Below the pieces are notes generated by a model. That model saw nothing but the letters and a program-made list of their open reading frames with translations. It was not told the DNA's origin and did not search any database. A stretch of 64,000 bases of DNA from a virus: positions 25,629 through 89,628 of the IMG/VR virus record IMGVR_UViG_3300028920_000056. The stretch is one strand, 5' to 3'. Positions 1 to 64,000 of the stretch are shown piece after piece. Numbering within the stretch: position 1 is the first letter of the stretch; each line of letters begins with the position of its first letter. Position numbers and translations under genes: made by a program.

Positions 1-15
1 AGCATAGTAGTTTTC

Positions 16-264
16 TTGGCAATAATTGGCTTTCTTGGTTCTACACATTGGGGAATATTTGCAGAATTTAGCATGGATGATTTTACACAATTTATTAAAT
101 CATATGCAGGAATATTTATGATGCTTACAGGTATGATTGGGACTGGCGGAGCTGTTAAAAATGGCATTAAAGCTTTAGCAGATTATAAGAAAACTATAGC
201 TGGTGTAGAAGAAACTACTGCTAAAGCAGACGATGGTGAAAGTATAGTAAAGGGAAATAAATAA
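16..264 (+). CDS. putative holin (membrane protein, probably 5'-truncated by the window)
   Basis: Hydrophobic segments (YAGIFMMLTGMIGTGGAV) and a charged C-terminal tail; lies upstream of two N-anchored coiled-coil proteins. Confidence 0.4.
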   Translation: MAIIGFLGSTHWGIFAEFSMDDFTQFIKSYAGIFMMLTGMIGTGGAVKNGIKALADYKKTIAGVEETTAKADDGESIVKGNK

Positions 265-484
265 TGTCAAGTTATCCTTATACATATTATGACATGCCAA
301 TTGATTATCCAGATTTTATAGGGAAAGAAGATATAAGACGCGCTGGTATTGAAGGTGAAAATGATGAAGCACATCTTGTACCTTCTACGCTAAATAATAC
401 AATAGAATTTAGCTCAAACAAATCTGGAAAGAGTAATAATAGTATTTCTGGAATAACAAAAAGTGGGAAGAGGAATAATTTAAT

Positions 485-712
485 ATGAAATCAATAGGAA
501 TAATATTTATCGTTATAGCATTTGTAGCTGGCAGTGGGTTAGTATATATTTTTAACAAATTGAAAAGAAACAAAAAAACTGACGAAGCCAACAGATTAGT
601 TGGAGAAAGTAATGCTAATGACGAACAAAGAGCTAAAATTAAATCAAAAATTGAAGAGCGCATAAAAGAGAATGATAAACTAAGAGAAGAGTTGAAGGAC
701 AAGCTAAAATGA
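485..712 (+). CDS. N-terminal TM + coiled-coil protein (possible spanin-like lysis protein)
   Basis: One TM helix (IGIIFIVIAFVAGSGLVYIF) followed by a K/E-rich coiled coil; ATGA overlap with the next gene. Confidence 0.4.
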   Translation: MKSIGIIFIVIAFVAGSGLVYIFNKLKRNKKTDEANRLVGESNANDEQRAKIKSKIEERIKENDKLREELKDKLK

Positions 713-1200
713 AAAAAATAATAATTGTTTTATTGTTCTTCTTTTCTATGTTTATAGTATATACCGATGACATTTCTGATGCATTAGAAGAAAGCAATAA
801 ATTGTTGTCTGAAGCCAGTATAAAAATTGAGCAGTTAGAAAATCGCATTAAACAACTAGAAGAAGAGTTGCAAGCTAGTAATTCACTTATTGAAAAAGCT
901 GATAAAGCGCTACTTGAAAACAATAAAACGTTAAAAGCAGCAAACGAACGAATTGATAAAGATCAAGAAGAAATTGTTAAATTAAGAAATATGATAGGGG
1001 AATTAATTGATGCTGGTGTAGAGATTACAACTTATCACTGGAATATAATGTTTACTGGTGGATATCCAACAAACACAGGCCTTATGGTAGCATACAATTT
1101 CCACTTTTTTCCATCTATTGGGGTAGTAACTGGATTTACATATAATTGGGATGAGCACAAGCCTCTTATGTTGTTTGGAATCAAGATAAATCTAAAGTAA
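709..1200 (+). CDS. signal peptide/TM + coiled coil + C-terminal amphipathic beta strands (possible spanin-like protein)
   Basis: MKKIIIVLLFFFSMFIVYT leader, heptad repeat, then alternating hydrophobic strands ending LMLFGIKINLK. Confidence 0.4.
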   Translation: MKKIIIVLLFFFSMFIVYTDDISDALEESNKLLSEASIKIEQLENRIKQLEEELQASNSLIEKADKALLENNKTLKAANERIDKDQEEIVKLRNMIGELIDAGVEITTYHWNIMFTGGYPTNTGLMVAYNFHFFPSIGVVTGFTYNWDEHKPLMLFGIKINLK

Positions 1201-1768
1201 TTAGGGAGTACTATAATGAGTGAAAAATTAGACAAAGTACTTAACAATATCTTTGAAGAAAAAAAAGAAAAGAAAAAAGCTAAGACTAACAAAAAGAAAG
1301 ATGGTGCTTTAGGAGATGTGGCTCCTATTGCTCTACAAGTTGGTTTCCCAGAGGTGCAAAAAACTGATATAAAACAAGATTTGAAAGACCAAGAATCTTG
1401 TGACATGCAGATGGAACCTATGGATAAAATAGCAACACAGATACAACACTTATTCATAAGTGGTGACTTTGATCAAGCTAATCAGTTAATCAAACAATAC
1501 AGTATTAGTTATACTAAAGGACAACCTAAGTTTTCTTGGCATCATTTGCAACTATTGATGGATTGGGTACGCAGCATATATAAATATACAAATATGAAAG
1601 ATCTTAGCAAAAACTATTATGATTATCAAATGAAACAAGAAATTGAAGGTGCTAAAGATCTTACTAAAGCAGCAGTAAAAGAAGCGACTATTGATAAGTT
1701 TGTAGAAGATGTTGAAAAAGTTTTAAAGAAAAAACTTAAAGCACATTAATATATTTTAGTGAGTTAAT

Positions 1769-2116
1769 ATGAATAAAACTAAACAAAATCTCATCAATAA
1801 ATTACCAGGTAATGTGAGTTCTAACAAGCGTGACTATAATATTGCATTAGAAAACTATCTTAGAGAAAAGGTTGCAAAATCAACTAAGCAAAGTGAAGCA
1901 CATAACAATAAAATTAAAGAAATAGAAAAGTGGACTTCTCGCAGAACAAAGATAGCAACAAAGAATACACTTAGAGATAAAACATGTGACAAATGTGAGC
2001 ACCATTTATATTGTAAATTAGCAAATAATAAATTCTTTTCATGCTATCTGTTCAAAGCAATTTCATATAAAGGAAAAATTTTATTGCAGCGAGTATATTA
2101 TAGTAAAGACGTTTAA
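1769..2116 (+). CDS. small Cys4 zinc-binding protein with TKxxLRD tag
   Basis: ATKNTLRDKTCDKCEH...C...C, the same pattern as ORFs at 21263, 21687 and 25235-25996. Confidence 0.6.
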   Translation: MNKTKQNLINKLPGNVSSNKRDYNIALENYLREKVAKSTKQSEAHNNKIKEIEKWTSRRTKIATKNTLRDKTCDKCEHHLYCKLANNKFFSCYLFKAISYKGKILLQRVYYSKDV

Positions 2117-2139
2117 TCTTCAAGGAAGGAGTAAATATT

Positions 2140-2601
2140 ATGTCAAAAGACGAAAAAATAAAAATACCTGATCCATTCAAAATAGATATGGATTTTACTT
2201 TATTTGCGGCAATTAAATACAATAGAAGCTTAAAAGACTATAAACATGAGTATGACACAAGAGAATTTACAAATTTTAAAAGATTGTTTAAAGAATTTTT
2301 AAAGAAGTTAAATGAAAACAATCCAACAGCTTTTTCAGATTTATCAACACTGATGTCTATGTGGGGTTATCATAGAAAATATTGTGGTATGTGTGGTAGA
2401 CCTGTCATAGGAAAAGTTTATAGAATGCAAGGTGGAAAGATTGTATGTGTCACATGTTATGGATCTTATAAAATAACTGAAAAGTTATTTGAAAAAGATG
2501 CTGATGAAGAAATAAAAGAAAAAGCAAGTGAAAAAACACTTGAACAAATTGATGTTGAAAATCTTCTTGAAACTAAATCCGAAAATGCAACAACTAAGTA
2601 G
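2140..2601 (+). CDS. zinc-finger protein, function unknown
   Basis: CGMC...CVTC; SD GGAAGGAG upstream. Confidence 0.55.
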   Translation: MSKDEKIKIPDPFKIDMDFTLFAAIKYNRSLKDYKHEYDTREFTNFKRLFKEFLKKLNENNPTAFSDLSTLMSMWGYHRKYCGMCGRPVIGKVYRMQGGKIVCVTCYGSYKITEKLFEKDADEEIKEKASEKTLEQIDVENLLETKSENATTK

Positions 2602-2638
2602 CAAATTCGCATAATTAATTATAAAAGATTATTTAAAA

Positions 2639-3364
2639 ATGGAGGTGTCTCCAATGAAAAAAACTTATCGAGTAGATAAAGTACTTGAAAGGAATTTAAA
2701 TGAACAAGATCCCTTTCCCGAAGAAATAGATGATGAAGAAGATGAAGAACAAAAAAAGGGAAAACAAGAAAAATCTAAACAAGAAAAAGAGAAAGAAAAA
2801 GAACAAAAAGATATAAGCGATGTTGATAAAACTGATATGGAAGATGATGAAGATTCAGAAACAGTAGAAGATGAAGAAGTTGCTGTTTCTATTACAATGA
2901 ATGCAGATGCAGCTAGTGGAGGACAAATTAAACTAGTGCCATTCAAAAAATTAAGTTCGCTAGTTTCTATAGAATCAATTCTTAGGTTGTTCAACATAGA
3001 TCCTGAAAATATTGATGAGGGATTTAAAGACAGATTAGAAATTTCTATCAAATCTCCAATAACAGATTTTAAAGATGAAGAATATATAATTAGATTGATG
3101 GATATGATAGGAGAAATTTCTATACAAAAAGAAGGCTTTAGCAAAACACTAACTAAAAAATCAGCACCTAATACTAATCTTCAGCAAGCAGTTACTCAGC
3201 AAATTGGTACACCTGGAGAAGAAGGATCTGCTGAGATCGGTAGTGAAGAAGAAACTAAACCAGAAAAAGCTATAAATTTAGATTATCTGCCAGATCTGAA
3301 TTATGACTTTAAAAAGTCTGTTAAGAATGAATTCTTTGACAGAATTCTTTCGTCACAACAATAG
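2639..3364 (+). CDS. acidic hypothetical protein (possible head-associated protein)
   Basis: 241-aa D/E-rich ORF; SD GGAGGTG suggests the true start is ATG 2654; AAAGATTA motif upstream. Confidence 0.5.
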   Translation: MEVSPMKKTYRVDKVLERNLNEQDPFPEEIDDEEDEEQKKGKQEKSKQEKEKEKEQKDISDVDKTDMEDDEDSETVEDEEVAVSITMNADAASGGQIKLVPFKKLSSLVSIESILRLFNIDPENIDEGFKDRLEISIKSPITDFKDEEYIIRLMDMIGEISIQKEGFSKTLTKKSAPNTNLQQAVTQQIGTPGEEGSAEIGSEEETKPEKAINLDYLPDLNYDFKKSVKNEFFDRILSSQQ

Positions 3365-4125
3365 TGGCAAAAAATAAAAAGACGCCGAAAGTACCAAAAA
3401 ATTATTATTTTATTGAACATGAGACGGCGCCTTTAATTCTAGAATGGCAGACAATATATTTAACACAGAAAGATTTAGAAAACAAAATAGAAGAAAATGA
3501 CAATGAAAAAGAGTTAGAAAAATTAAGATTAGATTTAAAAAAAGTTATTAAAACATCTAAAGAATACTTAGAAAAAATAATGGAACCAGTTTGTAAAATT
3601 ATCAAAGGAGTAATCTTTCAGCATCAATTTCATAAAAAAGAAAAATATGATACATGCTTTCAAATTGCAGTTGAAGCATGCATGAAAGCATTAAGAAGGT
3701 TTAATCCAGAACAGGGTACTGCTTTTAATTATTTAAGCTTAGCCGCAAAAAAATCTATCTTTTATTATTTGATAAAAAGAAACAAGAAAAAAGCATTATC
3801 TCTAGAATATGAATACTTAGGAGATGATAATTTAAAACTTAAAAATCTAATCAAACAAGAAGAAAAAATCTTAAGAAATTTGGAGATAGAAAATATAATT
3901 GATACAATATTTAATCTGATTTATGAAAATAATCAACAAGAAAGTTTGATTAATGTAACAAAAGAATTAAAAGATTATTTATTTTATCGTCAAGGTATAT
4001 ATGAAAAAAAAGATTTTTTCAAATGGGCAAAAGCAGATGGAATAAGCTCTAATCTTTTGCGTAAATTTGTAAAGTTTTTAAAAGAACATAAAGATGAATT
4101 GTATAAAGAAGTTGGCGTATACTAA
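3364..4125 (+). CDS. phage sigma factor-like protein (sigma70 region 2 / gp55-like)
   Basis: DTCFQIAVEACMKALRRFNPEQGTAFNYLSLAAKKSIFYYL matches the sigma region 2.2-2.4 pattern (FDPxxG-F-xY). Confidence 0.7.
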   Translation: MAKNKKTPKVPKNYYFIEHETAPLILEWQTIYLTQKDLENKIEENDNEKELEKLRLDLKKVIKTSKEYLEKIMEPVCKIIKGVIFQHQFHKKEKYDTCFQIAVEACMKALRRFNPEQGTAFNYLSLAAKKSIFYYLIKRNKKKALSLEYEYLGDDNLKLKNLIKQEEKILRNLEIENIIDTIFNLIYENNQQESLINVTKELKDYLFYRQGIYEKKDFFKWAKADGISSNLLRKFVKFLKEHKDELYKEVGVY

Positions 4126-4407
4126 TCGAAAGCTAACTATATATGAAGAAAGTATATATAAAAAAGAAAGCTGATGATACATTTACAAAATACATTGCCA
4201 TAAGAAAAAGCAAATATGTTCAGAAACAAGGTATTTATAAATTAGTACGAGTTGATAAAGCGCTGATTGGTAAATCATGGGATACTTCTAAATGGGCTAG
4301 AAATATAATAGATAGATTAGATATCTTAGATGATAAAACTACAGATTATATACCAACTTCAAATGAAGCACATGATATAATAAAATCATTATTTGAGGGG
4401 TATAAAG

Positions 4408-5208
4408 ATGAAACTTAATGAATTTTTAAATGAAGCTAGAGGAAGTGGCTCATTCGACTATAGATTTTGGTTTTGGGCAAAAAAAGGCAGCCAATATGGT
4501 TTTGGTTATGCCAGACAAAATATCAAAGTAGACATAGAAAAACTAAATGCTCCTGCAGGAGAAGGTTCATCTGAGTTTGAAAAAATGCTTCATCCAACAG
4601 TACGCCAAGCAGTAGACGCATTAAACCAAATACAAAAAGCAAAAGAAGTAGAACAGAGTGATGAAGAGTATGAAGTAGTTGAAAAGAAAATAAAAGCAAA
4701 TACTAAACGAATACAAGGAGTTGCTGATTTATTTAGCTCACCTATTGTAATACATTGGTTAACAGATGATAAACCAACTCTTGTTACAATACCACATTAT
4801 AAGGATGGTGACGTAACAGATAGCGCTGGAAAACAAATTAAAGTTTTAGAAATCTTCAGAGATCCCGAAACTAGAGAATTTGTAACACACCATATTGATT
4901 GGAGCAAAGTAAATATAAATGATGAAAAGACTGGTGATACTCTAAATACTATTATGAGTAAATTCATACAAACAGTATTTGAAAGCGAGAGCAAAGGTAG
5001 CAAAAGAAAAGTTGCAAGATCAGCAGGACTTGAACAAATGAAAGATTTAAAATTTAAAACTGGTGATGTCGAAGTAATATCTTTTAAATCTGCAGATTAT
5101 AATTTGTTACCAAAAGATCTAATTGGTTCTAAAAAAATTATTGGCAAAATTAATGATATAAAAAAGAATTTTCAGAAGTTATTGCAAAAAGCAAGAGCTG
5201 CATTTTAA
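4408..5208 (+). CDS. putative internal head protein with capsid-targeting-like N-terminus
   Basis: SD GAGGGG then ATG 4408 gives MKLNEFLNE-A, resembling the T4 internal-protein capsid-targeting sequence MKTYQEFIAE. Confidence 0.45.
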   Translation: MKLNEFLNEARGSGSFDYRFWFWAKKGSQYGFGYARQNIKVDIEKLNAPAGEGSSEFEKMLHPTVRQAVDALNQIQKAKEVEQSDEEYEVVEKKIKANTKRIQGVADLFSSPIVIHWLTDDKPTLVTIPHYKDGDVTDSAGKQIKVLEIFRDPETREFVTHHIDWSKVNINDEKTGDTLNTIMSKFIQTVFESESKGSKRKVARSAGLEQMKDLKFKTGDVEVISFKSADYNLLPKDLIGSKKIIGKINDIKKNFQKLLQKARAAF

Positions 5209-5417
5209 ATGAATCGTTTAATGCTTAAGCATCCAAACAAAGACATGTATGCATTCTTTCTAAGCAAACTATATGATAAAGCTATCTTTATGTTTTATAA
5301 CTCTAGAAAGAAAGCAATTTATTATGGTACTGAAGTTGTTAAAGGTGTTTATAAAGAACAAGTAAATGATTGCCTTCTGAGATGAAGCATGAGATTTTTA
5401 AGTGGTATTTTAAATGA
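5209..5417 (+). pseudogene. frameshifted paralog of 5414..5638
   Basis: ATG 5209 to TGA 5417 spans 209 nt; restoring one T near 5370 gives ...VNDLPSEMKHEIFKWYFK*, versus ...VNDLPTEMKHEIFKWYFNK* in the next gene. Could be an assembly error. Confidence 0.6.
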
Positions 5418-6639
5418 ATATTCATAGAATGTATAAAAAACAAGAAGAAGAATCATATGCATTCATTTTAAAAAAAGATGAAAAAAATGCTTATCGCTGG
5501 TTGTTTTATGAGGGGGGAGGGATTTGCTTTTTGAAAAATATGCCAATTCATCCAATTACTAAAGTATATTCAGTAAAAGTGAATGATTTGCCGACTGAAA
5601 TGAAACATGAAATTTTTAAGTGGTACTTTAACAAATAATTATTTTAGGGAGTTAATATGAAAAAAGAATACAGCGCACATGAAAAGAAGATATTGAATCG
5701 TGTAAAAGACAAGATAAAGTTATCAGGCTCGCAGTGGCGTGCTTTATTAGAAGACATGAAAAATGGTGAAATTAAACGCGTTATATGTTTTAAATATAAC
5801 ATTCCACTAAAATATTATAAGTGGGTAAAAAGAATAGTTGGAGAAATGTAACTATGAATACGAAATTAACTGTAAAAAAAAGTGGTGATACTAATTTTGT
5901 ACCAGTGAAATATGCTGTTATAGAAATGGCAATTGGTGCAGACGCTGCTAATACAAATGTTGTAATACAAGTTATGAAACCTGGATTTGATACAGAAGCT
6001 AATTATAATAAATGGAAATCTACTTGGCATGGTGATGAATCTTCATTGGTTGGTAGAGATCCAATTGGAATAGTTGGAACTATTGGTGCTCTTGAAGTTG
6101 TTGCATTAAATACATTAGTTGCTTACACAGTTGCGACACCAAGTATGGATCAATAATGAAATGGTTGGCTTACGTTGGTAAAGATATTCTAAACAATCTA
6201 GAATTAGGGTTTGGTCCAATTTCAAGTTTGCACTCTGGGAATAGATCTGGTCGTTATGAAATTAACATAATACCAAATACTGGTGTATATTATCGTCAGA
6301 ATCGTGTAAAAGTTACAACTAATAGTAGGTCTAATCTTTGGTATGGGATGAAAGACAATAATATTTATGAAGATAAACATAAAGCTTTAGAATATTTGTT
6401 TACGGAATTATTTAAATGAAGAAAGGTGATATAGTATATTCATTTGGTAATACTGATAGAACTGGTAAGCCAGAATCAATCATTATTTCTAAGTTCATAA
6501 AAGAGATTGATAATACTTTTTCAACTGTTATAACATTAAAAATAGTTGGCGAAAAATTACCAAGAATTCCAATTGGTAAAAAGAGAGAAACTATTAGCCA
6601 TGAATTAAAAGATAAATATAAATTGATAAAGTTTTTATT

Positions 6640-7014
6640 TTGGTATCTGGACAGAAAAAAATGAGTAAAGATTTAGAAAAAAAGAATAACAAAGAATTAA
6701 TCTTAATAGATGAAACAGCTCAAAAAGTTATTAATTATTCAGAAGATGATAGACGGAAAGCAGATGATCTATATACTTATTATAAAAGTTTAATTGAAGC
6801 TGGAGATAAAAAAGGTGAGACTAGAGAAGGTCTTGCTAAAGCTTTAGAATTAAGAGAAAAATCAGTACAGAATTTGATAGAAATATTAAAAATAAAAGCT
6901 AAAGTGATAGAAAAGAAAATACTAGCAGAGTCTAGAAAAAATAATCCAATAGATAATTTGAGGAATGTTGGTTCTGATAATAGTAATTTAATTAATGAAA
7001 TAGAGGATATATAA
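6640..7014 (+). CDS. helical protein, possible terminase small subunit
   Basis: All-helical ~120-aa protein shortly upstream of TerL; assignment is positional only. Confidence 0.3.
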   Translation: MVSGQKKMSKDLEKKNNKELILIDETAQKVINYSEDDRRKADDLYTYYKSLIEAGDKKGETREGLAKALELREKSVQNLIEILKIKAKVIEKKILAESRKNNPIDNLRNVGSDNSNLINEIEDI

Positions 7015-7696
7015 TTATTAAAATAGGTGATAAAGACATGGATGATAAAGAAGTCAATGAACTAAAATTTTCAATGTATTCTCAGAGACCAGAATCAGAT
7101 CTTTCAAAAGATTTCTTAGATGAATGTTTGGGAATTTTAGATAATATTGAAGACAGTAAAAACACAGATTGCGTTAATTGGAAAGAAAGAGCAAAAATGG
7201 ATGAGGCCACTAAAAGAAGTGGAAATATGTTATATGATGCTGAAAGTAATTCTGATACTTATAAAATATTAAACAGTGATTATGATGTTGCGTCTAACTC
7301 TAATTCTAAAAAAAGCAAACCAAATGTAAAAGAAGCTAAACCAGCAAATGAAAAAGAAGAAGCTTTAATGAATGGTTTAGCAGATATAATGGGACAAATT
7401 GAAAAATTAGATGAAGCAGAAGTACAGCTTAAAGAATCTAAAAAGAAAGAGGTCAAAAAAGATGGCTAATATCAACTATGATGATTTTGAAGAACAAATA
7501 AAGTTTATCGAAAATGGCAAGCATCTTAATGAATTAGAGATGACTGGTGTTGCAAATGTAAATCCAGCATTGATAACTCGCAAGCAACAATTAGAAAAAA
7601 AGCTAGCTAATTTAGAAAAAGAAAAAGCTAAAGTCACAGATGACTTGGCCGAAGTAGACAAAGCAATTGCTTTAGAGAAAGCTGCTAAAACAACAG

Positions 7697-9610
7697 GTGT
7701 TTAACAAAGATGATATGGATAAAGAAGAAATTCTTGCTAGTTTGCAAAACAAAATCGATGAATATACTCTCCCCGAAAAATTAGAAAACATACCGCTTTC
7801 TGGTGTAATAGTAACAACAAAATATAATGATGGCACAACTGAAAAAGTTGACAAAGTTGCAGAATTTTATTTATGCAAAAAACATTTTGTTTATTTTGCA
7901 GACAGATATGGTTTGTATAAAGATCAGAAAAATAAAAGAATATTTGCATTTAAATTACATGATTTCCAAAGAAATTTAATAGCTCCTGGATTTTTAAATA
8001 ATAGATTTATTATATTTAGAAAAGCTAGACAAGTTGGTATTTCAGTTATTTCTGGAATTTATGCAGTTTGGATATCTAACTTTAATATAGCGCAAGAAAT
8101 TCTTATAGTATCAAAAGGTAAAGCTGATGCGCAAAAGTTCAAAGCAAAAGCAATGCTTACTTATGATGCATTGCCAAATTTTTTAAAATGTAGAGCAACT
8201 AGAGATGGTCAAAATATGACTACTCTCAAATTAACTAATCATTCAGAAATTATAGTACGAGCTCAATCACCAGACTCTGGACGTGGGGGCACTTGGTCTT
8301 TAGTAATATTAGATGAAGCAGCATTCATGCCTTATGCGGAAGAGATATGGGATTCAATATTTCCAGCACTAAGCGAATCTGATGGACAAGCAATTGTAAT
8401 TTCTACAAGTAATGGAGTTGGCAATTGGTATCATAAAAAATGGGTCGAAGCTGAAGAAGAAGAAAATGATTTTTATCCTATTTATATTCCATGGTGGAAA
8501 TTTCCAAATAGAGATAATCCATGGCTTAAAAAAATAGAAATTGGAGATTATAATTGGATTGCTAATGAACTAGGTGAAAAGAAATGTAAAGAAATACGTA
8601 GAAAAATTACAAAAGATGCATTAGAAAGTGGTGAATTTGCTATATATAACAAGAGATTGTTAGAAGCTTTCATTAATGGAAAAGAAGAAGAAGCTCTTTC
8701 ATATGAAGGACCAAGAGAAAATAAACCATGGCTAAAAATACAACATGACAACGCATCTTCAGTTAGAAAATTTAATCAAGAGATTTTAGCTAAATTTTTA
8801 GGATCTGGAAATACTGTAATTTCTGCAAGAGCTCTAGAAAGACTACAAAATCAAACTACAGAGCCTATATATAAAGATCATTTGAATAAAGAAATACCAA
8901 TAAAAGGTTTATATATATTTCAAGAACCACAAGAAGGTATAACGTATACTCTTCTAAGTGATGTCATGTCTGGTTGTGGCACTGATTATAGTACTTTTTT
9001 AGTATTTAGAGATGACACTCTAGAACAAGTTGCTGAATATAAAAATCAATTAGACACAAAAGTATTTTCTAAACACATAAAGCAAGTTGCCGAGCATTAT
9101 CATTATGCTTATGTAGTTATAGAAACAAATCAAGGTATGTCAGTGTTTAATGAATTATTTTTACATGAGACTAAGCCATATTATAATATGTTTTATGAGT
9201 TCAAGAGAAAAGCTTATAGAGGATTACATACTGGACCGGCTAACAAGAAATTGATGATTGATGAATTTATGTATTGTTTGGACAATAATATTATTAAAAT
9301 ATATGGCAAAAGAACTTTAGGAGAGTTAGAAGTATATATATGGGATGACAAAGGTAGACCAAAAGCTTCTAAAGGATATAATGATGACTTAGTACTTCCT
9401 ATAATGTTTTTGGCTTATCTTTTAAAATATGGCAATCAAAAAATGCAAGGGTTGGGTTTTGCAACATCAGATCAGACTATTGGGAAAGAGAAAGATTGGG
9501 ATTTAGATGAAAAAGAAGAAGAAAAATATAGAAGAGAACAATATGCCATTGAAAGAGTAAAAGATAATTATGGAGTAGATTGGGAAACATATAAGGAGCT
9601 TATAAAATAA
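7697..9610 (+). CDS. terL: terminase large subunit (T4 gp17-like)
   Basis: Walker A RKARQVGIS, Walker B LVILDEAAF, coupling motif ISTSNG, RNase H-like nuclease residues (LLSDV...TDYS, YNDDLV). Confidence 0.95.
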   Translation: MFNKDDMDKEEILASLQNKIDEYTLPEKLENIPLSGVIVTTKYNDGTTEKVDKVAEFYLCKKHFVYFADRYGLYKDQKNKRIFAFKLHDFQRNLIAPGFLNNRFIIFRKARQVGISVISGIYAVWISNFNIAQEILIVSKGKADAQKFKAKAMLTYDALPNFLKCRATRDGQNMTTLKLTNHSEIIVRAQSPDSGRGGTWSLVILDEAAFMPYAEEIWDSIFPALSESDGQAIVISTSNGVGNWYHKKWVEAEEEENDFYPIYIPWWKFPNRDNPWLKKIEIGDYNWIANELGEKKCKEIRRKITKDALESGEFAIYNKRLLEAFINGKEEEALSYEGPRENKPWLKIQHDNASSVRKFNQEILAKFLGSGNTVISARALERLQNQTTEPIYKDHLNKEIPIKGLYIFQEPQEGITYTLLSDVMSGCGTDYSTFLVFRDDTLEQVAEYKNQLDTKVFSKHIKQVAEHYHYAYVVIETNQGMSVFNELFLHETKPYYNMFYEFKRKAYRGLHTGPANKKLMIDEFMYCLDNNIIKIYGKRTLGELEVYIWDDKGRPKASKGYNDDLVLPIMFLAYLLKYGNQKMQGLGFATSDQTIGKEKDWDLDEKEEEKYRREQYAIERVKDNYGVDWETYKELIK

Positions 9611-10245
9611 AATGTTTGCTTGGAAAGATATAAAATTAAAAACTATTGACTCTAAACGTGGTTATTATAAAGCTTCTTTTGAATCGTTTGAACTTGTAGC
9701 ATTTAGTAGTAGGTGGATGAATAGAATTTGGTGGGAGTTGAGATTACAAATAAAAGATAAAAAATTTAATGTACCCCATAAAACTATATATCCCAGAGAA
9801 AAAGGATTCAGAGATTCTATAGCAAAATATTTTAATAATCAACCTGATAAGATAATACGCCACATTTTCGGTGAAGAAAGTCAAGATAAATAATAATACT
9901 TAAGGAGAACACTATGGCTGAGAAAATGACATTACACAGTTTCTTCAAAAATTTAAATTATTCAATCAATGAAGAGACAAAGAATTATTTGAACAACTTA
10001 AGTGAAGTCAATCTCAAACTTTTGATCAAAAGAATATATGAGAACAATGATCTTATAAAGAATGAATTGAATAGACAAGTAAAATTGACTAAATTTAAAA
10101 CAGTTCAAGATGTAGTTACAAATCTTAATTGCGAAGAAACTCTTGGTTTCATTAGTTGGATGAGTGAGAATATTTTTGGAGCAAATCAAGCTATTGAAGA
10201 AGAATTAGAAAAAATACTTACTAAATAATAAATATTGGGGATAAT

Positions 10246-10590
10246 ATGCATTTAAATCACAAAGAAAAAGTCGCTTATAGACATACTAAAGTATGGAAAG
10301 AAAAGCGACTAGCTGTGTTGAAGCGAGATGGTAACATTTGCCAATTATGTAATAGGAAATTAAGTTCAAAAAAATTACATGTCCACCATATAGATGAGGA
10401 TAAATACAAAGACATTGATGAGATTGAATATTTAGTAACTTTATGTAAAGCTTGTCATCGTCAATTTATCGAAAGATGGATAGTAAAATTAAGAAGTAAA
10501 TCATATAAACCAAATAAATATACTTTGCTTATTGAGCAAATAGTTAAAGAGTTTACGGTTGAATTAGATAGAGAGAAAACAAATGGCTAG
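10246..10590 (+). CDS. free-standing HNH endonuclease
   Basis: RDGNICQLC...LHVHHID...LVTLCKACH. Confidence 0.85.
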   Translation: MHLNHKEKVAYRHTKVWKEKRLAVLKRDGNICQLCNRKLSSKKLHVHHIDEDKYKDIDEIEYLVTLCKACHRQFIERWIVKLRSKSYKPNKYTLLIEQIVKEFTVELDREKTNG

Positions 10591-13500
10591 AAGAAAAAAT
10601 TCAGTAAACATTTCGCAAAGAGCTGCTGTCATACAAAGTTTTTTTAATAAAATCAATGTAACAAAAATACAAGATTTAGTAAGTGGACAACAGAATGTTG
10701 GAACTGAAAATACTTTTAGTATGCAGCGTAGTTCTTTTGAGAGCATTACTTCTATAGATCAAAGTAGAGTACAAAGATATCGTGAATATGAACAGATGTG
10801 TTATGTTCCAGAACTTAATGGTGGTTTAGAAATATATGCCGATGATGCTTCATTATATAATACAAATGATGAAGTAATTGAGTCTCTTTCCGACAATAAT
10901 GAGATAGCTGATAATTTGAGCGACTTATGGTTTAAAGCGTTAGATATGAATGCTAATCTTTGGCACATTATTTATAACACTTGTAAATATGGTGACGCTT
11001 TTTATGAAGTAATACCTGATGATTATACAAACCCTAAACGATTAAAATACATGAGATATATACCTCCCCAATATGTTACTAGAGAAGAGAAAGATGGTAA
11101 TTTAATACAATTTATTGTAAGAATTCCTGCTGAAGACACAAGAAGTAGTAATTATTCATATTATGCAAATGACCAAAATAGTGAAGAAGTTTTTTTAAAA
11201 CCATGGCAAATTGTTCATTTTAAATTAGATGACAAAGAATTTGAACCATATGGAAAATCTGTTTTAGAAACAGGTAGATTAGCATTTAAACAAATGAAAT
11301 TAGTTGAAGATGCTATGTTAATCTACAGAATAACTAGAGCCCCTGAGAGAAGAATATTCACTATACCAGTTGGTAACCTTCCATTTAGAGAAGCAATGAG
11401 AAAAGTAGAAGATTTTAAACAAAGATATAGAAAAACTCCATGGATTGATCCATTAACAGGTGAAATCAATTATAAAGCAAATCCTATGTGTTTAACTATG
11501 GACACTAAGATTGATTTATTAGATGGCAGGACTTTAGAACTACAAGAAATCATAAAGGAATTCGAAGAAGGCAAGGAGCTTTGGACTTATTCAATAGATC
11601 GCGAAAATGACAATCAAATAGTTCCAGGAAAAATCGAGTGGGCAGGACCAACTCGAAAAAATGCCGAGCTAGTAGAAGTATTTATAGACAACGAAAAATC
11701 TATACGATGTACACCAGATCATAAATTCTTGTTAAGAAATGGTGAATATAAAGAGGCCCAGTACCTAAAAGCAGGTGATTCTTTGATGCCTAAGTACACA
11801 AAAGAATCTTCTAAGGGTTATGAAATGGTGTATAATCCTAAAACTAGGAAATATATTCCAACTTATATGGTAGTTGCTAGACACACTCAAGAGAAAAAGT
11901 GGAACAGAAGATGGACCAAAAGAACAATACATCACAAAGATTTTAATAAAATAAATAATAATCCAGACAATCTTTTGATATTAGAAAATAAAGATCATGT
12001 AGGATTACATGGAGAATTAAGTAAAAGAAATTGGTCTAATCCAAAATATAGAAAAAAGCAATATGAGTCTAGGGTAAAAGCTTGGAGAAATAGTTCAGAC
12101 GAGAGAAGAAAGCTACAATCAGAATTAATAACTAAATATAATAAAAGCGAAAAGCATAAAAGAGTTACTATAAGTAGAAATAAAAGAATTTGGTCAGACG
12201 AGAAAACAAAAGAAAAAATATCTGCTAATATGAGAAAACCAAAATCTACTACTGAAAACATGAAGATTAAATTCGGTGAAAAATTTTGGTCTTTTATTGA
12301 TAACGCTATTATAAAATTACAAGAACAAAACAAAGTAGTTGAATATCTAAACTCAAACAAAGAATTTATATTTCATTTCAAAACTTTAACGCCAAGAAAC
12401 AACGAGTCTATTCACAGACACTTGTTAACTAAAGCTTTTAGACAAAAAGGTTATGACGGTTTTGAAGATTATAAGTATACCTTAATTGACGATAATAGAT
12501 TGTCATATGAAGATATTAAAGACGATCATGAAAATGGTTTGAGTCAAAAAAAGATTGCTAATAAATTTGATGTTTCAAGATCGGTTATCAAAAAGTTGCT
12601 CAGAAGAAATCATAAAGTTGTAAAAGTTGTTCGCTTAAATGAACGAGAAGATACAGGCTGTATTACTGTTGCAAAATACCACAACTTTGCAATATCAGAT
12701 ATCATCGTGAGAAATTCTATCAACGATGATTTCTTTTTTCCTAGAAGACCAGATGGTAGTGGTCCAGCAGTTGAAACTTTACCAGGTGGTATGCAATTAA
12801 GTGAAATAGATGATGCAAGATTTTTTAAAGAAAAAATTCTTAGAACTATGAGAATTCCGCTTGCTTATTTAACTGGAGAAATGACAGGTGATGTCGCAAA
12901 GACTTCATTATCTGCTATGGATACTAATTTTGCTAAAACTATAGAAAGAATTCAAAAGCAGATTATAAAAAGTTTAGAAAAAATAGCGATAATTGAATTA
13001 GCATTTAAACGTTTTACAATAGAAGATTTACATGATTTTAGATTAAATCTAACAGTTCCATCAAAGATTTATGAAATGCAAGAGTTAGAGACGTTTAATG
13101 CAAAATTGAGTGCTATTCAATCAGCAATAGCACTAGCCGACGTAGAAACAAATAAACCATTTTTACCAAGAGAATGGTTATATAAAAATATAATGAAATT
13201 TAATGAAGAAGAAATATCAACTATTAAGCTTATGCAACAAGCTGAAATGGCAGAAAAAGAGGAAGATAAAGCAAGAGCAGAAGCTACTGCCGGAGGCGAA
13301 ATGGGTGGAGGTATGATGCCAGGAGGAGGTATGCCACTAGGTGGTGGTATGCCACTAGGTGGTGAACTTGGAGCTGGTGAAATGGGAGCTGGCGAAATGG
13401 GAGCCGGTGAAATGGGAGCTCTAGAGGTTGCGCCAGGCGGCCCGGCTGCTGCTGGTGGTGAAGCTGGATTAGAAATAGCAAGTAAAATAATTAAAATAGC

Positions 13501-13717
13501 CGGAAGAGAATTTTTAGTTGAAAATGAGAATGATATTAGAGAAATAATAAAATTTGTTAAAGAATTCAAAGAAAACCAAAAGAACGCTAAAGATAACTTT
13601 AGAAAGAGGTCTAAGAAAAAGTTGTATGAAAATAAGTTTGATTTACTTTTCATCCAAGGTGAATTTAAAGGCCTCATAAGACGTGTGAAAAAGAACAAAA
13701 ATATGCTGAAAGATTAA
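10583..13717 (+). CDS. portal protein (T4 gp20-like) interrupted by an intein
   Basis: KYGDAF, PYGKSVLE, EDAMLIYRITRAPERRIF, DDFFFPRR...VETLPGG are gp20 hallmarks; Gly/Met-rich C-terminal tail. About 635 aa after splicing. Confidence 0.95.
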   Translation: MARRKNSVNISQRAAVIQSFFNKINVTKIQDLVSGQQNVGTENTFSMQRSSFESITSIDQSRVQRYREYEQMCYVPELNGGLEIYADDASLYNTNDEVIESLSDNNEIADNLSDLWFKALDMNANLWHIIYNTCKYGDAFYEVIPDDYTNPKRLKYMRYIPPQYVTREEKDGNLIQFIVRIPAEDTRSSNYSYYANDQNSEEVFLKPWQIVHFKLDDKEFEPYGKSVLETGRLAFKQMKLVEDAMLIYRITRAPERRIFTIPVGNLPFREAMRKVEDFKQRYRKTPWIDPLTGEINYKANPMCLTMDTKIDLLDGRTLELQEIIKEFEEGKELWTYSIDRENDNQIVPGKIEWAGPTRKNAELVEVFIDNEKSIRCTPDHKFLLRNGEYKEAQYLKAGDSLMPKYTKESSKGYEMVYNPKTRKYIPTYMVVARHTQEKKWNRRWTKRTIHHKDFNKINNNPDNLLILENKDHVGLHGELSKRNWSNPKYRKKQYESRVKAWRNSSDERRKLQSELITKYNKSEKHKRVTISRNKRIWSDEKTKEKISANMRKPKSTTENMKIKFGEKFWSFIDNAIIKLQEQNKVVEYLNSNKEFIFHFKTLTPRNNESIHRHLLTKAFRQKGYDGFEDYKYTLIDDNRLSYEDIKDDHENGLSQKKIANKFDVSRSVIKKLLRRNHKVVKVVRLNEREDTGCITVAKYHNFAISDIIVRNSINDDFFFPRRPDGSGPAVETLPGGMQLSEIDDARFFKEKILRTMRIPLAYLTGEMTGDVAKTSLSAMDTNFAKTIERIQKQIIKSLEKIAIIELAFKRFTIEDLHDFRLNLTVPSKIYEMQELETFNAKLSAIQSAIALADVETNKPFLPREWLYKNIMKFNEEEISTIKLMQQAEMAEKEEDKARAEATAGGEMGGGMMPGGGMPLGGGMPLGGELGAGEMGAGEMGAGEMGALEVAPGGPAAAGGEAGLEIASKIIKIAGREFLVENENDIREIIKFVKEFKENQKNAKDNFRKRSKKKLYENKFDLLFIQGEFKGLIRRVKKNKNMLKD
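11489..12715 (+). mobile_element. 409-aa intein with HNH homing endonuclease in the portal gene
   Basis: Block A C1-LTMDTKIDLLDG, block B CTPDHKF, block F/G EDTGCITVAKYHNFAISDIIVRN followed by Ser +1; internal HHKDFNKINNNPDNL...H HNH motif and an HTH-like segment. Confidence 0.92.
13283..13470 (+). repeat. Gly/Met-rich coding repeats (GGGMPL, GAGEM) in the portal C-terminus
   Basis: Tandem GGAGC(T/C)GG(T/C)GAAATG and GGTATGCCACTAGGT units; locally high GC. Confidence 0.8.
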
Positions 13718-13735
13718 GACTAGGAGGTCTTCTCT

Positions 13736-14995
13736 ATGGATTTAAAATATAGCCAAATGAGACAACTTACCAATTATAGCAATGATAAGATGGTAAATAT
13801 TATCAAAACTAAAATTGCTGAATCAGAAAACGCCGCTGTTGCTCTAGTATTTGATGATCAATTAATAATACTTGATGAAGATACAGATGAATTTCATGTT
13901 GCTAAATACAAAATCGACAACAGAGCTTTAAAGTTGACAAATTGGGAAAAAGTTAATTTAACTCCTGACAGTGATACTAAATTAGAATCTATTGCTAATA
14001 AATATTTCAACCCACTAAATGAAGAAGAAATTACTGTCAAAAATATGTTAGATGCTTTTAATTTGAAGTTTTCTGATGAACCAATTAAGGAGCTAATCAA
14101 CAATACTCACGTTGAAAAATGCGGTATAGTTTCATCAACACCAAAAATCAAAGCATTAAGAGAAGTCAGAAAAATACGTGGAGAGTTTTCAGATGATATA
14201 ACTGAATTATTTGAAGATGACAAAATTAAATCTTTGTTAGTTACTATTTCAGAAGATGGTCCAGTACAGAACACAATTTCTAAAATAGACTTTAAAAGAC
14301 CAGTTTCTGTTGCACTATTTGAATCTTCTTCAAATAAAGTAGTTAATTTATCAAAAGAAAAAGTCAACAAGCAACGTACAAAAAATATCAGAAGCAAAGT
14401 TAATAACTTGTGGACGTCACAATCATTCAAAAATGACTTCAGCGATTTGATTAAAGATATGAGTGAATCAGAAGATGTAAAAGAGACATTATCTAAATTT
14501 GTAAATCAACACAAAGAAATACTTCTAATTAGTGAAAGTGAATTAGAAGATTTAATTGTAAAAACTACACTTATGATTGGTGAAGCTCAGAATACTGAAG
14601 AACTAAGTGATATTTTTAAAGAATATATTAATATCGACGAAGTTCAACAAATGAAAAACGAATATATTAAAAGAAATAAAATCAATGAAGAAAATGAAAA
14701 AGAAGATGAAGAAGAAGAAATGCCACCTGAAGGGGAAGAAGAACCTGAGGAAAAAGATGAAAAAGAAAAAGAATCAACAATTGATGAAGATTCAATAAAT
14801 AAAATCTTAAAAGTTTTAAATAAAATCAAAGAACCCCTTGAAGATAAAACACTTGAAAGTAAATTTGTTAATGCTTTCATACAAAATTTAGAAGATGCAA
14901 AAGTCGGATCGATTGGGGAGGGAAAACTAAAAGAAGTTTTAGACTTCTTAAGTGCTATCTATGAAGATGCACAATCTAAAAAAGAGGAGGAATAA
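13736..14995 (+). CDS. putative prohead core/scaffold-associated protein
   Basis: Between portal and protease; helical and acidic; SD AGGAGG. Confidence 0.45.
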   Translation: MDLKYSQMRQLTNYSNDKMVNIIKTKIAESENAAVALVFDDQLIILDEDTDEFHVAKYKIDNRALKLTNWEKVNLTPDSDTKLESIANKYFNPLNEEEITVKNMLDAFNLKFSDEPIKELINNTHVEKCGIVSSTPKIKALREVRKIRGEFSDDITELFEDDKIKSLLVTISEDGPVQNTISKIDFKRPVSVALFESSSNKVVNLSKEKVNKQRTKNIRSKVNNLWTSQSFKNDFSDLIKDMSESEDVKETLSKFVNQHKEILLISESELEDLIVKTTLMIGEAQNTEELSDIFKEYINIDEVQQMKNEYIKRNKINEENEKEDEEEEMPPEGEEEPEEKDEKEKESTIDEDSINKILKVLNKIKEPLEDKTLESKFVNAFIQNLEDAKVGSIGEGKLKEVLDFLSAIYEDAQSKKEEE

Positions 14996-14997
14996 TT

Positions 14998-15378
14998 ATG
15001 GCATATAAATATGAAGAGTATAATGAAACTCTTAAAGAACAACTAGAATTGGCCGGCGTTCCTCTTGAAGAAGCTGAACCAACAGTTGATGTACCTGATG
15101 AAACTGATTTAGAAGGTGGTTTTGGAGCTAAAGAAACTCCAGAAGAAAAAGAAGAGCCAGAAAAGGATGAAAATGATGGAGAAATTAATGATGAATGGTC
15201 TTCTAAAATAAATAGTAAAGGTGAGTTTAAAATAGAATTTTACAACAATTTTGTTTATGTTTATTACAAAAATAGAAGAAGTCAAAGAATTTCTATAGAT
15301 CCTAAAGTAAAACCATATAAAAAAATAGTGAGTAAATTCGTAAACAAGATTTTTGATCATATTGAAAAAAAGAGTTAA
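14998..15378 (+). CDS. acidic prohead-associated protein
   Basis: N-terminal LKEQLELAGV matches the scaffold C-terminus LNEMLDLAGV; C-terminal FVNKIF tag. Confidence 0.45.
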   Translation: MAYKYEEYNETLKEQLELAGVPLEEAEPTVDVPDETDLEGGFGAKETPEEKEEPEKDENDGEINDEWSSKINSKGEFKIEFYNNFVYVYYKNRRSQRISIDPKVKPYKKIVSKFVNKIFDHIEKKS

Positions 15379-15380
15379 TT

Positions 15381-16013
15381 ATGGAAAAACAATTACCTTT
15401 ATTACAAGAATATCAAGATTTTAATTATGAAGTACTCATTGAAGATGTTGGCAATAATATTAAGAAGACTTATCTTAAAGGTTTATTCCAACATGCTGGA
15501 GTTAAAAATGGTAATGGTAGAAGATATCCTTTTCGTATTTTAGAAAGAGAAGTTAATTCTAATCAAGACAAAATTAAAAATCGACAAATGGTTGGGGAGT
15601 TGGATCACCCTGAAGATGGAAAGATTCATTTAGATAGAGTTTCACATGCTATTCTAGAAGCTCAAATGGATTCAGATGGAAGAGTTTTTGGAAAAGCAGA
15701 AGTTTTTAATGGACAAGATGAATTAGGTGGCACACCACAAGGTAGGATTCTTGGTTCATTAATTAAGCGAAAAATTAAACTTGGTGTTTCATCAAGAGGC
15801 TTCGGTACTACCAGAAGAATTGAAGATGGAACAAATGAAGTTAATGAAGATTTTAAATTAATTACTTGGGATATGGTAGCAGATCCTTCTACACCTAAAG
15901 CTTATCCCGAAGCTGTGTATGAAGATAAAACATATACCGAAGATTCTTGGTATAAAGAAGAAGAAGACACAATGTCTTTTTCTGATGTATTAAGTGAGAG
16001 TTTGGAAAATTAG
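15381..16013 (+). CDS. prohead protease (T4 gp21-like)
   Basis: NGNGRRYP, GELDHP, LGVSSRGFG, DMVADPS. Confidence 0.95.
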   Translation: MEKQLPLLQEYQDFNYEVLIEDVGNNIKKTYLKGLFQHAGVKNGNGRRYPFRILEREVNSNQDKIKNRQMVGELDHPEDGKIHLDRVSHAILEAQMDSDGRVFGKAEVFNGQDELGGTPQGRILGSLIKRKIKLGVSSRGFGTTRRIEDGTNEVNEDFKLITWDMVADPSTPKAYPEAVYEDKTYTEDSWYKEEEDTMSFSDVLSESLEN

Positions 16014-16025
16014 GAGGTCAAATAA

Positions 16026-17003
16026 ATGAAAAATATATTGGCTGATATTGAACTTAATGACAAACAAGTTAGAGCCTTCAATGAAGAATTGAATTCTTGG
16101 AAAGACAAAAAAACAACACAAATAAAAGAAGAAGTAAAGTCTGAGTATGAAACAGAATATCAAGTCAAAAAAAGAGAACTTGAGGAAGAAAAAGCACAGT
16201 TTAAAGCTGAATGTGAGGCAATGGTTGAAGAAATAACAACTAAGATGCAGAAAGTAATGGTTGGTAGATTTACAACAGCTTTAAAAGGACTTTATGATGA
16301 ATTGAAAGTTCACGCAAGAAAAGATGTATTAAATGATCCTAGAATTCTTGCTCTAGAAGAAGTCAAGAAAGTTTGTTATCCACTAATGGGAGAAGATGTT
16401 ACTAAAGGATATGTTGATGAACTACAAAATGCTTTAACAATGTTAAATACTAAAGATGAAGAGATTGATAAACTTAAAGCACATTTGAAGTTAAAAGAAA
16501 TTACATCAGCATTATCTCCAAAGGTAGCAGAAGCTGTCCAAGTATTCGTAAGTGATGCCGGTACACCTGAAGAAGTCGTCGAAAGATACTCAAAATTAAG
16601 AAACATAGTAAAAGAAGCTAATGACGAAGATGAAGATGAAGAAGCATCATATGAAGACGAAGATAAAAAAGATAACAAGAAAAAAAAGAAGAAAAAAAGT
16701 AAAAAAGAAAAAGATGAAGACGAAGAAGATGATGAAGATGAAGAAGAAGACGACGACGAAGATTTAGAAGAATCTAAAAAGTCTAAAAAAGACAAAGATG
16801 AAGAAGATGATGAAGAAGACGACGAAGACGAAGACGAAGATGAAGATGAGGAAGAAGAAGAGGAAGAAGAGGAAGAAGAAGACCTCGAAGAAGACCTCGA
16901 AATTAAACCCTCTTTTCATATGAATCGAAAAGGCAATAAAAAAGAAGATTATGTTAACACCCTCAACGAGATGTTAGATCTCGCTGGTGTAGAAAGAGAT
17001 TAA
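16026..17003 (+). CDS. prohead scaffolding protein (gp22-like)
   Basis: Coiled coil with long D/E and K low-complexity tracts, between protease and major capsid gene. Confidence 0.75.
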   Translation: MKNILADIELNDKQVRAFNEELNSWKDKKTTQIKEEVKSEYETEYQVKKRELEEEKAQFKAECEAMVEEITTKMQKVMVGRFTTALKGLYDELKVHARKDVLNDPRILALEEVKKVCYPLMGEDVTKGYVDELQNALTMLNTKDEEIDKLKAHLKLKEITSALSPKVAEAVQVFVSDAGTPEEVVERYSKLRNIVKEANDEDEDEEASYEDEDKKDNKKKKKKKSKKEKDEDEEDDEDEEEDDDEDLEESKKSKKDKDEEDDEEDDEDEDEDEDEEEEEEEEEEEDLEEDLEIKPSFHMNRKGNKKEDYVNTLNEMLDLAGVERD

Positions 17004-17033
17004 TAATCTTCATAAAAAATAGGAGGAACCTAA

Positions 17034-18656
17034 ATGCTTTTTGATTATAATAGGTTAAGAAAAGAGCAAAGACAAAAAATCATGAGTAAATGGACTCCAT
17101 TCCTTAAAGGAATTGAAAGTTCTAATTTACGTGAAAATACAGCAATGCTCTTAGAAAATGAAGCACAGTACTTAATGGAAGAACCAGCTGTTCAGGCATC
17201 TGATGTAGTTGGTATTCAGAAGATTCTTCTTCCTATAGTAAGACGTGTATTCCCAAATTTGGTAGCAAATAATCTCGTTTCAGTACAGCCACTTGCTGGT
17301 CCTACTGGAGTTATTTTCTACTTGAAGTACCAATTCGGTACAACTAAATCCGGCACAACTGCTCTTGATGAATATTCAATGTATTCAGAAAATCCATCTG
17401 ACACAAGTCAAGGATACAATCCATATTACTCTTCAGATGATGTATTAGTGTCAACTCTTACATTAGATGATACTGCCGACCAATTTTATTTCCAAACTGA
17501 CACAAACTTCAAAGATGGTATTACTGGAGCTGATTACACAGAAGCTACTAATGCATTATTGAAGAGAGTAAAAATAAGATTTAAGGCTGCTGTTACAGCT
17601 ACTCCAACAACTTATTCAACATTCTTAATTCAGTATGATGGAAGAGTTGGAAAAAATTACTGGCACATTAAAGAAACTGACAGAGGTGGAACTGGTGTTG
17701 CATTGTTTGCTAGCGCTACTTTAGCCGTATTTGGTAATGTAGCCGCTGCAGGTGAATATGATTCTGTTACAGGAAAACTTACAAATTGTGCTGTTACTTA
17801 TGATGACGCCGGTGGAACAGTTGATAGAATGATATCAGTCGACCCAATTAGTGCAGCTTTCACAGCTGGTTCTTCATTAACAATTACCGGAATTGAAGCA
17901 TTCTACGCTTACAAACAAGAAGCTACAACAGCTATTCCTGAGATGAAGATTTCTATTTCTCAGTTCCCAGTAACTGTTAAATCAAGAAAGCTTAAATCAA
18001 CATGGACAAATGAAGCTGAACAAGACTTGAAAGCATACCATGGCTTAAATGCTGATGCTGAGTTAACAGCTCTTGTTGCTAATGAAATGATCGCAGAAAT
18101 TGATAGGGAGATAGTTAAGAAATGTATGGATATTGTTCCTATTTCTTCTTTCCGCTACATTGACTGGGATGCTGATATTACCAACAACACATCTGGTAAC
18201 TACTTAGACAGACATCGTCACATGGTTCAGGTTCTTGTTGAGTTATCAAATGAAATTTACAGAAAATCAAAGATTGGTCCAGCTAACTGGATGGTAACAT
18301 CACCTAAAGTTGTTTCTTATCTTGAAGTTCTTGAAGGATTCATAGGATCTCCTGCTGCTGCACAAGGTGGATTAGGAATTGTCAAAGCTGGTGATTTCCG
18401 TGGCAATTTTACAGTTTATAAAGATCCTCTATTCCCAGCTAACAAGATTCTTATGGGACACAAATCACCTAACTCTCCATTCGGCGCTGGTGTTGTATAT
18501 GCTCCTTATGTTACACAAGTTACACCTACACTCTATGGACCAGAAGATTTCACACCAAGAAAAGGTTTCTTAGCAAGATACGGCTTAATAGAAGTGCCTC
18601 TGGGAGACCTTCTTTATGGCTTGGTAAGTATATCTGGACTTCCTGGAAGTGTATAA
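17034..18656 (+). CDS. major capsid protein (T4 gp23-like)
   Basis: KWTPFL, PIVRRVFPNLVANNLVSVQPLAGPTGVIFYL, SRKLKSTWTNEAEQDLKAYHGLNADAEL...EIDREI, YAPYV, FTPRKGFLARYG. Confidence 0.97.
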   Translation: MLFDYNRLRKEQRQKIMSKWTPFLKGIESSNLRENTAMLLENEAQYLMEEPAVQASDVVGIQKILLPIVRRVFPNLVANNLVSVQPLAGPTGVIFYLKYQFGTTKSGTTALDEYSMYSENPSDTSQGYNPYYSSDDVLVSTLTLDDTADQFYFQTDTNFKDGITGADYTEATNALLKRVKIRFKAAVTATPTTYSTFLIQYDGRVGKNYWHIKETDRGGTGVALFASATLAVFGNVAAAGEYDSVTGKLTNCAVTYDDAGGTVDRMISVDPISAAFTAGSSLTITGIEAFYAYKQEATTAIPEMKISISQFPVTVKSRKLKSTWTNEAEQDLKAYHGLNADAELTALVANEMIAEIDREIVKKCMDIVPISSFRYIDWDADITNNTSGNYLDRHRHMVQVLVELSNEIYRKSKIGPANWMVTSPKVVSYLEVLEGFIGSPAAAQGGLGIVKAGDFRGNFTVYKDPLFPANKILMGHKSPNSPFGAGVVYAPYVTQVTPTLYGPEDFTPRKGFLARYGLIEVPLGDLLYGLVSISGLPGSV

Positions 18657-18680
18657 GATATAGTTAAATAATGATTATTC

Positions 18681-18707
18681 AAGGCCATCTGAAGATGGCC
18701 TTTTTTG
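18681..18707 (+). terminator. intrinsic terminator after major capsid gene
   Basis: AAGGCCATCT-GA-AGATGGCCTT followed by a T-run. Confidence 0.85.
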
Positions 18708-18842
18708 TGTCAAAATCTTGCACATATATTCGATAATCGTACTTAGCATACATAAAGGAAAGGAATTATTATGCCAGAATATAAACTAGATAAATACGAA
18801 ATAGTTAAATACAAATCAAGAGCTGATAATAATATTTTTTCA

Positions 18843-18864
18843 GGCGGCTTCGGCCGCTTTTTTT
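18843..18864 (+). terminator. intrinsic terminator
   Basis: GCGGC-TTCG-GCCGC (UUCG tetraloop) plus T-run. Confidence 0.85.
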
Positions 18865-18880
18865 GTGTGATAGCGTAATA

Positions 18881-18902
18881 AGTTTCGACACGGAGATATA
18901 AT
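18881..18902 (+). promoter_or_regulatory. class A promoter-like motif AGnnTCGA-N8-TATRAT
   Basis: AGTTTCGACA-CGGAGA-TATAAT; same spacing recurs at 25995, 57465 and 58787. Confidence 0.65.
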
Positions 18903-18924
18903 TAAGTATAACGAGGAGGTAAAT

Positions 18925-19506
18925 ATGGCAAATTTTAGATCAGCTTTACAGGCTTCAAAAAAGGATAAAACAACTAAACCTAAATCTAATGTTGGAGTAA
19001 TATCTAATATACCAAACGAGATAGTAGAAAAGGCAAATAAATTCGTTAACCTTAAAAAAGATGAGAAAAGAATTCAAGCTGAAATGAATGAAATATATTC
19101 GGATATTGATCAATTTGTAACTAAAGAAAGAGATAAAGATGGCTTTTCAGGTAATTATCATAAATCATATCAAGTTACTGAAGAATTAAAACATGTCCAA
19201 AGTAATCGTTTTTCAATTAGTCCTAAAGATAAAGAAAATATAAAAAGAATGTTAGGAGATTCATTTGATGAACTAATTAAAGAAAAATTTACCGTAACTC
19301 TTAAAGAAGAAGTTTTTGAAGACGAAAAGAAACAAAAACAGTTGATGGAACTTCTTGGAGATAAATTCGAAGAATTCTTTGAAACAACTTCATCTCTTGT
19401 AGTCACAGAAGATTTTGATAAAAATATTTATAAAGTAACAAAGAATCAAAATAGCTTAGATGAAACTAGAGTTTTTATTAAACCCTATAAAGCTGCTTTA
19501 AAATAA
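18925..19506 (+). CDS. hypothetical protein (likely early gene)
   Basis: Strong SD GAGGAGG, class A motif upstream, terminator-like hairpin downstream. Confidence 0.7.
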   Translation: MANFRSALQASKKDKTTKPKSNVGVISNIPNEIVEKANKFVNLKKDEKRIQAEMNEIYSDIDQFVTKERDKDGFSGNYHKSYQVTEELKHVQSNRFSISPKDKENIKRMLGDSFDELIKEKFTVTLKEEVFEDEKKQKQLMELLGDKFEEFFETTSSLVVTEDFDKNIYKVTKNQNSLDETRVFIKPYKAALK

Positions 19507-19513
19507 ATTCTTA

Positions 19514-19543
19514 ATAAGGTGGCTATAGTCCACCTTATTTTTT
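19514..19543 (+). terminator. terminator-like hairpin
   Basis: AATAAGGTGG...CCACCTTATT plus T-run, immediately before the ligase SD. Confidence 0.7.
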
Positions 19544-19553
19544 GGGAGGTAAT

Positions 19554-20150
19554 ATGCAACTAAATAACTTTACATATTTTTATCCAGAAAAGCCATTTTT
19601 AATGTCAATTGAGCAAGATTTATTTAACGAAATAAACAATAATAAAAATTGGATAGCAGAGAAGAAATATAATGGAATAAGATTGCAATTACATTATATT
19701 AACGGTCAGTTTATGTTTTGGAATAGACATGGAGCAAAAATAAAATATAATCCAGATTCAAATCTTTTAAAAGAGCTTAATAAAATAGAACTTAGTGGTT
19801 ATTGGCTATTTGATGGAGAGCTAAGAAATAATAAAATTAAAGGAATTAATAATAAAATAATGATATATGATGTATTTATTGCCAACAATGATTTATTGAT
19901 AAATAAGCCATTCATTGAGCGGAGGCAAATATTAGAAAGCATCTTTAAAGTTGATGCAGAACCGCTTGGTTTAACGCGTCAATATAATGGGGATTTTAAA
20001 GATTTATTTAATAAAGTAATTGTTGAAGAAGAAATTGAGGGTTTAGTTTTTAAAAAGTTAACCGGACTTTTAAAATTAAGTAGAAGAATTGGAAATAAAT
20101 CTAGTTGGATGTATAAAGTTAGAAAGCCGACAAAAAATTATAGATTTTAA
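19554..20150 (+). CDS. minimal ATP-dependent ligase-family nucleotidyltransferase (adenylation domain only)
   Basis: Motif I AEKKYNGIR, III LFDGEL, IIIa IYDVF, IV EGLVFK, V WMYKVR; no OB domain. SD GGGAGG favours ATG 19554 over TTG 19542. Confidence 0.8.
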   Translation: MQLNNFTYFYPEKPFLMSIEQDLFNEINNNKNWIAEKKYNGIRLQLHYINGQFMFWNRHGAKIKYNPDSNLLKELNKIELSGYWLFDGELRNNKIKGINNKIMIYDVFIANNDLLINKPFIERRQILESIFKVDAEPLGLTRQYNGDFKDLFNKVIVEEEIEGLVFKKLTGLLKLSRRIGNKSSWMYKVRKPTKNYRF

Positions 20151-20286
20151 ATTATGCTTTCGAAAGATAAACATATGCACTTTAAACAAAATTTTAGTAT
20201 TAGTGATCTAAAAAAATGGGTTGTAATTGATAGTATATCATAGAGCAAAACATAGTTTAGTTAAACTTATATTCAGGAAACAATAA

Positions 20287-21256
20287 GTGGAAAAATATAA
20301 TAAATGGTTCAAACAACCAGGATCAATAATTTATTATTATATGACAAAAGCAAAAAAAGATGGAGCTGGATTAGGAGTTACTGCGCATTATAAAAATAGA
20401 GAAGTAACATATTATGATGTCCATTTTAATTTTGATGTTGAAATGGTTTTTGAGAATTGTGAGATGGTCAGAGACAAAAATATAATTAATGCGTTAGAGT
20501 CATATTTCTCTCCAAGAAGAGCATGTATTTTGTGGGTATTTTCAGGCCAACATTATTATCACATTTGAGGATATAAATGCATTATTTAGTAGACATACAT
20601 TATAACACCACACAACAAGAGTATAATATACTATTTGCTAAATGTCATTTCAAAACAATAACTTGGCGTAGCAAAGGTGAAACAAAAGGCACCGATGTAT
20701 CAATTATTGATGAGACTTATTATAAATCTTCTGGCTATAAGTTTGATGGATATGTTGATGATGATGAAGCATATATAGAAGGTGGAGCCATACATTATGA
20801 GATAGACGAAGCCAAATTAGATTTTTTTGAAAGAATTTTTTGGCATGCAAAAATATCTAATAAATTTTCTATAGCAGGCTGAAAATGAATTTACACATTA
20901 CAATAGATTATGATTATGGAGACGGACAAGCTCACGCAATATTTTGGTTAGATACAAGTACGTATATAAATTTTCAATTTGGAGCAGAGGCAAAAATACA
21001 AGATATAGATAGTTGGTATGAAGGCGAGGGCTCACTTTCAAAAGTAAAAATAGATTATAGAACATTCCATATAAGTAAATATTATATTGATTCTGAATAT
21101 GAAGAAGAAACATTTGAATATGAATTAGAAAACTGGAGAAATGAACCAGAGCATTGCACTACCTTTGACAATGTGCAATTTACTCCACAAATTATAAAAG
21201 CTCTTGTAAAGAATAGGAGTGCTATATTTTCATCAATATTTCTTTCTATAGCATAA
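20287..21256 (+). CDS. three small hypothetical ORFs (20287-20568, 20577-20882, 20885-21256) with C-terminal IF-type tag
   Basis: Ends RRACILWVFS, AKLDFFERIFW, RSAIFSSIFL. Confidence 0.6.
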
Positions 21257-21262
21257 TTATTC

Positions 21263-22031
21263 TTGATGGATAAAGATGCCACTAAGAATTTACTAAAAGA
21301 TTATAAATGTGAAGATTGTGTTTTTAGAAAAACAAATTTTCCTTTTAGCAGCAATGGAATCAAGTGTTTTACAAATCAAGGGCCATGTGAACAATTTGCT
21401 AAAGATATAAAAATAACAGTTAATTCGCCCATAACTTTTTGGATTGAAGAAACAATAAAAGCAGAAGTAAATAACTCATCATCAGTGGTAATAAAACTAG
21501 ATCAAATAAATATTGAATCAACGTATAATGTTAGTGTTGGCTCATATAATTTAACTTCTTTTTGTGAATATGGTATTAAAGATGAGTGTGGTAATTACCC
21601 TCCTCTTGAATTACTTACAATTTTAGTTCCAATAATTATGAATTCAATTAAGTTTAAAAAAGCTATAATAGAAGGAGTTATAACAATTGAACTCGAAAGA
21701 GACTAAAAATTTACTAAAAGATAGAGTATGTAAAGATTGCATAATGTTTTTTAATAAGCCAATACTAAGTTGTAAAGATGGATTATTTTGCACTGCAGAA
21801 AATAATACTTGTAAAAATTGGGTATATGATTATATTGTTATAAATACAACTAATGATGATATATATTCTGATCATGGTTATGTTTTTATTCCTGGTGAGA
21901 CATACTCACTCCGTGAAATAATGGAAGAAAATGATGCTGAGAAAATTATGAAAAGCGAAGAATTAAAAATGCTTATAAATAATGGAGAGATTAAATTGAC
22001 TCCTGTATATAAGATAAAAAAAGATCTTTGA
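21263..22031 (+). CDS. two Cys4 mini-domain proteins with N-terminal TKNLLKD tag (21263-21706, 21687-22031)
   Basis: DATKNLLKDYKCEDC and ETKNLLKDRVCKDC; GCATAATT motif at ~21251. Confidence 0.65.
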
Positions 22032-22074
22032 ATTTATTCTTTAATCTTTAAAGTTTAAATGTAAAGATAATATC

Positions 22075-22357
22075 GATGGAAGAATTAAATAAAGTATTAT
22101 AGCTTATGGTAAAGCGGCGACAGTCGGCGTTTTATTTTGGAGCTCCAGCTGACATTAAGTCGCAGAAGCCGGAATCATTTCCCGGACATTACTTTTATGC
22201 TCTAATTCTACCTATCAGAATTTGTCATAGGGAGGTGAGCTTAGTGTTCATGACCAAGAGGCTAACAACCTCGTTTGCATTTCATAGACAAATTCATCCG
22301 AAAGGAGGCAAATTAACATTTCTGATATTACGCCCGTCATTAAGACGGGCTTTTTTA
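22075..22357 (+). ncRNA. putative stand-alone structured RNA with tRNA-shaped domain
   Basis: GC-richer intergenic island between an AAAGATAA motif (22063) and a terminator; cloverleaf at 22093-22193 inside a long closing stem; second multi-stem domain 22213-22327. Confidence 0.65.
22331..22357 (+). terminator. intrinsic terminator
   Basis: GCCCGTC-ATTAA-GACGGGC plus TTTTTT. Confidence 0.9.
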
Positions 22358-22475
22358 TGCGAAAACATGAAATTCTTCCTTTAATTGCATAGATAATTAT
22401 GAAAACAAAAGTCGCTCGTTGAGGACTTTAATTATTTTATAAGCGATGTCGCATGAGTCGCAAAGGAGAAACATT

Positions 22476-22919
22476 ATGTCTAAAGATCTAACTATTTGGG
22501 ATGCGTTTGATAACATATTTGATAACTTTGAAAGTTCATTCTATCATATTGAACGTATAATTGAATCATATCCAGGATTCGCAAAATTTTATCCATCTTA
22601 TCCCCCTACAGATATCTACATAAAGAAAGACAAAACATTAATATTTGAGTTTGCAATTGCTGGGTATCCTGCAGAAAATATCAATTTAGAATGTGTTGGG
22701 GATCATCTTACTCTTACTTTAAAAGGTGATGATGTAGAAACTGTTCGTTATATTAAACAAGGTATTAAACATGCAGATGTCACTGCAAAATATGCAATTC
22801 CTTCTGACAGATATGATACTTCTAAGCTTGAAGCTAAAATTAATAGTGGAATACTTACAGTTACAATTCCTGCTAAAGAAAAAATAGAACCAACAAAAAT
22901 TGAAATTAAAAAAGAATAA
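22476..22919 (+). CDS. small heat-shock protein (Hsp20/alpha-crystallin)
   Basis: YPPTDIY...FEFAIAGY...AKINSGILTVTIP; SD AAGGAG supports ATG 22476. Confidence 0.92.
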   Translation: MSKDLTIWDAFDNIFDNFESSFYHIERIIESYPGFAKFYPSYPPTDIYIKKDKTLIFEFAIAGYPAENINLECVGDHLTLTLKGDDVETVRYIKQGIKHADVTAKYAIPSDRYDTSKLEAKINSGILTVTIPAKEKIEPTKIEIKKE

Positions 22920-22924
22920 TCGTT

Positions 22925-22953
22925 AAAGCCAGTACTTAAGTACTGGCTTTTTT
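22925..22953 (+). terminator. intrinsic terminator
   Basis: AAAGCCAGTACT-TA-AGTACTGGCTTT plus T-run. Confidence 0.9.
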
Positions 22954-23269
22954 GTGCTAAGATAAATGTATGAAAATTAAATTTTTAATTGGTGATAAAA
23001 AGTTAATAATAAAAAAGATATTTAAAGAATCTTCTGAAGAGTATGATAAATTTCTTTTACAAAAAAGAGATCTACTACGAGATACCATCTTCGATCTATA
23101 TGAAGACGGGTTCATTAAAACAATTGGTTATGGATTTGGATTTAGACTGCCAAATAGAGAAGATATATTTGGATGGTTTGAGCCAGAAACAAAAGAGGAC
23201 ATATTAAAAATAATTAATACTATTGAAGAAGAGTTAAAAGAAAAAATATATTTTACAAAGGAGTAAATA

Positions 23270-23440
23270 ATGCTTAAATGTCCAAAATGTGGTGGCACAA
23301 ACATAGGTCAATATAGAATGTTGACTGGAGCAATATGGTGCGAAGATTGTAAATTTGAAGCTCTAGAAAAAGAAAAAAATAATCCGTTTATTTATGAAGA
23401 AACTCGCATCAAATTATATAAAGAAAAAGAAAGATAAATA
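23270..23440 (+). CDS. small zinc-ribbon protein (below ORF-track cutoff)
   Basis: SD AAGGAG, MLKCPKCGG...WCEDC. End coordinate approximate. Confidence 0.55.
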
Positions 23441-23470
23441 AAACTATAGTTTTAAAAATGGAGGAAACAA

Positions 23471-24793
23471 ATGGACGATTTGACAAATGTAACTGTTGAT
23501 AATACTCCTACTAGATTTCCAAGGATTGCAAAACATTTAACTGAAGTTGATCCGGATCAGTTAAATGCATTGGATGCAACTAGCAAGACTTTTTATGATC
23601 ATTGTTATGATTTTTCTGCAGTGCCTACTAAACCTACTTCATTAGCTGGTGTAGACTCTAGCGAAAAAGAGGTTTGTAAACTAACTGTAACAGCACCTGT
23701 AGCTTCAGAATATGCTGTAAAAACTTTACAGGTACTTACTGGAAGTGATGCTGTATTAGAAGTTCAATCATTTACTGTTACTGCTGCTTGTTCAAGTAGT
23801 GGTGATTTAACTGTTGATGGAGATACAGTTGCTGTATTAGACACAGATGATGCAGCAGCGGTTGCTGGAAAAATAAGAGCTGCTAGTTTAACTAATTGGA
23901 CAACTTCTGGAAGTGGAGCAGATGTGATACTAACTGCAAAAACATATGATGACAAAGCAGAAGTTGTATTAAATGCTGGAGGAACTGGAACTACATTCAG
24001 TGCAATTTCAGAAGATACTAAAGGAACTACAACAGCAGGAAATATTACTATTACATTAGAAGGACCTGGAGCAGTTACTGTCGCTATTAGTGACGGTGAT
24101 GATGTCGCAACAGTAGTAGCATCAATTGATGGAGAAACATATACTGGATGGACAACATCAGTTGATGGAGATACTGTAACATTTACTTGTGACACTTATG
24201 GACCAAAAACAGGAAGTTTTGTTGACACAGATTCTACGGGAGTCACAGTGGCAACTGGAGATTTAGTGGATGATAATGTTGGAGTTGATGCAAGTGGTAA
24301 TGTAACAGTAACATTAGACGGTACTCCTTATGTAACTGCTTTGGCAATAGATGATGATACTGTTGAAAAAGTTGCAACTGCAATTGGAGCAACAAGCTAT
24401 GGAGCCGGATGGAGTGCTGGAGTAGTAGGAGATGTAGTTACTTTCACTGCTGTTGGATATGGTGACGCATCACCAGATATATCTTTTGCAGATACTGACA
24501 CAACTGGAGCAGCTGGAACAACATCTGTTGAAACACAAGGTCTTAATCAAGTTACTGTTACTTGGACAGATGTAGGACCTGCTTCAGATTCTTATAAAGT
24601 ATATTATAAAACTAGTGCGGCTGGGACAGAAACACAAGCAGATATATTAGGCGAAACAGAATTTACTGGAACTAAAAATCCACTTGGTACTGATATACCA
24701 GCGGCAGCAACAAAGATAGGTTTTGTAGTAGCTGGAGTTAATGAAGTTGGAACTGGAGAGTATACTGATCCTGTTTTTGTAGATATAGTATAA
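23471..24793 (+). CDS. virion decoration/appendage protein: FN3-like domain with three beta-rich repeats
   Basis: T/V/G/A/D-rich; three ~80-aa repeats; FN3-like VTVTW...SYKVYY...VVAGVNEVGTG; own AAAGATAA motif, SD GGAGG and terminator. Confidence 0.7.
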   Translation: MDDLTNVTVDNTPTRFPRIAKHLTEVDPDQLNALDATSKTFYDHCYDFSAVPTKPTSLAGVDSSEKEVCKLTVTAPVASEYAVKTLQVLTGSDAVLEVQSFTVTAACSSSGDLTVDGDTVAVLDTDDAAAVAGKIRAASLTNWTTSGSGADVILTAKTYDDKAEVVLNAGGTGTTFSAISEDTKGTTTAGNITITLEGPGAVTVAISDGDDVATVVASIDGETYTGWTTSVDGDTVTFTCDTYGPKTGSFVDTDSTGVTVATGDLVDDNVGVDASGNVTVTLDGTPYVTALAIDDDTVEKVATAIGATSYGAGWSAGVVGDVVTFTAVGYGDASPDISFADTDTTGAAGTTSVETQGLNQVTVTWTDVGPASDSYKVYYKTSAAGTETQADILGETEFTGTKNPLGTDIPAAATKIGFVVAGVNEVGTGEYTDPVFVDIV

Positions 24794-24812
24794 TCTTTAA
24801 TTTAGTAAATAA

Positions 24813-24838
24813 GAGGGCTAGTCAACTAGCCCTTTTTT
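24813..24838. terminator. intrinsic terminator between convergent genes
   Basis: AGGGCTAGT-CA-ACTAGCCCT plus T-run. Confidence 0.85.
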
Positions 24839-24841
24839 GTG

Positions 24842-25216
24842 TTAGTCAACGATTTCATATGGGACTTGTTTATCAAATTTTAAAGTAGGAATATCAAAAT
24901 AAATTATAAAACTAAAACCATAAACATTATCTATATCTTTTAATGGTATGTCGATATTTATATAAAGACTGTTATCATCTTCAATATAGTCTTCAATATA
25001 TATGATGGCGGTAGGAGATTCTTTTGATAATTTAAAGCCTTCATCTTTTATGAAAGGAATTAAATCTTGAGGAGCTAAATAATTCCAGAAATTTTTCAAT
25101 TTAATCTCTTGGTCTTCATAATATTCCGGATAAAATATTTTTTTAATAATAATACGAGAAAGTTCAGCTAATACATATTTCTTAATTTTTATCTCTAAAT
25201 TATCATGTTCATTCAT
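24842..25216 (-). CDS. hypothetical protein, the only convincing minus-strand gene
   Basis: Fills an otherwise non-coding gap; AAAGATAAT on the minus strand with ATG 5 nt after its GATA; carries SRIIIKKIF tag. Confidence 0.65.
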   Translation of the reverse strand: MNEHDNLEIKIKKYVLAELSRIIIKKIFYPEYYEDQEIKLKNFWNYLAPQDLIPFIKDEGFKLSKESPTAIIYIEDYIEDDNSLYINIDIPLKDIDNVYGFSFIIYFDIPTLKFDKQVPYEIVD

Positions 25217-25234
25217 AGAATTATCTTTGCATAA

Positions 25235-25996
25235 TTGATTAAAATGAATAAAAAAGAAACAACTAAAAAATTATTAAAAGATCAGACATGTGACTCATGT
25301 ATATACAGATGGAGTAGTGTTGGTAAATATCATTGCACTTCAAAAAATATGAAAAATAACACATGTAAACGCTATATAAATGATAGAGGACTAAGTGAAG
25401 AAGCTTATAACAAAATGCAAGAAATGAGAATGAGAGTAAGACTAGAAATAGAAAAATCATTAGAAGAAACTATAAAGTTAAATAGAGAAATAAGGAGTGG
25501 CAAATGGGATTACTCAAAAAAATAACTAAGCGACTATTAAAAGATCAGACATGTGATGACTGTTTTTGGTTTTGGAATCCATACAATTGGAGACATGTTC
25601 CCGGAGGTTTTTGCTGTTGGAAACATGTTAGACCCACAGAAGAAGGATGTTCTTCATGGAAAAAGAGAGAACAAAGAAAATAGTTATTAATTTACTTAAA
25701 GAAAAAACATGTGATAATTGTGTGTGGAAAAATGAGCATACAACATCTTGGTGTGGAATACAAGGAAATAAGCCGTCAGCCGGAACATGTATATTTTGGA
25801 GAATGTGGTTACCAGAGAGATGATTAGCATGAATGAGTCACAAGAAGAAAGAAGAGAAAGAACTAAAAGATTGTTACATGATGCATCATGTGATAATTGT
25901 ATCTATCGTTTTAAAGCCCCTCATTATTGGAACTGTAGTTTTTACCGTGATAGACCAATGAAAAATTTGTGCATAAATTGGTCTCTCCAAAGATAG
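25235..25996 (+). CDS. tandem array of four Cys4 mini-proteins (25235/25244-25525, 25504-25683, 25656-25823, 25829-25996)
   Basis: TKKLLKDQTCDSC, TKRLLKDQTCDDC, INLLKEKTCDNC, TKRLLHDASCDNC, each followed by two further Cys; the middle two are <60 aa and missing from the ORF track. Confidence 0.7.
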
Positions 25997-26036
25997 CTTC
26001 GACATGGCATTATGATAATATCATAGGAGGTAATAT

Positions 26037-26537
26037 ATGACAAAGACCCCACATGATAATAATTATATTTCTAATTCATTTCAAAATCGTATAGAAGTTA
26101 ATTTAGCTAATATAAGTCGCTCAAAAGATGATAAATTTATATTATTAGGTGTTCATTATATAATAAAGGGATTTAAATGTGAATTATGCAAACACCGTGA
26201 TTGTTTATATGCTTATACCATAAAAAATGTAGAAACTAATGCTGATATGGTAGTTGGCAGCGAATGTATTAAGCATTTTAAAGCTAAGGGTTGTAACATT
26301 GATTTAGCAGCTGGTCTAAAGAAAAGAGTTAAAAGCATCACAAGAAAAATGAAGCGTTATATGAAAAAATATTTAGACAAAGATGGTTATAAAGAAATGT
26401 CAGTAGAACAGAAGAGAGAGCTCACTGCTAAATTATTTGTTAAACAACAATTGAAAGAACAACTCAGAGGTGAAAGCAAAAAGAAAGTAATGTTATCAGA
26501 AGATGAAGTGTTAAAAATTCTTAAATATGAAGAATAG
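26037..26537 (+). CDS. zinc-binding hypothetical protein heading the TKLKLKG array
   Basis: CELCKH...VVGSECI; SD AGGAGG; class A motif at 25995-26016. Confidence 0.65.
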   Translation: MTKTPHDNNYISNSFQNRIEVNLANISRSKDDKFILLGVHYIIKGFKCELCKHRDCLYAYTIKNVETNADMVVGSECIKHFKAKGCNIDLAAGLKKRVKSITRKMKRYMKKYLDKDGYKEMSVEQKRELTAKLFVKQQLKEQLRGESKKKVMLSEDEVLKILKYEE

Positions 26538-26539
26538 TT

Positions 26540-28572
26540 ATGGTTGTTGAACACTATTCACAAATTAAACTTAATAAGCTTTATTATTTTTGGTTTACTG
26601 CACAACCTACTAAAAGTGCATATATTATATTTCGTGAATTTGAAAAAGAAACGTATATTTTTTATGTAGAAGTTTATGATGATAACAATGGCAAATATAA
26701 TACTTTAGTCCCAATTGAAGTAATTAGCAAGGGACAACTTATAGAAGTAGTAGATGACAAGTTTAAACTTAAGTTGGCCCTTAAGGGTTTGACAGAATGA
26801 AATTTGAAGATTTAAAAGTAGATATATTATATGTTGCTGATTATGATGGGCACTATCTCTATTTTATACCACGTAAACTACTCAGGGGTCAATTTTGGAG
26901 TATTAGTATGATTGACCATCAAAAGAATGTTGTTAGCTCGATGTTACATATAGATGTTTTTATGAAAGCAACTTCTGTGAGGAAAGCAACAAAAAAAGAA
27001 ATTACTACTCTAAGCTTGAAAGGGTTGTTGTGAACATAAAAATAAATTTTGAAGACTTAGAAGTTAATCATTTATATTGTTATGAGTGTGTTGATAATAA
27101 TTATCATTATAAAGGAGTTAGCAAATATTTTATAGTTCTTAAAAAGTTTATACGCAAAGAGAGTCATTTAGTAAGATGGTATAATGGTATGGGTGAAATA
27201 CATTATCAAGCATTATTCTCGGGATTTTTTCGTGAAGTTAAAGATATAAAAGAAAAGACTAAATTGATGCTGAAAGGATTGTTGTGAGATTAAACGTAGA
27301 TGACTATTTGTTAGTAAGATATGGAGACCCTCGCAAAACATCATTTTTTTTAGTTACAAATCGCAGTGCAGCAGATGACAATGTCGTTTTTGGAATATAT
27401 ATGTCGACAGATAGAGTAATCAATGTTAATGCAGCAATCTCTATTTATGCAATTGAAAGAAGTGACATATTTGTTAGTAAAATAACAAATAAAAAACTTA
27501 TTACTAAACTACAACTAAGAGGTTTAGTATGACAGAACTAGAAAAAGCAGTAAATACAAAGATTGGAGATTATTTAAAAATAGTAAACATTCCTAAATCT
27601 TTAAAGAGTGAATTATATTTTCTAGTTACTGAAATATATCCCGCTAAACCAACAACTAAAAACTTTATAAAACTTAGTGGAACTATGTTGTTAGAAGATG
27701 GCGACCTTGTAAATTTAGATTTGGCTGCTAGTTTTTTTGAAAAGAATTTTTTACGAATATTTCCAATAACTAAACAAACTTTAATAACTAAACTACAACT
27801 AAGAGGTTTAGTATGACAATATTTGACGATCTTAATGAAGAAGTTTATACAATACTAGATTCTGATGAAGAACTTAAAGGGCCCTTTTATTTAATAAAAA
27901 GAAAAGACACACATTTTTATTTTGGATCACTACTTACACTAAATAATAAAATTGAGCATGATATTGCAATACGAATAGATGGAAATATTGTTGTCAAAAA
28001 AATAATTAATAATAAGCTCATAACTAAACTTAAACTGAAAGGATTGGTATGATTAAAGGTGAGATTAAAATAAACGATTATCTTTATATTGATGACGATT
28101 TAGGAAGAAAATATTATTTAAAAGTTTCAAAATATCATTATCGTGAAGACACAGGTGAAATTTTTCTAATTAATGGAATAGGATATAATATTAAATATGA
28201 AAAATCAATTATAACTTTGTCCTTATGGATTAATGGAGACGCAACTGTAACTATCATAACCAATCTTAAACAAATAACTAAACTTAAACTGAAAGGAATA
28301 ATATGAAGCCATTACAACTCAATGGATATTATATGTATCGAGTAACTTATAAAGAGTTTCATTATATTAATTATTTCTATATTTGTCATATTGTTTCTAT
28401 CCCTCCGGCACATTACATAATTAATATACTTACTCATAACATAATTAAAAATACAATAGTACTAAACGAACATTCACCATTTTCACATAGTTGGTTTGAA
28501 CGAAATATTACTAACTTAAAAAGGATAAATGATAATAAACTTATAACAAAACTGAAACTAAGAGGATTATGA
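26540..28572 (+). CDS. array of eight translationally coupled 78-95 aa ORFs sharing a C-terminal (I)TKLxL(K/R)GL tag
   Basis: Consecutive genes overlap by ATGA/GTGA; bodies are dissimilar, last ~10 aa are conserved. Confidence 0.8.
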
Positions 28573-28717
28573 TATGATTAAAATAATTTTAGAGATGTGG
28601 CCACATGGTTATGAAAAATAAGTACAAGCTATGCGAAGGTAGAATCGGAAACGATAAAAAAATAATAACAAAATTAAACTTACTTGGACTTTTTTCTTTA
28701 AACTCATAAGATAAATA

Positions 28718-28748
28718 TATGGCCATATACCTAGTTGGTATGGCCATA
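28718..28748. promoter_or_regulatory. putative operator: two perfect TATGGCCATA palindromes 21 bp apart
   Basis: TATGGCCATA at 28718-28727 and 28739-28748, between an AAGATAA motif and an RHH-like gene. Confidence 0.6.
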
Positions 28749-28761
28749 ATGGAGTAATACA

Positions 28762-29079
28762 ATGGGAAAAATAAAACCGGGCCTATCTATAGATGAAGAA
28801 ATCTGGAAACAATTTAAAGAAAAGTTTAGTTCTAATGCATCTAAAAAAGCAGAAGAATTATTCAAAGAAGCACTAGAAATAGAAATACCAAATATTTTAA
28901 ATGCATGTGAAATTAATAGTGTAACTATACCAAACAGTTCTGAATGGAGTTTTAAATATTCAGAAGGATCAATAAATTTAGATCATAATGTTTCATATTC
29001 TTGCGTAGATAATGGCAGTGATTTTGCAGATATAACTAGCTCATATACAACAGATTTAAAAGATATTATAATTGAGTAA
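28762..29079 (+). CDS. ribbon-helix-helix-like DNA-binding protein
   Basis: KIKPGLSIDEEIWKQFKEK...NASKKAEELFKEAL resembles CopG/Arc-type RHH. Confidence 0.5.
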   Translation: MGKIKPGLSIDEEIWKQFKEKFSSNASKKAEELFKEALEIEIPNILNACEINSVTIPNSSEWSFKYSEGSINLDHNVSYSCVDNGSDFADITSSYTTDLKDIIIE

Positions 29080-29579
29080 GGAGGTTATTATGAGTGTTGG
29101 GGAACCAGATTTAACTTTAAATAATATTACTATTACCACAGAACATACAAGTTGGCCATATGTTACTAACGAAATATATTCAACTGGCACATATTACCCA
29201 TATTTTGATCATATTTGGATAGGTGACCCATTACCAGAAAAGTGGGAGCCTTTACCTGGATGTGTTCCATGGGATGGTCCACTTGTTAATGAAAACAAAT
29301 TACCAAACAATGTTGAAGAAATTTTAGAACAATTAAAAATACATATGGAGGGAAATAAAATGACTATGAATATTTATGAGGTTTTAGTAATAGATCGCAA
29401 AGAATGCACAGTTCTAACAAAGCAAGATAACATTATTGCTAAAGATGAAAAATCTGCAATGTTAGAACTTGACCTTAGCAAAGAAATTAAAGCTAAAGTT
29501 AAAAAGGACGAAATCGTATTTATCTTTACTAAAAAAGGCTCATTTGAGAAACTAGAAGATAAAGAATAATTATTCAATT

Positions 29580-29606
29580 GGTAGTCTCTTAAGACTACCT
29601 TTTTTG
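29580..29606 (+). terminator. intrinsic terminator
   Basis: GGTAGTCT-CTTA-AGACTACC plus T-run. Confidence 0.85.
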
Positions 29607-29857
29607 TGCAAAGATAAATATATATGACAAGTGTGACTTACTATTATATAATAAAAACCTATAAAGCTGGTGATTGGAAAGCAACATTTAGAATTACTAA
29701 TAAAGTACTAGATGAAACTTGGATATGTGAAAAATTAAAAAACAAAAATGACATTTTTAAATTTATATTTAATGATTATATAATAGACAATAAAATAGAG
29801 ATTAAAGTAGAAATTAAAATATGAAATATTATTATAAGTTGATAAAGGTAATATTTA

Positions 29858-30430
29858 ATGACTAGAGAGCAAATAAAGAAAAAATTAAATTTAAGTAGTA
29901 TTGGCGATTTTCTTGAAGGCAGAGCTTGGGTCCAGAAAAATGGTAAATTTGGTCATGTTGACAAAAATGGCAATATTACAACGCCAATAGTTTATGATGA
30001 CGTTGGCAATTTCAAAGAAGGCAGAACTTGGGTTGAGAAAAATGGTAAATGCGGTCATGTTGATCTAAATAGTAAAGTAACAACGCCTATAATTTATGAT
30101 AACGTTGGCAATTTCAAAGAAGGCAGAGCTCGAGTTAAGAAAAATGGTAAATGGGGTCATGTTGATAAAAATGGCAATATAACAACGCCTATAATCTATG
30201 ATGATGTTGGCTCTTTCCAAGAAGGCAAAGCTTGGGTCCAGAAAAACAATAAATATGGCCATGTTGATCTAAATGGCAAAGTGACAACGCCAATAATTTA
30301 TGACGATATTGGTTATTTCCAAGAAGGCAAAGGATGGGCGGAAATTAACAAAGTATATATTGATATAAATAAAAATGGTATACCAATTAAACATAAAGAT
30401 TTTTATAATTTAATAAAAGGATTATTCTAA
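29858..30430 (+). CDS. WG (KWG)-repeat protein
   Basis: About 4.5 copies of a 34-aa repeat F.EGRAWV.KNGKWGHVD.NG.ITTPIIYDDVG; 102-nt DNA repeat still visible. Confidence 0.9.
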   Translation: MTREQIKKKLNLSSIGDFLEGRAWVQKNGKFGHVDKNGNITTPIVYDDVGNFKEGRTWVEKNGKCGHVDLNSKVTTPIIYDNVGNFKEGRARVKKNGKWGHVDKNGNITTPIIYDDVGSFQEGKAWVQKNNKYGHVDLNGKVTTPIIYDDIGYFQEGKGWAEINKVYIDINKNGIPIKHKDFYNLIKGLF

Positions 30431-31718
30431 TGAAATATTTAGTTTGCATAAATCATGAAGGTATACAATGTAAAATGCAACTTGGGCATGAGCCTGAGAG
30501 GACAGAACTAGAAATTAAGAGTGCACAAAACAGAAATTTAATAAAAGAGATTTTCTTTAGAAAAGAAGATCCAAGAACAGATATATCTTTCATAAATGAT
30601 CAAAAAGAGATAGCGGCTGAAATAATGAAGAAATATGATGTTAGCACTGGCTATTATGGATATCAAATACGCAAGACTACAATAGGTAAACATATTGAAG
30701 TAGTAGTTGACATGCCTGAAAAAGAGTTTAATAAATCACAAGGTAGTTTAGAAGGGGCAATCAATATTTTACATCATACTACAAAGTTGATGTCTCCTAA
30801 AGCAAAAACAAAAGATGCAGCAAAGATTGTATTGAAGTGGATCAACAGATTAGAGTCTGAGAAGGAGATTGATTAAATGCTATGGGATGAATTCAAAGAA
30901 GGTGATATTGTTGAATATAAAGGATTACATGTTTTTAAAACATTTTTCTGGATAAGAAGAAAATTTAAGTCTGCTGAAAGGGCACTAGTTGTTGAGCTCA
31001 TTAAGTGGAATAAAAACTCTAGATTTCATATTCATAAAATAAAATCTTACTGGGGAAAAAATTGGTTTAATGAAGAATGGAGACACAAACAATATACGAC
31101 GTCAAGTAGAAAAGAATTATTTGATGAGATATTTAAGTCATGAAAAAAGTAATAATTTATGGCATAATAAAAAAACCGTTTCAGATATTAATAGCAAAAG
31201 CGTTTTATTCTTTTGATATTGGAGAAACTTCTGTTTCTGGTGAGAGATATGAATTTGTAGAAGATGATGTTATAATTGATGTTAACTGGGGATTTTATGG
31301 AGATTATGAAAATGGGGAGTTTGAAGAAATTCCTGATAATGTTAATGAAGCTGACACAATTGAAGAAGCTTATAGAGAAATAATAATGAGAATTATTTAA
31401 TGAAATATTTGGAGGCTAATTATGGTTAAACCACGAATTCTTGGAAAGTGGTATATAAACAATAAAAAAGATTATATGAATTTTGTTTTAGCTGTTGATA
31501 TTCGGGGTGGATATATTACTATTGGAATTAAGCCTCCATATACAGAAATTAATATGTATCATCTTGTTGATAAAAATGGTAGTGGCTACCTAACCAAACT
31601 TATTGATGCAGACGAATCAGAAATAAGTAGATTAAATAGTTTAATAATTAAATATATTTTTGAAGATTTAGTCGAGTTTAACTACTTTAGAGACTATTTG
31701 GAGAATTATGGAGGCTAA
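30430..31718 (+). CDS. four hypothetical ORFs (30430, 30877, 31140, 31422) with IF-type tag
   Basis: RNLIKEIFF, RKELFDEIFKS, YREIIMRII, NSLIIKYIFE. Confidence 0.6.
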
Positions 31719-31720
31719 TT

Positions 31721-32425
31721 ATGTCTTATGAAAATTTAAAAAACTTTGTAATGAGAAGAATGGGCTTTCCCAGAATTAAAATATACTTAACTCCTGAACA
31801 AATAGAAGATTGTCTATGGGAGGCACTGAACAGATATTATGAATATATAGAAGGCGACATGAAAGAAACTTATCTTACTGGTTTTTCTGGTCAGGGGACA
31901 TTTGATATACCTGCAACTATTGTCCCTAGATATATTCATGAAGTAATTTTTAAACCGTCTGATCCATTACTTTCTCTAACAGGTGTAATGCAAGATGTTT
32001 ATGTTTTGTACTACTTACAGAATGCCGGCGGAGCTTCAAATTTCATAGTTGATTACTGGCTAACTCTTGCAAGCTATGAAGAATATGTAAGAGTTCTTGG
32101 TAATCAACCACATTGGCAGATTATAGATGGCGACAAAATAAAGTTAGATCCAGTTCCGTCTATAGATTTTACTATTGGTATAAAATATATGGCTCTTCCT
32201 TCTGAAACAGTTATTGAAAATATAAGGTGGATTAGACTATATACACTTGCACTTGCTAAAGGAGTTGAAGGAGAAATTAGAAGTAAATTCTCTTCTTTCT
32301 CTGCAGGATCAGGTGAGATTTCATTAAATGGTGACGCATTAAAAGCAGAATCACAAGCAGAACTACAAAAACTAGAAGATGAGTTATTCTCAAAACAAGA
32401 TCCGCTCTATGGAATTTACGGTTAG
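31721..32425 (+). CDS. neck protein (T4 gp13-like)
   Basis: LKNFVMRRMGFPRIKIYLTPEQIEDC...WIRLYTLALAK..EGEIRSKF...ISLNGDALKAE. Confidence 0.85.
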   Translation: MSYENLKNFVMRRMGFPRIKIYLTPEQIEDCLWEALNRYYEYIEGDMKETYLTGFSGQGTFDIPATIVPRYIHEVIFKPSDPLLSLTGVMQDVYVLYYLQNAGGASNFIVDYWLTLASYEEYVRVLGNQPHWQIIDGDKIKLDPVPSIDFTIGIKYMALPSETVIENIRWIRLYTLALAKGVEGEIRSKFSSFSAGSGEISLNGDALKAESQAELQKLEDELFSKQDPLYGIYG

Positions 32426-32675
32426 TTGATCACCAAATTTCTAAACAAAAGCCGCTATAACTCGCTAAAAGAATATAACGATTATGAATATTGGATTATA
32501 AAAGAGGACACTTTAGAGGTTAAGAAATATAATGAAACTAACAGAATTAATAAAAACAAATAGATTGAAAGCAGGAATGCTATTCTATCATACATTTCAA
32601 AGCGTGGAAGGTATATATTATTTAGTCATAAAAGTTAATAGAAAAGCTTAAATTAATTGAAAATATATTTGACAA

Positions 32676-34448
32676 GTGAGATTTTTAGAAGAAATGATTG
32701 GAATTGAAGAGAAAAAATTATTTAGAAAACTACTCCAAAGATATGGTTCATACATAAGAGATGTAGAAACTGTTGACTATATTCCAGGTATTAAGCCACT
32801 TTTTATTTTTCATTGGCTTGCAGAACACAAATATGTTATGTGCAGAAAGTGGCATATTGATTTAAATCAATCTCAATCAGGATTTAATATTTATGTGCCA
32901 AAATTTTATGACTTGTTGGAGAAAAAATGGTTCGGTGGAATGTATTTTACATCAGCCGCAGTTGTTAATAATAAAACGACATTTAAAAAAATATTAAATT
33001 ATTTAGCTGATGGAAATGTTGAAGAGGCAAACAAATTGTTTTATAAACCCAGACGAATAATAAGGAATATATTTAATGAAAGATAATGAAATAGTAGTAG
33101 GCGATTTATTATATTATCTCGATCGAGATAATATGAATTTTAATTATCTTTATTGTCGAGCTATTAATAAAAATAAATTATACTTTATACAATTTAAATT
33201 CTTAGTGAATATAAAAAAGTTAATTATTAGAGAAAGATATATCCTGACTAGAGTTGAGTGGAACGACAAACATCTTATTTTTAAATATTTCATAAAAGAT
33301 GATGAAGCTAAGCACCAACTAGTTGAGCGTATTTTTAAAGTGGAAATAGAAGATATAAGGTATTTTGATAAATGAAATATTTTGTAGTTGTACCAAATTT
33401 AAAGCCTCAAGTTATAATCTTTTTTGAATTTATAAAAGAATTGTCAGAAGCTCATAAATATCGTATAGGAAGACGGTGGTATACTAAAAAGATAGTAAAA
33501 TATAAAGCACGAGAAAATGGTGTCTATTTTGAAATACATATCTACTCACTTATTAAACGAGAGTCTGGCTATAAATTTATAAGACCACCAATAAATGGAG
33601 AAATATTTGATTCATTTTCAAAAGCAGCTAGATATCTTATTGTTAGGTTGTTTAAATAATGAAAAATGGAATTTGGTATGAAATAGATCAAAAAAACTTT
33701 TTTAGTATCGCACACCAGTATTAATACATTTTTCTAATGAAAGATAAAGTGTTTGGATTTGATTGGCCTTCTAATAAATTTAGAACATATTCTAGAGCAG
33801 CATTAGAACCTGTATCAAAAGGGTTCAATATGGACTAAAATAGGTACTGACCTTATAAGTAGAGAATTAATAAAATTTATATTTGGATGTAGGTAAACAT
33901 GACATTTAAAGAACTAAAATCTGGAATGATTCTATATGACTCTATTGGAGAAAAAATAATGTTTATTATTAATGTTAAGAATGAGAATACAACTGTTGAA
34001 TATGTGAGTGCACTTATTTTTTCTCCAATTATAACTACTTTAACATCTTATTTTATTGACATAATAACATGGCATGATCGTTATAGCAAAAGCTGCAAGC
34101 TTGCCACAAGTAAACAACTAAGAAAAGAAATAATGAAAATGTATGGGGCAACAACAAGTGATTAAGTTTAAAGAAGTAAAAAGAGGGATGTTTTTATGGC
34201 ACATACTTGATGATGAATATACTGCATATTTTTATGTCCAAGAAAAATCAACCGAAGGAGTTACTGGATTATGGGTTATATATAATACTTCAGATCGTAT
34301 ATTTGTTTATATACCAAATAGATTCTTCTCGAAGCGAACTTTTAGTATAAAATTAGATAAATGGAGTATTTTGTGGCGCATGAAATTGCAAGAAAGAAAA
34401 CACTTGTTCAGAATTATTTTTGATGCAAAAGAGTTTCATAAAGAATAA
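32676..34448 (+). CDS. cluster of small hypothetical ORFs (32676, 33076, 33372, 33899, 34143) with IF-type tag, plus a decayed copy at 33659-33896
   Basis: RRIIRNIF, KHQLVERIF, RYLIVRLF, RKEIMKMY, RKHLFRIIF; remnant ends SRELIKFIFGCR*. Confidence 0.6.
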
Positions 34449-34742
34449 CGCATAATTATATTAAAGTGGCAACAATGAATAGACAACAAGAAATATTAAA
34501 CGAAATTGAAAAAAAAGAACGTGATAAAAGAATAGAAAAGCATTTAAAGAAACGTGATTTATTTGTTTCTTTAATAGCTGCAATAAAGAGTGGAAATAAA
34601 CTTTTGACTACCGAGCTAACGAATAAAGTACCAAAATATAAAATTAAAGATTTTATTTGGAAGCTGGGACGTTATAAATTTAAACAATATCCACTTACTA
34701 AAATGGCTATTAGTCAATTGAGGTGGAGAAAAGGGGGTTAAA

Positions 34743-35318
34743 ATGCACCCGCATAACATTCTCCTATTAGATGTAGACAATACAATAGTTATTGCAAAAG
34801 ACAATTATATTTACAAAATCATCAATGGAAAAGAAATAGCATTGACGCCTGCCGAATTTGCCCAAGAAGATATACACAATAATAGATATGATTTCAGAGA
34901 TTTTGAAGACCCAGATAGAATAAAAAGCGCAATTATGCATGGGCAACCAATAGTCTATGTACTAGATTTTATGAGAGATAAACTAGACAATGGTTGGGAA
35001 GTTGGAATCTTAACAGCTAGACCAAGAGGAAAGCTTATTAAGAAAATATTGCGAACATGGCTTTTTTGTAGAGATGAAGAAGGAAAATGGACACAAATTG
35101 GCGATAAACTTAAAAGAGTGTTTGCAATTGGTGAAGTCGGTGGTACTTGTTCTTCTAATGTAGAAAAGAAAATAGCAGTATTAAAAAGAATGTGTAAAGA
35201 ATATGAACATGTAATGTTCATAGATGATGATCAAAGTAATATAGAAGCAGCAAGACAATTAAAATTAGATAATCTTATTGCTATCAACACAAACGATTTA
35301 AAATTTATTGTTAGGTAA
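34743..35318 (+). CDS. HAD-superfamily phosphatase (PNK-phosphatase-like)
   Basis: LLDVDNTI (DxDxT), ILTAR, K, FIDDD motifs. Confidence 0.85.
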   Translation: MHPHNILLLDVDNTIVIAKDNYIYKIINGKEIALTPAEFAQEDIHNNRYDFRDFEDPDRIKSAIMHGQPIVYVLDFMRDKLDNGWEVGILTARPRGKLIKKILRTWLFCRDEEGKWTQIGDKLKRVFAIGEVGGTCSSNVEKKIAVLKRMCKEYEHVMFIDDDQSNIEAARQLKLDNLIAINTNDLKFIVR

Positions 35319-35641
35319 ATAAAATACTATCCTTAAAATTAACTACTCATAATGCGAAAGATAATCATATATGAGATTTAACGAAGTAAATAGTTCCGAA
35401 ATGTTATTTTGCACATATACTAATGTAGATATTTTTTCTTACATTATTAATAAATATAAAGGTAGTTGTGATTTATTAATAATAAAATTTTGGGATAACA
35501 TGTCTAAAGTATATGTAGTTAGACTCAGCAGTATTTCTAAAGTAGTTTTTGATAGTAAAAAATATATTTATATTAGAACACACAAAATCAATAAAAAAGT
35601 TTTATTTCAAAAAATATTTAGTAAAAAATGGAAGTATGTAG

Positions 35642-36154
35642 ATGAGCGATAAATTTGAATTATACGATGATTTAAATAATTTTGAGATAGATTTATTTAA
35701 CGAAGTTGATCAAGAAAAAATTAATATTGAAGGCGCACCATTTACTATTTGGAAATTTGATTTGGCAGCAACAAAAGAGACTGATGATTCTATACCAGAT
35801 GATGGCTTAGATCTAAATCTACTATATGGCGAAGCACTTCCTGAAAATTTTGTATATGAAAAAGCGCCACAAAAATTAAAAGGTAGTTATTTAGAACCTA
35901 CATGGACTCAAGATTTAATGGCTTTTGGTATTACTGAACCTGAAGAGATAAATATAAAATTTAATAAACAACAAGTAATTGATTTACTTGGTAGAACATT
36001 TCTTATTGGCGACATTATTAAAACATTTCATGAAAAACATTATATAATAGAAGATACATATGTTAGTGAAGAAACTGGTATTTGGGAATATATCCATATT
36101 AATGTAATAGCAAGAAAAGTAGATGTTTCACAAGTAAATTTGCCCGAGGCTTAA
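35642..36154 (+). CDS. head completion/neck protein (gp14-like)
   Basis: NLLYGEA, LMAFGITE, GDII motifs and position in the neck-tail block. Confidence 0.65.
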   Translation: MSDKFELYDDLNNFEIDLFNEVDQEKINIEGAPFTIWKFDLAATKETDDSIPDDGLDLNLLYGEALPENFVYEKAPQKLKGSYLEPTWTQDLMAFGITEPEEINIKFNKQQVIDLLGRTFLIGDIIKTFHEKHYIIEDTYVSEETGIWEYIHINVIARKVDVSQVNLPEA

Positions 36155-37200
36155 TTTGAAAGATTATATTTATCTATATAATGACAAATTAAGAGTACGA
36201 ACATTTCTTAGATGCACAAAGCATTCTAGAGGTAGATTACAAGTTTTAGATATTTTTATTGATGAAGCTGGTGTTTTTGAATTTGGAGAAATATTTGTTC
36301 CCAATCCAAATATGTTATATGACAAATACAGTTTAGTTCACAGGATATTTAAAGAATAATGAAAGATTTAAAAATGGCTTAATTTGAAAGAGGTTAGAGT
36401 TAAAAAATGAAATTCTTTTATCTTGTAGATGAAACTAAAAAAACAGATATACATTACTTATTTCAAATTGAATTGAGTGGTAAAATTGATCCTGATGGTC
36501 GCCATGAAGTAAAAATTATAAAAATTATACATTGTGAAGGATTTTACAAATATGAGCCTGGCGAAATTATTCATATTAAAAATGCTTTGAATGAGAAAGA
36601 ATTATTAAGAGAAATATTTAAAAATGGCTGAATTTGAAACTACAATAAAACTAGATTTTTCAGATGATAAATTAAACACTAAAATAGATAAAATAATAGC
36701 AGATTATTTTAAAGGTAAGATGACGCCTGAATTAAATAAAATTTTAAAAAAAGCATTGTTTTTAAAAAGTAAGCCAGCAAAACAAACTTCGTTGAAAAAT
36801 TTTAGAAATAAAAATGCTGGACTTTTTACTAAATTGTTGTTAGAAGACATGAAGAATGAAAATGCTATAGTTACATATAATGAGGAAGCTGAAAAAGAAT
36901 CTTTAAGCATTACTGTTGAATTAAGCAAAGAAGAGCAAAAACAGTTTATTAATTATCCAGATGATTTAATATTAAAAAAGATAGCAAAACTAGATGATAA
37001 CGAAAGTAAGAAAAAGTTTAATGTTGCCATCGAAAAAGGAGATTTTGAAGAATAATGTTAAAAAGAAATATTGCAACTAAAAATAAATTAAATTATATAG
37101 AATTTTTTAGTTTTTGTGAAGAGGAGGTGTTAAAATTTTAACAACGTACCCAATTTTTGCCGAATATCACTTTTATATTAAGCAGTGGCTAAAAACTATA

Positions 37201-37827
37201 ATGACTTTACCAAGATTAGAAGCAATGAGCCCAGCTCCAGTAATTCCAGTAGTTTATTCTTCACCACGAAGAGCTTGGGCCACTGGCAGTTCTGCAGTGG
37301 CCGGTGGTGATGCTGGGGGAGGAATATTATACGCCCCACCTAGTCAAGGAAATAATTTTTTACCCATTGTGTTTTTTAATTATACAAATGCTACACCTAT
37401 TTTAGATAGAACAATTCCTTATGAGCACATTTTCAGAAAAAAAATGCAAGATAATAATAATAGTGTACAATACAAGCTTAATAAACCAATGCTTGTATAT
37501 GAGCTTACATACACTGCATCATTGTATTGTGCGTTAATGCAAGATTGTGATATATTAGTATTTAGGTTTATGACTGAATTCAGACCACAATCACATTTAT
37601 GGATTGGAGATAAAGGCGATGCTGGTGATCGAACTAAAGGATTATATGCACATATGGTATTAGATAGTGTAACTGATGCAACTGAATATGAGCCTGGAGA
37701 TATAGGAGAAAGAGTGGTAAGAAAAGATTTTAGTTGGAAAATCACAGAAGCTTATGTTCCAACTATTCCATATCAGATTGACGAAAAGATAATTAGAGAT
37801 GTATATATTACTATAAATGAAGGATAA
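37201..37827 (+). CDS. tail completion/sheath terminator-like protein (gp15-like); start possibly ATT 37135
   Basis: IPVVYSSPRRAW, LPIVFF, P.LVYELTY pattern; just upstream of the sheath gene. Confidence 0.6.
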   Translation: MTLPRLEAMSPAPVIPVVYSSPRRAWATGSSAVAGGDAGGGILYAPPSQGNNFLPIVFFNYTNATPILDRTIPYEHIFRKKMQDNNNSVQYKLNKPMLVYELTYTASLYCALMQDCDILVFRFMTEFRPQSHLWIGDKGDAGDRTKGLYAHMVLDSVTDATEYEPGDIGERVVRKDFSWKITEAYVPTIPYQIDEKIIRDVYITINEG

Positions 37828-38026
37828 TATATGAAATACTTAATAAAAAATAAAACCAGCAAAAATATAGTATTACTAGTTGATGGTTGTACTACTTTTT
37901 TGTATCCAAGAGGGAAAAAAAGAGATTTTAAAATAGTGGATGCATTAACACCACAATTAAAAAATTTGAAAAAGTTAAAATTTATTCAAATTACGAAAAT
38001 AGACAAAAACAAGGAGGCTTAAGAAG

Positions 38027-40747
38027 ATGGCTCACAATTTAAAAAGTCCAGGTGTCTCATTAGATATCAAAGATAATTCAGAATATGTAGTTGGGTCACA
38101 GGGAACAGTAGCCGCAGCTGTTGGATTTGCTGAAAGAGGGCCAATTGGAGAACCAACTCTCATATTATCAGAAGAAGATTGGATTAATACATTTGGAAAT
38201 CCAATTGAAGACAATTGTTATTTTGGTATGTTTGCCAAATTATTCTTAGATTATTCTGTAGGATATTTCACTAGAATTGCAAAAGCAAGTGAATATGAAG
38301 CAGTAACAGGTACAGTAGCACCTGATTTTACTGCTTTCCCCGCTGCTGGAGTTATGTGGATTGAATTAGAAGATTTCCCAATTCCAAACAATGGAATATT
38401 TAGAGTTGAATTAGCTTCTGCCGCAACAGATCTAGATGATTTAGTTACTAAAATAAATACAGCAATGGCATTAGTTGATTTACCAGATGGTACTACTAAA
38501 TTAGGTACATATCTAACAGCTCAAGCAGATGATACTGAAACTTACTTAGAAATTAAATCTGATAATTATTTAAACGTTGTAATTACAATTCATGCTGATG
38601 GTGGAGTAAATAATATAGTTGGAATTAGTACTAATCAAATTGGTATTGCTGATGAAGCTGCTTCTACAGATACTAATTCTTACAAATATGCTTGGAATAG
38701 AATCCCAATAAATGAAACAGATGCCACAGCTGCTGCTATAGTTGGTGCTACAATTACAACAGAAGATCTGAATAGATTATCAGCATTCAATAAAGTAAAC
38801 ATTGCAGTAGATGGAAATTCAACAAATCAATACAAAGTATATGAAGATGTTAATATTACTCCTGCAACTGGTAATCCAGCAACATTTGCAATTTTAGAGG
38901 CTGCTAATGCTGCAACTTATACGTTAGACATAGATGGTGATACATTTGATATTACATTAGCTGGATTCTATCATTTCATGACTGGTGACGTAACTGGAGA
39001 TGTTAATACTACTCATACTATTACTACAGCTGGTGCTGCACTTGCTGATGCTGCTGCGTTAGTAGCGGCACTTAACACAGCACTTTCTAATGTTGCAATC
39101 AACGCTAACGCATTAGATGATTATATCAAATTTGAAGTTTATGATACTAATAAAATAAGAATAATTGAAGGAAATGGTGCTAAAAAAAATTACGGTTCGC
39201 AATGCTCAGTAACTATTGCTGATAATACTGGTACTATAGCTTCTCTTGGTTATACAACTACTACAAATGATAGTGCTTCAGGTGGTGATTCAACTTATAC
39301 AGCTGATGGTGTTGCAACTAAGATTAATGCTGCTATTGCTGAAGCAAGTATAACATCAGCAACAAACATTATAACAATGACAAGTAATAGAACAGGAACA
39401 ACATCTTATATAATTATTAATGATGCAACAACTACTACTGAAAATGCTATTGATATTATACACTTTACTGATGGTGATGATGACACTGGAACAAATTTAT
39501 TAACTGATGCTGTTGTTAATTTTGTTGCAAAAGAAGCTGGTACATGGGGAAATACTTTAAAAGTTATAACATCAACTTCAACTAATCCTGTATCAGGTGC
39601 AACAGAATATAACATTGAAGTTTTTGAAGATGACAATTCTGTTGAATATTGGAGCAATGTTAGTTGGACAGATGATACTGCAACAAACTATGTAAAAACT
39701 GTATTGGCTAATTCAAGTTATGTCGATGTTGATTTTGGTGAAACTGTTCAGTATCCAAATACAGATACTGGAACAGCTCCTTCAGCAGCACCACCAAATA
39801 ATGCTGATACTGGCAATCCAGAATACTGGGAATTAGCAGGTGGTAATGATGGAATTCCAACAGTAGCAACTGAAACTGATGCCCTGGCAGTAACTGCATT
39901 AGATGATTACAGTGACAAAGAACAATATGTTATTGACATACTTTTGGCACCAGGTTTAACTGGTAATGCAGTAGTTTCTAAACTTCAAACAGTTGCTGAT
40001 GCAAGAAAGGATATTTTAGCAATTGCAGATCCACCATATGCATTGACATGGAAAGAAATTATTGATTGGCATAATGGAGATTATCCAACTGCTGATGGCT
40101 CAACAAGTCTTAGCTCAAAATATATTACATTTGCTTGGGGGTGGCAGAAAGATTATGACGCAGCTAATGAACAATATGTTGATTTACCACCATCAATCTA
40201 CCATGCTGTCGCAATGGCTTATACAGAAAAAGAAGCTAATATTTGGGATGCACCAGCTGGTCCTACTAATGGTATTGTTAGATCAATATCATCTTATACA
40301 AAACCTACTTCTACTCAAAGAGAATATCTAAACAATGATGTAGACCCTGCATGTGTTAATCCTATTGTTAGTTTTCCAAACGAAGGAATAACGATATATG
40401 GACAGAAAACATGTCTAAGACAAAATAAAGCTATGAACAGAATTAATGTCGTAAGACTTGTTAATTCTATAGCAAGAAATATAGAAAGAATTTCTAGAGC
40501 ATACGTTTTCAGATTAAATAATGAAACAACTTGGGGAGATTTAACAAGAGCAATAAGATCTTATCTTTCTAATATAGCAGAAAGAGGTGGATTAACAAGC
40601 TATGGAGTTACAATTGAACCAAGTGATACAGAAATAGATCAGTTGATAATTTCTGGTAAAGTATTCATTCAACCAGTAAAAGTTGCTGAAAAAATATATT
40701 TAGATCTTACTATCCAGAATACGGGAGCTTCAGTAGCAGTGGCTTAA
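38027..40747 (+). CDS. tail sheath protein (gp18-like) with inserted domains
   Basis: SPGVS...VGFAERGPIGEP; GTWGN; LAGGNDG; WDAPAG; VNPIV; IYGQKT; RINVVRL. Confidence 0.95.
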   Translation: MAHNLKSPGVSLDIKDNSEYVVGSQGTVAAAVGFAERGPIGEPTLILSEEDWINTFGNPIEDNCYFGMFAKLFLDYSVGYFTRIAKASEYEAVTGTVAPDFTAFPAAGVMWIELEDFPIPNNGIFRVELASAATDLDDLVTKINTAMALVDLPDGTTKLGTYLTAQADDTETYLEIKSDNYLNVVITIHADGGVNNIVGISTNQIGIADEAASTDTNSYKYAWNRIPINETDATAAAIVGATITTEDLNRLSAFNKVNIAVDGNSTNQYKVYEDVNITPATGNPATFAILEAANAATYTLDIDGDTFDITLAGFYHFMTGDVTGDVNTTHTITTAGAALADAAALVAALNTALSNVAINANALDDYIKFEVYDTNKIRIIEGNGAKKNYGSQCSVTIADNTGTIASLGYTTTTNDSASGGDSTYTADGVATKINAAIAEASITSATNIITMTSNRTGTTSYIIINDATTTTENAIDIIHFTDGDDDTGTNLLTDAVVNFVAKEAGTWGNTLKVITSTSTNPVSGATEYNIEVFEDDNSVEYWSNVSWTDDTATNYVKTVLANSSYVDVDFGETVQYPNTDTGTAPSAAPPNNADTGNPEYWELAGGNDGIPTVATETDALAVTALDDYSDKEQYVIDILLAPGLTGNAVVSKLQTVADARKDILAIADPPYALTWKEIIDWHNGDYPTADGSTSLSSKYITFAWGWQKDYDAANEQYVDLPPSIYHAVAMAYTEKEANIWDAPAGPTNGIVRSISSYTKPTSTQREYLNNDVDPACVNPIVSFPNEGITIYGQKTCLRQNKAMNRINVVRLVNSIARNIERISRAYVFRLNNETTWGDLTRAIRSYLSNIAERGGLTSYGVTIEPSDTEIDQLIISGKVFIQPVKVAEKIYLDLTIQNTGASVAVA

Positions 40748-40835
40748 TCTGCTGCTACTTTCCCTAAAAAATGAATATTATCTTAATTTTCAAAAAGATA
40801 TATTTATATGATTCTAAAACGGAGGAAAACTAGTT

Positions 40836-41465
40836 ATGTCTATTAGTTTAAGTCATTCAATATCTGGTAAAAGAGAACCAAAAAGACAGAATAGATGGGT
40901 ACTTAAGTTTGAAAATGTTCCATATTTTTCTGGTGATAACATAGATACTTATAGCAATGGCGCTGTTAATATGTCTGAGTCATTAGCTTTTGATTTAGTC
41001 AGTGCTTCAAGACCAACATTAAACTATAATTCAGCTGAACTTTCAAGAATGAATGAAAAATGGAAATTTGCTCAAAACCCAACTTGGGAACCTATTTCAG
41101 TAGTATTCTATGATTTTGATTCTGGTAAATCATCAGCTTCACAAATTATGTGGAGATGGATGAAAGTTATATATGATGTTTTAAATGGAACAATGGGTTA
41201 TGCAGCCACTTATAAAGTTGATGCTAGCTTAATATTATTAGGCCCAGGACAAACTTCTGAATCAGGAGTTGCAAGTACAGAAATAGAGATTGTAGAAGCT
41301 TGGGATCTATTTGGAATGTTCCCCAATCAAATGAATAATGGTGATTTGTCTTATGAAAGTACAGATGCACTAAGGGTTACAGTAGAATTTAATTATGATT
41401 TTGCTAATTTACACACAGGTGATGATTTTGGTTCACCAGGTGGTAGATGGAGCACAATATCATAA
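40836..41465 (+). CDS. tail tube protein (gp19-like)
   Basis: EPKRQNRW, WEPISVVFYD, WDLFGMFP, GDLSYES...FNYD; follows the sheath gene. Confidence 0.9.
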   Translation: MSISLSHSISGKREPKRQNRWVLKFENVPYFSGDNIDTYSNGAVNMSESLAFDLVSASRPTLNYNSAELSRMNEKWKFAQNPTWEPISVVFYDFDSGKSSASQIMWRWMKVIYDVLNGTMGYAATYKVDASLILLGPGQTSESGVASTEIEIVEAWDLFGMFPNQMNNGDLSYESTDALRVTVEFNYDFANLHTGDDFGSPGGRWSTIS

Positions 41466-41514
41466 TAAATGCATATATAAATAATATTAAAAGTATTTAA
41501 TACAAGGAGCAAAC

Positions 41515-42435
41515 ATGACAGATAAACCCTCTAAGAAAAAAGACGAAATTATAATACCAGAACCTATAAACAGACCAAAAGAGAATAAAGTTCCAACAGC
41601 TGATCATCCACAGCAAGAGACTAAAATTACAACTAATGAAAAAAGTATAAATCGTTTTAAAACTGATTCTAGGTTCGCGCCAAAAGCTTTTCCAGTTGAA
41701 GTCCCATCAAAAGGTTTTTTATATCAAAATTTAACAAATGATCCTGAAGTAAAAAAAGGTGTCATTCGTTTGGCACAGATGACTTCTGCAGAAGAAAAAA
41801 TATTAACTACACAAAGATTCGTTGAACAAGGTGTCGCACTAGACATGATACTAGAAAATTGTATCAAATCTGATGTTGATCCATATGATTTATTATCTTC
41901 TGATAGATTATATCTATTATTTTATTTACGTGGTATGTCATATGATTTATCATATGATTTTAATGTAAAGTGTTATTATTGTGGTCAAAATTTTATACAG
42001 AATGTTAAAATTGACAAATTACCTATTACAACATGGGAATCTCCAGAAGAAGCCAAGGAACCAATTGTAGTCAAACTTCCACTTACTAGAGCTACAGCAG
42101 AAGCTCATTTTATGCGTGGCAAAGAAGAAAAAGAAATGATGATTAAATCAAGAAAACTTAAATCCTTCAATGAACCAGATGATTCAGCCACTGATTCATT
42201 AATCTATTTAATTGATAAAGTAATACTTGAAGACGGTGAAGTACTTGGTCCTCGCGATAGATTAGATTTTATAAATCATTTAGTTGCCGGTGATTGTGAT
42301 GAATTCCGAACTAAAATGTTAGAACGCGAATGTGGAATTCAACAGCTTGAAAACATTTATTGTCCTAGATGTAATTCAATATTACAATTTGGTGTACCAC
42401 TAGGCCGCAACTTTTTTCGTCGACAAGGACGTTGA
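41515..42435 (+). CDS. gp26-like baseplate hub/tail assembly chaperone
   Basis: VEVPSKG.LY, MTSAEEKILT, DR.YLLFYLRGMSY, two CxxC pairs, ends NFFR. Confidence 0.8.
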   Translation: MTDKPSKKKDEIIIPEPINRPKENKVPTADHPQQETKITTNEKSINRFKTDSRFAPKAFPVEVPSKGFLYQNLTNDPEVKKGVIRLAQMTSAEEKILTTQRFVEQGVALDMILENCIKSDVDPYDLLSSDRLYLLFYLRGMSYDLSYDFNVKCYYCGQNFIQNVKIDKLPITTWESPEEAKEPIVVKLPLTRATAEAHFMRGKEEKEMMIKSRKLKSFNEPDDSATDSLIYLIDKVILEDGEVLGPRDRLDFINHLVAGDCDEFRTKMLERECGIQQLENIYCPRCNSILQFGVPLGRNFFRRQGR

Positions 42436-42691
42436 CAGGAATCGACGTCGTTTATACAAGTTAATAGAAGAACAATTTAATATTGCTTATTATTCAAATG
42501 GTGCAATCACATATGAAAGTGTGGGTCAACTGACTACTGAAGAAAGAAATACAGTTACAGAAATTTTAGCAGATATTAAAAAGAAAGAAAAAGAAGAAAT
42601 GGAAAAAACTAAAAAAGGTAATGCAGCACCTCCAGCTCCTTCTAAATATAGTAGTGTTAAATCAAGAGTACCAAATATCCCAAAAATGTAA
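42416..42691 (+). CDS. gp51-like extension probably reached by a +1/-2 frameshift
   Basis: 91-codon +1-frame ORF (FVDKDVDRNRRRLYKLIEEQFNIAYYSNGAITYESV...) with no usable start; begins at CTTTTTTC 42411-42418. Confidence 0.65.
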   Translation, partial: FVDKDVDRNRRRLYKLIEEQFNIAYYSNGAITYESVGQLTTEERNTVTEILADIKKKEKEEMEKTKKGNAAPPAPSKYSSVKSRVPNIPKM

Positions 42692-42708
42692 AGGCATAAT
42701 TATATTCA

Positions 42709-43746
42709 ATGATAATATTAATATACGCCGATCTACACCTCTATAATCATCATAGATTATTAGTAAATTCAGAAACTGCATTAAATAATTTAACTTATTT
42801 TAAAAATTACGCCCTATCTAATAACATCAACACTATTATATGTGCAGGTGATTTTTTTCATACTAAGGCAAGAGCCTATGCTCCACATGTGATTCAAGCA
42901 AGATTACGTCTTAAAGATTGGTTTAAAGCTGGCTTAAATCACTATATGATCATAGGTAATCATGATATGGCAAATCAAAACAATAGCATGAATTCTATTG
43001 TATTTGCTTTCAATGAATATGCAAAAATAATACCAGATTATTTCTTTATAGATATTGGACAAACTCGTCTACATTTAATGAGCTACACAAAAAGTTTATT
43101 CCCTCATTTTATTATGGCAAAAAATAGAAAGAATGTACTAATAACTCACTTAGATATTGTTGGATTTACAATGTCAAATGGATTTAGAGCTGCAAATGGA
43201 TTTAAGATGAGTGATTTAGCTGATTTTGATTTAGTCATTACTGGTCATTACCATAAGCATCAAGAAAAAGACAATATTGTTTATATAGGAAGCACGCATC
43301 AAACTAGTTTCGCAGAAAGAGATCAAACTCATGGGTTTTTAGTTTTTGATACTGATACTCTGAAATATCAATTTATCGAAAACACTGATGCTCCAAAATA
43401 TAAAGAACTTCTTATTAAAAAATATGAAGAAATAAAAGATGATGATGTATATAATAATTTCTTACGTATTAAATTGTTAACTAATCGAATAAGTTCTAGC
43501 AGACTTAAAGATTTATTGTTCGAAAAAGGCGCTCTAAGTGTTGACATCACTCCATTCGAAGATGCAAAAGAAATAAGTAAATATTATGATAAAAAGCTTA
43601 GCGATATACCTATAGAAATAGCAGCTGCTTATATAAAAAGTTTAAAGAGACTTCCTTGTAGCGAACAAAAACTTTTAGCATATTTTAATAAAATAGAAGA
43701 AGTGGCTACTCGCATATCAGATATTGAATTTGACGATATAAATTAA
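42709..43746 (+). CDS. sbcD: SbcD/Mre11-like (gp47) nuclease
   Basis: ADLH, AGDFFH, GNHD, GHYH metallophosphoesterase motifs. Confidence 0.92.
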   Translation: MIILIYADLHLYNHHRLLVNSETALNNLTYFKNYALSNNINTIICAGDFFHTKARAYAPHVIQARLRLKDWFKAGLNHYMIIGNHDMANQNNSMNSIVFAFNEYAKIIPDYFFIDIGQTRLHLMSYTKSLFPHFIMAKNRKNVLITHLDIVGFTMSNGFRAANGFKMSDLADFDLVITGHYHKHQEKDNIVYIGSTHQTSFAERDQTHGFLVFDTDTLKYQFIENTDAPKYKELLIKKYEEIKDDDVYNNFLRIKLLTNRISSSRLKDLLFEKGALSVDITPFEDAKEISKYYDKKLSDIPIEIAAAYIKSLKRLPCSEQKLLAYFNKIEEVATRISDIEFDDIN

Positions 43747-43753
43747 GGAATAA

Positions 43754-45580
43754 ATGAGATTTAACTACATAAAATTAAAAAATTTTTTATGTTATGGTGA
43801 AGATCTAATTACTCTTCCGCTGTATAAAATAGGAATAACTTTTATTACAGGTGAAAACAAAAAAGATGGTGGATCTAACGGTAGCGGTAAGAGTGCCTTA
43901 ATAGTTGACTCAATAGTTTATGCTTTGTTTGGCAAGACAACTAAAAGATTCAAAGCAGACAAAGTGATCAATAATATTAATGATAAAGATTGTTTTGTTG
44001 AATTGTCATTTAACATTCGAGATGATGTGTATATCATCAGACGATATAGAAAACACACACAATTTGAAAACGATTTAGTAATAGAAAAAAATGGTGCAGT
44101 GTTAAATGATTCAGATCAAAAACGAAGTACACAAAAATTAATAGAAAATATCATAAAAATAAGCTTTAAATCTTTTGTCTTGTCAATTGTTTTAAGTCAA
44201 GAAAAAGTTGCAAATTTTGCAGAAGTTGATCCTCTTGAGCGAAAGAGAATTATTGAAAACCTTCTTATGTATGACTTCATTTCGAAATATCATAGAGCTG
44301 ACAAACAAATAATGCGAAAAATAAAACCAATAATAGAAAGATTAACTAATCAACATACAGATAAAAAAGAAGTTGTTAAAACTTTGACCAATAACTTATT
44401 AAAATATATAGACACTTGGGGAAATAATATTGAATTAAAGAAGAATAAAATCACAAGTTTAAAAAAAGAAATCAGAGAATGGAAAAATTTAAACTTGACT
44501 GAAGAATTAAAAAATCGTAATTTATTAAAGAAGAGAATTGAAGAAAAAGAAACGCTTAGAGATAAAATTTCTGGTTTAACAGAATATATAGATGAGATTC
44601 TCGAAAAAATAAATAGCGCAAGAAAAAATAAAACTTTAAAATCTTCAAAGATCGATAAATATCTATTAAGCCCAGAAGATTGTCCAGTGTGTGGAAATAG
44701 TATAAATAGTGGGAAGTTTCAAAAATTCATTTCTAGTGAAAGAGAAGAAGTTAAGAAATTGACTAAAGAAATTGATGAATTAATTGAAAAAGAAAAAGAA
44801 TTAAAAAAGAAATTAAACCGTAAAGAAAAAAGATTAAAGAGTAAAGGTGAAGAAATTAGCCAACTAAGAGAATCAATAAATGATGACTTAAATGAAGATG
44901 ACATACAAAATATTAATGACAAAATAACAAGTAACGAATCTGAGATAAAAGTGTTGCAAGAACAAATTAATGTAGACATTGAAAAAGATGAATATGTTGT
45001 TAACACACAAAAAGAAATAGACAAAGTGAAATTAGAATCCAAACATCTTAGAAGAAAAATTAGAAAACATGAAGAAGAACTCAGTTATTTTGAATGGTGG
45101 AAAGATGCATTAAGTAATTCACCAAATTCAATGAAGTCATTTTGCATTAATCATATTTTGAAATCACTAAATAAATATATTAATTATTATTTATCGTTTT
45201 TTAAATTTGATATCCAATATAAACTAGATGAAAATTTAGACGACAATTTGATTAAAGATGGAAAAGAATATACATTTGGACAATTAAGCCGTGGTGAAAA
45301 AAGAGCAGTAGAAATAAGTTTGTTGTTTGCTTTGTATGAAACAATACGTCTAAAGATGCCAGATGAAATCAATTTAATAGTGTTAGATGAGTTGCTTTCT
45401 AACTTTTTAGATGATATTAGAATTGAAGGAGCTCTTAATATCTTGCAAGAGTTAGAAGAAAGAGGTTTTGATATATTTGTAATTGAACACAAGGAAATTA
45501 TAAAAGAATCTTTAATGTGCAATACATTAAATGTAATTAAAGATCAAAAAGGATTCTCTATTTTAGAAGCAACAAACTAA
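43754..45580 (+). CDS. sbcC: SbcC/Rad50-like (gp46) ATPase
   Basis: NGSGKS Walker A, coiled coil with CPVC zinc hook, LSRGEK signature, IVLDE. Confidence 0.95.
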   Translation: MRFNYIKLKNFLCYGEDLITLPLYKIGITFITGENKKDGGSNGSGKSALIVDSIVYALFGKTTKRFKADKVINNINDKDCFVELSFNIRDDVYIIRRYRKHTQFENDLVIEKNGAVLNDSDQKRSTQKLIENIIKISFKSFVLSIVLSQEKVANFAEVDPLERKRIIENLLMYDFISKYHRADKQIMRKIKPIIERLTNQHTDKKEVVKTLTNNLLKYIDTWGNNIELKKNKITSLKKEIREWKNLNLTEELKNRNLLKKRIEEKETLRDKISGLTEYIDEILEKINSARKNKTLKSSKIDKYLLSPEDCPVCGNSINSGKFQKFISSEREEVKKLTKEIDELIEKEKELKKKLNRKEKRLKSKGEEISQLRESINDDLNEDDIQNINDKITSNESEIKVLQEQINVDIEKDEYVVNTQKEIDKVKLESKHLRRKIRKHEEELSYFEWWKDALSNSPNSMKSFCINHILKSLNKYINYYLSFFKFDIQYKLDENLDDNLIKDGKEYTFGQLSRGEKRAVEISLLFALYETIRLKMPDEINLIVLDELLSNFLDDIRIEGALNILQELEERGFDIFVIEHKEIIKESLMCNTLNVIKDQKGFSILEATN

Positions 45581-46119
45581 AGATAAATACATCATGAATA
45601 TAAAGATTGGAAGAAAATTGGCTTTAATAAATGAGGCTTTAAATAATTTAAATGTTGAAAAAATAGATAATGTTTTTGAAATAACAGTAGTAACTGACAA
45701 TGCTGTTAATGTTAAAAACATTTATAATCATCAACATTATACACTTAGTATACAAAATTTTGAAAAATCAATAAAAACATTTTTAACAGACGAAATATTA
45801 GCAAGAAGAAGCAAGAAACAAGTAAAACAAATTGGGAAAATTATGCCGGTTGAAACTCAACCCATAGAGAAAGTAGAGAAAACAGAAGAACCATCAATTA
45901 CAAATGAGCCAAGCTCAACTACAAATAATATACCTACCTTTATTAAGATAGCACGCGATCCTATTGGTAAAGTTGTATTTAGAAAATCAAATAGCAAAGT
46001 TGTTTTCTATAGTAATGCTGATCCTTATGCAAATGATCCATACAATGATCTGTATGGCGGCTAATTTCTTAATTTAAAAGCATATATAAAAATAGATAGT
46101 AAAAGGAGTATAGCAAGAA

Positions 46120-47280
46120 ATGTCAGAAAACAAAGAATTAAGCGTGTTAGAAAAAAGTTTATTAGAAAACATCAATAAAAAATTTGGAAAGAGTAATCCT
46201 ATGGTTAGATTAAGCGATTCTGAGTATGGCACACCGAGAGGGTGGATAGATACTGGTATATTAGCACTTAATTGGCTTATTTCAGGTAAATTTGATGGAG
46301 GATATCCAGTTGGCCGTATCACTGAACTAGATGGAGATCCTGGTACTGGTAAATCATTATTATGTCAGATGGCCATAGTTGATCCCACAATTGGATTAAC
46401 TGTTTATTTTGATACAGAAGCAGCATTGAATCAAGAATTTCTTCAATTCTTAGGAGTTGATCCGTCTAAAATCTTGTATGAGCCAATTGACACAGTAGAA
46501 CAATTGATTGAAATCTGTCAAGAAGTTTTAGATACGATTGTAATGAACAAGCAAACAGAAAAGAAGGTTTTAATGCTCATTGATTCTGTCGCTCTTGCCT
46601 CAACAGAAAAAGAGATGGATCCAGAAGCTGGTAGTGACATGGGTTATAAAGCTAGACTATTAAGAAAATTCTTCAGAGTGTATGCCAGAAAGATTGAGAA
46701 ATATAACATAGCACTTTTAGTTACTAATCATTATACTCAGAAGATTGGTATGGTATTTGGCAATCCAAAAACTACTACAGGTGGTACAGCACTTCCTTAT
46801 GCCGCATCAGTAAGAATAGATCTTAAAATAGCTAAAACAGACATAGCAGATAAAAAGCTAGAATCACTTGGTGCATCATCTGTAACATTAAAAGCAAAAA
46901 CAGAAAAGAATAGATGTTTTTCCCCAAAAAGAAAGGTCACATTTGTTTTAGATTTTGAAAAGGGAGTACATCGTTATTCAGGTCTTTTTAATATATTAAA
47001 AGAATTTGGTATAGCTGAAAAAAATGGTGCATGGTGTAAACTTCCACAGTGGAGTACTGAAGAAAAATTTTATGAAAAAGATTTTCCAAAAATAGCTGAG
47101 GAGAATAATTTACTTCCATTGATTGAAAGTTTACTTACTAAAAAAATAAAGAATGTTGATATTGAACTACAAGCTGCAATAGAATCTGAAGCAATTAGTG
47201 AAGCAGAGGTAAATGAAGAAACACTTGATACAATTAAATCAAAAAAGAAAAGAAATAAAAAACTTATAATAGAAAATTAA
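46120..47280 (+). CDS. recA: RecA/UvsX recombinase
   Basis: GRITELDGDPGTGKS, YFDTEAAL, LIDSVA, TTGGTALPYAASVRI. Confidence 0.95.
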   Translation: MSENKELSVLEKSLLENINKKFGKSNPMVRLSDSEYGTPRGWIDTGILALNWLISGKFDGGYPVGRITELDGDPGTGKSLLCQMAIVDPTIGLTVYFDTEAALNQEFLQFLGVDPSKILYEPIDTVEQLIEICQEVLDTIVMNKQTEKKVLMLIDSVALASTEKEMDPEAGSDMGYKARLLRKFFRVYARKIEKYNIALLVTNHYTQKIGMVFGNPKTTTGGTALPYAASVRIDLKIAKTDIADKKLESLGASSVTLKAKTEKNRCFSPKRKVTFVLDFEKGVHRYSGLFNILKEFGIAEKNGAWCKLPQWSTEEKFYEKDFPKIAEENNLLPLIESLLTKKIKNVDIELQAAIESEAISEAEVNEETLDTIKSKKKRNKKLIIEN

Positions 47281-48379
47281 TTTATATGAAAAAAAGAGAT
47301 ATTGAAGACATTGTATTTGAAATATTTTTTGAATTATGTTTAACTGAAGAAATACCAGATGATGTATATTCACAATTGGTTAGAATACGAGATAGAATTA
47401 AAGAAATATATAAAGCTGTTAATGGAACAATAATTTATAAATTGCCAGAAAGTCAAAAGAGGTCTGCAGACAAAAATAAAGGAGAAAAAAATGACAGAAT
47501 ATGAAATGAAAATTAGAGAAGCTGCAAATGACATTAAATATATGAGATCAACATCTGGTGCGATGTATAGTCAAATGATATTTAGTTTGATATCAATCTT
47601 ACTAGCAAAAAAGAAAATAAGTCATGAAGATTTAGAGGTTATATTAGAAGCTGAGCGTGGAGCAATTCGAGATTCTGTGAAAAGTTATGCAGAATCTGCA
47701 TATGGTCAAGAGAATTCAGCAATTAATAGAACAGAAGATCTGAATGAAATTGAAAAACTTTGTCTGCAGTATGTTGAAAAAATTAAGAAAGTAATAATAG
47801 AAGTTTCTAAACAAATAGCGCCAGCTAAAAAAGTGCGCAAAAAAAGACCAAGACATATAGTACCAAAAGCTGATGTTGATGTTATTATATCACAGCCACC
47901 GGCACCGCCGCCTCAATTCCCAAAAGGTAAAAATAGAAACAAAACATAGTATAAAATAATATTAATAAGGAGAATAATATGAATGTAAGAAAATTTTCTT
48001 ATCGAAAGAAAAAAGACGAACAAGAAAAAACTTATATCGTTTTATTATTAGATCCACCTGATAACAAACCAGATTTAATTGGTGGTCTTGATTTAACTAA
48101 ATTAAATGACACTGAAATTGCTGAAATAATAAAACTAGTTAATGAATATGAAACTGATATTCGTATATTACAAACTGATGCACTAAAAAGAAAAATGAGT
48201 TTTGATGAAATGGTCAATGGCTCAGACTATCTTAAAATGTCTGAGTATTATAAAGAAAAAACACAACCATTTATCAAAAAAGCTTATCGTCTTTATATTC
48301 GTGATAGAATTACTAACAACTATGATCTTGATGATATTGATCATTTTATTGAGAAAATTATTAGAGAAAAGAATAGTCT

Positions 48380-49786
48380 ATGATAGTGTTAGTACTTAGA
48401 AATAGTTTTTTAATTCTAAGCAGCGACGATGAAGACTTACTTGAAAATATTTATAATACTCTTACTTTTAATGACACATCAAAAGCATACAACTATTACA
48501 AAGGTTTTGATAAAGACAAAATTAAAAAAGTAAGATTTGCAAAATTTATAGATGGTTTAGATTTACCAAGTTTAAGAATTCCAATTGGATTTGAATATTT
48601 CATAAAATCAGTTTTAGAAGATTATGAACATACTGTTATAGATGAAAGACCAGAATTGTCAAAGATTGACATAAACAACATTAAATTAAATGGGATTGAT
48701 TTTTGGGAACATCAAATAGAAGAAATTCGAACAGCTTTAAATAATAGAAGAGGGATTATAAAAGCTCCAACAGGTAGTGGAAAAACAGAAACTTTCTTAG
48801 CAATATTAAAACTTCTTAATTCACCATCTTTAGTAGTGTTTAATAGAGTTCAAATAACACATCAGACTAGACAGAGAGCTGAAGATCGTGGATTAGAAGC
48901 TGGCATAATACAGGGTAGTAATGTATTAGAAAAAAATATAACAATGGCAACAATCAACAGTATAAAAAAAATAGATAAGATTGAAAAATACAAAAATTTG
49001 ATATTGGACGAGTGTCATGGCTGTAGTGCGGATAACTATCAAAAGTTAATCAAATTAAAACATTGGGAACGAATTTATGGATTTTCTGCGACACCAATAC
49101 ACCCAACTAAATTTACATTAAAGACTGCAAAGATTGTTTCAAATATTGGGAATATTATATTTGAAGAAAAACCCAAAGCTTTGATTGATAAAGGTATAAT
49201 TGCTAAACCAAAAATAATATTTTTACCTGTTACACAACCAGAAGATATTGATGGTTTTGATTACAGAAATGCCGAAGCACTTGGCATTGTTAATAACCCA
49301 TATCGTAATAATTTAATAAAGCTTATATCTGAAAAACACTCTGATGAAAAAAGGCTGATTCTCACTAAATATGTTAAACAGGGAGAAATTATAAGCAATT
49401 TATTAGAAGCACCATTCATTTGGCATGAGACCAAATTAAATGACAGGTTAAAAATTTTAGATCAATTTGATAATGGAGATTTAAATTTATTAGTAGCCTC
49501 AAGAATATTAGATGAAGGCATTGATATAAAAAATTTTACAGTTTTAATTATTGCCAGTGCTGGAACATCTTTTACAAAAACTATTCAAAGATTAGGTAGA
49601 GGATTAAGAATCACTAAAAAGAAAAAATATATAACTGTATATGATTTCTGGGATGAAACACATAATATATTATTAAAATGGTCAAAAAATCGTAAGAAAG
49701 ATTACGCTTCTTTTGGATATAAAGACATACTTAATATTAAGGAGGAAGAAGACATTGACTTATATTTACGTTTGCGATCCATGTAA
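48380..49786 (+). CDS. uvsW: UvsW-like SF2 DNA helicase
   Basis: APTGSGKT, ILDECH, GFSATP, DEGIDI, QRLGRGLR. Confidence 0.9.
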   Translation: MIVLVLRNSFLILSSDDEDLLENIYNTLTFNDTSKAYNYYKGFDKDKIKKVRFAKFIDGLDLPSLRIPIGFEYFIKSVLEDYEHTVIDERPELSKIDINNIKLNGIDFWEHQIEEIRTALNNRRGIIKAPTGSGKTETFLAILKLLNSPSLVVFNRVQITHQTRQRAEDRGLEAGIIQGSNVLEKNITMATINSIKKIDKIEKYKNLILDECHGCSADNYQKLIKLKHWERIYGFSATPIHPTKFTLKTAKIVSNIGNIIFEEKPKALIDKGIIAKPKIIFLPVTQPEDIDGFDYRNAEALGIVNNPYRNNLIKLISEKHSDEKRLILTKYVKQGEIISNLLEAPFIWHETKLNDRLKILDQFDNGDLNLLVASRILDEGIDIKNFTVLIIASAGTSFTKTIQRLGRGLRITKKKKYITVYDFWDETHNILLKWSKNRKKDYASFGYKDILNIKEEEDIDLYLRLRSM

Positions 49787-50027
49787 AATTAAATATGAAA
49801 AAACACATGGTATGAATGAGACACCAACTTATAAATGCAAAAAATGCCACAAGAAACTCAGAAGAGTTATAACAGGTGGAAGTGGTGTAATTTATCGAGG
49901 TGATGGTTGGAGTCATGCAGGAAAAAAAGATAAAAATTATAACCGAGATAGAAAAATGGAATCTATAAGAGAACATCCAGAAACAGATCCTTATTCAGGA
50001 TATCGAAATTGGAATGAAGAAAAATAA
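49755..50027 (+). CDS. FmdB-family zinc-ribbon protein
   Basis: YIYVCDPC...CKKC...RRVITGGSGVIYRGDGW; SD GGAGG supports TTG 49755. Confidence 0.8.
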   Translation: MTYIYVCDPCKIKYEKTHGMNETPTYKCKKCHKKLRRVITGGSGVIYRGDGWSHAGKKDKNYNRDRKMESIREHPETDPYSGYRNWNEEK

Positions 50028-50234
50028 TGGCAAAAGTAACAATTATTTTTGATGACAAAAAATCTGCAGAATATGAAGTTTCTCAAAAAGTAGCATTAAC
50101 TATTGACAATTTTATTATTGATATAATGCAAAAGGAGTCAGAATTTGAAAGTGCTGAAGAGCTTTTGATTGATTATGATATAACAGATGTTCAATCTTCG
50201 GCACCTGAAATAGGAGATTTAGAAATTGCAATAG

Positions 50235-51726
50235 ATGAAGCTAACTCTTCAGGTTATGATAATCCAGCAAATGTTGCCGAAGTTAATGAACTTAAGAAGA
50301 AAAGAGAGAAAGATGGCAAGAAAACCGCTAAGAAGAAAAAAAGAAATAGTAAATCATCCAGTAAATAAAGAAACTGTTAGAAAAATTATAGAAGAATCTA
50401 CTGTTCTTAAAAGTGCATTTAAAAAGAATTCTAACGAAAAAGATGAGTGGTTTATTGACTATTTTGTTACAGAAAAAAAGAGAGTCACTGAAGAAATAAA
50501 AAGATGTGGCGATATTGCAAAAACAATCGAAAAAGCTAATAATTGGCTCAATGCAAATTTAAGTAATGTAGAAAAATTAGCTGTTTTTATATATACAACT
50601 AGAACAGCCAAAAATAAACCACTATATTGTTATCCACTATTTGCTTCTGATATAAGTAATCGTAATCTTGAACTAGACAGCTGGCTAGCTTCTATAGTAG
50701 AAAACTATAAAGATCGTGCAAAAAATTTATTAAAAGATAAAGATATTTGGGAATCTGCAGATCATAAAGAATATTATAACTTAGCAAACAATATTATTAG
50801 TATATGTGGTAATGATCTAGAGAAATCTAAGAAAATTGCTACTTTAATAATAAATACTAATAATATATAGAGAGTTATTAAAAGGATAAATATGTTTAAT
50901 CTACTTAAAAACCAAATTGATATTGCAGAAAGAAAAAAGATTGAATGTCAAAATGAAATCAGAATACAAAATGAAATTCAGAAATATTGTCAATTTCTTA
51001 GTAAGTGGATGATAGACAATCTAACTGATGTTGAAAAATTAACAATTTATTTGTTCACTTCTAATGAATATGGTGGAGATATTCATATTAGATATGATAG
51101 CAGTAATTTTGAATGTCATACTAATAGTACTACGCTTAATAGATTATTAAAACACTTTGAAAATAGAAAAGAAATGACTAAAGATTTATTAAAAGATGAA
51201 GAAAACATCTGGGAAAATTTGGGTATTAGTCATCATCATGAACGCGCTTGTCAATTGCTTAAAAGAGCAAAAAGCTTAGAAGATGCTATAGAAATTCACA
51301 AACTATATTGAAAAGAAAGGTAAATTTATGATTAATTATTTTATTGATGAAAAAGAAATACTTGAAACAAAAATTAGCCAGGCTAATGATGGATTAAATT
51401 TAATTAATAAAACAAATAATATTATAAACAGTAAGTTTGATAATATTGTAAAATTAGCAATATATATGTTTATTGCACATCGGGAGAAACAATATGAAAA
51501 TTCTATAATATATTGGGTCGAAGATGAAAATAAATATATATTAGATAGTAACATAATTACAATATTAGAAGATGTGAAACATCAAACAAAAAATTTATTA
51601 AAAGATAAAGTTGTCTGGCAAATTAAAGGATTTGATAAGTATTATGAAAAAGCAAAAGAAGTTTTAAAACTAACAGAAAATGATTTAGAGAAAGCAATTG
51701 AATTAGTGAAAGTCATGAATAAATGA
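50235..51726 (+). CDS. three paralogous helical proteins (50235/50313, 50892, 51328) with internal [TA]KxLLKD tag
   Basis: Shared VEKLA/VEKLT/IVKLA and AKNLLKD/TKDLLKD/TKNLLKD...W, ending DLEK/LEDA. Confidence 0.7.
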
Positions 51727-52754
51727 AAATAAAATACCACTTCAATACAATTGAACGTCTCATAAAAGAATTAGTTGGTGATTATAAAATAACAGGTGAT
51801 GGTGAGATTGCTATTAATTCACCATTTATAAAAGACACTACATATGATTGTCGGATAAGTATTGACAAACAATGTTGGCATGATTTTGAAAGTGATGAAG
51901 GTGGTAACTTAATTTCTCTTATTGCCACACTTGCAAATATAGACAAAGAAGCAGCTGAGCAGATGCTACTAGAATATGCTTTGAAAGATGGTAAGCTAGT
52001 TGAGCATAAAATTGAAAAAAAGAAATCGCTAATACAAGAACTTAAAACAATTAAGTTACCACCTGGATCACATACATTTAATAAGACTGAACAATTTGGC
52101 TCAATAAGTGGTAGAAAACAGGCAATGAGATTTTTAATAAAAAAGCTTGTCTCTGCAAAATTATCAAAAAAATATAATTTACGTTGGACTGATTGTTCAT
52201 ATATAGATTATCCAAATGTCAAAAACAAAAAATTAAATTTAAGCAATAGGATAATTATTCCTTCTTATGAAAACAATAAATTAGTTTATTATCAAGCAAG
52301 AGATTTTACAGAGAGAAGTGAATTTCGTTGGAAAAATCCTCCCAAAGATATTCAGCCAAAAAATATTGTATTACCATTTTATGACACTATAAAAGTTGGA
52401 GAAATATTATTTATTAGTGAAGGGCCTTGGGAAGCAATACAATATGGTGGTACCTATATGATTGGTAATGTTTTATCGGACGCTCAAATTTTAAAAATAA
52501 AGAAAAAGAATCCAGAAGCAATATATATCATTCCCGATAATGATGAAACAGCTAGAAGAAAATTAGTGAGAAACGTAACTTATTTGAGATCATATTTGGG
52601 TTGTCCCATAATTATAGTAAAATGGTGGATTGGAAAATATTCTAAATTTAAAGATCCTATTGATGCTAGTATAAATTACAACGAATTATTAAATTCTGAA
52701 TTTATCGAAGCAGATAGAAATATTGAACTTAATATGAAAATGGGTATATTATGA
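51723..52754 (+). CDS. DNA primase (gp61-like TOPRIM)
   Basis: NSPF...WHDF, RIIIP...YYQAR, ISEGPWEA, IPDND, KDP. Confidence 0.85.
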   Translation: MKIKYHFNTIERLIKELVGDYKITGDGEIAINSPFIKDTTYDCRISIDKQCWHDFESDEGGNLISLIATLANIDKEAAEQMLLEYALKDGKLVEHKIEKKKSLIQELKTIKLPPGSHTFNKTEQFGSISGRKQAMRFLIKKLVSAKLSKKYNLRWTDCSYIDYPNVKNKKLNLSNRIIIPSYENNKLVYYQARDFTERSEFRWKNPPKDIQPKNIVLPFYDTIKVGEILFISEGPWEAIQYGGTYMIGNVLSDAQILKIKKKNPEAIYIIPDNDETARRKLVRNVTYLRSYLGCPIIIVKWWIGKYSKFKDPIDASINYNELLNSEFIEADRNIELNMKMGIL

Positions 52755-54006
52755 TAACAAATACACTTTATGATTTATTAATTAAACGATTAGAATATGA
52801 ATTTGCCGGACACAACTTTATAATAAAAGCAGAGTTAGCAGAGTGGCAAACTATATTAATTGTTGATCATGCTTATGCTATTAAGTTTTGTGTTTCAATT
52901 ATCGATGATGATTGCAAATTAGAACCCTTGATTACAGCTATTGAACACCACTTAGGTATTAAGAGTACTACTCATATTGAAAAAATGGAAAGATTAGATT
53001 GGAGAGTAGACTATAATAATGCAATCAAGGAAATTGATGATAAAATTGAAGAAGCAAAAAGAAAAGAGCAACAAGAATGGGAAACAGATTATAAAGAGGC
53101 TTTTGAAGATTTATGACATCAATAGAAGAAATGAAGAGAACGGTAAACCAATCAAATATCTCTATAGAAAACAAGAAAGAGATTTGCGAAAGATTGCATG
53201 AGTTATATGGCAAAAAGAATAATACAAAATCTTTACTAAGAAATAAAAAACTTATTGAGGTTGATGATTATATGACTGTCCAACCAATAGATGTGAGTGC
53301 TGAAGTCGAAACACAGGATGTAACTTATTTTAATCAAAAAATTAGTATTCCGATTAGTTCAATGTATACTATAACTATGAAATTTACACTGCCAGATTCT
53401 TTTAAAATAGAAAAACTAATGGAAGCTGCGCAAAGTGGGATAGTAATTATAGGAATTGATAAATGATCAATAATATAAATGTTAAATTGAGACATATAAT
53501 TACTCATGCTTTTTTTGGCAAAGTGATTGAGGGAATAAGTGTATATGCTCAAAATGTTTTATTAGATTTTATAATATTTAAAACACAAGATGAAGATGAA
53601 AAATTTCCATTTAAAACAACAAGAATTAAAAATGATAAATTAGCTAATATAATTACTCCAATTGGTGAAGAAGTTTTAAATTTATATTTAGTCAGAACAG
53701 ATGATAATTTTCGAAAAAAATTTAAGCATTCATATGATCTCATAAAGTTTGAAACAGAAAATTATGTACTTACATTTGGGGCTTATTGTGACCATGCTTT
53801 TCCAATGACTGCTGACAATTTGTACTTACAGTGCACTATTGATTTTATAAACTTATTGACAGATGCTACTAAAATAGAATCATCAGAGCAATTAAAAGAT
53901 ACACCGTTCGAACCATTAGCTTGTATCTTCGATAAAAAAGAATTAGCTAAAGAATTATTAAGAGAATAAGTTATCAGCATATTTATTTTAAATAGGAGAA
54001 TTGTAG

Positions 54007-55758
54007 ATGGATGAAAAACTAACTCTTGGAAAATTAGAATATCTCATTTTAAATTTTTCACTACGTGATCGACCTTTCTGGTTAAAAATATTTGAAACAA
54101 TCAAGAAAGATTATTTTGAAAATAAGAATAATCAAATTATTTTTGAATTTTTCAAAAATTATTTTTCTAAATATAATGAGCTACCAGATTACCAAATAAC
54201 AGAAAACAAACTTAATAGTAAAGTAGAAGACAAAATTTTAAAATCAATTTATGAGCCAGCAGTTGATACAATTCAGCCACAATTTATATATGATGAGACG
54301 CACAATTTTATTATTGAAAATATGATGCGCAAAAAGCTTCTCAAATCAATTGATTTATTAAAGAATAAAAAGTTCGACGATATTTATCATGAGATTAGAG
54401 AGGTAATGAAATTCAATTTTGATAGTTCATTAGGTTTGAGTTTATTAGATGTTGATGGAAGATATGAAAAAATCAAAGCACTTGAAAAAGAAAAAATAGA
54501 AACAGGTTTTCCAGTATTTAATTCTATATTAAATGGTGGTTGGGCTAAAAAAGAATTATATGCAGTTGCAGCCCCACCGGGAATTGGCAAATGTCAAACT
54601 TATGATACAGAAATTGAAATAGAAATAGACGAAAACGACCCTGTTTATAAAAAAATATCAAAATTTTTATATGATAAAGATCAAACAGTAGTAATGGCAA
54701 CAATAAAAGCTAAAATAAAAATAGGTGATCTTGTAGAAGCATTGGGGGCTATAGTGCCTGAACAAGAAGTAGACATATCTTCTTCCAGCCTAAAAATTAA
54801 TACACCATATGGATATAAAAAAATAATGGGAATACGTAAAACAAAAAAATTGCCTATTGCAAAATTATCGACTGATAGCTATATCTTAAGATGCGCAACA
54901 GAACATAGGGTAGAAACTAACAGCGGATTCAAATTTGTAACCGAAGCAAAAGAAGTTGTAACAAAAGATGGTGTTAAAAAGTGTAAAGTTAAAATTGAAT
55001 CTAAAAAAGAAAATTGTTATGATGTACAAGTTGAAGATTGTCATAGTTATTGGTCTAATAATATACATAGCCACAATTCTATCTTCTTAGCTAATTGGGG
55101 AGTTAATGCAATTAAATTAGGATATAATGTTTTAGTATATACACTAGAAATTTCAGAAGAAAGATATTCACAAAGACATGATGCTATATTAACTAAGATA
55201 CCAACGGATGAGTTGCTATTTGATATCAATAAAATAATAAAGAAATATGAATTATTTAAGAAAACAAGCAAAGCAAATTTATGGATAAAAGAATTTCCAA
55301 CTAAGCTTGCTTCTATCAATACATTACGATCGCATTATGAACAGCTTAAGCTATATGAAAATTTCATACCAGATATTATTTTCGTTGATTATGCTGGTTT
55401 AATGAAACCAAGCTATAGAGTTGGTAATGATTATGACGATTTAAAAACTATCTATGAAGATCTTAGGGGTTGGGCTGTTGAATTAGATTTACCCATTGTT
55501 ACTGCTGCTCAAACAAATAGAAAATCTTTAAATGACAAAGGTGGTACAAAAGAAATTATAACACAAGCACAAGTTGCTGAATCTCTTGGTATTACTCAAA
55601 CTCTAGATTTATTTATGACAATAACACAAAGTAAAAATGAAAAAACAGATGGTTTAATTAACTTATATATTGACAAACATAGACATGGTGAATCTTCAAA
55701 ATTATTAAAGTACTCAATAGATTATAGAAACTTTTTTTTAGAAGAGTATGATCTTTAA
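54007..55758 (+). CDS. dnaB: replicative helicase (DnaB/gp41-like) with intein
   Basis: Walker A PPGIGK|S split by the intein, YTLEISE, FVDYAGLM, TAAQTNR, IDKHRHG. Confidence 0.93.
   Translation: MDEKLTLGKLEYLILNFSLRDRPFWLKIFETIKKDYFENKNNQIIFEFFKNYFSKYNELPDYQITENKLNSKVEDKILKSIYEPAVDTIQPQFIYDETHNFIIENMMRKKLLKSIDLLKNKKFDDIYHEIREVMKFNFDSSLGLSLLDVDGRYEKIKALEKEKIETGFPVFNSILNGGWAKKELYAVAAPPGIGKCQTYDTEIEIEIDENDPVYKKISKFLYDKDQTVVMATIKAKIKIGDLVEALGAIVPEQEVDISSSSLKINTPYGYKKIMGIRKTKKLPIAKLSTDSYILRCATEHRVETNSGFKFVTEAKEVVTKDGVKKCKVKIESKKENCYDVQVEDCHSYWSNNIHSHNSIFLANWGVNAIKLGYNVLVYTLEISEERYSQRHDAILTKIPTDELLFDINKIIKKYELFKKTSKANLWIKEFPTKLASINTLRSHYEQLKLYENFIPDIIFVDYAGLMKPSYRVGNDYDDLKTIYEDLRGWAVELDLPIVTAAQTNRKSLNDKGGTKEIITQAQVAESLGITQTLDLFMTITQSKNEKTDGLINLYIDKHRHGESSKLLKYSIDYRNFFLEEYDL
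54592..55077 (+). mobile_element. 162-aa mini-intein in the DnaB P-loop
   Basis: C1-QTYDTEI, CATEHRV, CYDVQV...NNIHSHN followed by Ser +1; too short for an endonuclease. Confidence 0.92.
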
Positions 55759-55788
55759 TACAATAAAAATAATTGGAGGTATTATAAT

Positions 55789-56938
55789 ATGACTGTTTCA
55801 GGTTTATTTAAAAAGCATATTATTAATCAATGGTTCAAAAAGTTTGATAATCGCACAAAAACATATCATTATTATTATATCACCAAATTTGATGATGTTG
55901 TAGAATTTATAGTGTTTCATATATACAAAAATAAAAAACCAAAAATAACAGAAGATTATATGCATCTTTCATATTTTATGCAAAAAACAAATGAATTCTT
56001 ATGTTTAACTGCTGGAGATGAGCATATAAAAATAGACTTCATTAAAGAATTTACAAAATATAGACTGAGATCTTAAAATGTTTAATGCAAGAGAATTATT
56101 AGAAAAAGCAATTTTAAATCGATGGTTTAGAAGACGCAATGGAAGAAGAAAAGACAAAACTTTATTTGATTATTACTATTTTACTAAAATAACTAATGAA
56201 CATGTCTGTGGTATAATATTTCGACCACACGCTGTCACAGCTAAAACATTTGAAGAATACTACATTAATTCAACATATTACTTTCTTTATAGACTAGAAA
56301 AGTTTATACTATGTGGACCTATGGACTCTGATTATATAAAACAAGCTGAAAAAGAATGGACAAAATTTAAATTAAGAGATTAGCTTTACAAGATAACTAA
56401 AATTCATTTCGGAGCTTAGCATGAAACTTAATGATACAATAAAAAATCTAATAGAAGAATTTGTCATGGGGACCTTTAAGTGTCCAATATGTGGCACAAA
56501 AGTATCTAAAAACAGCAACTATTGTCTCAAATGTAAGAAGAAAGTAAAACCACCCAACAACGACAAAAAAGAATAACTTATCAAATTAATCACATAATTA
56601 ATTTTATGGATTTATTTCATGATTTTATTGAATCTATTAAAGGTGTATGGTTTGAACTAGACTTTAAAAATAGACGAAATAAAACATATTGTACACTCTA
56701 TGAGGTTCATGGTGATTATGCTTTTAAAAATGCATATAATCGCGTACACTTCATAACTTATTACCCACATAAAAATCGCTTTGACACACTTCACGCAAAT
56801 AATATTTTTGTATTAAAAAGAATGCATAGAGTTAATGATCCGGCAATCAATAGAATGTTGCAAGGAAAATATACTCAATACATTCTTAGAAACGGATTGG
56901 GCGAAGGTGAAAAACTTTCTAATCAATTTAACCATTAA
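55789..56938 (+). CDS. three paralogous small proteins (55789, 56078, 56606) with C-terminal T[KQ]xxLR tag
   Basis: N-terminal NQWF/NRWF/GVWF; C-terminal FTKYRLRS, WTKFKLRD, YTQYILRNG. Confidence 0.65.
56421..56576 (+). CDS. small double-CxxC zinc-ribbon protein (below ORF-track cutoff)
   Basis: MKLNDTIKNLIEEFVMGTFKCPICG...YCLKC; AAGATAA motif at ~56391. Confidence 0.55.
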   Translation: MKLNDTIKNLIEEFVMGTFKCPICGTKVSKNSNYCLKCKKKVKPPNNDKKE

Positions 56939-57507
56939 CAATAAACCCTCTTACACCTGAACAATTTAAAGCTTTTAAAGATAGTTATGCTAAATATCTA
57001 CTCAGAGAAGGTGGTGCAACACTAAAAGATGATCAATTTCCGAAGGTAAGCAATGGGAACAAATTATTACATTAGATATAATATATGTAATTGCTGTAAA
57101 AGATATGATGAAATTCATATGGGTAAACAATCTATGGGCTGGAAATTTAACTTCCATGTAATAGAAGAACAATTTCCTATTAATGAGTGGGAAAATAATG
57201 CCAAAGAATTATTAAAAAATAATATTTATATTAATGTTAAACTTGATTCTTATAAAAAGACGAAAAATTTTTTATTAAAATATTCTAAATATGTTAAAAT
57301 TTTTAGTGAATATGATAGAGAAATTTTGATAGAAGATTTCTTAAAGATTGTAGAGTCTAATCAACATAATCTAAGTTTTTATAATTACTGTGTAGTTCAT
57401 AATTGTTTACAAAGTGAATATATGGACAGCGACAATTATGAGTTTTCACCAAATAATTTTTCATAGCTTCGATTCACAATTATAATTGTAATTTAGGAGG
57501 TAAAATC

Positions 57508-58785
57508 ATGGAGATTAATGGTAAATATGGTAGTGCTATTGTTTATAATGATACAATAGAACAGGAAGCAATTTCTCAAATAATCAATCTATTAAACCAA
57601 GAAATGGCAAAAGATGCTCATGTAAGAATAATGCCAGATGTTCATGCTGGTGCCGGTTGTGTAATTGGTTATACTGCAAAATTAACTGAAAAAGTAGTGC
57701 CTAATTTAATAGGTGTTGATATTGGTTGTGGTGTAACTGCTTGGAAATTAGGTCCGGCACATATAATAAAATCTAAATTTGATAAATTAGATAAATTCAT
57801 AAGAAAAAATATTCCATCAGGTAGAAATATTCACACAATTGCAAATTGGCATTTAGAATCAGCTGGTTGTTTTTCTAATAGATTGGCCATGAATATGAAA
57901 ATATCTGATTTCTTTAATCATATAAAAGAAGTTTGTTCTAGAACTAAACAAGAATATTCTTATGTTGAAAGCTCTCTTGGAACTCTTGGTGGTGGCAATC
58001 ATTTTATTGAAATTGATAAAGATTATGATAACAATTACTGGTTAATTATACATTCAGGCTCAAGAAATTTTGGCTTGAAAGTTGCTAAATATCACCAGAG
58101 CTTAGCCCAATTAAATCAAAATATGGATAAAGAAGAATATCAAAAAAGAATTGAAATAATCAAGAAAACAAAAAAAGGTAAAGGTATTGAAGTTGCAATT
58201 AATGCATTAAGAAAAGAAATGCAAAAACCACATACAATTACTGGTCTAGAATATTTAGAAGGTGATTATATTACTGATTATTTAAATGACATGCAAATTG
58301 CACAATTATATGCTAAACTCAACAGAAGACTAATGGGTTATAGAATAATTACTAAATTTTATAAATTAAAATATAAAGATATACAGTGTGTTGAATCAGT
58401 ACATAATTATATCAATTTAACAGATAGAATAATACGTAAAGGTGCTATTTCTGCACATGAAAATGAAATGGTAATTATTCCACTAAATATGGCTGATGGT
58501 TGTATAGTTGGTACTGGTAAAGGTAATAGTGAATGGAATAATTCAGCTCCGCATGGTGCAGGCAGAAAAATGAGTCGAAATGCAGCAAAAGCAAATATTG
58601 ATTTGAGTGATTATCAGAAGATAATGCAGAAGAATAAAGTTTGGACAAGTTGCATTTCTAAACACACTCTTGATGAGGCACCACAAGCATATAAAAAAGC
58701 TTCTCATATTATAGAATATTTAAAAGATACTGTAGAAATATATTGTCACATGAAACCTGTTTATAATTTTAAAGCTGACTCATAA
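57508..58785 (+). CDS. rtcB: RtcB RNA-splicing/repair ligase
   Basis: MPDVHAG, GVDIGCG, GTLGGGNHFIE, IHSGSR, HNY, RKGA, SAPHGAGR, DEAPQAYK. Confidence 0.96.
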   Translation: MEINGKYGSAIVYNDTIEQEAISQIINLLNQEMAKDAHVRIMPDVHAGAGCVIGYTAKLTEKVVPNLIGVDIGCGVTAWKLGPAHIIKSKFDKLDKFIRKNIPSGRNIHTIANWHLESAGCFSNRLAMNMKISDFFNHIKEVCSRTKQEYSYVESSLGTLGGGNHFIEIDKDYDNNYWLIIHSGSRNFGLKVAKYHQSLAQLNQNMDKEEYQKRIEIIKKTKKGKGIEVAINALRKEMQKPHTITGLEYLEGDYITDYLNDMQIAQLYAKLNRRLMGYRIITKFYKLKYKDIQCVESVHNYINLTDRIIRKGAISAHENEMVIIPLNMADGCIVGTGKGNSEWNNSAPHGAGRKMSRNAAKANIDLSDYQKIMQKNKVWTSCISKHTLDEAPQAYKKASHIIEYLKDTVEIYCHMKPVYNFKADS

Positions 58786-58823
58786 AAGAATCGACAGGGC
58801 TCTATAATTATCTAGGAGGTCAA

Positions 58824-60053
58824 ATGGAAAATAAAGGTACTAAAAAACTTATAATGGTGACCGCTGATAATAATAACAAATTTTATAATATGAAAGATAA
58901 TGGTGATGGTACTTTTAAAGTTGAATGGGGTAGAGTAGGAGTTACTTCTAGTGAAACAACTTATCCAATTTCCAAATGGGATAGTATTTATAGACAAAAA
59001 ACCAAGAAAGGTTATAAAGATATAACAGAAATTTTTGTAGAAGCTGGCATTGATGAAGAAACAAGTTTTGCTGATATAACCAATACACAAATATCTAAAT
59101 TGGTTAATGCATTGCAATCTTATGCAAAAGGCTCTGTAAAGAAAAATTATTTAGTAACTTCTGAGAATGTTACTCAAAAACAAGTTGATGAAGCTCAAAA
59201 CATAATAGATCAAATAACTTCTGAGAGTAGTCAAAAAAATGTAGTAGTCGAGAATATAAATGATCTACTTACAGACTTATATTCTATAATTCCTCGAAGA
59301 ATGTCAAATGTTCGCATGCATCTTTTCAATACTACTGAGGGAATGAATTTTAGTTCTGACAATGTCAACCATTTAATTGCAAATGAACAAGCAACTTTAG
59401 ATGTTATGGCTGGACAAGTCTCAACTATTGCAAAGACTAAAACTGTTGATCACAAAGAAGAAAAAACATTACTAGATGCAATGGGTATTACCATCGAGCA
59501 AATCGATGCTAAAGATAAAGAAACAATCATGCAGCTTCTTGGATCGAATGCTAGACAATTTCGCAACGCATACAGAGTTACTAATCTTGCGACTCAAAGT
59601 CGCTATGACAAATGGGTAGAGAAGTCAAAAGACAAAAGAGCATTCTATTTTTGGCATGGATCTAGGAATGAAAATTGGTGGTCAATTTTAGATACAGGCT
59701 TAGTGCTTAGACCATCAAATGCAGTAATTACTGGTAAGATGTTTGGTTATGGACTTTACTTTGCAGACAAAGCTCAGAAGTCAATTGGATATACTTCACT
59801 AAGAGGTTCTTATTGGGCATCTGGCTCTGCCAATAAAGCTTATTTAGCTGTATTCCAAGTTCACACTGGAAATTGGTTACATTTTAAAACTCATGAATAT
59901 TGGATGTATGATCTTAATGAAAAGAATCTAAAGAGTAGAGGCTCTTATGATTCACTATTTGCTGAAGGCGGAGCTGATCTTAGAAACAATGAATATATAG
60001 TTTATAACCAAGCACAATGTTCAGTAAAATATTTAGTTGAGATAGGAGATTAA
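58824..60053 (+). CDS. PARP-family ADP-ribosyltransferase with WGR and helical regulatory domains
   Basis: NNNKFY...VEWGRVG (WGR), LYSIIPR (helical domain), FWHGSR, GKMFGYGLYFAD...KSIGY, NNEYIVY (H-Y-E triad). Confidence 0.92.
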   Translation: MENKGTKKLIMVTADNNNKFYNMKDNGDGTFKVEWGRVGVTSSETTYPISKWDSIYRQKTKKGYKDITEIFVEAGIDEETSFADITNTQISKLVNALQSYAKGSVKKNYLVTSENVTQKQVDEAQNIIDQITSESSQKNVVVENINDLLTDLYSIIPRRMSNVRMHLFNTTEGMNFSSDNVNHLIANEQATLDVMAGQVSTIAKTKTVDHKEEKTLLDAMGITIEQIDAKDKETIMQLLGSNARQFRNAYRVTNLATQSRYDKWVEKSKDKRAFYFWHGSRNENWWSILDTGLVLRPSNAVITGKMFGYGLYFADKAQKSIGYTSLRGSYWASGSANKAYLAVFQVHTGNWLHFKTHEYWMYDLNEKNLKSRGSYDSLFAEGGADLRNNEYIVYNQAQCSVKYLVEIGD

Positions 60054-60391
60054 TATGTTAGAAGCATTACAATTTATTTTTAAAAATATTTGGCATTTTC
60101 TTGGAGTTTAGTTATTATTAACAGTAATATTTTCTGGAATAGGTCACATTGGAAACAAAAAATATAAAACATATAATTGTCCTTATATAGATGAATGCGA
60201 AAAATTTAAAGAGAAGAAAGAAAAAGAGAGTAAAAAAAGTCCTTGGGATACTCATGATCCTAGATTTTTATAAGGAAGAATATATGAAATTGTTTGTTAT
60301 ATGATTTTTTGTATATTCTTTTGGCTTGAAGAAATAATTGTTTCGATAAGTTGGATAAGGAGAAAGATATGGAAAAGAAAAAATTAGGAAA

Positions 60392-60805
60392 TTGTGCATG
60401 GTAAGAAAAGCAAAGAAATATTCGGTTGAAGAAGTATTACAACATGTTCGCATACCCAATAATGATTCAGATGTTGAAAGAAGAGATTTTGATGGTGATC
60501 TTATTAAAATTTCTTCACTGCGTCTTGCCACTTTCAAATATAAAGGTTGTAAATGTATTAAATGTGGTACTGAAGGTACATATTTCTTTAAAGAAAAACA
60601 TAATAGAAAAGGAAAAATTTATCACTTTAATCTTTATGGAATTAATGCAGAAGGTATAGAAGTACTCATGACTAAAGACCACATTATTCCAAAAAGTAAA
60701 GGTGGTAAAAACTATATAGATAACATGCAAACAATGTGCCAATATTGTAATTGTGAAAAGGGCAATAAAGTGAAAGGAGAAGAAGATGATAAGGAATCTG
60801 TTTGA
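60392..60805 (+). CDS. HNH endonuclease
   Basis: CIKCG...TKDHIIPKSKGG...NMQTMCQYCNCEKG. Confidence 0.88.
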   Translation: MCMVRKAKKYSVEEVLQHVRIPNNDSDVERRDFDGDLIKISSLRLATFKYKGCKCIKCGTEGTYFFKEKHNRKGKIYHFNLYGINAEGIEVLMTKDHIIPKSKGGKNYIDNMQTMCQYCNCEKGNKVKGEEDDKESV

Positions 60806-61219
60806 TGAGTTTTGTGAGAAACATAAATGCCCAAGAGAAAAAGCAAAATCTCTGATTGAAGACTTAAAAGCAACATATAATTACAGTAAACATAGTGCAA
60901 TAGATATTGATGATAGTTGTGTAAATTGTCAACATTTAAAATTTTGTGATTATGATGATATTACTTTTGAAAAAGTTCTACAGTGTGAAATGATGTATGA
61001 AATGTATGGGACACACTATTGCCATGATGAACTAAAACATTGTGCATGTAATAAATTTAGAGCTAAAATTATAGCATAATTAAATATAATGGATAGATTT
61101 GAAGAAGTGTACTGTTGGTATTGTGGCAAGTGCATTAAATTACAACATTGGTTAAATTTTAAAAAGACTAAAAAATATTGTAATTTATTTTGTTGGTTAA
61201 AATATAATTTGGAGAAATT

Positions 61220-62272
61220 ATGGAAAGGAAACTTGCGTCATTAGAAGTTATTAAAAGTTTAAGACCAATACCAGGTGCTGACAATATTGAAGTTGCAACT
61301 GTAAAAGGTTGGCATTGTGTTGTTAAAAAAGGTGATTTTAAAATTGGTGATTGGTGTATATATTTTGAAGTTGATTCAGTTTTACCAGAATTAGAACCTT
61401 TTGAATTCTTAAGAAAAAATTGTTGGATTGAACGCTACAAAGGTTTCAGAATTAAAACTGTCAAACTTCGTGGCCAAGTGTCGCAAGGTTTAGTAATGCC
61501 ACTTACAATATTCTTATCTTTAAAAAGACATATTGAGCCGGCTTATTTAGAACCTGGAATAGATTTAACTAATACTTTTAATGTTCAAAAATATGTACCA
61601 GAAATTCCAAGTTGTTTGTCTGGTAAAGTAGTTGCACCTTTCCCAACTAATATAATTCCCAAAACAGATGAAGAACGTGTCGAAAATTTATCAGACACTT
61701 TAGAACAACTACATGGTACTTCAATTTATATAACAGAAAAACTAGATGGTTCCTCTTGTACTTTTTATTTATATGATGATCATTTTGGAGTGTGTGGTCG
61801 AAATTGGGAGTGGGAAGAAGATAACAAAAATATGAACTGGGAAATAGCTCGTAAGTATGATATAGAAAATAAGCTGCGTTATTATAAATTACAAACCGGT
61901 TGTGAGATTGCATTACAAGGTGAAATAATCGGACCTGGTATACAAAAGAATAAATATAATTTAGATAAAGTGACAGTAAGATTTTTTACTTCTCATGATT
62001 TAACAAAACATCAACAAGATACATTTGCTAGACTATTAAGCATCTTGAGATATTTAAATTTGAAACCAGTACCAATAGTAGATAAATATTCTATTCTAGA
62101 AAAAGATTCTGATTATTGGATTGAGAAATCAAAAGGATTTAGTACTTTAAATTCAAGAATTAAACGTGAAGGTATAGTTGTTAAGACATTAGAAAACAAG
62201 ACGTGGCCAGGTCTTGGAATAATTTCATTCAAAGCAATCAATCCAGAATATTTATTGAAATATGGAGAATAA
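61220..62272 (+). CDS. RNA ligase, Rnl2/DRB0094-type
   Basis: N-terminal RKLAS...IPGADNIE..V.GW.CVVKKG, LRGQVSQG; ITEKLDGSS, LQGEIIGPGIQKN, REGIVVK, FKAIN. Confidence 0.92.
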   Translation: MERKLASLEVIKSLRPIPGADNIEVATVKGWHCVVKKGDFKIGDWCIYFEVDSVLPELEPFEFLRKNCWIERYKGFRIKTVKLRGQVSQGLVMPLTIFLSLKRHIEPAYLEPGIDLTNTFNVQKYVPEIPSCLSGKVVAPFPTNIIPKTDEERVENLSDTLEQLHGTSIYITEKLDGSSCTFYLYDDHFGVCGRNWEWEEDNKNMNWEIARKYDIENKLRYYKLQTGCEIALQGEIIGPGIQKNKYNLDKVTVRFFTSHDLTKHQQDTFARLLSILRYLNLKPVPIVDKYSILEKDSDYWIEKSKGFSTLNSRIKREGIVVKTLENKTWPGLGIISFKAINPEYLLKYGE

Positions 62273-63309
62273 AATGATAAAATTATTTTTGTTAAGAATA
62301 TATTGTTTTTTTAAAAATAAAGGAAAACACGATTGGGTAATGGGTGGCGATTATAATATGTGTTGGACTTGTAAAAAAATAGTAGAAGCAAAATTGACAG
62401 AATAAGGAGTAGATAGTGACAGACGCACAGTTTAAAAAAGAAGCAAAAGATAGAAAAGAATTAATGAATGTTGAAATTCAACCTTCGAGTTTGGAGTGAT
62501 TAATGGCTATTATAACTTTTACTTGTCAATGTGGAAAGACAACTAAAATCGATATTAAAACTATTGATGAGCTTCGCAAAGAAAATAAACGATTAACAGA
62601 AGAAGCGAAGGATTTGAAAGCAAAAATAGCCGCACTTGAATATATGAAAAAGAATAAAAATAATTTTAATATGGATGATATATTTAAAGGATTTAATCTT
62701 TAAGAGGTAACAAATGGACTTAGTAATTAAAACTGGAAAAGAGTGGCATGAAAAATATAAGAAAGAAACAGGTATGCAAGTTTATGATCCGGACGGATGG
62801 AGAAATGATGGGCTTGATCTTGATATTTACATGTGTTCTTGGAAAGAATTCAAAAAAAGAGCTTTATATTCTACATTAATTCCTATAGAGCGTAATGAAA
62901 AAATCTGAAAAACTGTTACTTAGAATAAGAAAATTATTCCCTGATTTATATATACCAAAAGATGCAAAAATACAAAGGACAAGGGCTAAATATAACCAAT
63001 TAGTTATGGGATCATTTAAATCTTTTTATCGGTCTGAGAGTGAATATTGGAACGGTTTGGGTTTGTATTCAACAGCTAATGAGTTGTTAAAATGCCCAAA
63101 TCTAGTTTTAGGTACTTTTTATGGAGATATTTATATTGATTGTGGATGCATAGGTAAATGTAAAGGAATAAAAGATGGATAAGCTAATGAAACATATAAT
63201 GAGTCTTTGCACAAGAAATTTAAATTCAAAAAGAGTTAAATGCTGTGCTGAATGTCCTTTTGAAGAATCAATATTATGATAAAAACCTTACAAAAGGAGA
63301 AGACAAAAA

Positions 63310-64000
63310 ATGAGTTACATGAAAAAACCATATTTTGAAAATCCAAAAACAAAAGGTAGTGGAATAATTTGTGCAATACCTCAAGAAGGTAAATGCCCTG
63401 TAGGTTGTAAAGATTGTTTTTTCCAATCTGGTAGATCTTATTTAGAGCCATTGTCAGACAATCTTCCCAACATGCCATCTATAGAAATGGCAAAAAATCG
63501 AGTTGTCAGAATTAACGATGGAAACGATAGCAATATTGATAAAGAGGCCGTAATTAAAGCAACTCAGATATATCCAAATAAATTTTATAATACATCTATA
63601 CCTGACTTACGGTTATTTGATGCTCCTGTCGTATTAACAATTAATCCTGGAAATATAACAGATACTGATTTTAATGTAGTTACTCAAATACCAAAAAATT
63701 TAATGTTTGTAAGAATTCGTGTTAACACTTGGAATTTAGATAAAGTAGTATGGCCGGCAACACATCTTTATACTTCTAAAGGAGTTCCAGTAGTATTTAC
63801 TTTTATGGCTTATTATAATGAAATGGTTCCAGCAGAACACAAGTCTAATTATGATTTTAGAAAAAGAACACTGAATTCATATTGGTGCATAAGACCAGAA
63901 GCTTGGAAAAGAATTATGGACATGTATAAAAATAATAAATTAGTTTATTCATGTGGAGCCAATTATACTGGTACTATTTCATGTAAGAATTGCGGAAACT
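63310..64000 (+). CDS. radical SAM-like protein (runs off the window end; absent from ORF track)
   Basis: SD AAGGAG, ATG 63310, CPVGCKDC (CxxxCxxC), open to 64000. Confidence 0.7.
   Translation, partial: MSYMKKPYFENPKTKGSGIICAIPQEGKCPVGCKDCFFQSGRSYLEPLSDNLPNMPSIEMAKNRVVRINDGNDSNIDKEAVIKATQIYPNKFYNTSIPDLRLFDAPVVLTINPGNITDTDFNVVTQIPKNLMFVRIRVNTWNLDKVVWPATHLYTSKGVPVVFTFMAYYNEMVPAEHKSNYDFRKRTLNSYWCIRPEAWKRIMDMYKNNKLVYSCGANYTGTISCKNCGN

Follow-up and report, generated by a model that had tools for sequence, protein, structure and literature searches.

A lineage-specific C-terminal Ile-Phe motif on small, fast-evolving proteins of an uncultured phage

Short targeting and docking peptides

The capsid targeting sequence (CTS) of phage T4 is N-terminal, about 10 amino acids long, and removed by the prohead protease, while the C-terminal tails of T4 gp43 and gp55 bind the gp45 clamp. 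The T-even internal proteins are described as diverse defence proteins that share only their targeting sequence (PMC3012670). The encapsulin cargo-loading peptide, short and usually C-terminal, is reported to suffice for packaging unrelated cargo proteins within an HK97-fold shell (PMC7355545). For MinD, the membrane targeting sequence is described as a C-terminal amphipathic helix that spans two to three turns and can be transplanted, and in the same account the single weak helix of a monomer binds membranes poorly (PMC8155659).

Here we describe a C-terminal motif ending in Ile-Phe that can be compared with each of these. Like the T-even CTS (IPI-III, Alt), it is a short conserved peptide on diverse, fast-evolving small accessory proteins, but it is C-terminal, has no evident cleavage site, and in one family is modelled within the fold. 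Like the encapsulin peptide, it is short and C-terminal, in a phage whose capsid protein is T4 gp23-like (a PHROG major head protein hit plus capsid-protein matches), gp23 having the HK97 fold; unlike encapsulin cargo, the carriers are not enzymes in a shell-gene operon. As in MinD, the motif is a C-terminal amphipathic helix, but the tails often include acidic residues and continue for up to 19 further residues. It also recalls the gp43 and gp55 tails, short hydrophobic C-terminal motifs on unrelated proteins of one phage that end in Phe or Tyr, as the tag ends in Phe, although the spacing differs and the replication module here lacks the motif.

The tail motif and its carriers

The window is a 64,000-nucleotide stretch of an 89.6-kb contig, itself a partial genome from which roughly 50 kb is absent. 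The original prediction named 23 ORFs with a shared nine-residue pattern at one end, and all 23 peptides were located in the ORFs named. The nine-residue pattern fits only 10 of the 23, but 20 of the 23 fit a six-residue core, [LIVF][LIVF]xx[IL]F. Likewise, 20 of the 23 peptides lie 0-18 residues from the C-terminus, and the other three fall outside the C-terminal class: one hexapeptide is near the N-terminus (22997-23023 in gene 22970..23266, plus strand), one is at residues 23-28 (25133-25156 in 24842..25216, minus strand), and one is internal, at residues 37-42 (30532-30555 in 30430..30876, plus strand). N-terminal occurrences of the core are only mildly enriched (7 versus 2.2 in shuffles).

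Across the whole contig, the core occurs in the last 25 residues of 25 of 159 proteins, roughly one phage protein in six, and these are mainly small and evolving fast. Shuffling within proteins gives an expectation of 2.3, shuffling only the last 25 residues gives a mean of 2.44 and a maximum of 8 in 2000 trials, and reversed tails contain the core in 2 proteins against 25 forward. Of the 114 proteins called in the window, 18 carry it against a shuffle mean of 1.5, and none of 200 within-protein shuffles reached 18. The enrichment is about 10-fold above both within-protein and tail-only shuffles. In relatives whose capsid protein is 67 to 78% identical, the core tail occurs in 25 of 392 distinct proteins, and 25 of 41 core occurrences lie in tails, which make up 10% of residues. 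None of 200 genes from control phages combined carries a core tail (T4, 0/83; Pelagibacter phage HTVC008M, 0/68; Streptococcus phage GXN1, 0/49). The tail motif is a true, lineage-specific signature.

Within the contig, all 25 core-tailed proteins map to 10.5-62 kb, and the replication part has none among its 38 genes, in line with the scarcity of tags claimed there. This distribution bears on the idea that the tail binds a sliding clamp or another replication or transcription hub. In the T4 record, gp43 ends SLDFLFG and gp55 ends SLDFLYEAND, which are likewise short, hydrophobic, and aromatic-ending. However, their L-x-F-L-F spacing differs from the hydrophobic-hydrophobic-x-x-I-F of the tag, none of the 38 genes in the replication part carries the tag, and we know of no precedent for dozens of ORFans binding a clamp. 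We consider this reading the least credible of those weighed here.

The tail helix has the consensus K-[HKRY]-x-[LI]-[IF]-[KER]-x-I-F, mostly followed by 0-8 polar residues, and the distance from motif to stop varies from 0 to 19 residues among carriers. Its hydrophobic face comprises positions i, i+1, i+4, and i+5, flanked by Lys or Arg. A MinD-type helix that recruits proteins to the inside of the host membrane would have the same face and flanks, and the MinD helix is described as transplantable (PMC8155659). Several features nonetheless make a membrane role very improbable: the polar face mixes Lys or Arg with Glu or Asp, with acidic residues frequent (position -3 is K in 7, E in 6, and R in 5 of 26 tails), several tails have no net positive charge, and the model for the main carrier family packs the helix against the domain. 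A single weak helix on a monomer would also be a poor membrane binder, as described for MinD (PMC8155659).

The preference for Ile-Phe belongs to the tails. Among patterns of the form hydrophobic-hydrophobic-x-x-hydrophobic-hydrophobic, Phe takes the last place in 30 of 77 occurrences in tails versus 53 of 316 in protein bodies, and Ile the place before it in 32 of 77 versus 81 of 316; the relatives are shifted in the same way. Second codon positions of the motif are fixed, while codon choice follows genome usage and the next start codon lies anywhere from 1 to 248 nt away. With such ordinary codon use, selection acts on the protein, as had been proposed. The carriers are aromatic-rich (17% versus 10%, p = 3e-8) and comparatively basic, with a median pI of 9.2 versus 8.0 for other small proteins (p = 0.012). 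BLASTP among them finds no significant pair. Of the 20 tagged genes in the window, just 1 has an orthologue in the relatives, where different genes bear the same tail in equivalent genomic slots. The motif is found on accessory genes of the structural arm that turn over fast.

In the window, the C-terminal carriers lie on the plus strand. The first, a 91-aa ORFan (4143..4418) without a match in PHROG and Pfam searches, has the tail AHDIIKSLF at 4368-4394, 7 aa before its stop. The 74-aa ORFan at 5414..5638 (KHEIFKWYF, 5603-5629) is preceded by a tandem paralogue, 5209..5417, whose own tail, LPSEMKHEIFKWYFK at 5370-5417, is intact yet out of frame from a 1-nt gap relative to 5414. Two further ORFans follow, of 87 aa (6156..6419; KHKALEYLF, 6375-6401) and 82 aa (6416..6664; N-terminal KKGDIVY, tail KYKLIKFLF at 6614-6640). 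A 93-aa ORFan at 9612..9893 (DKIIRHIF, 9846-9869) is flanked by the terminase large subunit and the conserved gene 9914. Three adjacent tagged ORFans, 20287, 20577, and 20885, occupy 20287..21256, with tails at 20518-20541, 20814-20840, and 21215-21241.

The 66-aa ORFan at 29624..29824 (KNDIFKFIF, 29744-29770) is the first gene behind a terminator plus AAGATAAAT cassette. Downstream are an 88-aa ORFan (30877..31143) with N-terminal KEGDIVEY and tail RKELFDEIF at 31108-31134, and a 98-aa member of the IGKW family (31422..31718; SLIIKYIF, 31638-31661), which has four paralogues upstream of the window. Another adjacent trio, 32676, 33076, and 33372 (32676..33659), has tails at 33051-33074, 33310-33336, and 33630-33653. 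The product of the 101-aa ORFan at 34143..34448 (KHLFRIIF, 34398-34421) matches only itself in a database search, and a 93-aa ORFan at 35371..35652 (KKVLFQKIF, 35593-35619) sits immediately behind AAGATAAT. The tagged ORFans 36156 and 36407 (36156..36631) have tails at 36324-36350 and 36596-36619.

Inheritance and transfer of the tail

The carriers had been described as dissimilar in body. At least two body types are clearly different, but an N-terminal strand of the form G-[DK]-hydrophobic is common to about half of the small carriers. This motif occurs in 12 of 27 tagged versus 3 of 63 untagged small proteins of this genome, and in 9 of 32 versus 4 of 113 in the relatives. Because motif and tail co-occur, common descent of many carriers is indicated; by their sequences, these carriers form one very divergent family, which would in part explain the tails by inheritance. 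The model of one member of this IGKW/GDIVY family, 12386, has four strands and a helix at residues 72-87 (pTM 0.61). The motif ends this 16-residue helix, and the model is equally confident in helix and sheet (pLDDT about 80), so the motif in this family may be just a core element of the fold. A profile built without the tails recovers additional members ending AIKGMF, AIKGIIK, or LLLDATFL, and Phe therefore appears dispensable here. When solved structures were compared for an SH3/Sm-like small beta-barrel with a C-terminal helix as the candidate fold, Foldseek gave no match at E <= 0.001, and the best VIA Z scores, 5.3-4.9 to EF-P domain I and a Lon specificity-enhancing factor, are under the tool's meaningful level.

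These results can be read as a structural signature only, in which a few lineage-specific, fast-diverging small-domain families have a C-terminal amphipathic helix packed on a beta-sheet, with Ile-Phe as a conserved core contact and without a common partner. The equal confidence of sheet and helix in 12386, the independent co-occurrence of strand motif and tail in the relatives, and the recovery of members with non-Phe tails by the body-only profile all favor such a reading, as does the aromatic content of the carriers, which is like that of compact beta domains. Against it, small beta-plus-helix proteins are common in phages, and yet none of the 200 control phage genes is tagged; in addition, the Ile-Phe preference is a property of the tails and not of amphipathic patterns at large, and carriers share no significant BLASTP similarity. 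Even if nothing more than a mark of the fold, the motif sets apart a family of small domains, restricted to this lineage and diverging very fast, that accounts for about one in ten genes of the genome and that pairwise searches missed.

Two other kinds of carrier bear on the same question. Gene 29858 (29858..30430, plus strand) encodes a 190-aa WG-repeat protein with five repeats that matches PF14903 (WG_beta_rep) at E 4.6e-44 and 148.5 bits against a cut-off of 25.6, and its tail, HKDFYNLIKGLF, lies at the extreme C-terminus (30401-30427, plus strand). Four WG paralogues upstream of the window match PF14903 too. Among 63 WG-repeat homologues, the tail is found on 8 short phage-type proteins plus P0018 and P0034, and the bacterial-type homologues lack it. 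The model gives a pLDDT of about 98 for the body versus about 69 for the last 10 residues, which points to a helix that is peripheral though conserved. In an NMNAT-like protein, the tail is borne by a fused 160-aa extension missing from 19 of 21 homologues. Since the tail terminates both WG-repeat proteins of phages and this extension of an enzyme, we infer that it is in part transferable. A purely structural signature would have to treat these cases as fusions or convergent caps, and a Pfam WG-repeat body that has the tail in phages and lacks it in bacteria, with less confidence in the model of the tail than of the body, tells against it. The proposed docking helix for a shared partner is supported in part: a selected peptide does occur on different bodies, but in the main family the helix is part of the modelled fold.

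It is tempting to read the tail as a handle, partly inherited and partly transferable, for one partner, and we give this reading a probability of about 0.4; the purely structural signature is nearly as likely. The C-terminal amphipathic helix marks small accessory proteins that turn over fast, are basic and rich in aromatic residues, and are encoded in a structural arm that is probably late-transcribed in a T4-like phage lineage. The Ile-Phe face may be kept since the helix serves as a common handle, docking otherwise variable proteins onto one conserved partner, which might be a hub of the host or a component of phage assembly or of the core. If so, a simple sequence rule would pick out a whole functional class of ORFans in an uncultured phage lineage, these ORFans would probably be an arms-race toolkit, and the peptide would be a portable means of finding the common target or of loading foreign proteins.

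Head-module proteins and promoter-like cassettes

The partner originally favored was the prohead interior: the tail would be a capsid-loading address by which a library of hypervariable proteins enters the prohead to be co-injected. The carriers are indeed hypervariable ORFans interspersed with head and neck genes, they are basic, and they recall the T-even internal proteins, which are described as diverse apart from their targeting sequence (PMC3012670). A conserved charged protein of 419 aa encoded between portal and protease (13736..14995, plus strand) has at its C-terminus a helix similar to the tag, (I/V)LDFLxx(I/V)Y, which all 14 orthologues retain and which the tag helix could possibly mimic. 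However, the tag is C-terminal, where the T4 signal is N-terminal and clipped, and a T4-type prohead-protease site, [LI]-x-E, within about 10 residues upstream of the helix occurs in only 4 of the 20 window carriers, approximately chance by eye. The main-family helix, as modelled, also looks like fold core. Altogether, it seems unlikely that some thirty small, basic, hypervariable proteins are packed in the head via one helix as injected anti-defence cargo. If they were, the tail would be a C-terminal counterpart of the T4 CTS and would exemplify a broader practice, as yet undescribed, by which large phages attach address labels to their accessory proteins.

The scaffold and the family of gene 14998 (14998..15378, plus strand), which encodes a conserved head-module protein of 126 aa, share a different motif. 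LNEMLDLAGVP stands at the C-terminus of the scaffold and at the N-terminus in the 14998 family (25 such proteins), is found in none of the tagged ORFans, and also occurs in one protein of a distant locus, L016; a head-module motif distinct from the tag counts against capsid loading. Gene 14998, with the tail SKFVNKIF at 15331-15354, alone among the tagged genes has orthologues. The last motif position is L, M, or F across 12 orthologues, so the 14998 tail is probably not a true tag, and this variation also favors the purely structural reading.

Several tagged clusters are placed behind the motif AAGATA[AT], as had been noted. In the relatives, AAGATA[AT] is kept ahead of the orthologues of the tube, the adaptor, 9914, and 35642, and this conservation before structural genes suggests that it is probably a late promoter; carriers placed behind it would fit the capsid-loading idea as well. 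Before the tagged cluster that begins with gene 29624, a promoter-like arrangement (29580..29626, plus strand) comprises a terminator hairpin, a T-run, GTGCAAAGATAAAT, 6 nt, and the ATG. A similar cassette lies at 22925-22972.

The C-terminal motif and its enrichment

The peptide tag at issue is a helix near the C-terminus in which a hydrophobic pair is followed, two residues later, by Ile-Phe. All 23 peptides listed in the original prediction were found at their positions, and 20 of them end 0-18 residues before the stop codon, while the other three are N-terminal or internal. The nine-residue pattern proposed for them was too strict, fitting just 10 of the 23, whereas a six-residue core, [LIVF][LIVF]xx[IL]F, fits 20. 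Genes, named here by their start coordinate in the window, were called greedily as the longest non-overlapping ORFs of at least 35 amino acids. With all minus-strand ORFs but 24842-25216 discarded, the window had 114 proteins and the contig 159.

The predicted enrichment over shuffled sequence is clear. The core falls within the last 25 residues of 18 of the 114 window proteins, whereas 200 within-protein shuffles averaged 1.5 and never reached 18; for the whole contig, the figures are 25 of 159 and 2.3. Composition-preserving shuffles of the last 25 residues gave an expectation of 2.44 (sd 1.53, maximum 8 of 2000), and reversing the tails across the whole contig left 2 with the core. Both kinds of shuffle and the reversed tails rule out chance or composition as the source of the motif. 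Under a looser pattern, the motif lies no more than 20 residues from the end in 33 of 159 proteins, including 14998 and one transmembrane protein. The same gene caller found it in none of the genes of three control phages: 0/68 in 50 kb of Pelagibacter phage HTVC008M, 0/49 in Streptococcus phage GXN1 and 0/83 in T4. The original prediction had noted few examples in the replication part of the genome, and the carriers are indeed confined to 10.5-62 kb of the contig, with the motif in 0 of 38 genes beyond 62 kb.

The tail signal exceeds that of a generic amphipathic helix. Where two hydrophobic residues, any two residues and two further hydrophobic residues follow one another, Phe closes 30 of the 77 such patterns in tails and 53 of the 316 in protein bodies, and the penultimate residue is Ile in 32/77 versus 81/316. 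The logo of 26 non-redundant proteins reads K/R at -8, K/H/R/Y at -7, L/I at -5, I/F at -4 and K/E/R at -3, then I-F. Conservation at the protein level, as had been proposed, is seen in the conserved second codon positions and in synonymous codon choice at the motif, which matches genome usage. The next start codon follows the Phe codon after anything from 1 to 248 nt. A DNA-level element (promoter, ribosome site or recombination cassette) is ruled out by this spacing, the genome-like codons and the fixation of second positions only. Literature searches on phage C-terminal amphipathic helices and WG repeats yielded no description of such a motif. We conclude that this C-terminal signature is real, specific to the lineage and kept at the protein level.

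Genome setting, relatives and putative late expression

The window is drawn from a single 89.6-kb contig (bases 25629-89628; G+C ∼29%), a distant T4-like myovirus whose capsid protein is 25-37% identical to gp23-type proteins. Almost all genes of the contig lie on the plus strand. The same proteins also occur in a 139,411-base assembly; this contig lacks roughly 50 kb of the genome. PHROGs matches place the large terminase at 7697, a portal with an HNH-like insert at 10583, the head protease at 15381, the capsid protein at 17034, the adaptor at 31721, the sheath at 38027, the tube at 40836, and a replication and recombination block from 42.7 kb of the window. The portal ORF (10583-13717) encodes 1044 aa, of which residues 404-500 match HNH-endonuclease-like sequences; its length is 1024 aa in one relative and ∼630 aa in others, which points to a putative variable in-frame insertion, either an intein or a homing endonuclease. 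An Hsp20-type small heat-shock protein (22446-22919; PHROG 432, E 2.3e-12) sits among the accessory genes. Polynucleotide kinase (34743-35318), RtcB ligase (57508-58785) and RNA ligase (61220-62272) are all encoded, a tRNA-repair set of the type used by T4 against anticodon nucleases.

Relatives carry the same signature on different proteins. The capsid protein was matched by 17 viral contigs, 15 of them 67-78% identical and the other two 39% and 29%, and the adaptor by eight; a search for relatives via the terminase gave no pattern match. In these relatives the motif core lies within the last 25 residues of 25 of 392 distinct plus-strand proteins, and tails hold 25 of its 41 occurrences though they make up only 10% of residues. 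The core genes of the relatives are 55-77% identical to those of the window, and BLASTP found a match for only 1 of 20 tagged window genes, 14998. Where the relatives have tagged ORFs, these differ from the window's but sit in the same slots: between terminase and portal, downstream of the capsid gene, and around the adaptor. Across 12 orthologues of 14998, the position of the Phe is taken by L, M or F, and for this reason 14998 is not counted as a true carrier. Among 5.8 billion clusters, the sole match of 34143 was itself, and searching the ESM Atlas with 33076 turned up nothing useful.

Relatives keep the motif AAGATA[AT] at 25-40 nt before their orthologues of the tube gene, the adaptor gene, 9914 and 35642, where it often reads GATAAATA, close to the T4-type late promoter. 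Of the 71 sites in the window, 20 fall 0-60 nt ahead of a start, a zone covering 10.8% of the sequence, and 17 of these 20 come before 42.7 kb; two sites come after terminator hairpins. The original prediction, which placed several tagged genes directly behind this motif, is supported: it precedes several tagged genes or clusters (6416, 9612, 29624, 33372 and 35371). The exact T4 late promoter TATAAATA has just 7 occurrences, mostly misplaced, a sigma-70 consensus scan did not rise above shuffles, and AAGATAAW as a word is not over-represented (41 versus 32). A function for it is suggested only by where it lies and by its conservation in relatives. Late co-expression of the tagged genes with the virion genes would fit the sites, which do not prove it. 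At the terminator hairpins at 22925-22972, 29580-29626 and 24811-24836, the hairpin is directly followed by TTTTTTGTGC(A/T)AAGATAAAT and, 5-7 nt on, ATG, a layout that suggests leaderless or very short-leader transcripts. The hairpin at 24811-24836 is bidirectional and adjoins the only clear minus-strand gene.

Possible readings: family signature, docking handle or prohead loading

The bodies of the carriers had been called unrelated, which holds only in part. There is no significant BLASTP pair among them, but an N-terminal motif goes with the tail and a body profile finds further members. The motif, a Gly followed by [DKMNES] and two hydrophobic residues (IGKW, GDIVY, etc.) within 22 residues of the N-terminus, is present in 12 of 27 tagged versus 3 of 63 untagged small proteins of this genome (p = 1.6e-5, the pattern having been defined after viewing these sequences) and, in the independent set of relatives, in 9 of 32 versus 4 of 113 (p = 1.7e-4). 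Aligning five IGKW paralogues gave eight invariant columns, including GKW and the final IF, and a profile built from them recovered only themselves at E < 1e-3. A body-only profile, made from 21 IGKW/GDIVY-type proteins with the last 22 residues cut off, picks up further members, some of which end in AIKGMF, AIKGIIK or LLLDATFL, and other tagged proteins are over-represented among its weak matches. Out of 1.84 billion representatives, the full family profile found 11 proteins, each of them a seed or a near-identical copy; the family is therefore confined to this lineage.

An AlphaFold2 model of one family member with a 21-row alignment (pLDDT 76.6, pTM 0.61) shows four strands followed by a C-terminal helix of 16 residues (72-87) that ends in the motif, with a pLDDT of ∼80 for helix and sheet alike. 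Foldseek found nothing at E ≤ 0.001 in PDB and BFVD, and VIA wide weakly indicated SH3/Sm-like small barrels (Z ≤ 5.3). It is a real possibility, which we hold tentatively, that the tag is purely a structural signature of this family.

The tail also occurs on other bodies. Carriers had no match in PHROGs or Pfam apart from 29858, a five-repeat WG protein (PF14903, E 4.6e-44; the sole Pfam match) with two weak PHROGs matches of unknown function. Four paralogues of it lie upstream of the window, and each of these proteins has HKDFYKLIKGLF, or a sequence close to it, at its C-terminus. The loose pattern occurs in the last 30 residues of 11 of the 63 WG homologues returned: eight short phage-type proteins (starting MT(K/R/S)EQIKKKL), P0018, P0034 and P0013, in the last of which a repeat element, not a tail helix, gives the match. 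The tail is absent from the phage-type homologue P0024 and from bacterial-type homologues. It is conserved like the repeats (mean pairwise identity 0.71 versus 0.67). In the 29858 model (pLDDT 95.6 overall), the last ten residues score 69 and the body ∼98, and therefore the helix is peripheral there. Likewise upstream of the window, a 392-aa protein (69-1244 of locus L028; contig 10568-11746) joins an NMNAT-like domain (PF01467) to a C-terminal extension of 160 aa, at whose end the tag reads QEIIELIFKGK. This extension is missing from 19 of 21 database matches; only one relative, 89% identical, shares it. Finally, a second copy of the 5414 tail lies just upstream: the tandem paralogue 5209 (5209-5417) ends in it, intact but out of frame owing to a 1-nt gap in a T-run. 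The gap could mark a frameshift site, or come from an assembly error or from recent decay. Our main reading, to which we give a probability of roughly 40%, is that the tag would serve as a shared docking handle.

Loading into the prohead by means of the tag, which we assess separately from the handle reading, is improbable. The carriers are hypervariable and basic (median pI 9.2 versus 8.0, p = 0.012), their promoter is probably late, and T-even phages offer a precedent, described in PMC3012670, of diverse proteins with only a targeting sequence in common. Moreover, all 14 orthologues of the conserved 419-aa head-module protein 13736 have a tag-like C-terminus, (I/V)LDFLxx(I/V)Y. However, the scaffold (16026) C-terminus and the 14998-family N-terminus have another motif in common, LNEMLDLAGVP, which is found in 25 such proteins and one protein of the distant locus L016 but in no tagged ORFan. 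In addition, no protease site is evident, and the helix is modelled as part of the fold core in the main family. The 13736-family C-terminus (14930-14995), with LDFL and then (I/V)Y-E, resembles the tails of T4 gp43 (SLDFLFG) and gp55 (SLDFLYEAND), which could be coincidence; that the tag itself binds a membrane or clamp is unlikely.

Other shared peptides and paralogue sets

The scaffold C-terminus LNEMLDLAGV (16950-17003) and the 14998-family N-terminus L(E/K)E(M/Q)LELAGVP (14998-15060) form one 11-residue motif, present in every relative holding both genes (L001-L014) and elsewhere only in one L016 protein. It may be the actual coat-binding or protease-docking element of the lineage. The replication block holds two small paralogue sets, 50235/50892/51328 (50235-51726) and 55789/56078 (55789-56383), all without the Ile-Phe tail. 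A tandem array of eight small paralogues (26540-28572; 78-95 aa) has its own ending, L(K/R)L(K/R)GL(V/L/I), with each gene's stop codon overlapping the start of the one after it (ATGA or GTGA). The codons for K/R-G (AGAGGT, AAAGGA or AAGGGT) double as the next gene's ribosome-binding site, and the array's conserved C-terminal peptide is therefore partly a DNA-level constraint. Paralogues 1769, 21263, 21687, 25235, 25504, 25647 and 25787 have a common N-terminal K(E/D)TKNLLKD motif, and the short members (25.2-26.0 kb) overlap one another and have C-termini rich in Cys and Trp.

What the first reader, a model, noticed from the sequence alone, without database searches (positions are those of the whole stretch)
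22075..22357. Stand-alone ~280-nt RNA with a tRNA-shaped domain, extended anticodon arm and a second switch-like domain
Seen: G22075 lies 5 nt after the GATA of an AAAGATAA motif (the same offset as several SD-less ATGs) and is the first base of a long closing stem (GATGG-A-AGAATTA / TAATTCT-A-CCTATC; ATAAAGTA / TACTTTTAT). Inside, in tRNA order: T8A9, D-arm GCTT-ATGGTA-AAGC (22102-22115), G26, anticodon stem GCGAC/GTCGC (22117-21/22159-63) whose loop is replaced by a 37-nt insert with its own helix GTCGGC/GCTGAC, 5-nt variable loop AGAAG, and a degenerate T-arm CCGG-AATCATTTC-CCGG. There is no CCA or normal anticodon loop. Domain 2 (22213-22327): TATCAGAA/TTCTGATA, GAGGT/ACCTC, a TCC-GAAA-GGA tetraloop, and AATTTGTC able to pair with GACAAATT or GGCAAATT (switch or pseudoknot). 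A strong terminator follows. Established loose precedents: tRNA-like domains in bacterial Y RNAs (YrlA) and T4 stable RNA species. Inference: a tRNA mimic, e.g. decoy for anticodon nucleases or substrate of the phage RtcB/Rnl ligases.
Basis: partly seen in the sequence, partly recalled or inferred. Interest (0 to 1): 0.75.

Follow-up and report, generated by a model that had tools for sequence, protein, structure and literature searches.

The report
Orphan structured RNA in sediment phage
A GC-rich, strongly folding ~280-base stretch between two genes of an uncultured T4-like sediment phage is probably a small non-coding RNA gene of no known family, but the proposed resemblance to tRNA is no better than chance.

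Summary
The described sequence features are all present at 22075-22357. The stretch lies between a promoter-like TGTAAAGATAAT (22060-22071) and a strong intrinsic terminator (22332-22357). It is a GC island: 0.40 against 0.30 for the record. It folds better than 200 of 200 shuffles (z -3.4).

It recurs at about 95-97% identity in two other metagenome contigs that cover its whole length. Across these, 15 substituted sites avoid the stems predicted from the window alone (4 of 15 paired, against 166 of 283 positions; permutation p about 1e-4 to 5e-3). Three of the four paired changes keep the pair, and all three terminator changes lie in its loop. A 2-nt insertion and a nonsense change break the overlapping 92-aa ORF, which has no homologues.

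The tRNA reading fails its tests:
- ARAGORN finds nothing at default settings, and the relaxed setting that finds the cloverleaf gives 45 hits in this window.
- No tRNA, tmRNA or Y-RNA match appears in Rfam, even at E<=10.
- The D and anticodon helices have pairing probability below 0.01.
- There is no T-loop, CCA or anticodon loop.

No compensatory double change was seen, and no diverged homologue in 17 related phage loci or 40 other Hsp20 loci. No RNA data exist. Verdict: a probable orphan phage sRNA of unknown function and moderate interest.

The parts
22060..22071 (+). Promoter-like element TGTAAAGATAAT (extended -10-like). The predicted transcript start is about 22075-22078.
   Evidence: TGYWWAGATAA has 5 sites in the window against 1.36 expected; 2 of 100 shuffles reach 5. 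All five sites are intergenic and lie 3-7 nt before an ATG. Three of them precede SD-less ORFs of 98, 124 and 66 aa. The start site is inferred; no transcript data exist.
22076..22102 (+). 8-codon mini-ORF (MEELNKVL, stop TAG). It starts 6 nt after the motif, the same geometry as the phage's SD-less genes, and overlaps the 5' strands of P1 and P2.
   Evidence: It is unchanged in L067 and no X3 change is listed in it. Translation is not shown.
22075..22216 (+). Domain 1. Closing helices are P1 (22078-79 with 22211-12, or 22075-79 with 22212-16), P1b (22081-87 with 22203-09) and P2 (22091-96 with 22190-95). They lead to a four-way junction with arms 22101-22144, 22148-22163 and 22169-22185.
   Evidence: MFE and alignment folds. 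Mean pairing probabilities: P1b 0.94, P2 0.61, the 22108-16/22128-36 helix 0.96, the CCGG hairpin 0.80. 1 of 6 substituted sites is paired, and that one keeps its pair as G-U.
22138..22147 (+). 10-nt palindrome UGGAGCUCCA inside arm A. It could pair between two copies of the RNA.
   Evidence: Cofold of two copies of domain 1 gives -11.7 kcal/mol relative to two monomers. A palindrome of this length is not rare by chance, so this is only a lead.
22213..22330 (+). Domain 2. The closing helix is 22213-20 with 22320-27, continued by 22221-26 with 22307-12 (alternative partner 22288-93). Inside are hairpins 22230-55 and 22258-72 and the GAAA-tetraloop hairpin 22297-306. Two Shine-Dalgarno-like runs are present: GGAGGUGA at 22231-38 and AAGGAGG at 22302-08.
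   Evidence: The structural signal is weaker than in domain 1: 3 of 6 substituted sites are paired and one breaks a pair. The +AA insertion in L067 and X3 falls right after the 22219-26 strand, in a junction.
22332..22357 (+). Intrinsic terminator GCCCGUC-loop-GACGGGC followed by U6.
   Evidence: 7 pairs, 6 of them G-C. Pairing probability 0.999. All changes in L067, X3 and X4 (22339, 22341, 22343) lie in the loop, and the stem is invariant.
22386..22397 (+). Context: a second promoter-like element, TGCATAGATAAT, between the terminator and the Hsp20 gene (22476-22919). It argues that Hsp20 is a separate transcription unit.
   Evidence: In L067 the T of the TGC is a C.

Best explanation
This is a stand-alone gene for a structured non-coding RNA of about 280 nt, of no described family. 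It is carried in a hypervariable accessory region of an uncultured T4-like myovirus from marine or salt-marsh sediment.

Transcription is inferred to start about 22075-22078, from a TGTAAAGATAAT element of the class that precedes this phage's SD-less genes. It is inferred to stop at the intrinsic terminator at 22332-22357.

The RNA is predicted to fold into two multi-helix domains. Domain 1 is a four-way junction closed by the 5' end. Domain 2 is a junction closed by UAUCAGAA/UUCUGAUA and holds a GAAA-tetraloop hairpin.

It is highly structured and shows no long complementarity to the rest of the phage record. My best guess is therefore that it acts in trans as a protein-binding or scaffolding RNA, not as an antisense regulator.

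Shown: the anatomy, the folding excess, the GC island, recurrence in related contigs, stem-avoiding substitutions and loss of the ORF. Inferred: transcription, the ends of the transcript, the exact fold and the function.
For: 1. No known family matches. Rfam gives 0 matches at gathering score in the window and only noise at E<=10. ARAGORN finds 0 genes. There is no DNA match in 50,697 phage records.

2. Folding and composition stand out. z is -3.38, with 0 of 200 shuffles as good, against -2.25 on the other strand. 8 of 83 predicted pairs are G-U, which would be C-A on the other strand. The stretch is a GC island.

3. It has its own boundaries: a promoter-like motif, a terminator and a second promoter-like motif before Hsp20.

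4. It recurs. L067, a JGI contig, is 96.97% identical over 363 nt. A 3,635-nt contig of run X3 covers 22009-22950, while the upstream gene (21722-22009) is replaced there by 40 other letters. A 295-nt X4 contig covers 22275-22565.

5. Substitutions respect a structure predicted from the window alone. 4 of 15 variable sites are paired, against 166 of 283 positions (hypergeometric P 0.011; pairing-probability permutation p 0.0005). Base-stratified permutation gives p 0.0001 (probability) and 0.005 (count), or 0.0014 and 0.021 without the terminator. 3 of the 4 paired changes keep a pair: C-G to U-G twice, and G-U to A-U.

6. It is not coding. ORF92 has no homologues. A +2 frameshift is present in both L067 and X3, and X3 has a TAG at codon 6. 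TAG is a normal stop in this phage, in 13 of 96 long ORFs. The ORF also runs through the terminator.
Against: - No transcript evidence of any kind exists.
- All known copies are at least about 93% identical. 0 of 83 pairs shows a compensatory double change, so structure is supported only by where substitutions fall. One variant contig (X3) supplies most of those substitutions.
- Its list may lack up to 2 changes: 40 of its 42 are listed.
- The RNA is no more conserved in sequence than its flanks in X3: 15/283 against 6/118 in the spacer and 18/444 in Hsp20.
- One paired change (22277) breaks a predicted pair, and the signal in domain 2 is weak (count p 0.27).
- 2.9% of same-size windows of the record fold as far below the GC expectation.
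- It is absent from 17 MCP-related loci, 10 related whole records and 40 other Hsp20 loci.
- The proposed trans-acting, protein-binding role is a guess.
Confidence: 0.55

Rival explanations
1. It is the 5' leader (attenuator) of the Hsp20 mRNA. Transcription would start at 22075, the structured domains would sense a signal such as temperature, and the terminator would decide whether polymerase reads on into Hsp20.
For: The RNA sits directly upstream of Hsp20 in every contig that spans the junction: the window, L067, and the X3 and X4 contigs. X3 keeps RNA plus Hsp20 while the upstream gene is swapped. Right after the terminator, UUCUUCCUUU (22373-82) and CAUG are predicted to pair with the Hsp20 SD and AUG. 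The 4 L067 changes in that fold all keep pairs. Those segments would be in the mRNA only if transcripts read through the terminator.
Against: The terminator has pairing probability 0.999, and I found no competing antiterminator (inspection). A promoter-like TGCATAGATAAT lies between the terminator and Hsp20. 40 other Hsp20 loci (2 viral, 38 metagenomic) lack the element, and the two I read have only about 65-nt spacers. Linkage among copies at least 93% identical says little.
Confidence: 0.15
2. It has no function of its own. It would be a decaying remnant, such as a tRNA pseudogene or a mobile-element scar, kept next to a terminator in a hypervariable region, with folding and GC excess as leftovers.
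For: It is known only from one narrow lineage. It diverges as fast as its flanks. There is no compensatory change. The region between the capsid gene and the 166-aa gene varies from about 1.7 to 7.4 kb among relatives. A good D-arm-like string could be a tRNA relic.
Against: Substitutions avoid stems, including at G and C positions, in a base-stratified test. The terminator stem is invariant while its loop changes at three sites. The promoter-like motif is intact in all copies.
Confidence: 0.15
3. It is a tRNA mimic. Domain 1 would imitate tRNA and act as a decoy for host anticodon nucleases, or as a substrate for the phage's RtcB and RNA ligase.
For: UAGCUU-AUGGUA-AAGCG fits the D-arm consensus (U8, A14, G18 G19, A21, R26). 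Both folds give a four-way junction. The phage encodes RtcB and an RNA ligase and has no tRNA genes in the 89.6 kb held.
Against: No tRNA, tmRNA or Y-RNA match at E<=10. The ARAGORN hit appears only at noise level, 45 per 64 kb. The D-arm pattern occurs 13 times on the + strand. The tRNA helices have probability below 0.01. The T-arm has 4 pairs and a 9-nt loop with no UUC. There is no 7-nt anticodon loop and no free CCA end. The repair genes lie about 35-39 kb away.
Confidence: 0.07
4. It encodes a small protein. Candidates are the 92-aa ORF, or a peptide of about 30-47 aa starting at GTG 22244 or ATG 22250, behind the SD-like GGAGGUGA.
For: A strong SD-like run lies 5-11 nt before GTG/ATG. 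That sub-ORF stays open in L067 and ends in the terminator loop in the variants (TAA or TGA).
Against: ORF92 has no homologues and is frameshifted in L067 and X3, with a stop at codon 6 in X3. For the sub-ORF, X3 shows 4 replacement and 2 silent changes in about 32 codons and loses the ATG (my codon reading). In the window the sub-ORF has no stop before the terminator.
Confidence: 0.05

Closest known systems
Bacterial and phage Y RNAs of the YrlA type (Chen et al. 2014, PMC4201824; passages read)
   Same: A non-coding RNA, also found in phages, in which a long stem formed by distant segments carries a multi-arm domain that can be drawn like a tRNA.
   Different: YrlA is defined by nearly invariant T and D stem-loops, a GNCGAAN0-1G motif near the 5' end, and a Ro60 gene nearby on the same strand. 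Here there is no GNCGAA and no T-loop motif, no TROVE gene in the 89.6 kb held and no Rfam match. In YrlA the Ro-binding stem takes the place of the anticodon stem; here the closing stem extends the 'acceptor' side.
Stable small RNAs of phage T4 (species 1 and 2, rnaC/rnaD). Recalled, not checked in any call.
   Same: Small stable RNAs of unknown function encoded by a T4-type myovirus. This phage has a gp23-like capsid protein, a sheath and UvsX.
   Different: As I recall, the T4 RNAs lie in the tRNA gene cluster and are shorter. This record has no tRNA genes, and the region has no DNA match in the phage collection, which lists T4-like phages such as KVP40.
Transcription-attenuating leaders and RNA thermometers of small heat-shock genes. 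Established classes; named from memory.
   Same: A structured RNA ending in an intrinsic terminator directly upstream of an Hsp20 gene, with a predicted SD-sequestering fold after it.
   Different: No antiterminator alternative was found, a promoter-like motif intervenes, and other Hsp20 loci lack the element. No Rfam thermometer or leader family matches above noise.
tRNA
   Same: A four-way junction and a D-arm-like string.
   Different: It fails the detection programs and lacks the anticodon loop, T-loop and CCA end.

Membership tests
tRNA / tRNA-like element | Recognised by tRNA detectors (ARAGORN, Rfam tRNA covariance model) | tested here: not met
   ARAGORN at default settings finds 0 genes in the window and the whole record. 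With introns allowed it still finds nothing at the default threshold. The cloverleaf appears only at -ps80, where 45 hits arise in 64 kb. No tRNA match at E<=10 on 601-nt and 151-nt pieces.
tRNA / tRNA-like element | D-arm with U8, A14, G18 G19, A21, R26 | tested here: inconclusive
   It is present as sequence at 22100-22116. The same pattern occurs 13 times on the + strand and 2 times on the - strand of the window. The helix has pairing probability 0.004.
tRNA / tRNA-like element | 5-bp anticodon stem with a 7-nt loop (U33) | tested here: not met
   The GCGAC/GUCGC stem encloses 37 nt. ARAGORN's forced loop ACAUUAA has C at position 33.
tRNA / tRNA-like element | T-arm: 5 bp and a 7-nt loop with U54 U55 C56 | tested here: not met
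   CCGG/CCGG gives 4 bp, and the loop AAUCAUUUC has 9 nt. No GTTCRA or TTCRANNC motif is present.
tRNA / tRNA-like element | 7-bp acceptor stem ending in a free 3' NCCA | tested here: not met
   The stem has 6 contiguous pairs, with 3-4 unpaired nt on each side of the junction. The 3' strand continues into P1 and domain 2. The only CCA strings are internal, at 22145 and 22254.
YrlA-type Y RNA | Encoded near a Ro60 (TROVE) gene on the same strand (PMC4201824) | tested here: not met
   No TROVE match in the 89.6-kb record; the control genomes did match. The record is about 47% complete, so absence from the whole phage is not shown.
YrlA-type Y RNA | GNCGAAN0-1G motif near the 5' end, and nearly invariant T and D stem-loops (PMC4201824) | tested here: not met
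   No GNCGAA anywhere in 22075-22357 and no T-loop motif. No Rfam family matches.
tmRNA | tRNA-like domain formed by the 5' and 3' ends, plus a tag reading frame | tested here: not met
   ARAGORN tmRNA search finds nothing, even at -ps80. No Rfam tmRNA match.
Riboswitch / attenuator leader | Terminator that competes with an alternative (antiterminator) pairing; conserved upstream of homologous genes | tested here: not met
   Terminator pairing probability is 0.999. By inspection, no segment is complementary to either terminator half. The element is absent upstream of 40 other Hsp20 genes.
Protein-coding gene (ORF 22106-22384) | Frame kept open and under purifying selection in relatives; homologues exist | tested here: not met
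   No homologue. A +2 insertion after 22226 is present in L067 and X3, and CAG>TAG at 22121 in X3.
Stand-alone bacterial/phage sRNA gene (generic kind) | Own promoter, intrinsic terminator, non-coding, structure conserved | tested here: inconclusive
   The terminator is met. The promoter is only a motif. Non-coding is met. Structure is supported by the placement of substitutions but not by covariation. The transcript cannot be tested here.

The most novel reading that the evidence does not exclude
Domain 1 is a tRNA-derived four-way junction that still engages tRNA-binding proteins, as a decoy for host anticodon nucleases or a handle for the phage's RtcB and RNA-ligase repair system. Domain 2, with its two alternative partners for AAUUUGUC, works as a switch. 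This would be a new class of phage counter-defence RNA.
Probability: 0.07. Interest if true: 0.75.

Novelty: new member of a known kind. Interest (0 to 1): 0.33.

Why it matters
Non-coding RNAs of phages are poorly catalogued, and those of uncultured T4-like phages from sediments hardly at all. A stable 280-nt two-domain RNA with no Rfam family would add a new orphan family. It would also give a concrete target for synthesis, structure probing and protein pull-down.

The finding also serves as a caution. A convincing hand-drawn cloverleaf in AT-rich phage DNA is at noise level: 45 such hits in this 64-kb window. Claims of tRNA mimicry therefore need detector scores or covariation.

As it stands, the element is confined to one narrow lineage and has no functional lead, so its general importance is modest.

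Tried and rejected
**Homologue searches that found nothing**
- DNA search of the phage collection in distant mode.
- A 16-nt D-arm pattern in viral contigs gave 36 loci. All share only the 16-40-nt string, inside coding sequence or unrelated tRNAs.
- Two further patterns in viral contigs gave 0 hits, and two in genome contigs gave 0 hits.
- blastn and nhmmer against 17 capsid-related loci.
- blastn against 10 whole related virus records returned only 14-34-nt matches at E>=0.03.
- Covariance models R1 (domain 1) and R2 (domain 2) over 59 sources, 472,801 bases, matched only the window and L067. They matched 0 of the 5 largest related records. The control warning in those answers applies: an empty answer shows little.
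- The earlier-findings index gave nothing by sequence or for relatives.

**Neighbour route**
- The Hsp20 single-protein scan of viral contigs found none.
- The alignment scan found 2 distant loci without the RNA.
- The metagenome scan gave 39 loci, of which only L067 has the RNA.

**Expression**
- No RNA holder was listed among 6 runs, so expression could not be addressed.
- Parts of the stretch without contig cover in X2, X4 and X5 say nothing.

**Antisense targets**
- blastn-short of the RNA against the record gave no complementary match longer than 12 exact nt or 15 nt with one mismatch.
- A 16-nt direct match at the start of the record lies in coding sequence and is taken as chance.

**Ideas rejected**
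- TAG recoding, which would fuse the mini-ORF to ORF92 and make the X3 CAG>TAG change silent. TAG ends 13 of 96 long ORFs, the structural genes are intact under table 11, and the +2 insertion breaks the frame anyway.
- A GAAA tetraloop receptor: UAUGG is present, but there is no CCUAAG partner (inspection).
- The palindrome-mediated dimer is kept only as a lead.

- The alifold result that all 15 substitutions fall in unpaired columns is biased, because the program saw both sequences. I rely on the window-only fold instead.
- In one search I placed the GAGGU/ACCUC helix one base off. Its printed probability (0.000) and the two whole-model energies that include it are invalid. The helix is correct at 22232-36 with 22268-72.
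- One literature search listed 15 of 109 papers. I read passages of PMC4201824 only and saw the others as listing lines. This does not show that such an RNA is unpublished.
- I did not ask for supplementary files. The supplementary tables of PMC4201824 that list YrlA loci could bear on the comparison.
Full report
**Setting.** The window is 64 kb of an 89.6-kb IMG/VR virus record judged about 47% complete. It encodes a large terminase, a portal, a gp23-like major capsid protein, a tail sheath, UvsX and helicases. The capsid protein is under 37% identical to that of any of 50,697 sequenced phages, and its matches are T4-type phages. Near-identical DNA is held by marine-sediment and salt-marsh metagenome runs. 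The record is 29.8% G+C and has no tRNA gene.

**The observation.** The terminator at 22332-22350 plus a T run is found by the scan, and the 92-aa ORF at 22106-22384 exists.

The region stands out from its surroundings:
- G+C reaches 0.44 at 22100-22249 against 0.21-0.30 on both sides.
- The 283 nt rank at the 97.8th G+C percentile of the record.
- The + strand folds to -78.3 kcal/mol against -62.3 +/- 4.7 for 200 shuffles, none as good (z -3.38). The - strand gives z -2.25, with 5 of 200 shuffles as good.
- Relative to a G+C regression over 316 windows of the record, the fold is 14 kcal/mol (2 sd) too stable, and 2.9% of windows are as extreme.

So it is unusual, but not unique in the record.

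**Known families.**
- Rfam 15 gives no match at gathering score in the window.
- At E<=10 on 601, 151 and 131 nt there are only far-sub-threshold hits, mostly to the terminator, and none to tRNA, tmRNA or Y RNA.
- ARAGORN at default settings finds nothing, also with introns allowed.
The same setting yields 45 'tRNAs' in the window, most of them inside genes.
- The D-arm-like string is a good match to the consensus. An equivalent pattern occurs 13 times on the + strand and 2 times on the - strand.
- The tRNA-like core is 4.4 kcal/mol less stable than the MFE core. Its three helices have pairing probabilities of 0.004-0.008.
- There is no T-loop motif, no GNCGAA motif and no terminal CCA.
- No Ro60 gene is in the record. 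The YrlA criteria were taken from passages of PMC4201824.
- RtcB, a PARP-domain protein and an RNA ligase are present, but 35-39 kb downstream.

What does survive in both folds is a four-way junction closed by P1 and P2.

**Relatives.** The element is rare.
- 17 loci around related capsid genes, 15 of them at 67-78% capsid identity, lack it by blastn and nhmmer.
- Ten of their whole records lack it by blastn. The five largest of these also lack it by covariance models.
- The interval between the capsid gene and the conserved 166-aa gene ranges from about 1.7 to 7.4 kb among them. The RNA therefore sits in an accessory hot spot.
- Through the downstream Hsp20 gene (Pfam HSP20) I found 6 related proteins, then 2 viral and 39 metagenomic loci.
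- Only L067 carries the RNA: 96.97% identity over 363 nt, although its Hsp20 is only 80% identical in protein, with a mosaic middle part.
- Laying public contigs on the region showed a 3,635-nt contig of run X3 covering 22009-22950. It has 42 differences, and the upstream 114-aa gene is replaced by 40 other letters. A 295-nt X4 contig covers 22275-22565.
- Pattern scans of viral contigs and of GTDB genomes found no more copies.

**Is it an RNA with structure?** Fifteen sites in 22075-22357 differ in X3 and/or L067, and both carry AA inserted after 22226. I tested them against the fold predicted from the window sequence alone.
- Only 4 of 15 sites are paired, although 166 of 283 positions are (hypergeometric P 0.011). 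Their mean pairing probability is 0.24 against 0.59 (permutation p 0.0005).
- Keeping base identity fixed, p is 0.0001 for probability and 0.005 for count. Without the terminator these are 0.0014 and 0.021. For domain 1 they are 0.007 and 0.025, and for domain 2 they are 0.037 and 0.27.
- Three of the four paired changes keep a pair, and one (22277) breaks a pair in a weak helix that has an alternative.
- The three terminator changes are all in the loop, which reads differently in the window, L067, X3 and X4, while the stem is invariant.
- Eight of 83 pairs are G-U, which fits the + strand.

Limits of this evidence:
- No pair shows a double compensatory change.
- Most changes come from one contig, whose list may lack 2 entries.
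- The RNA diverges as fast as its flanks: 5.3% against 5.1% and 4.1%.

**Is it coding?**
- ORF92 has no homologue among 5.8 billion proteins.
- The AA insertion shifts its frame in both L067 and X3. In L067 the shifted frame ends 4 codons after the insertion.
- X3 changes codon 6 to TAG.
- TAG is an ordinary stop here, in 13 of 96 long ORFs.
- In the first 40 codons X3 has 1 nonsense, 4 replacement and 0 silent changes (my reading).
- A shorter frame behind GGAGGUGA stays open, but changes neutrally and has no stop before the terminator in the window.

**Transcription unit.** TGYWWAGATAA occurs 5 times against 1.36 expected, and 2 of 100 shuffles reach 5. Every site is intergenic and 3-7 nt before an ATG. 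Three precede SD-less ORFs of 98, 124 and 66 aa, one precedes the RNA, and one lies between the RNA's terminator and Hsp20.

This fits three successive units: RNA, Hsp20 and the 98-aa gene. Terminators lie at 22332 and 22925. At the RNA the ATG at 22076 opens only an 8-codon frame.

**Function.** Nothing tests it. There is no long complementarity to the rest of the record and no partner gene that travels with it apart from Hsp20. I take it to be a trans-acting, probably protein-binding, structured RNA (confidence 0.55 for a stand-alone structured ncRNA; the mode of action is a guess).

The main rival is an Hsp20 leader. It is favoured by the constant adjacency and by an SD- and AUG-sequestering fold that would exist only in read-through transcripts, with 4 of 4 L067 changes keeping pairs. 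It is disfavoured by the intervening promoter-like motif, the very stable terminator with no competitor, and 40 Hsp20 loci without the element.

**Verdict.** This is a real and unusual sequence feature, most likely an orphan phage sRNA gene. The tRNA-mimic interpretation is not supported. Interest is moderate to low until a transcript or diverged homologues are found.

Noticed in passing
window 22358-22482: The stretch between the RNA's terminator and the Hsp20 start is predicted to fold so that UUCUUCCUUU pairs with the Hsp20 Shine-Dalgarno run and CAUG pairs with the start codon. All 4 differences in L067 keep the pairs. This could be a thermometer-like control of the small heat-shock gene. 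The 5' strand would be in the mRNA only if transcripts read through the terminator.
   Followed up: partly
window 22060, 22386, 22955, 25231(-), 29607: TGYWWAGATAA marks five intergenic sites, each 3-7 nt before an ATG with no Shine-Dalgarno run. It looks like a promoter class that gives leaderless mRNAs. AAAGATAA alone also precedes SD-less starts at 35357 and 45579.
   Followed up: partly
window 21722-22009: In the related X3 contig most of the 114-aa Cys-rich gene is replaced by 40 other letters, while the RNA and Hsp20 are kept. The small Cys4 genes here seem to be swapped as cassettes.
   Followed up: no
window 22476-22919 / L067 449-901: The Hsp20 genes of the window and L067 are nearly identical at both ends but strongly diverged in the middle, with two 6-nt indels. 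The flanking non-coding DNA is about 97% identical. This looks like recombination inside the gene.
   Followed up: no
window 10583-13717: The portal ORF is 1,044 aa, with an HNH-endonuclease match at residues 404-500 inside it. This may be an intein or an inserted homing element. The G+C-richest 283-nt window of the record (0.51) lies at 13226-13508 in the same ORF.
   Followed up: no
L051 10001-11906 and L054 10001-11293: The capsid gene matches in two pieces, separated by about 260-290 nt, in these two relatives. This may be an intron or an insertion.
   Followed up: no
window 23471-24793: A 440-aa Thr/Gly/Asp/Val-rich ORF with G+C near 0.40, no Pfam match, and only short repeat-like matches in relatives.
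   Followed up: no
window 22446-22475: The two L067 changes before the Hsp20 start (both GTCGC to GTCAC) would be silent third-position changes in the frame of the upstream ATG at 22446. They also keep pairs in the predicted fold. The true start codon is therefore not settled.
   Followed up: no
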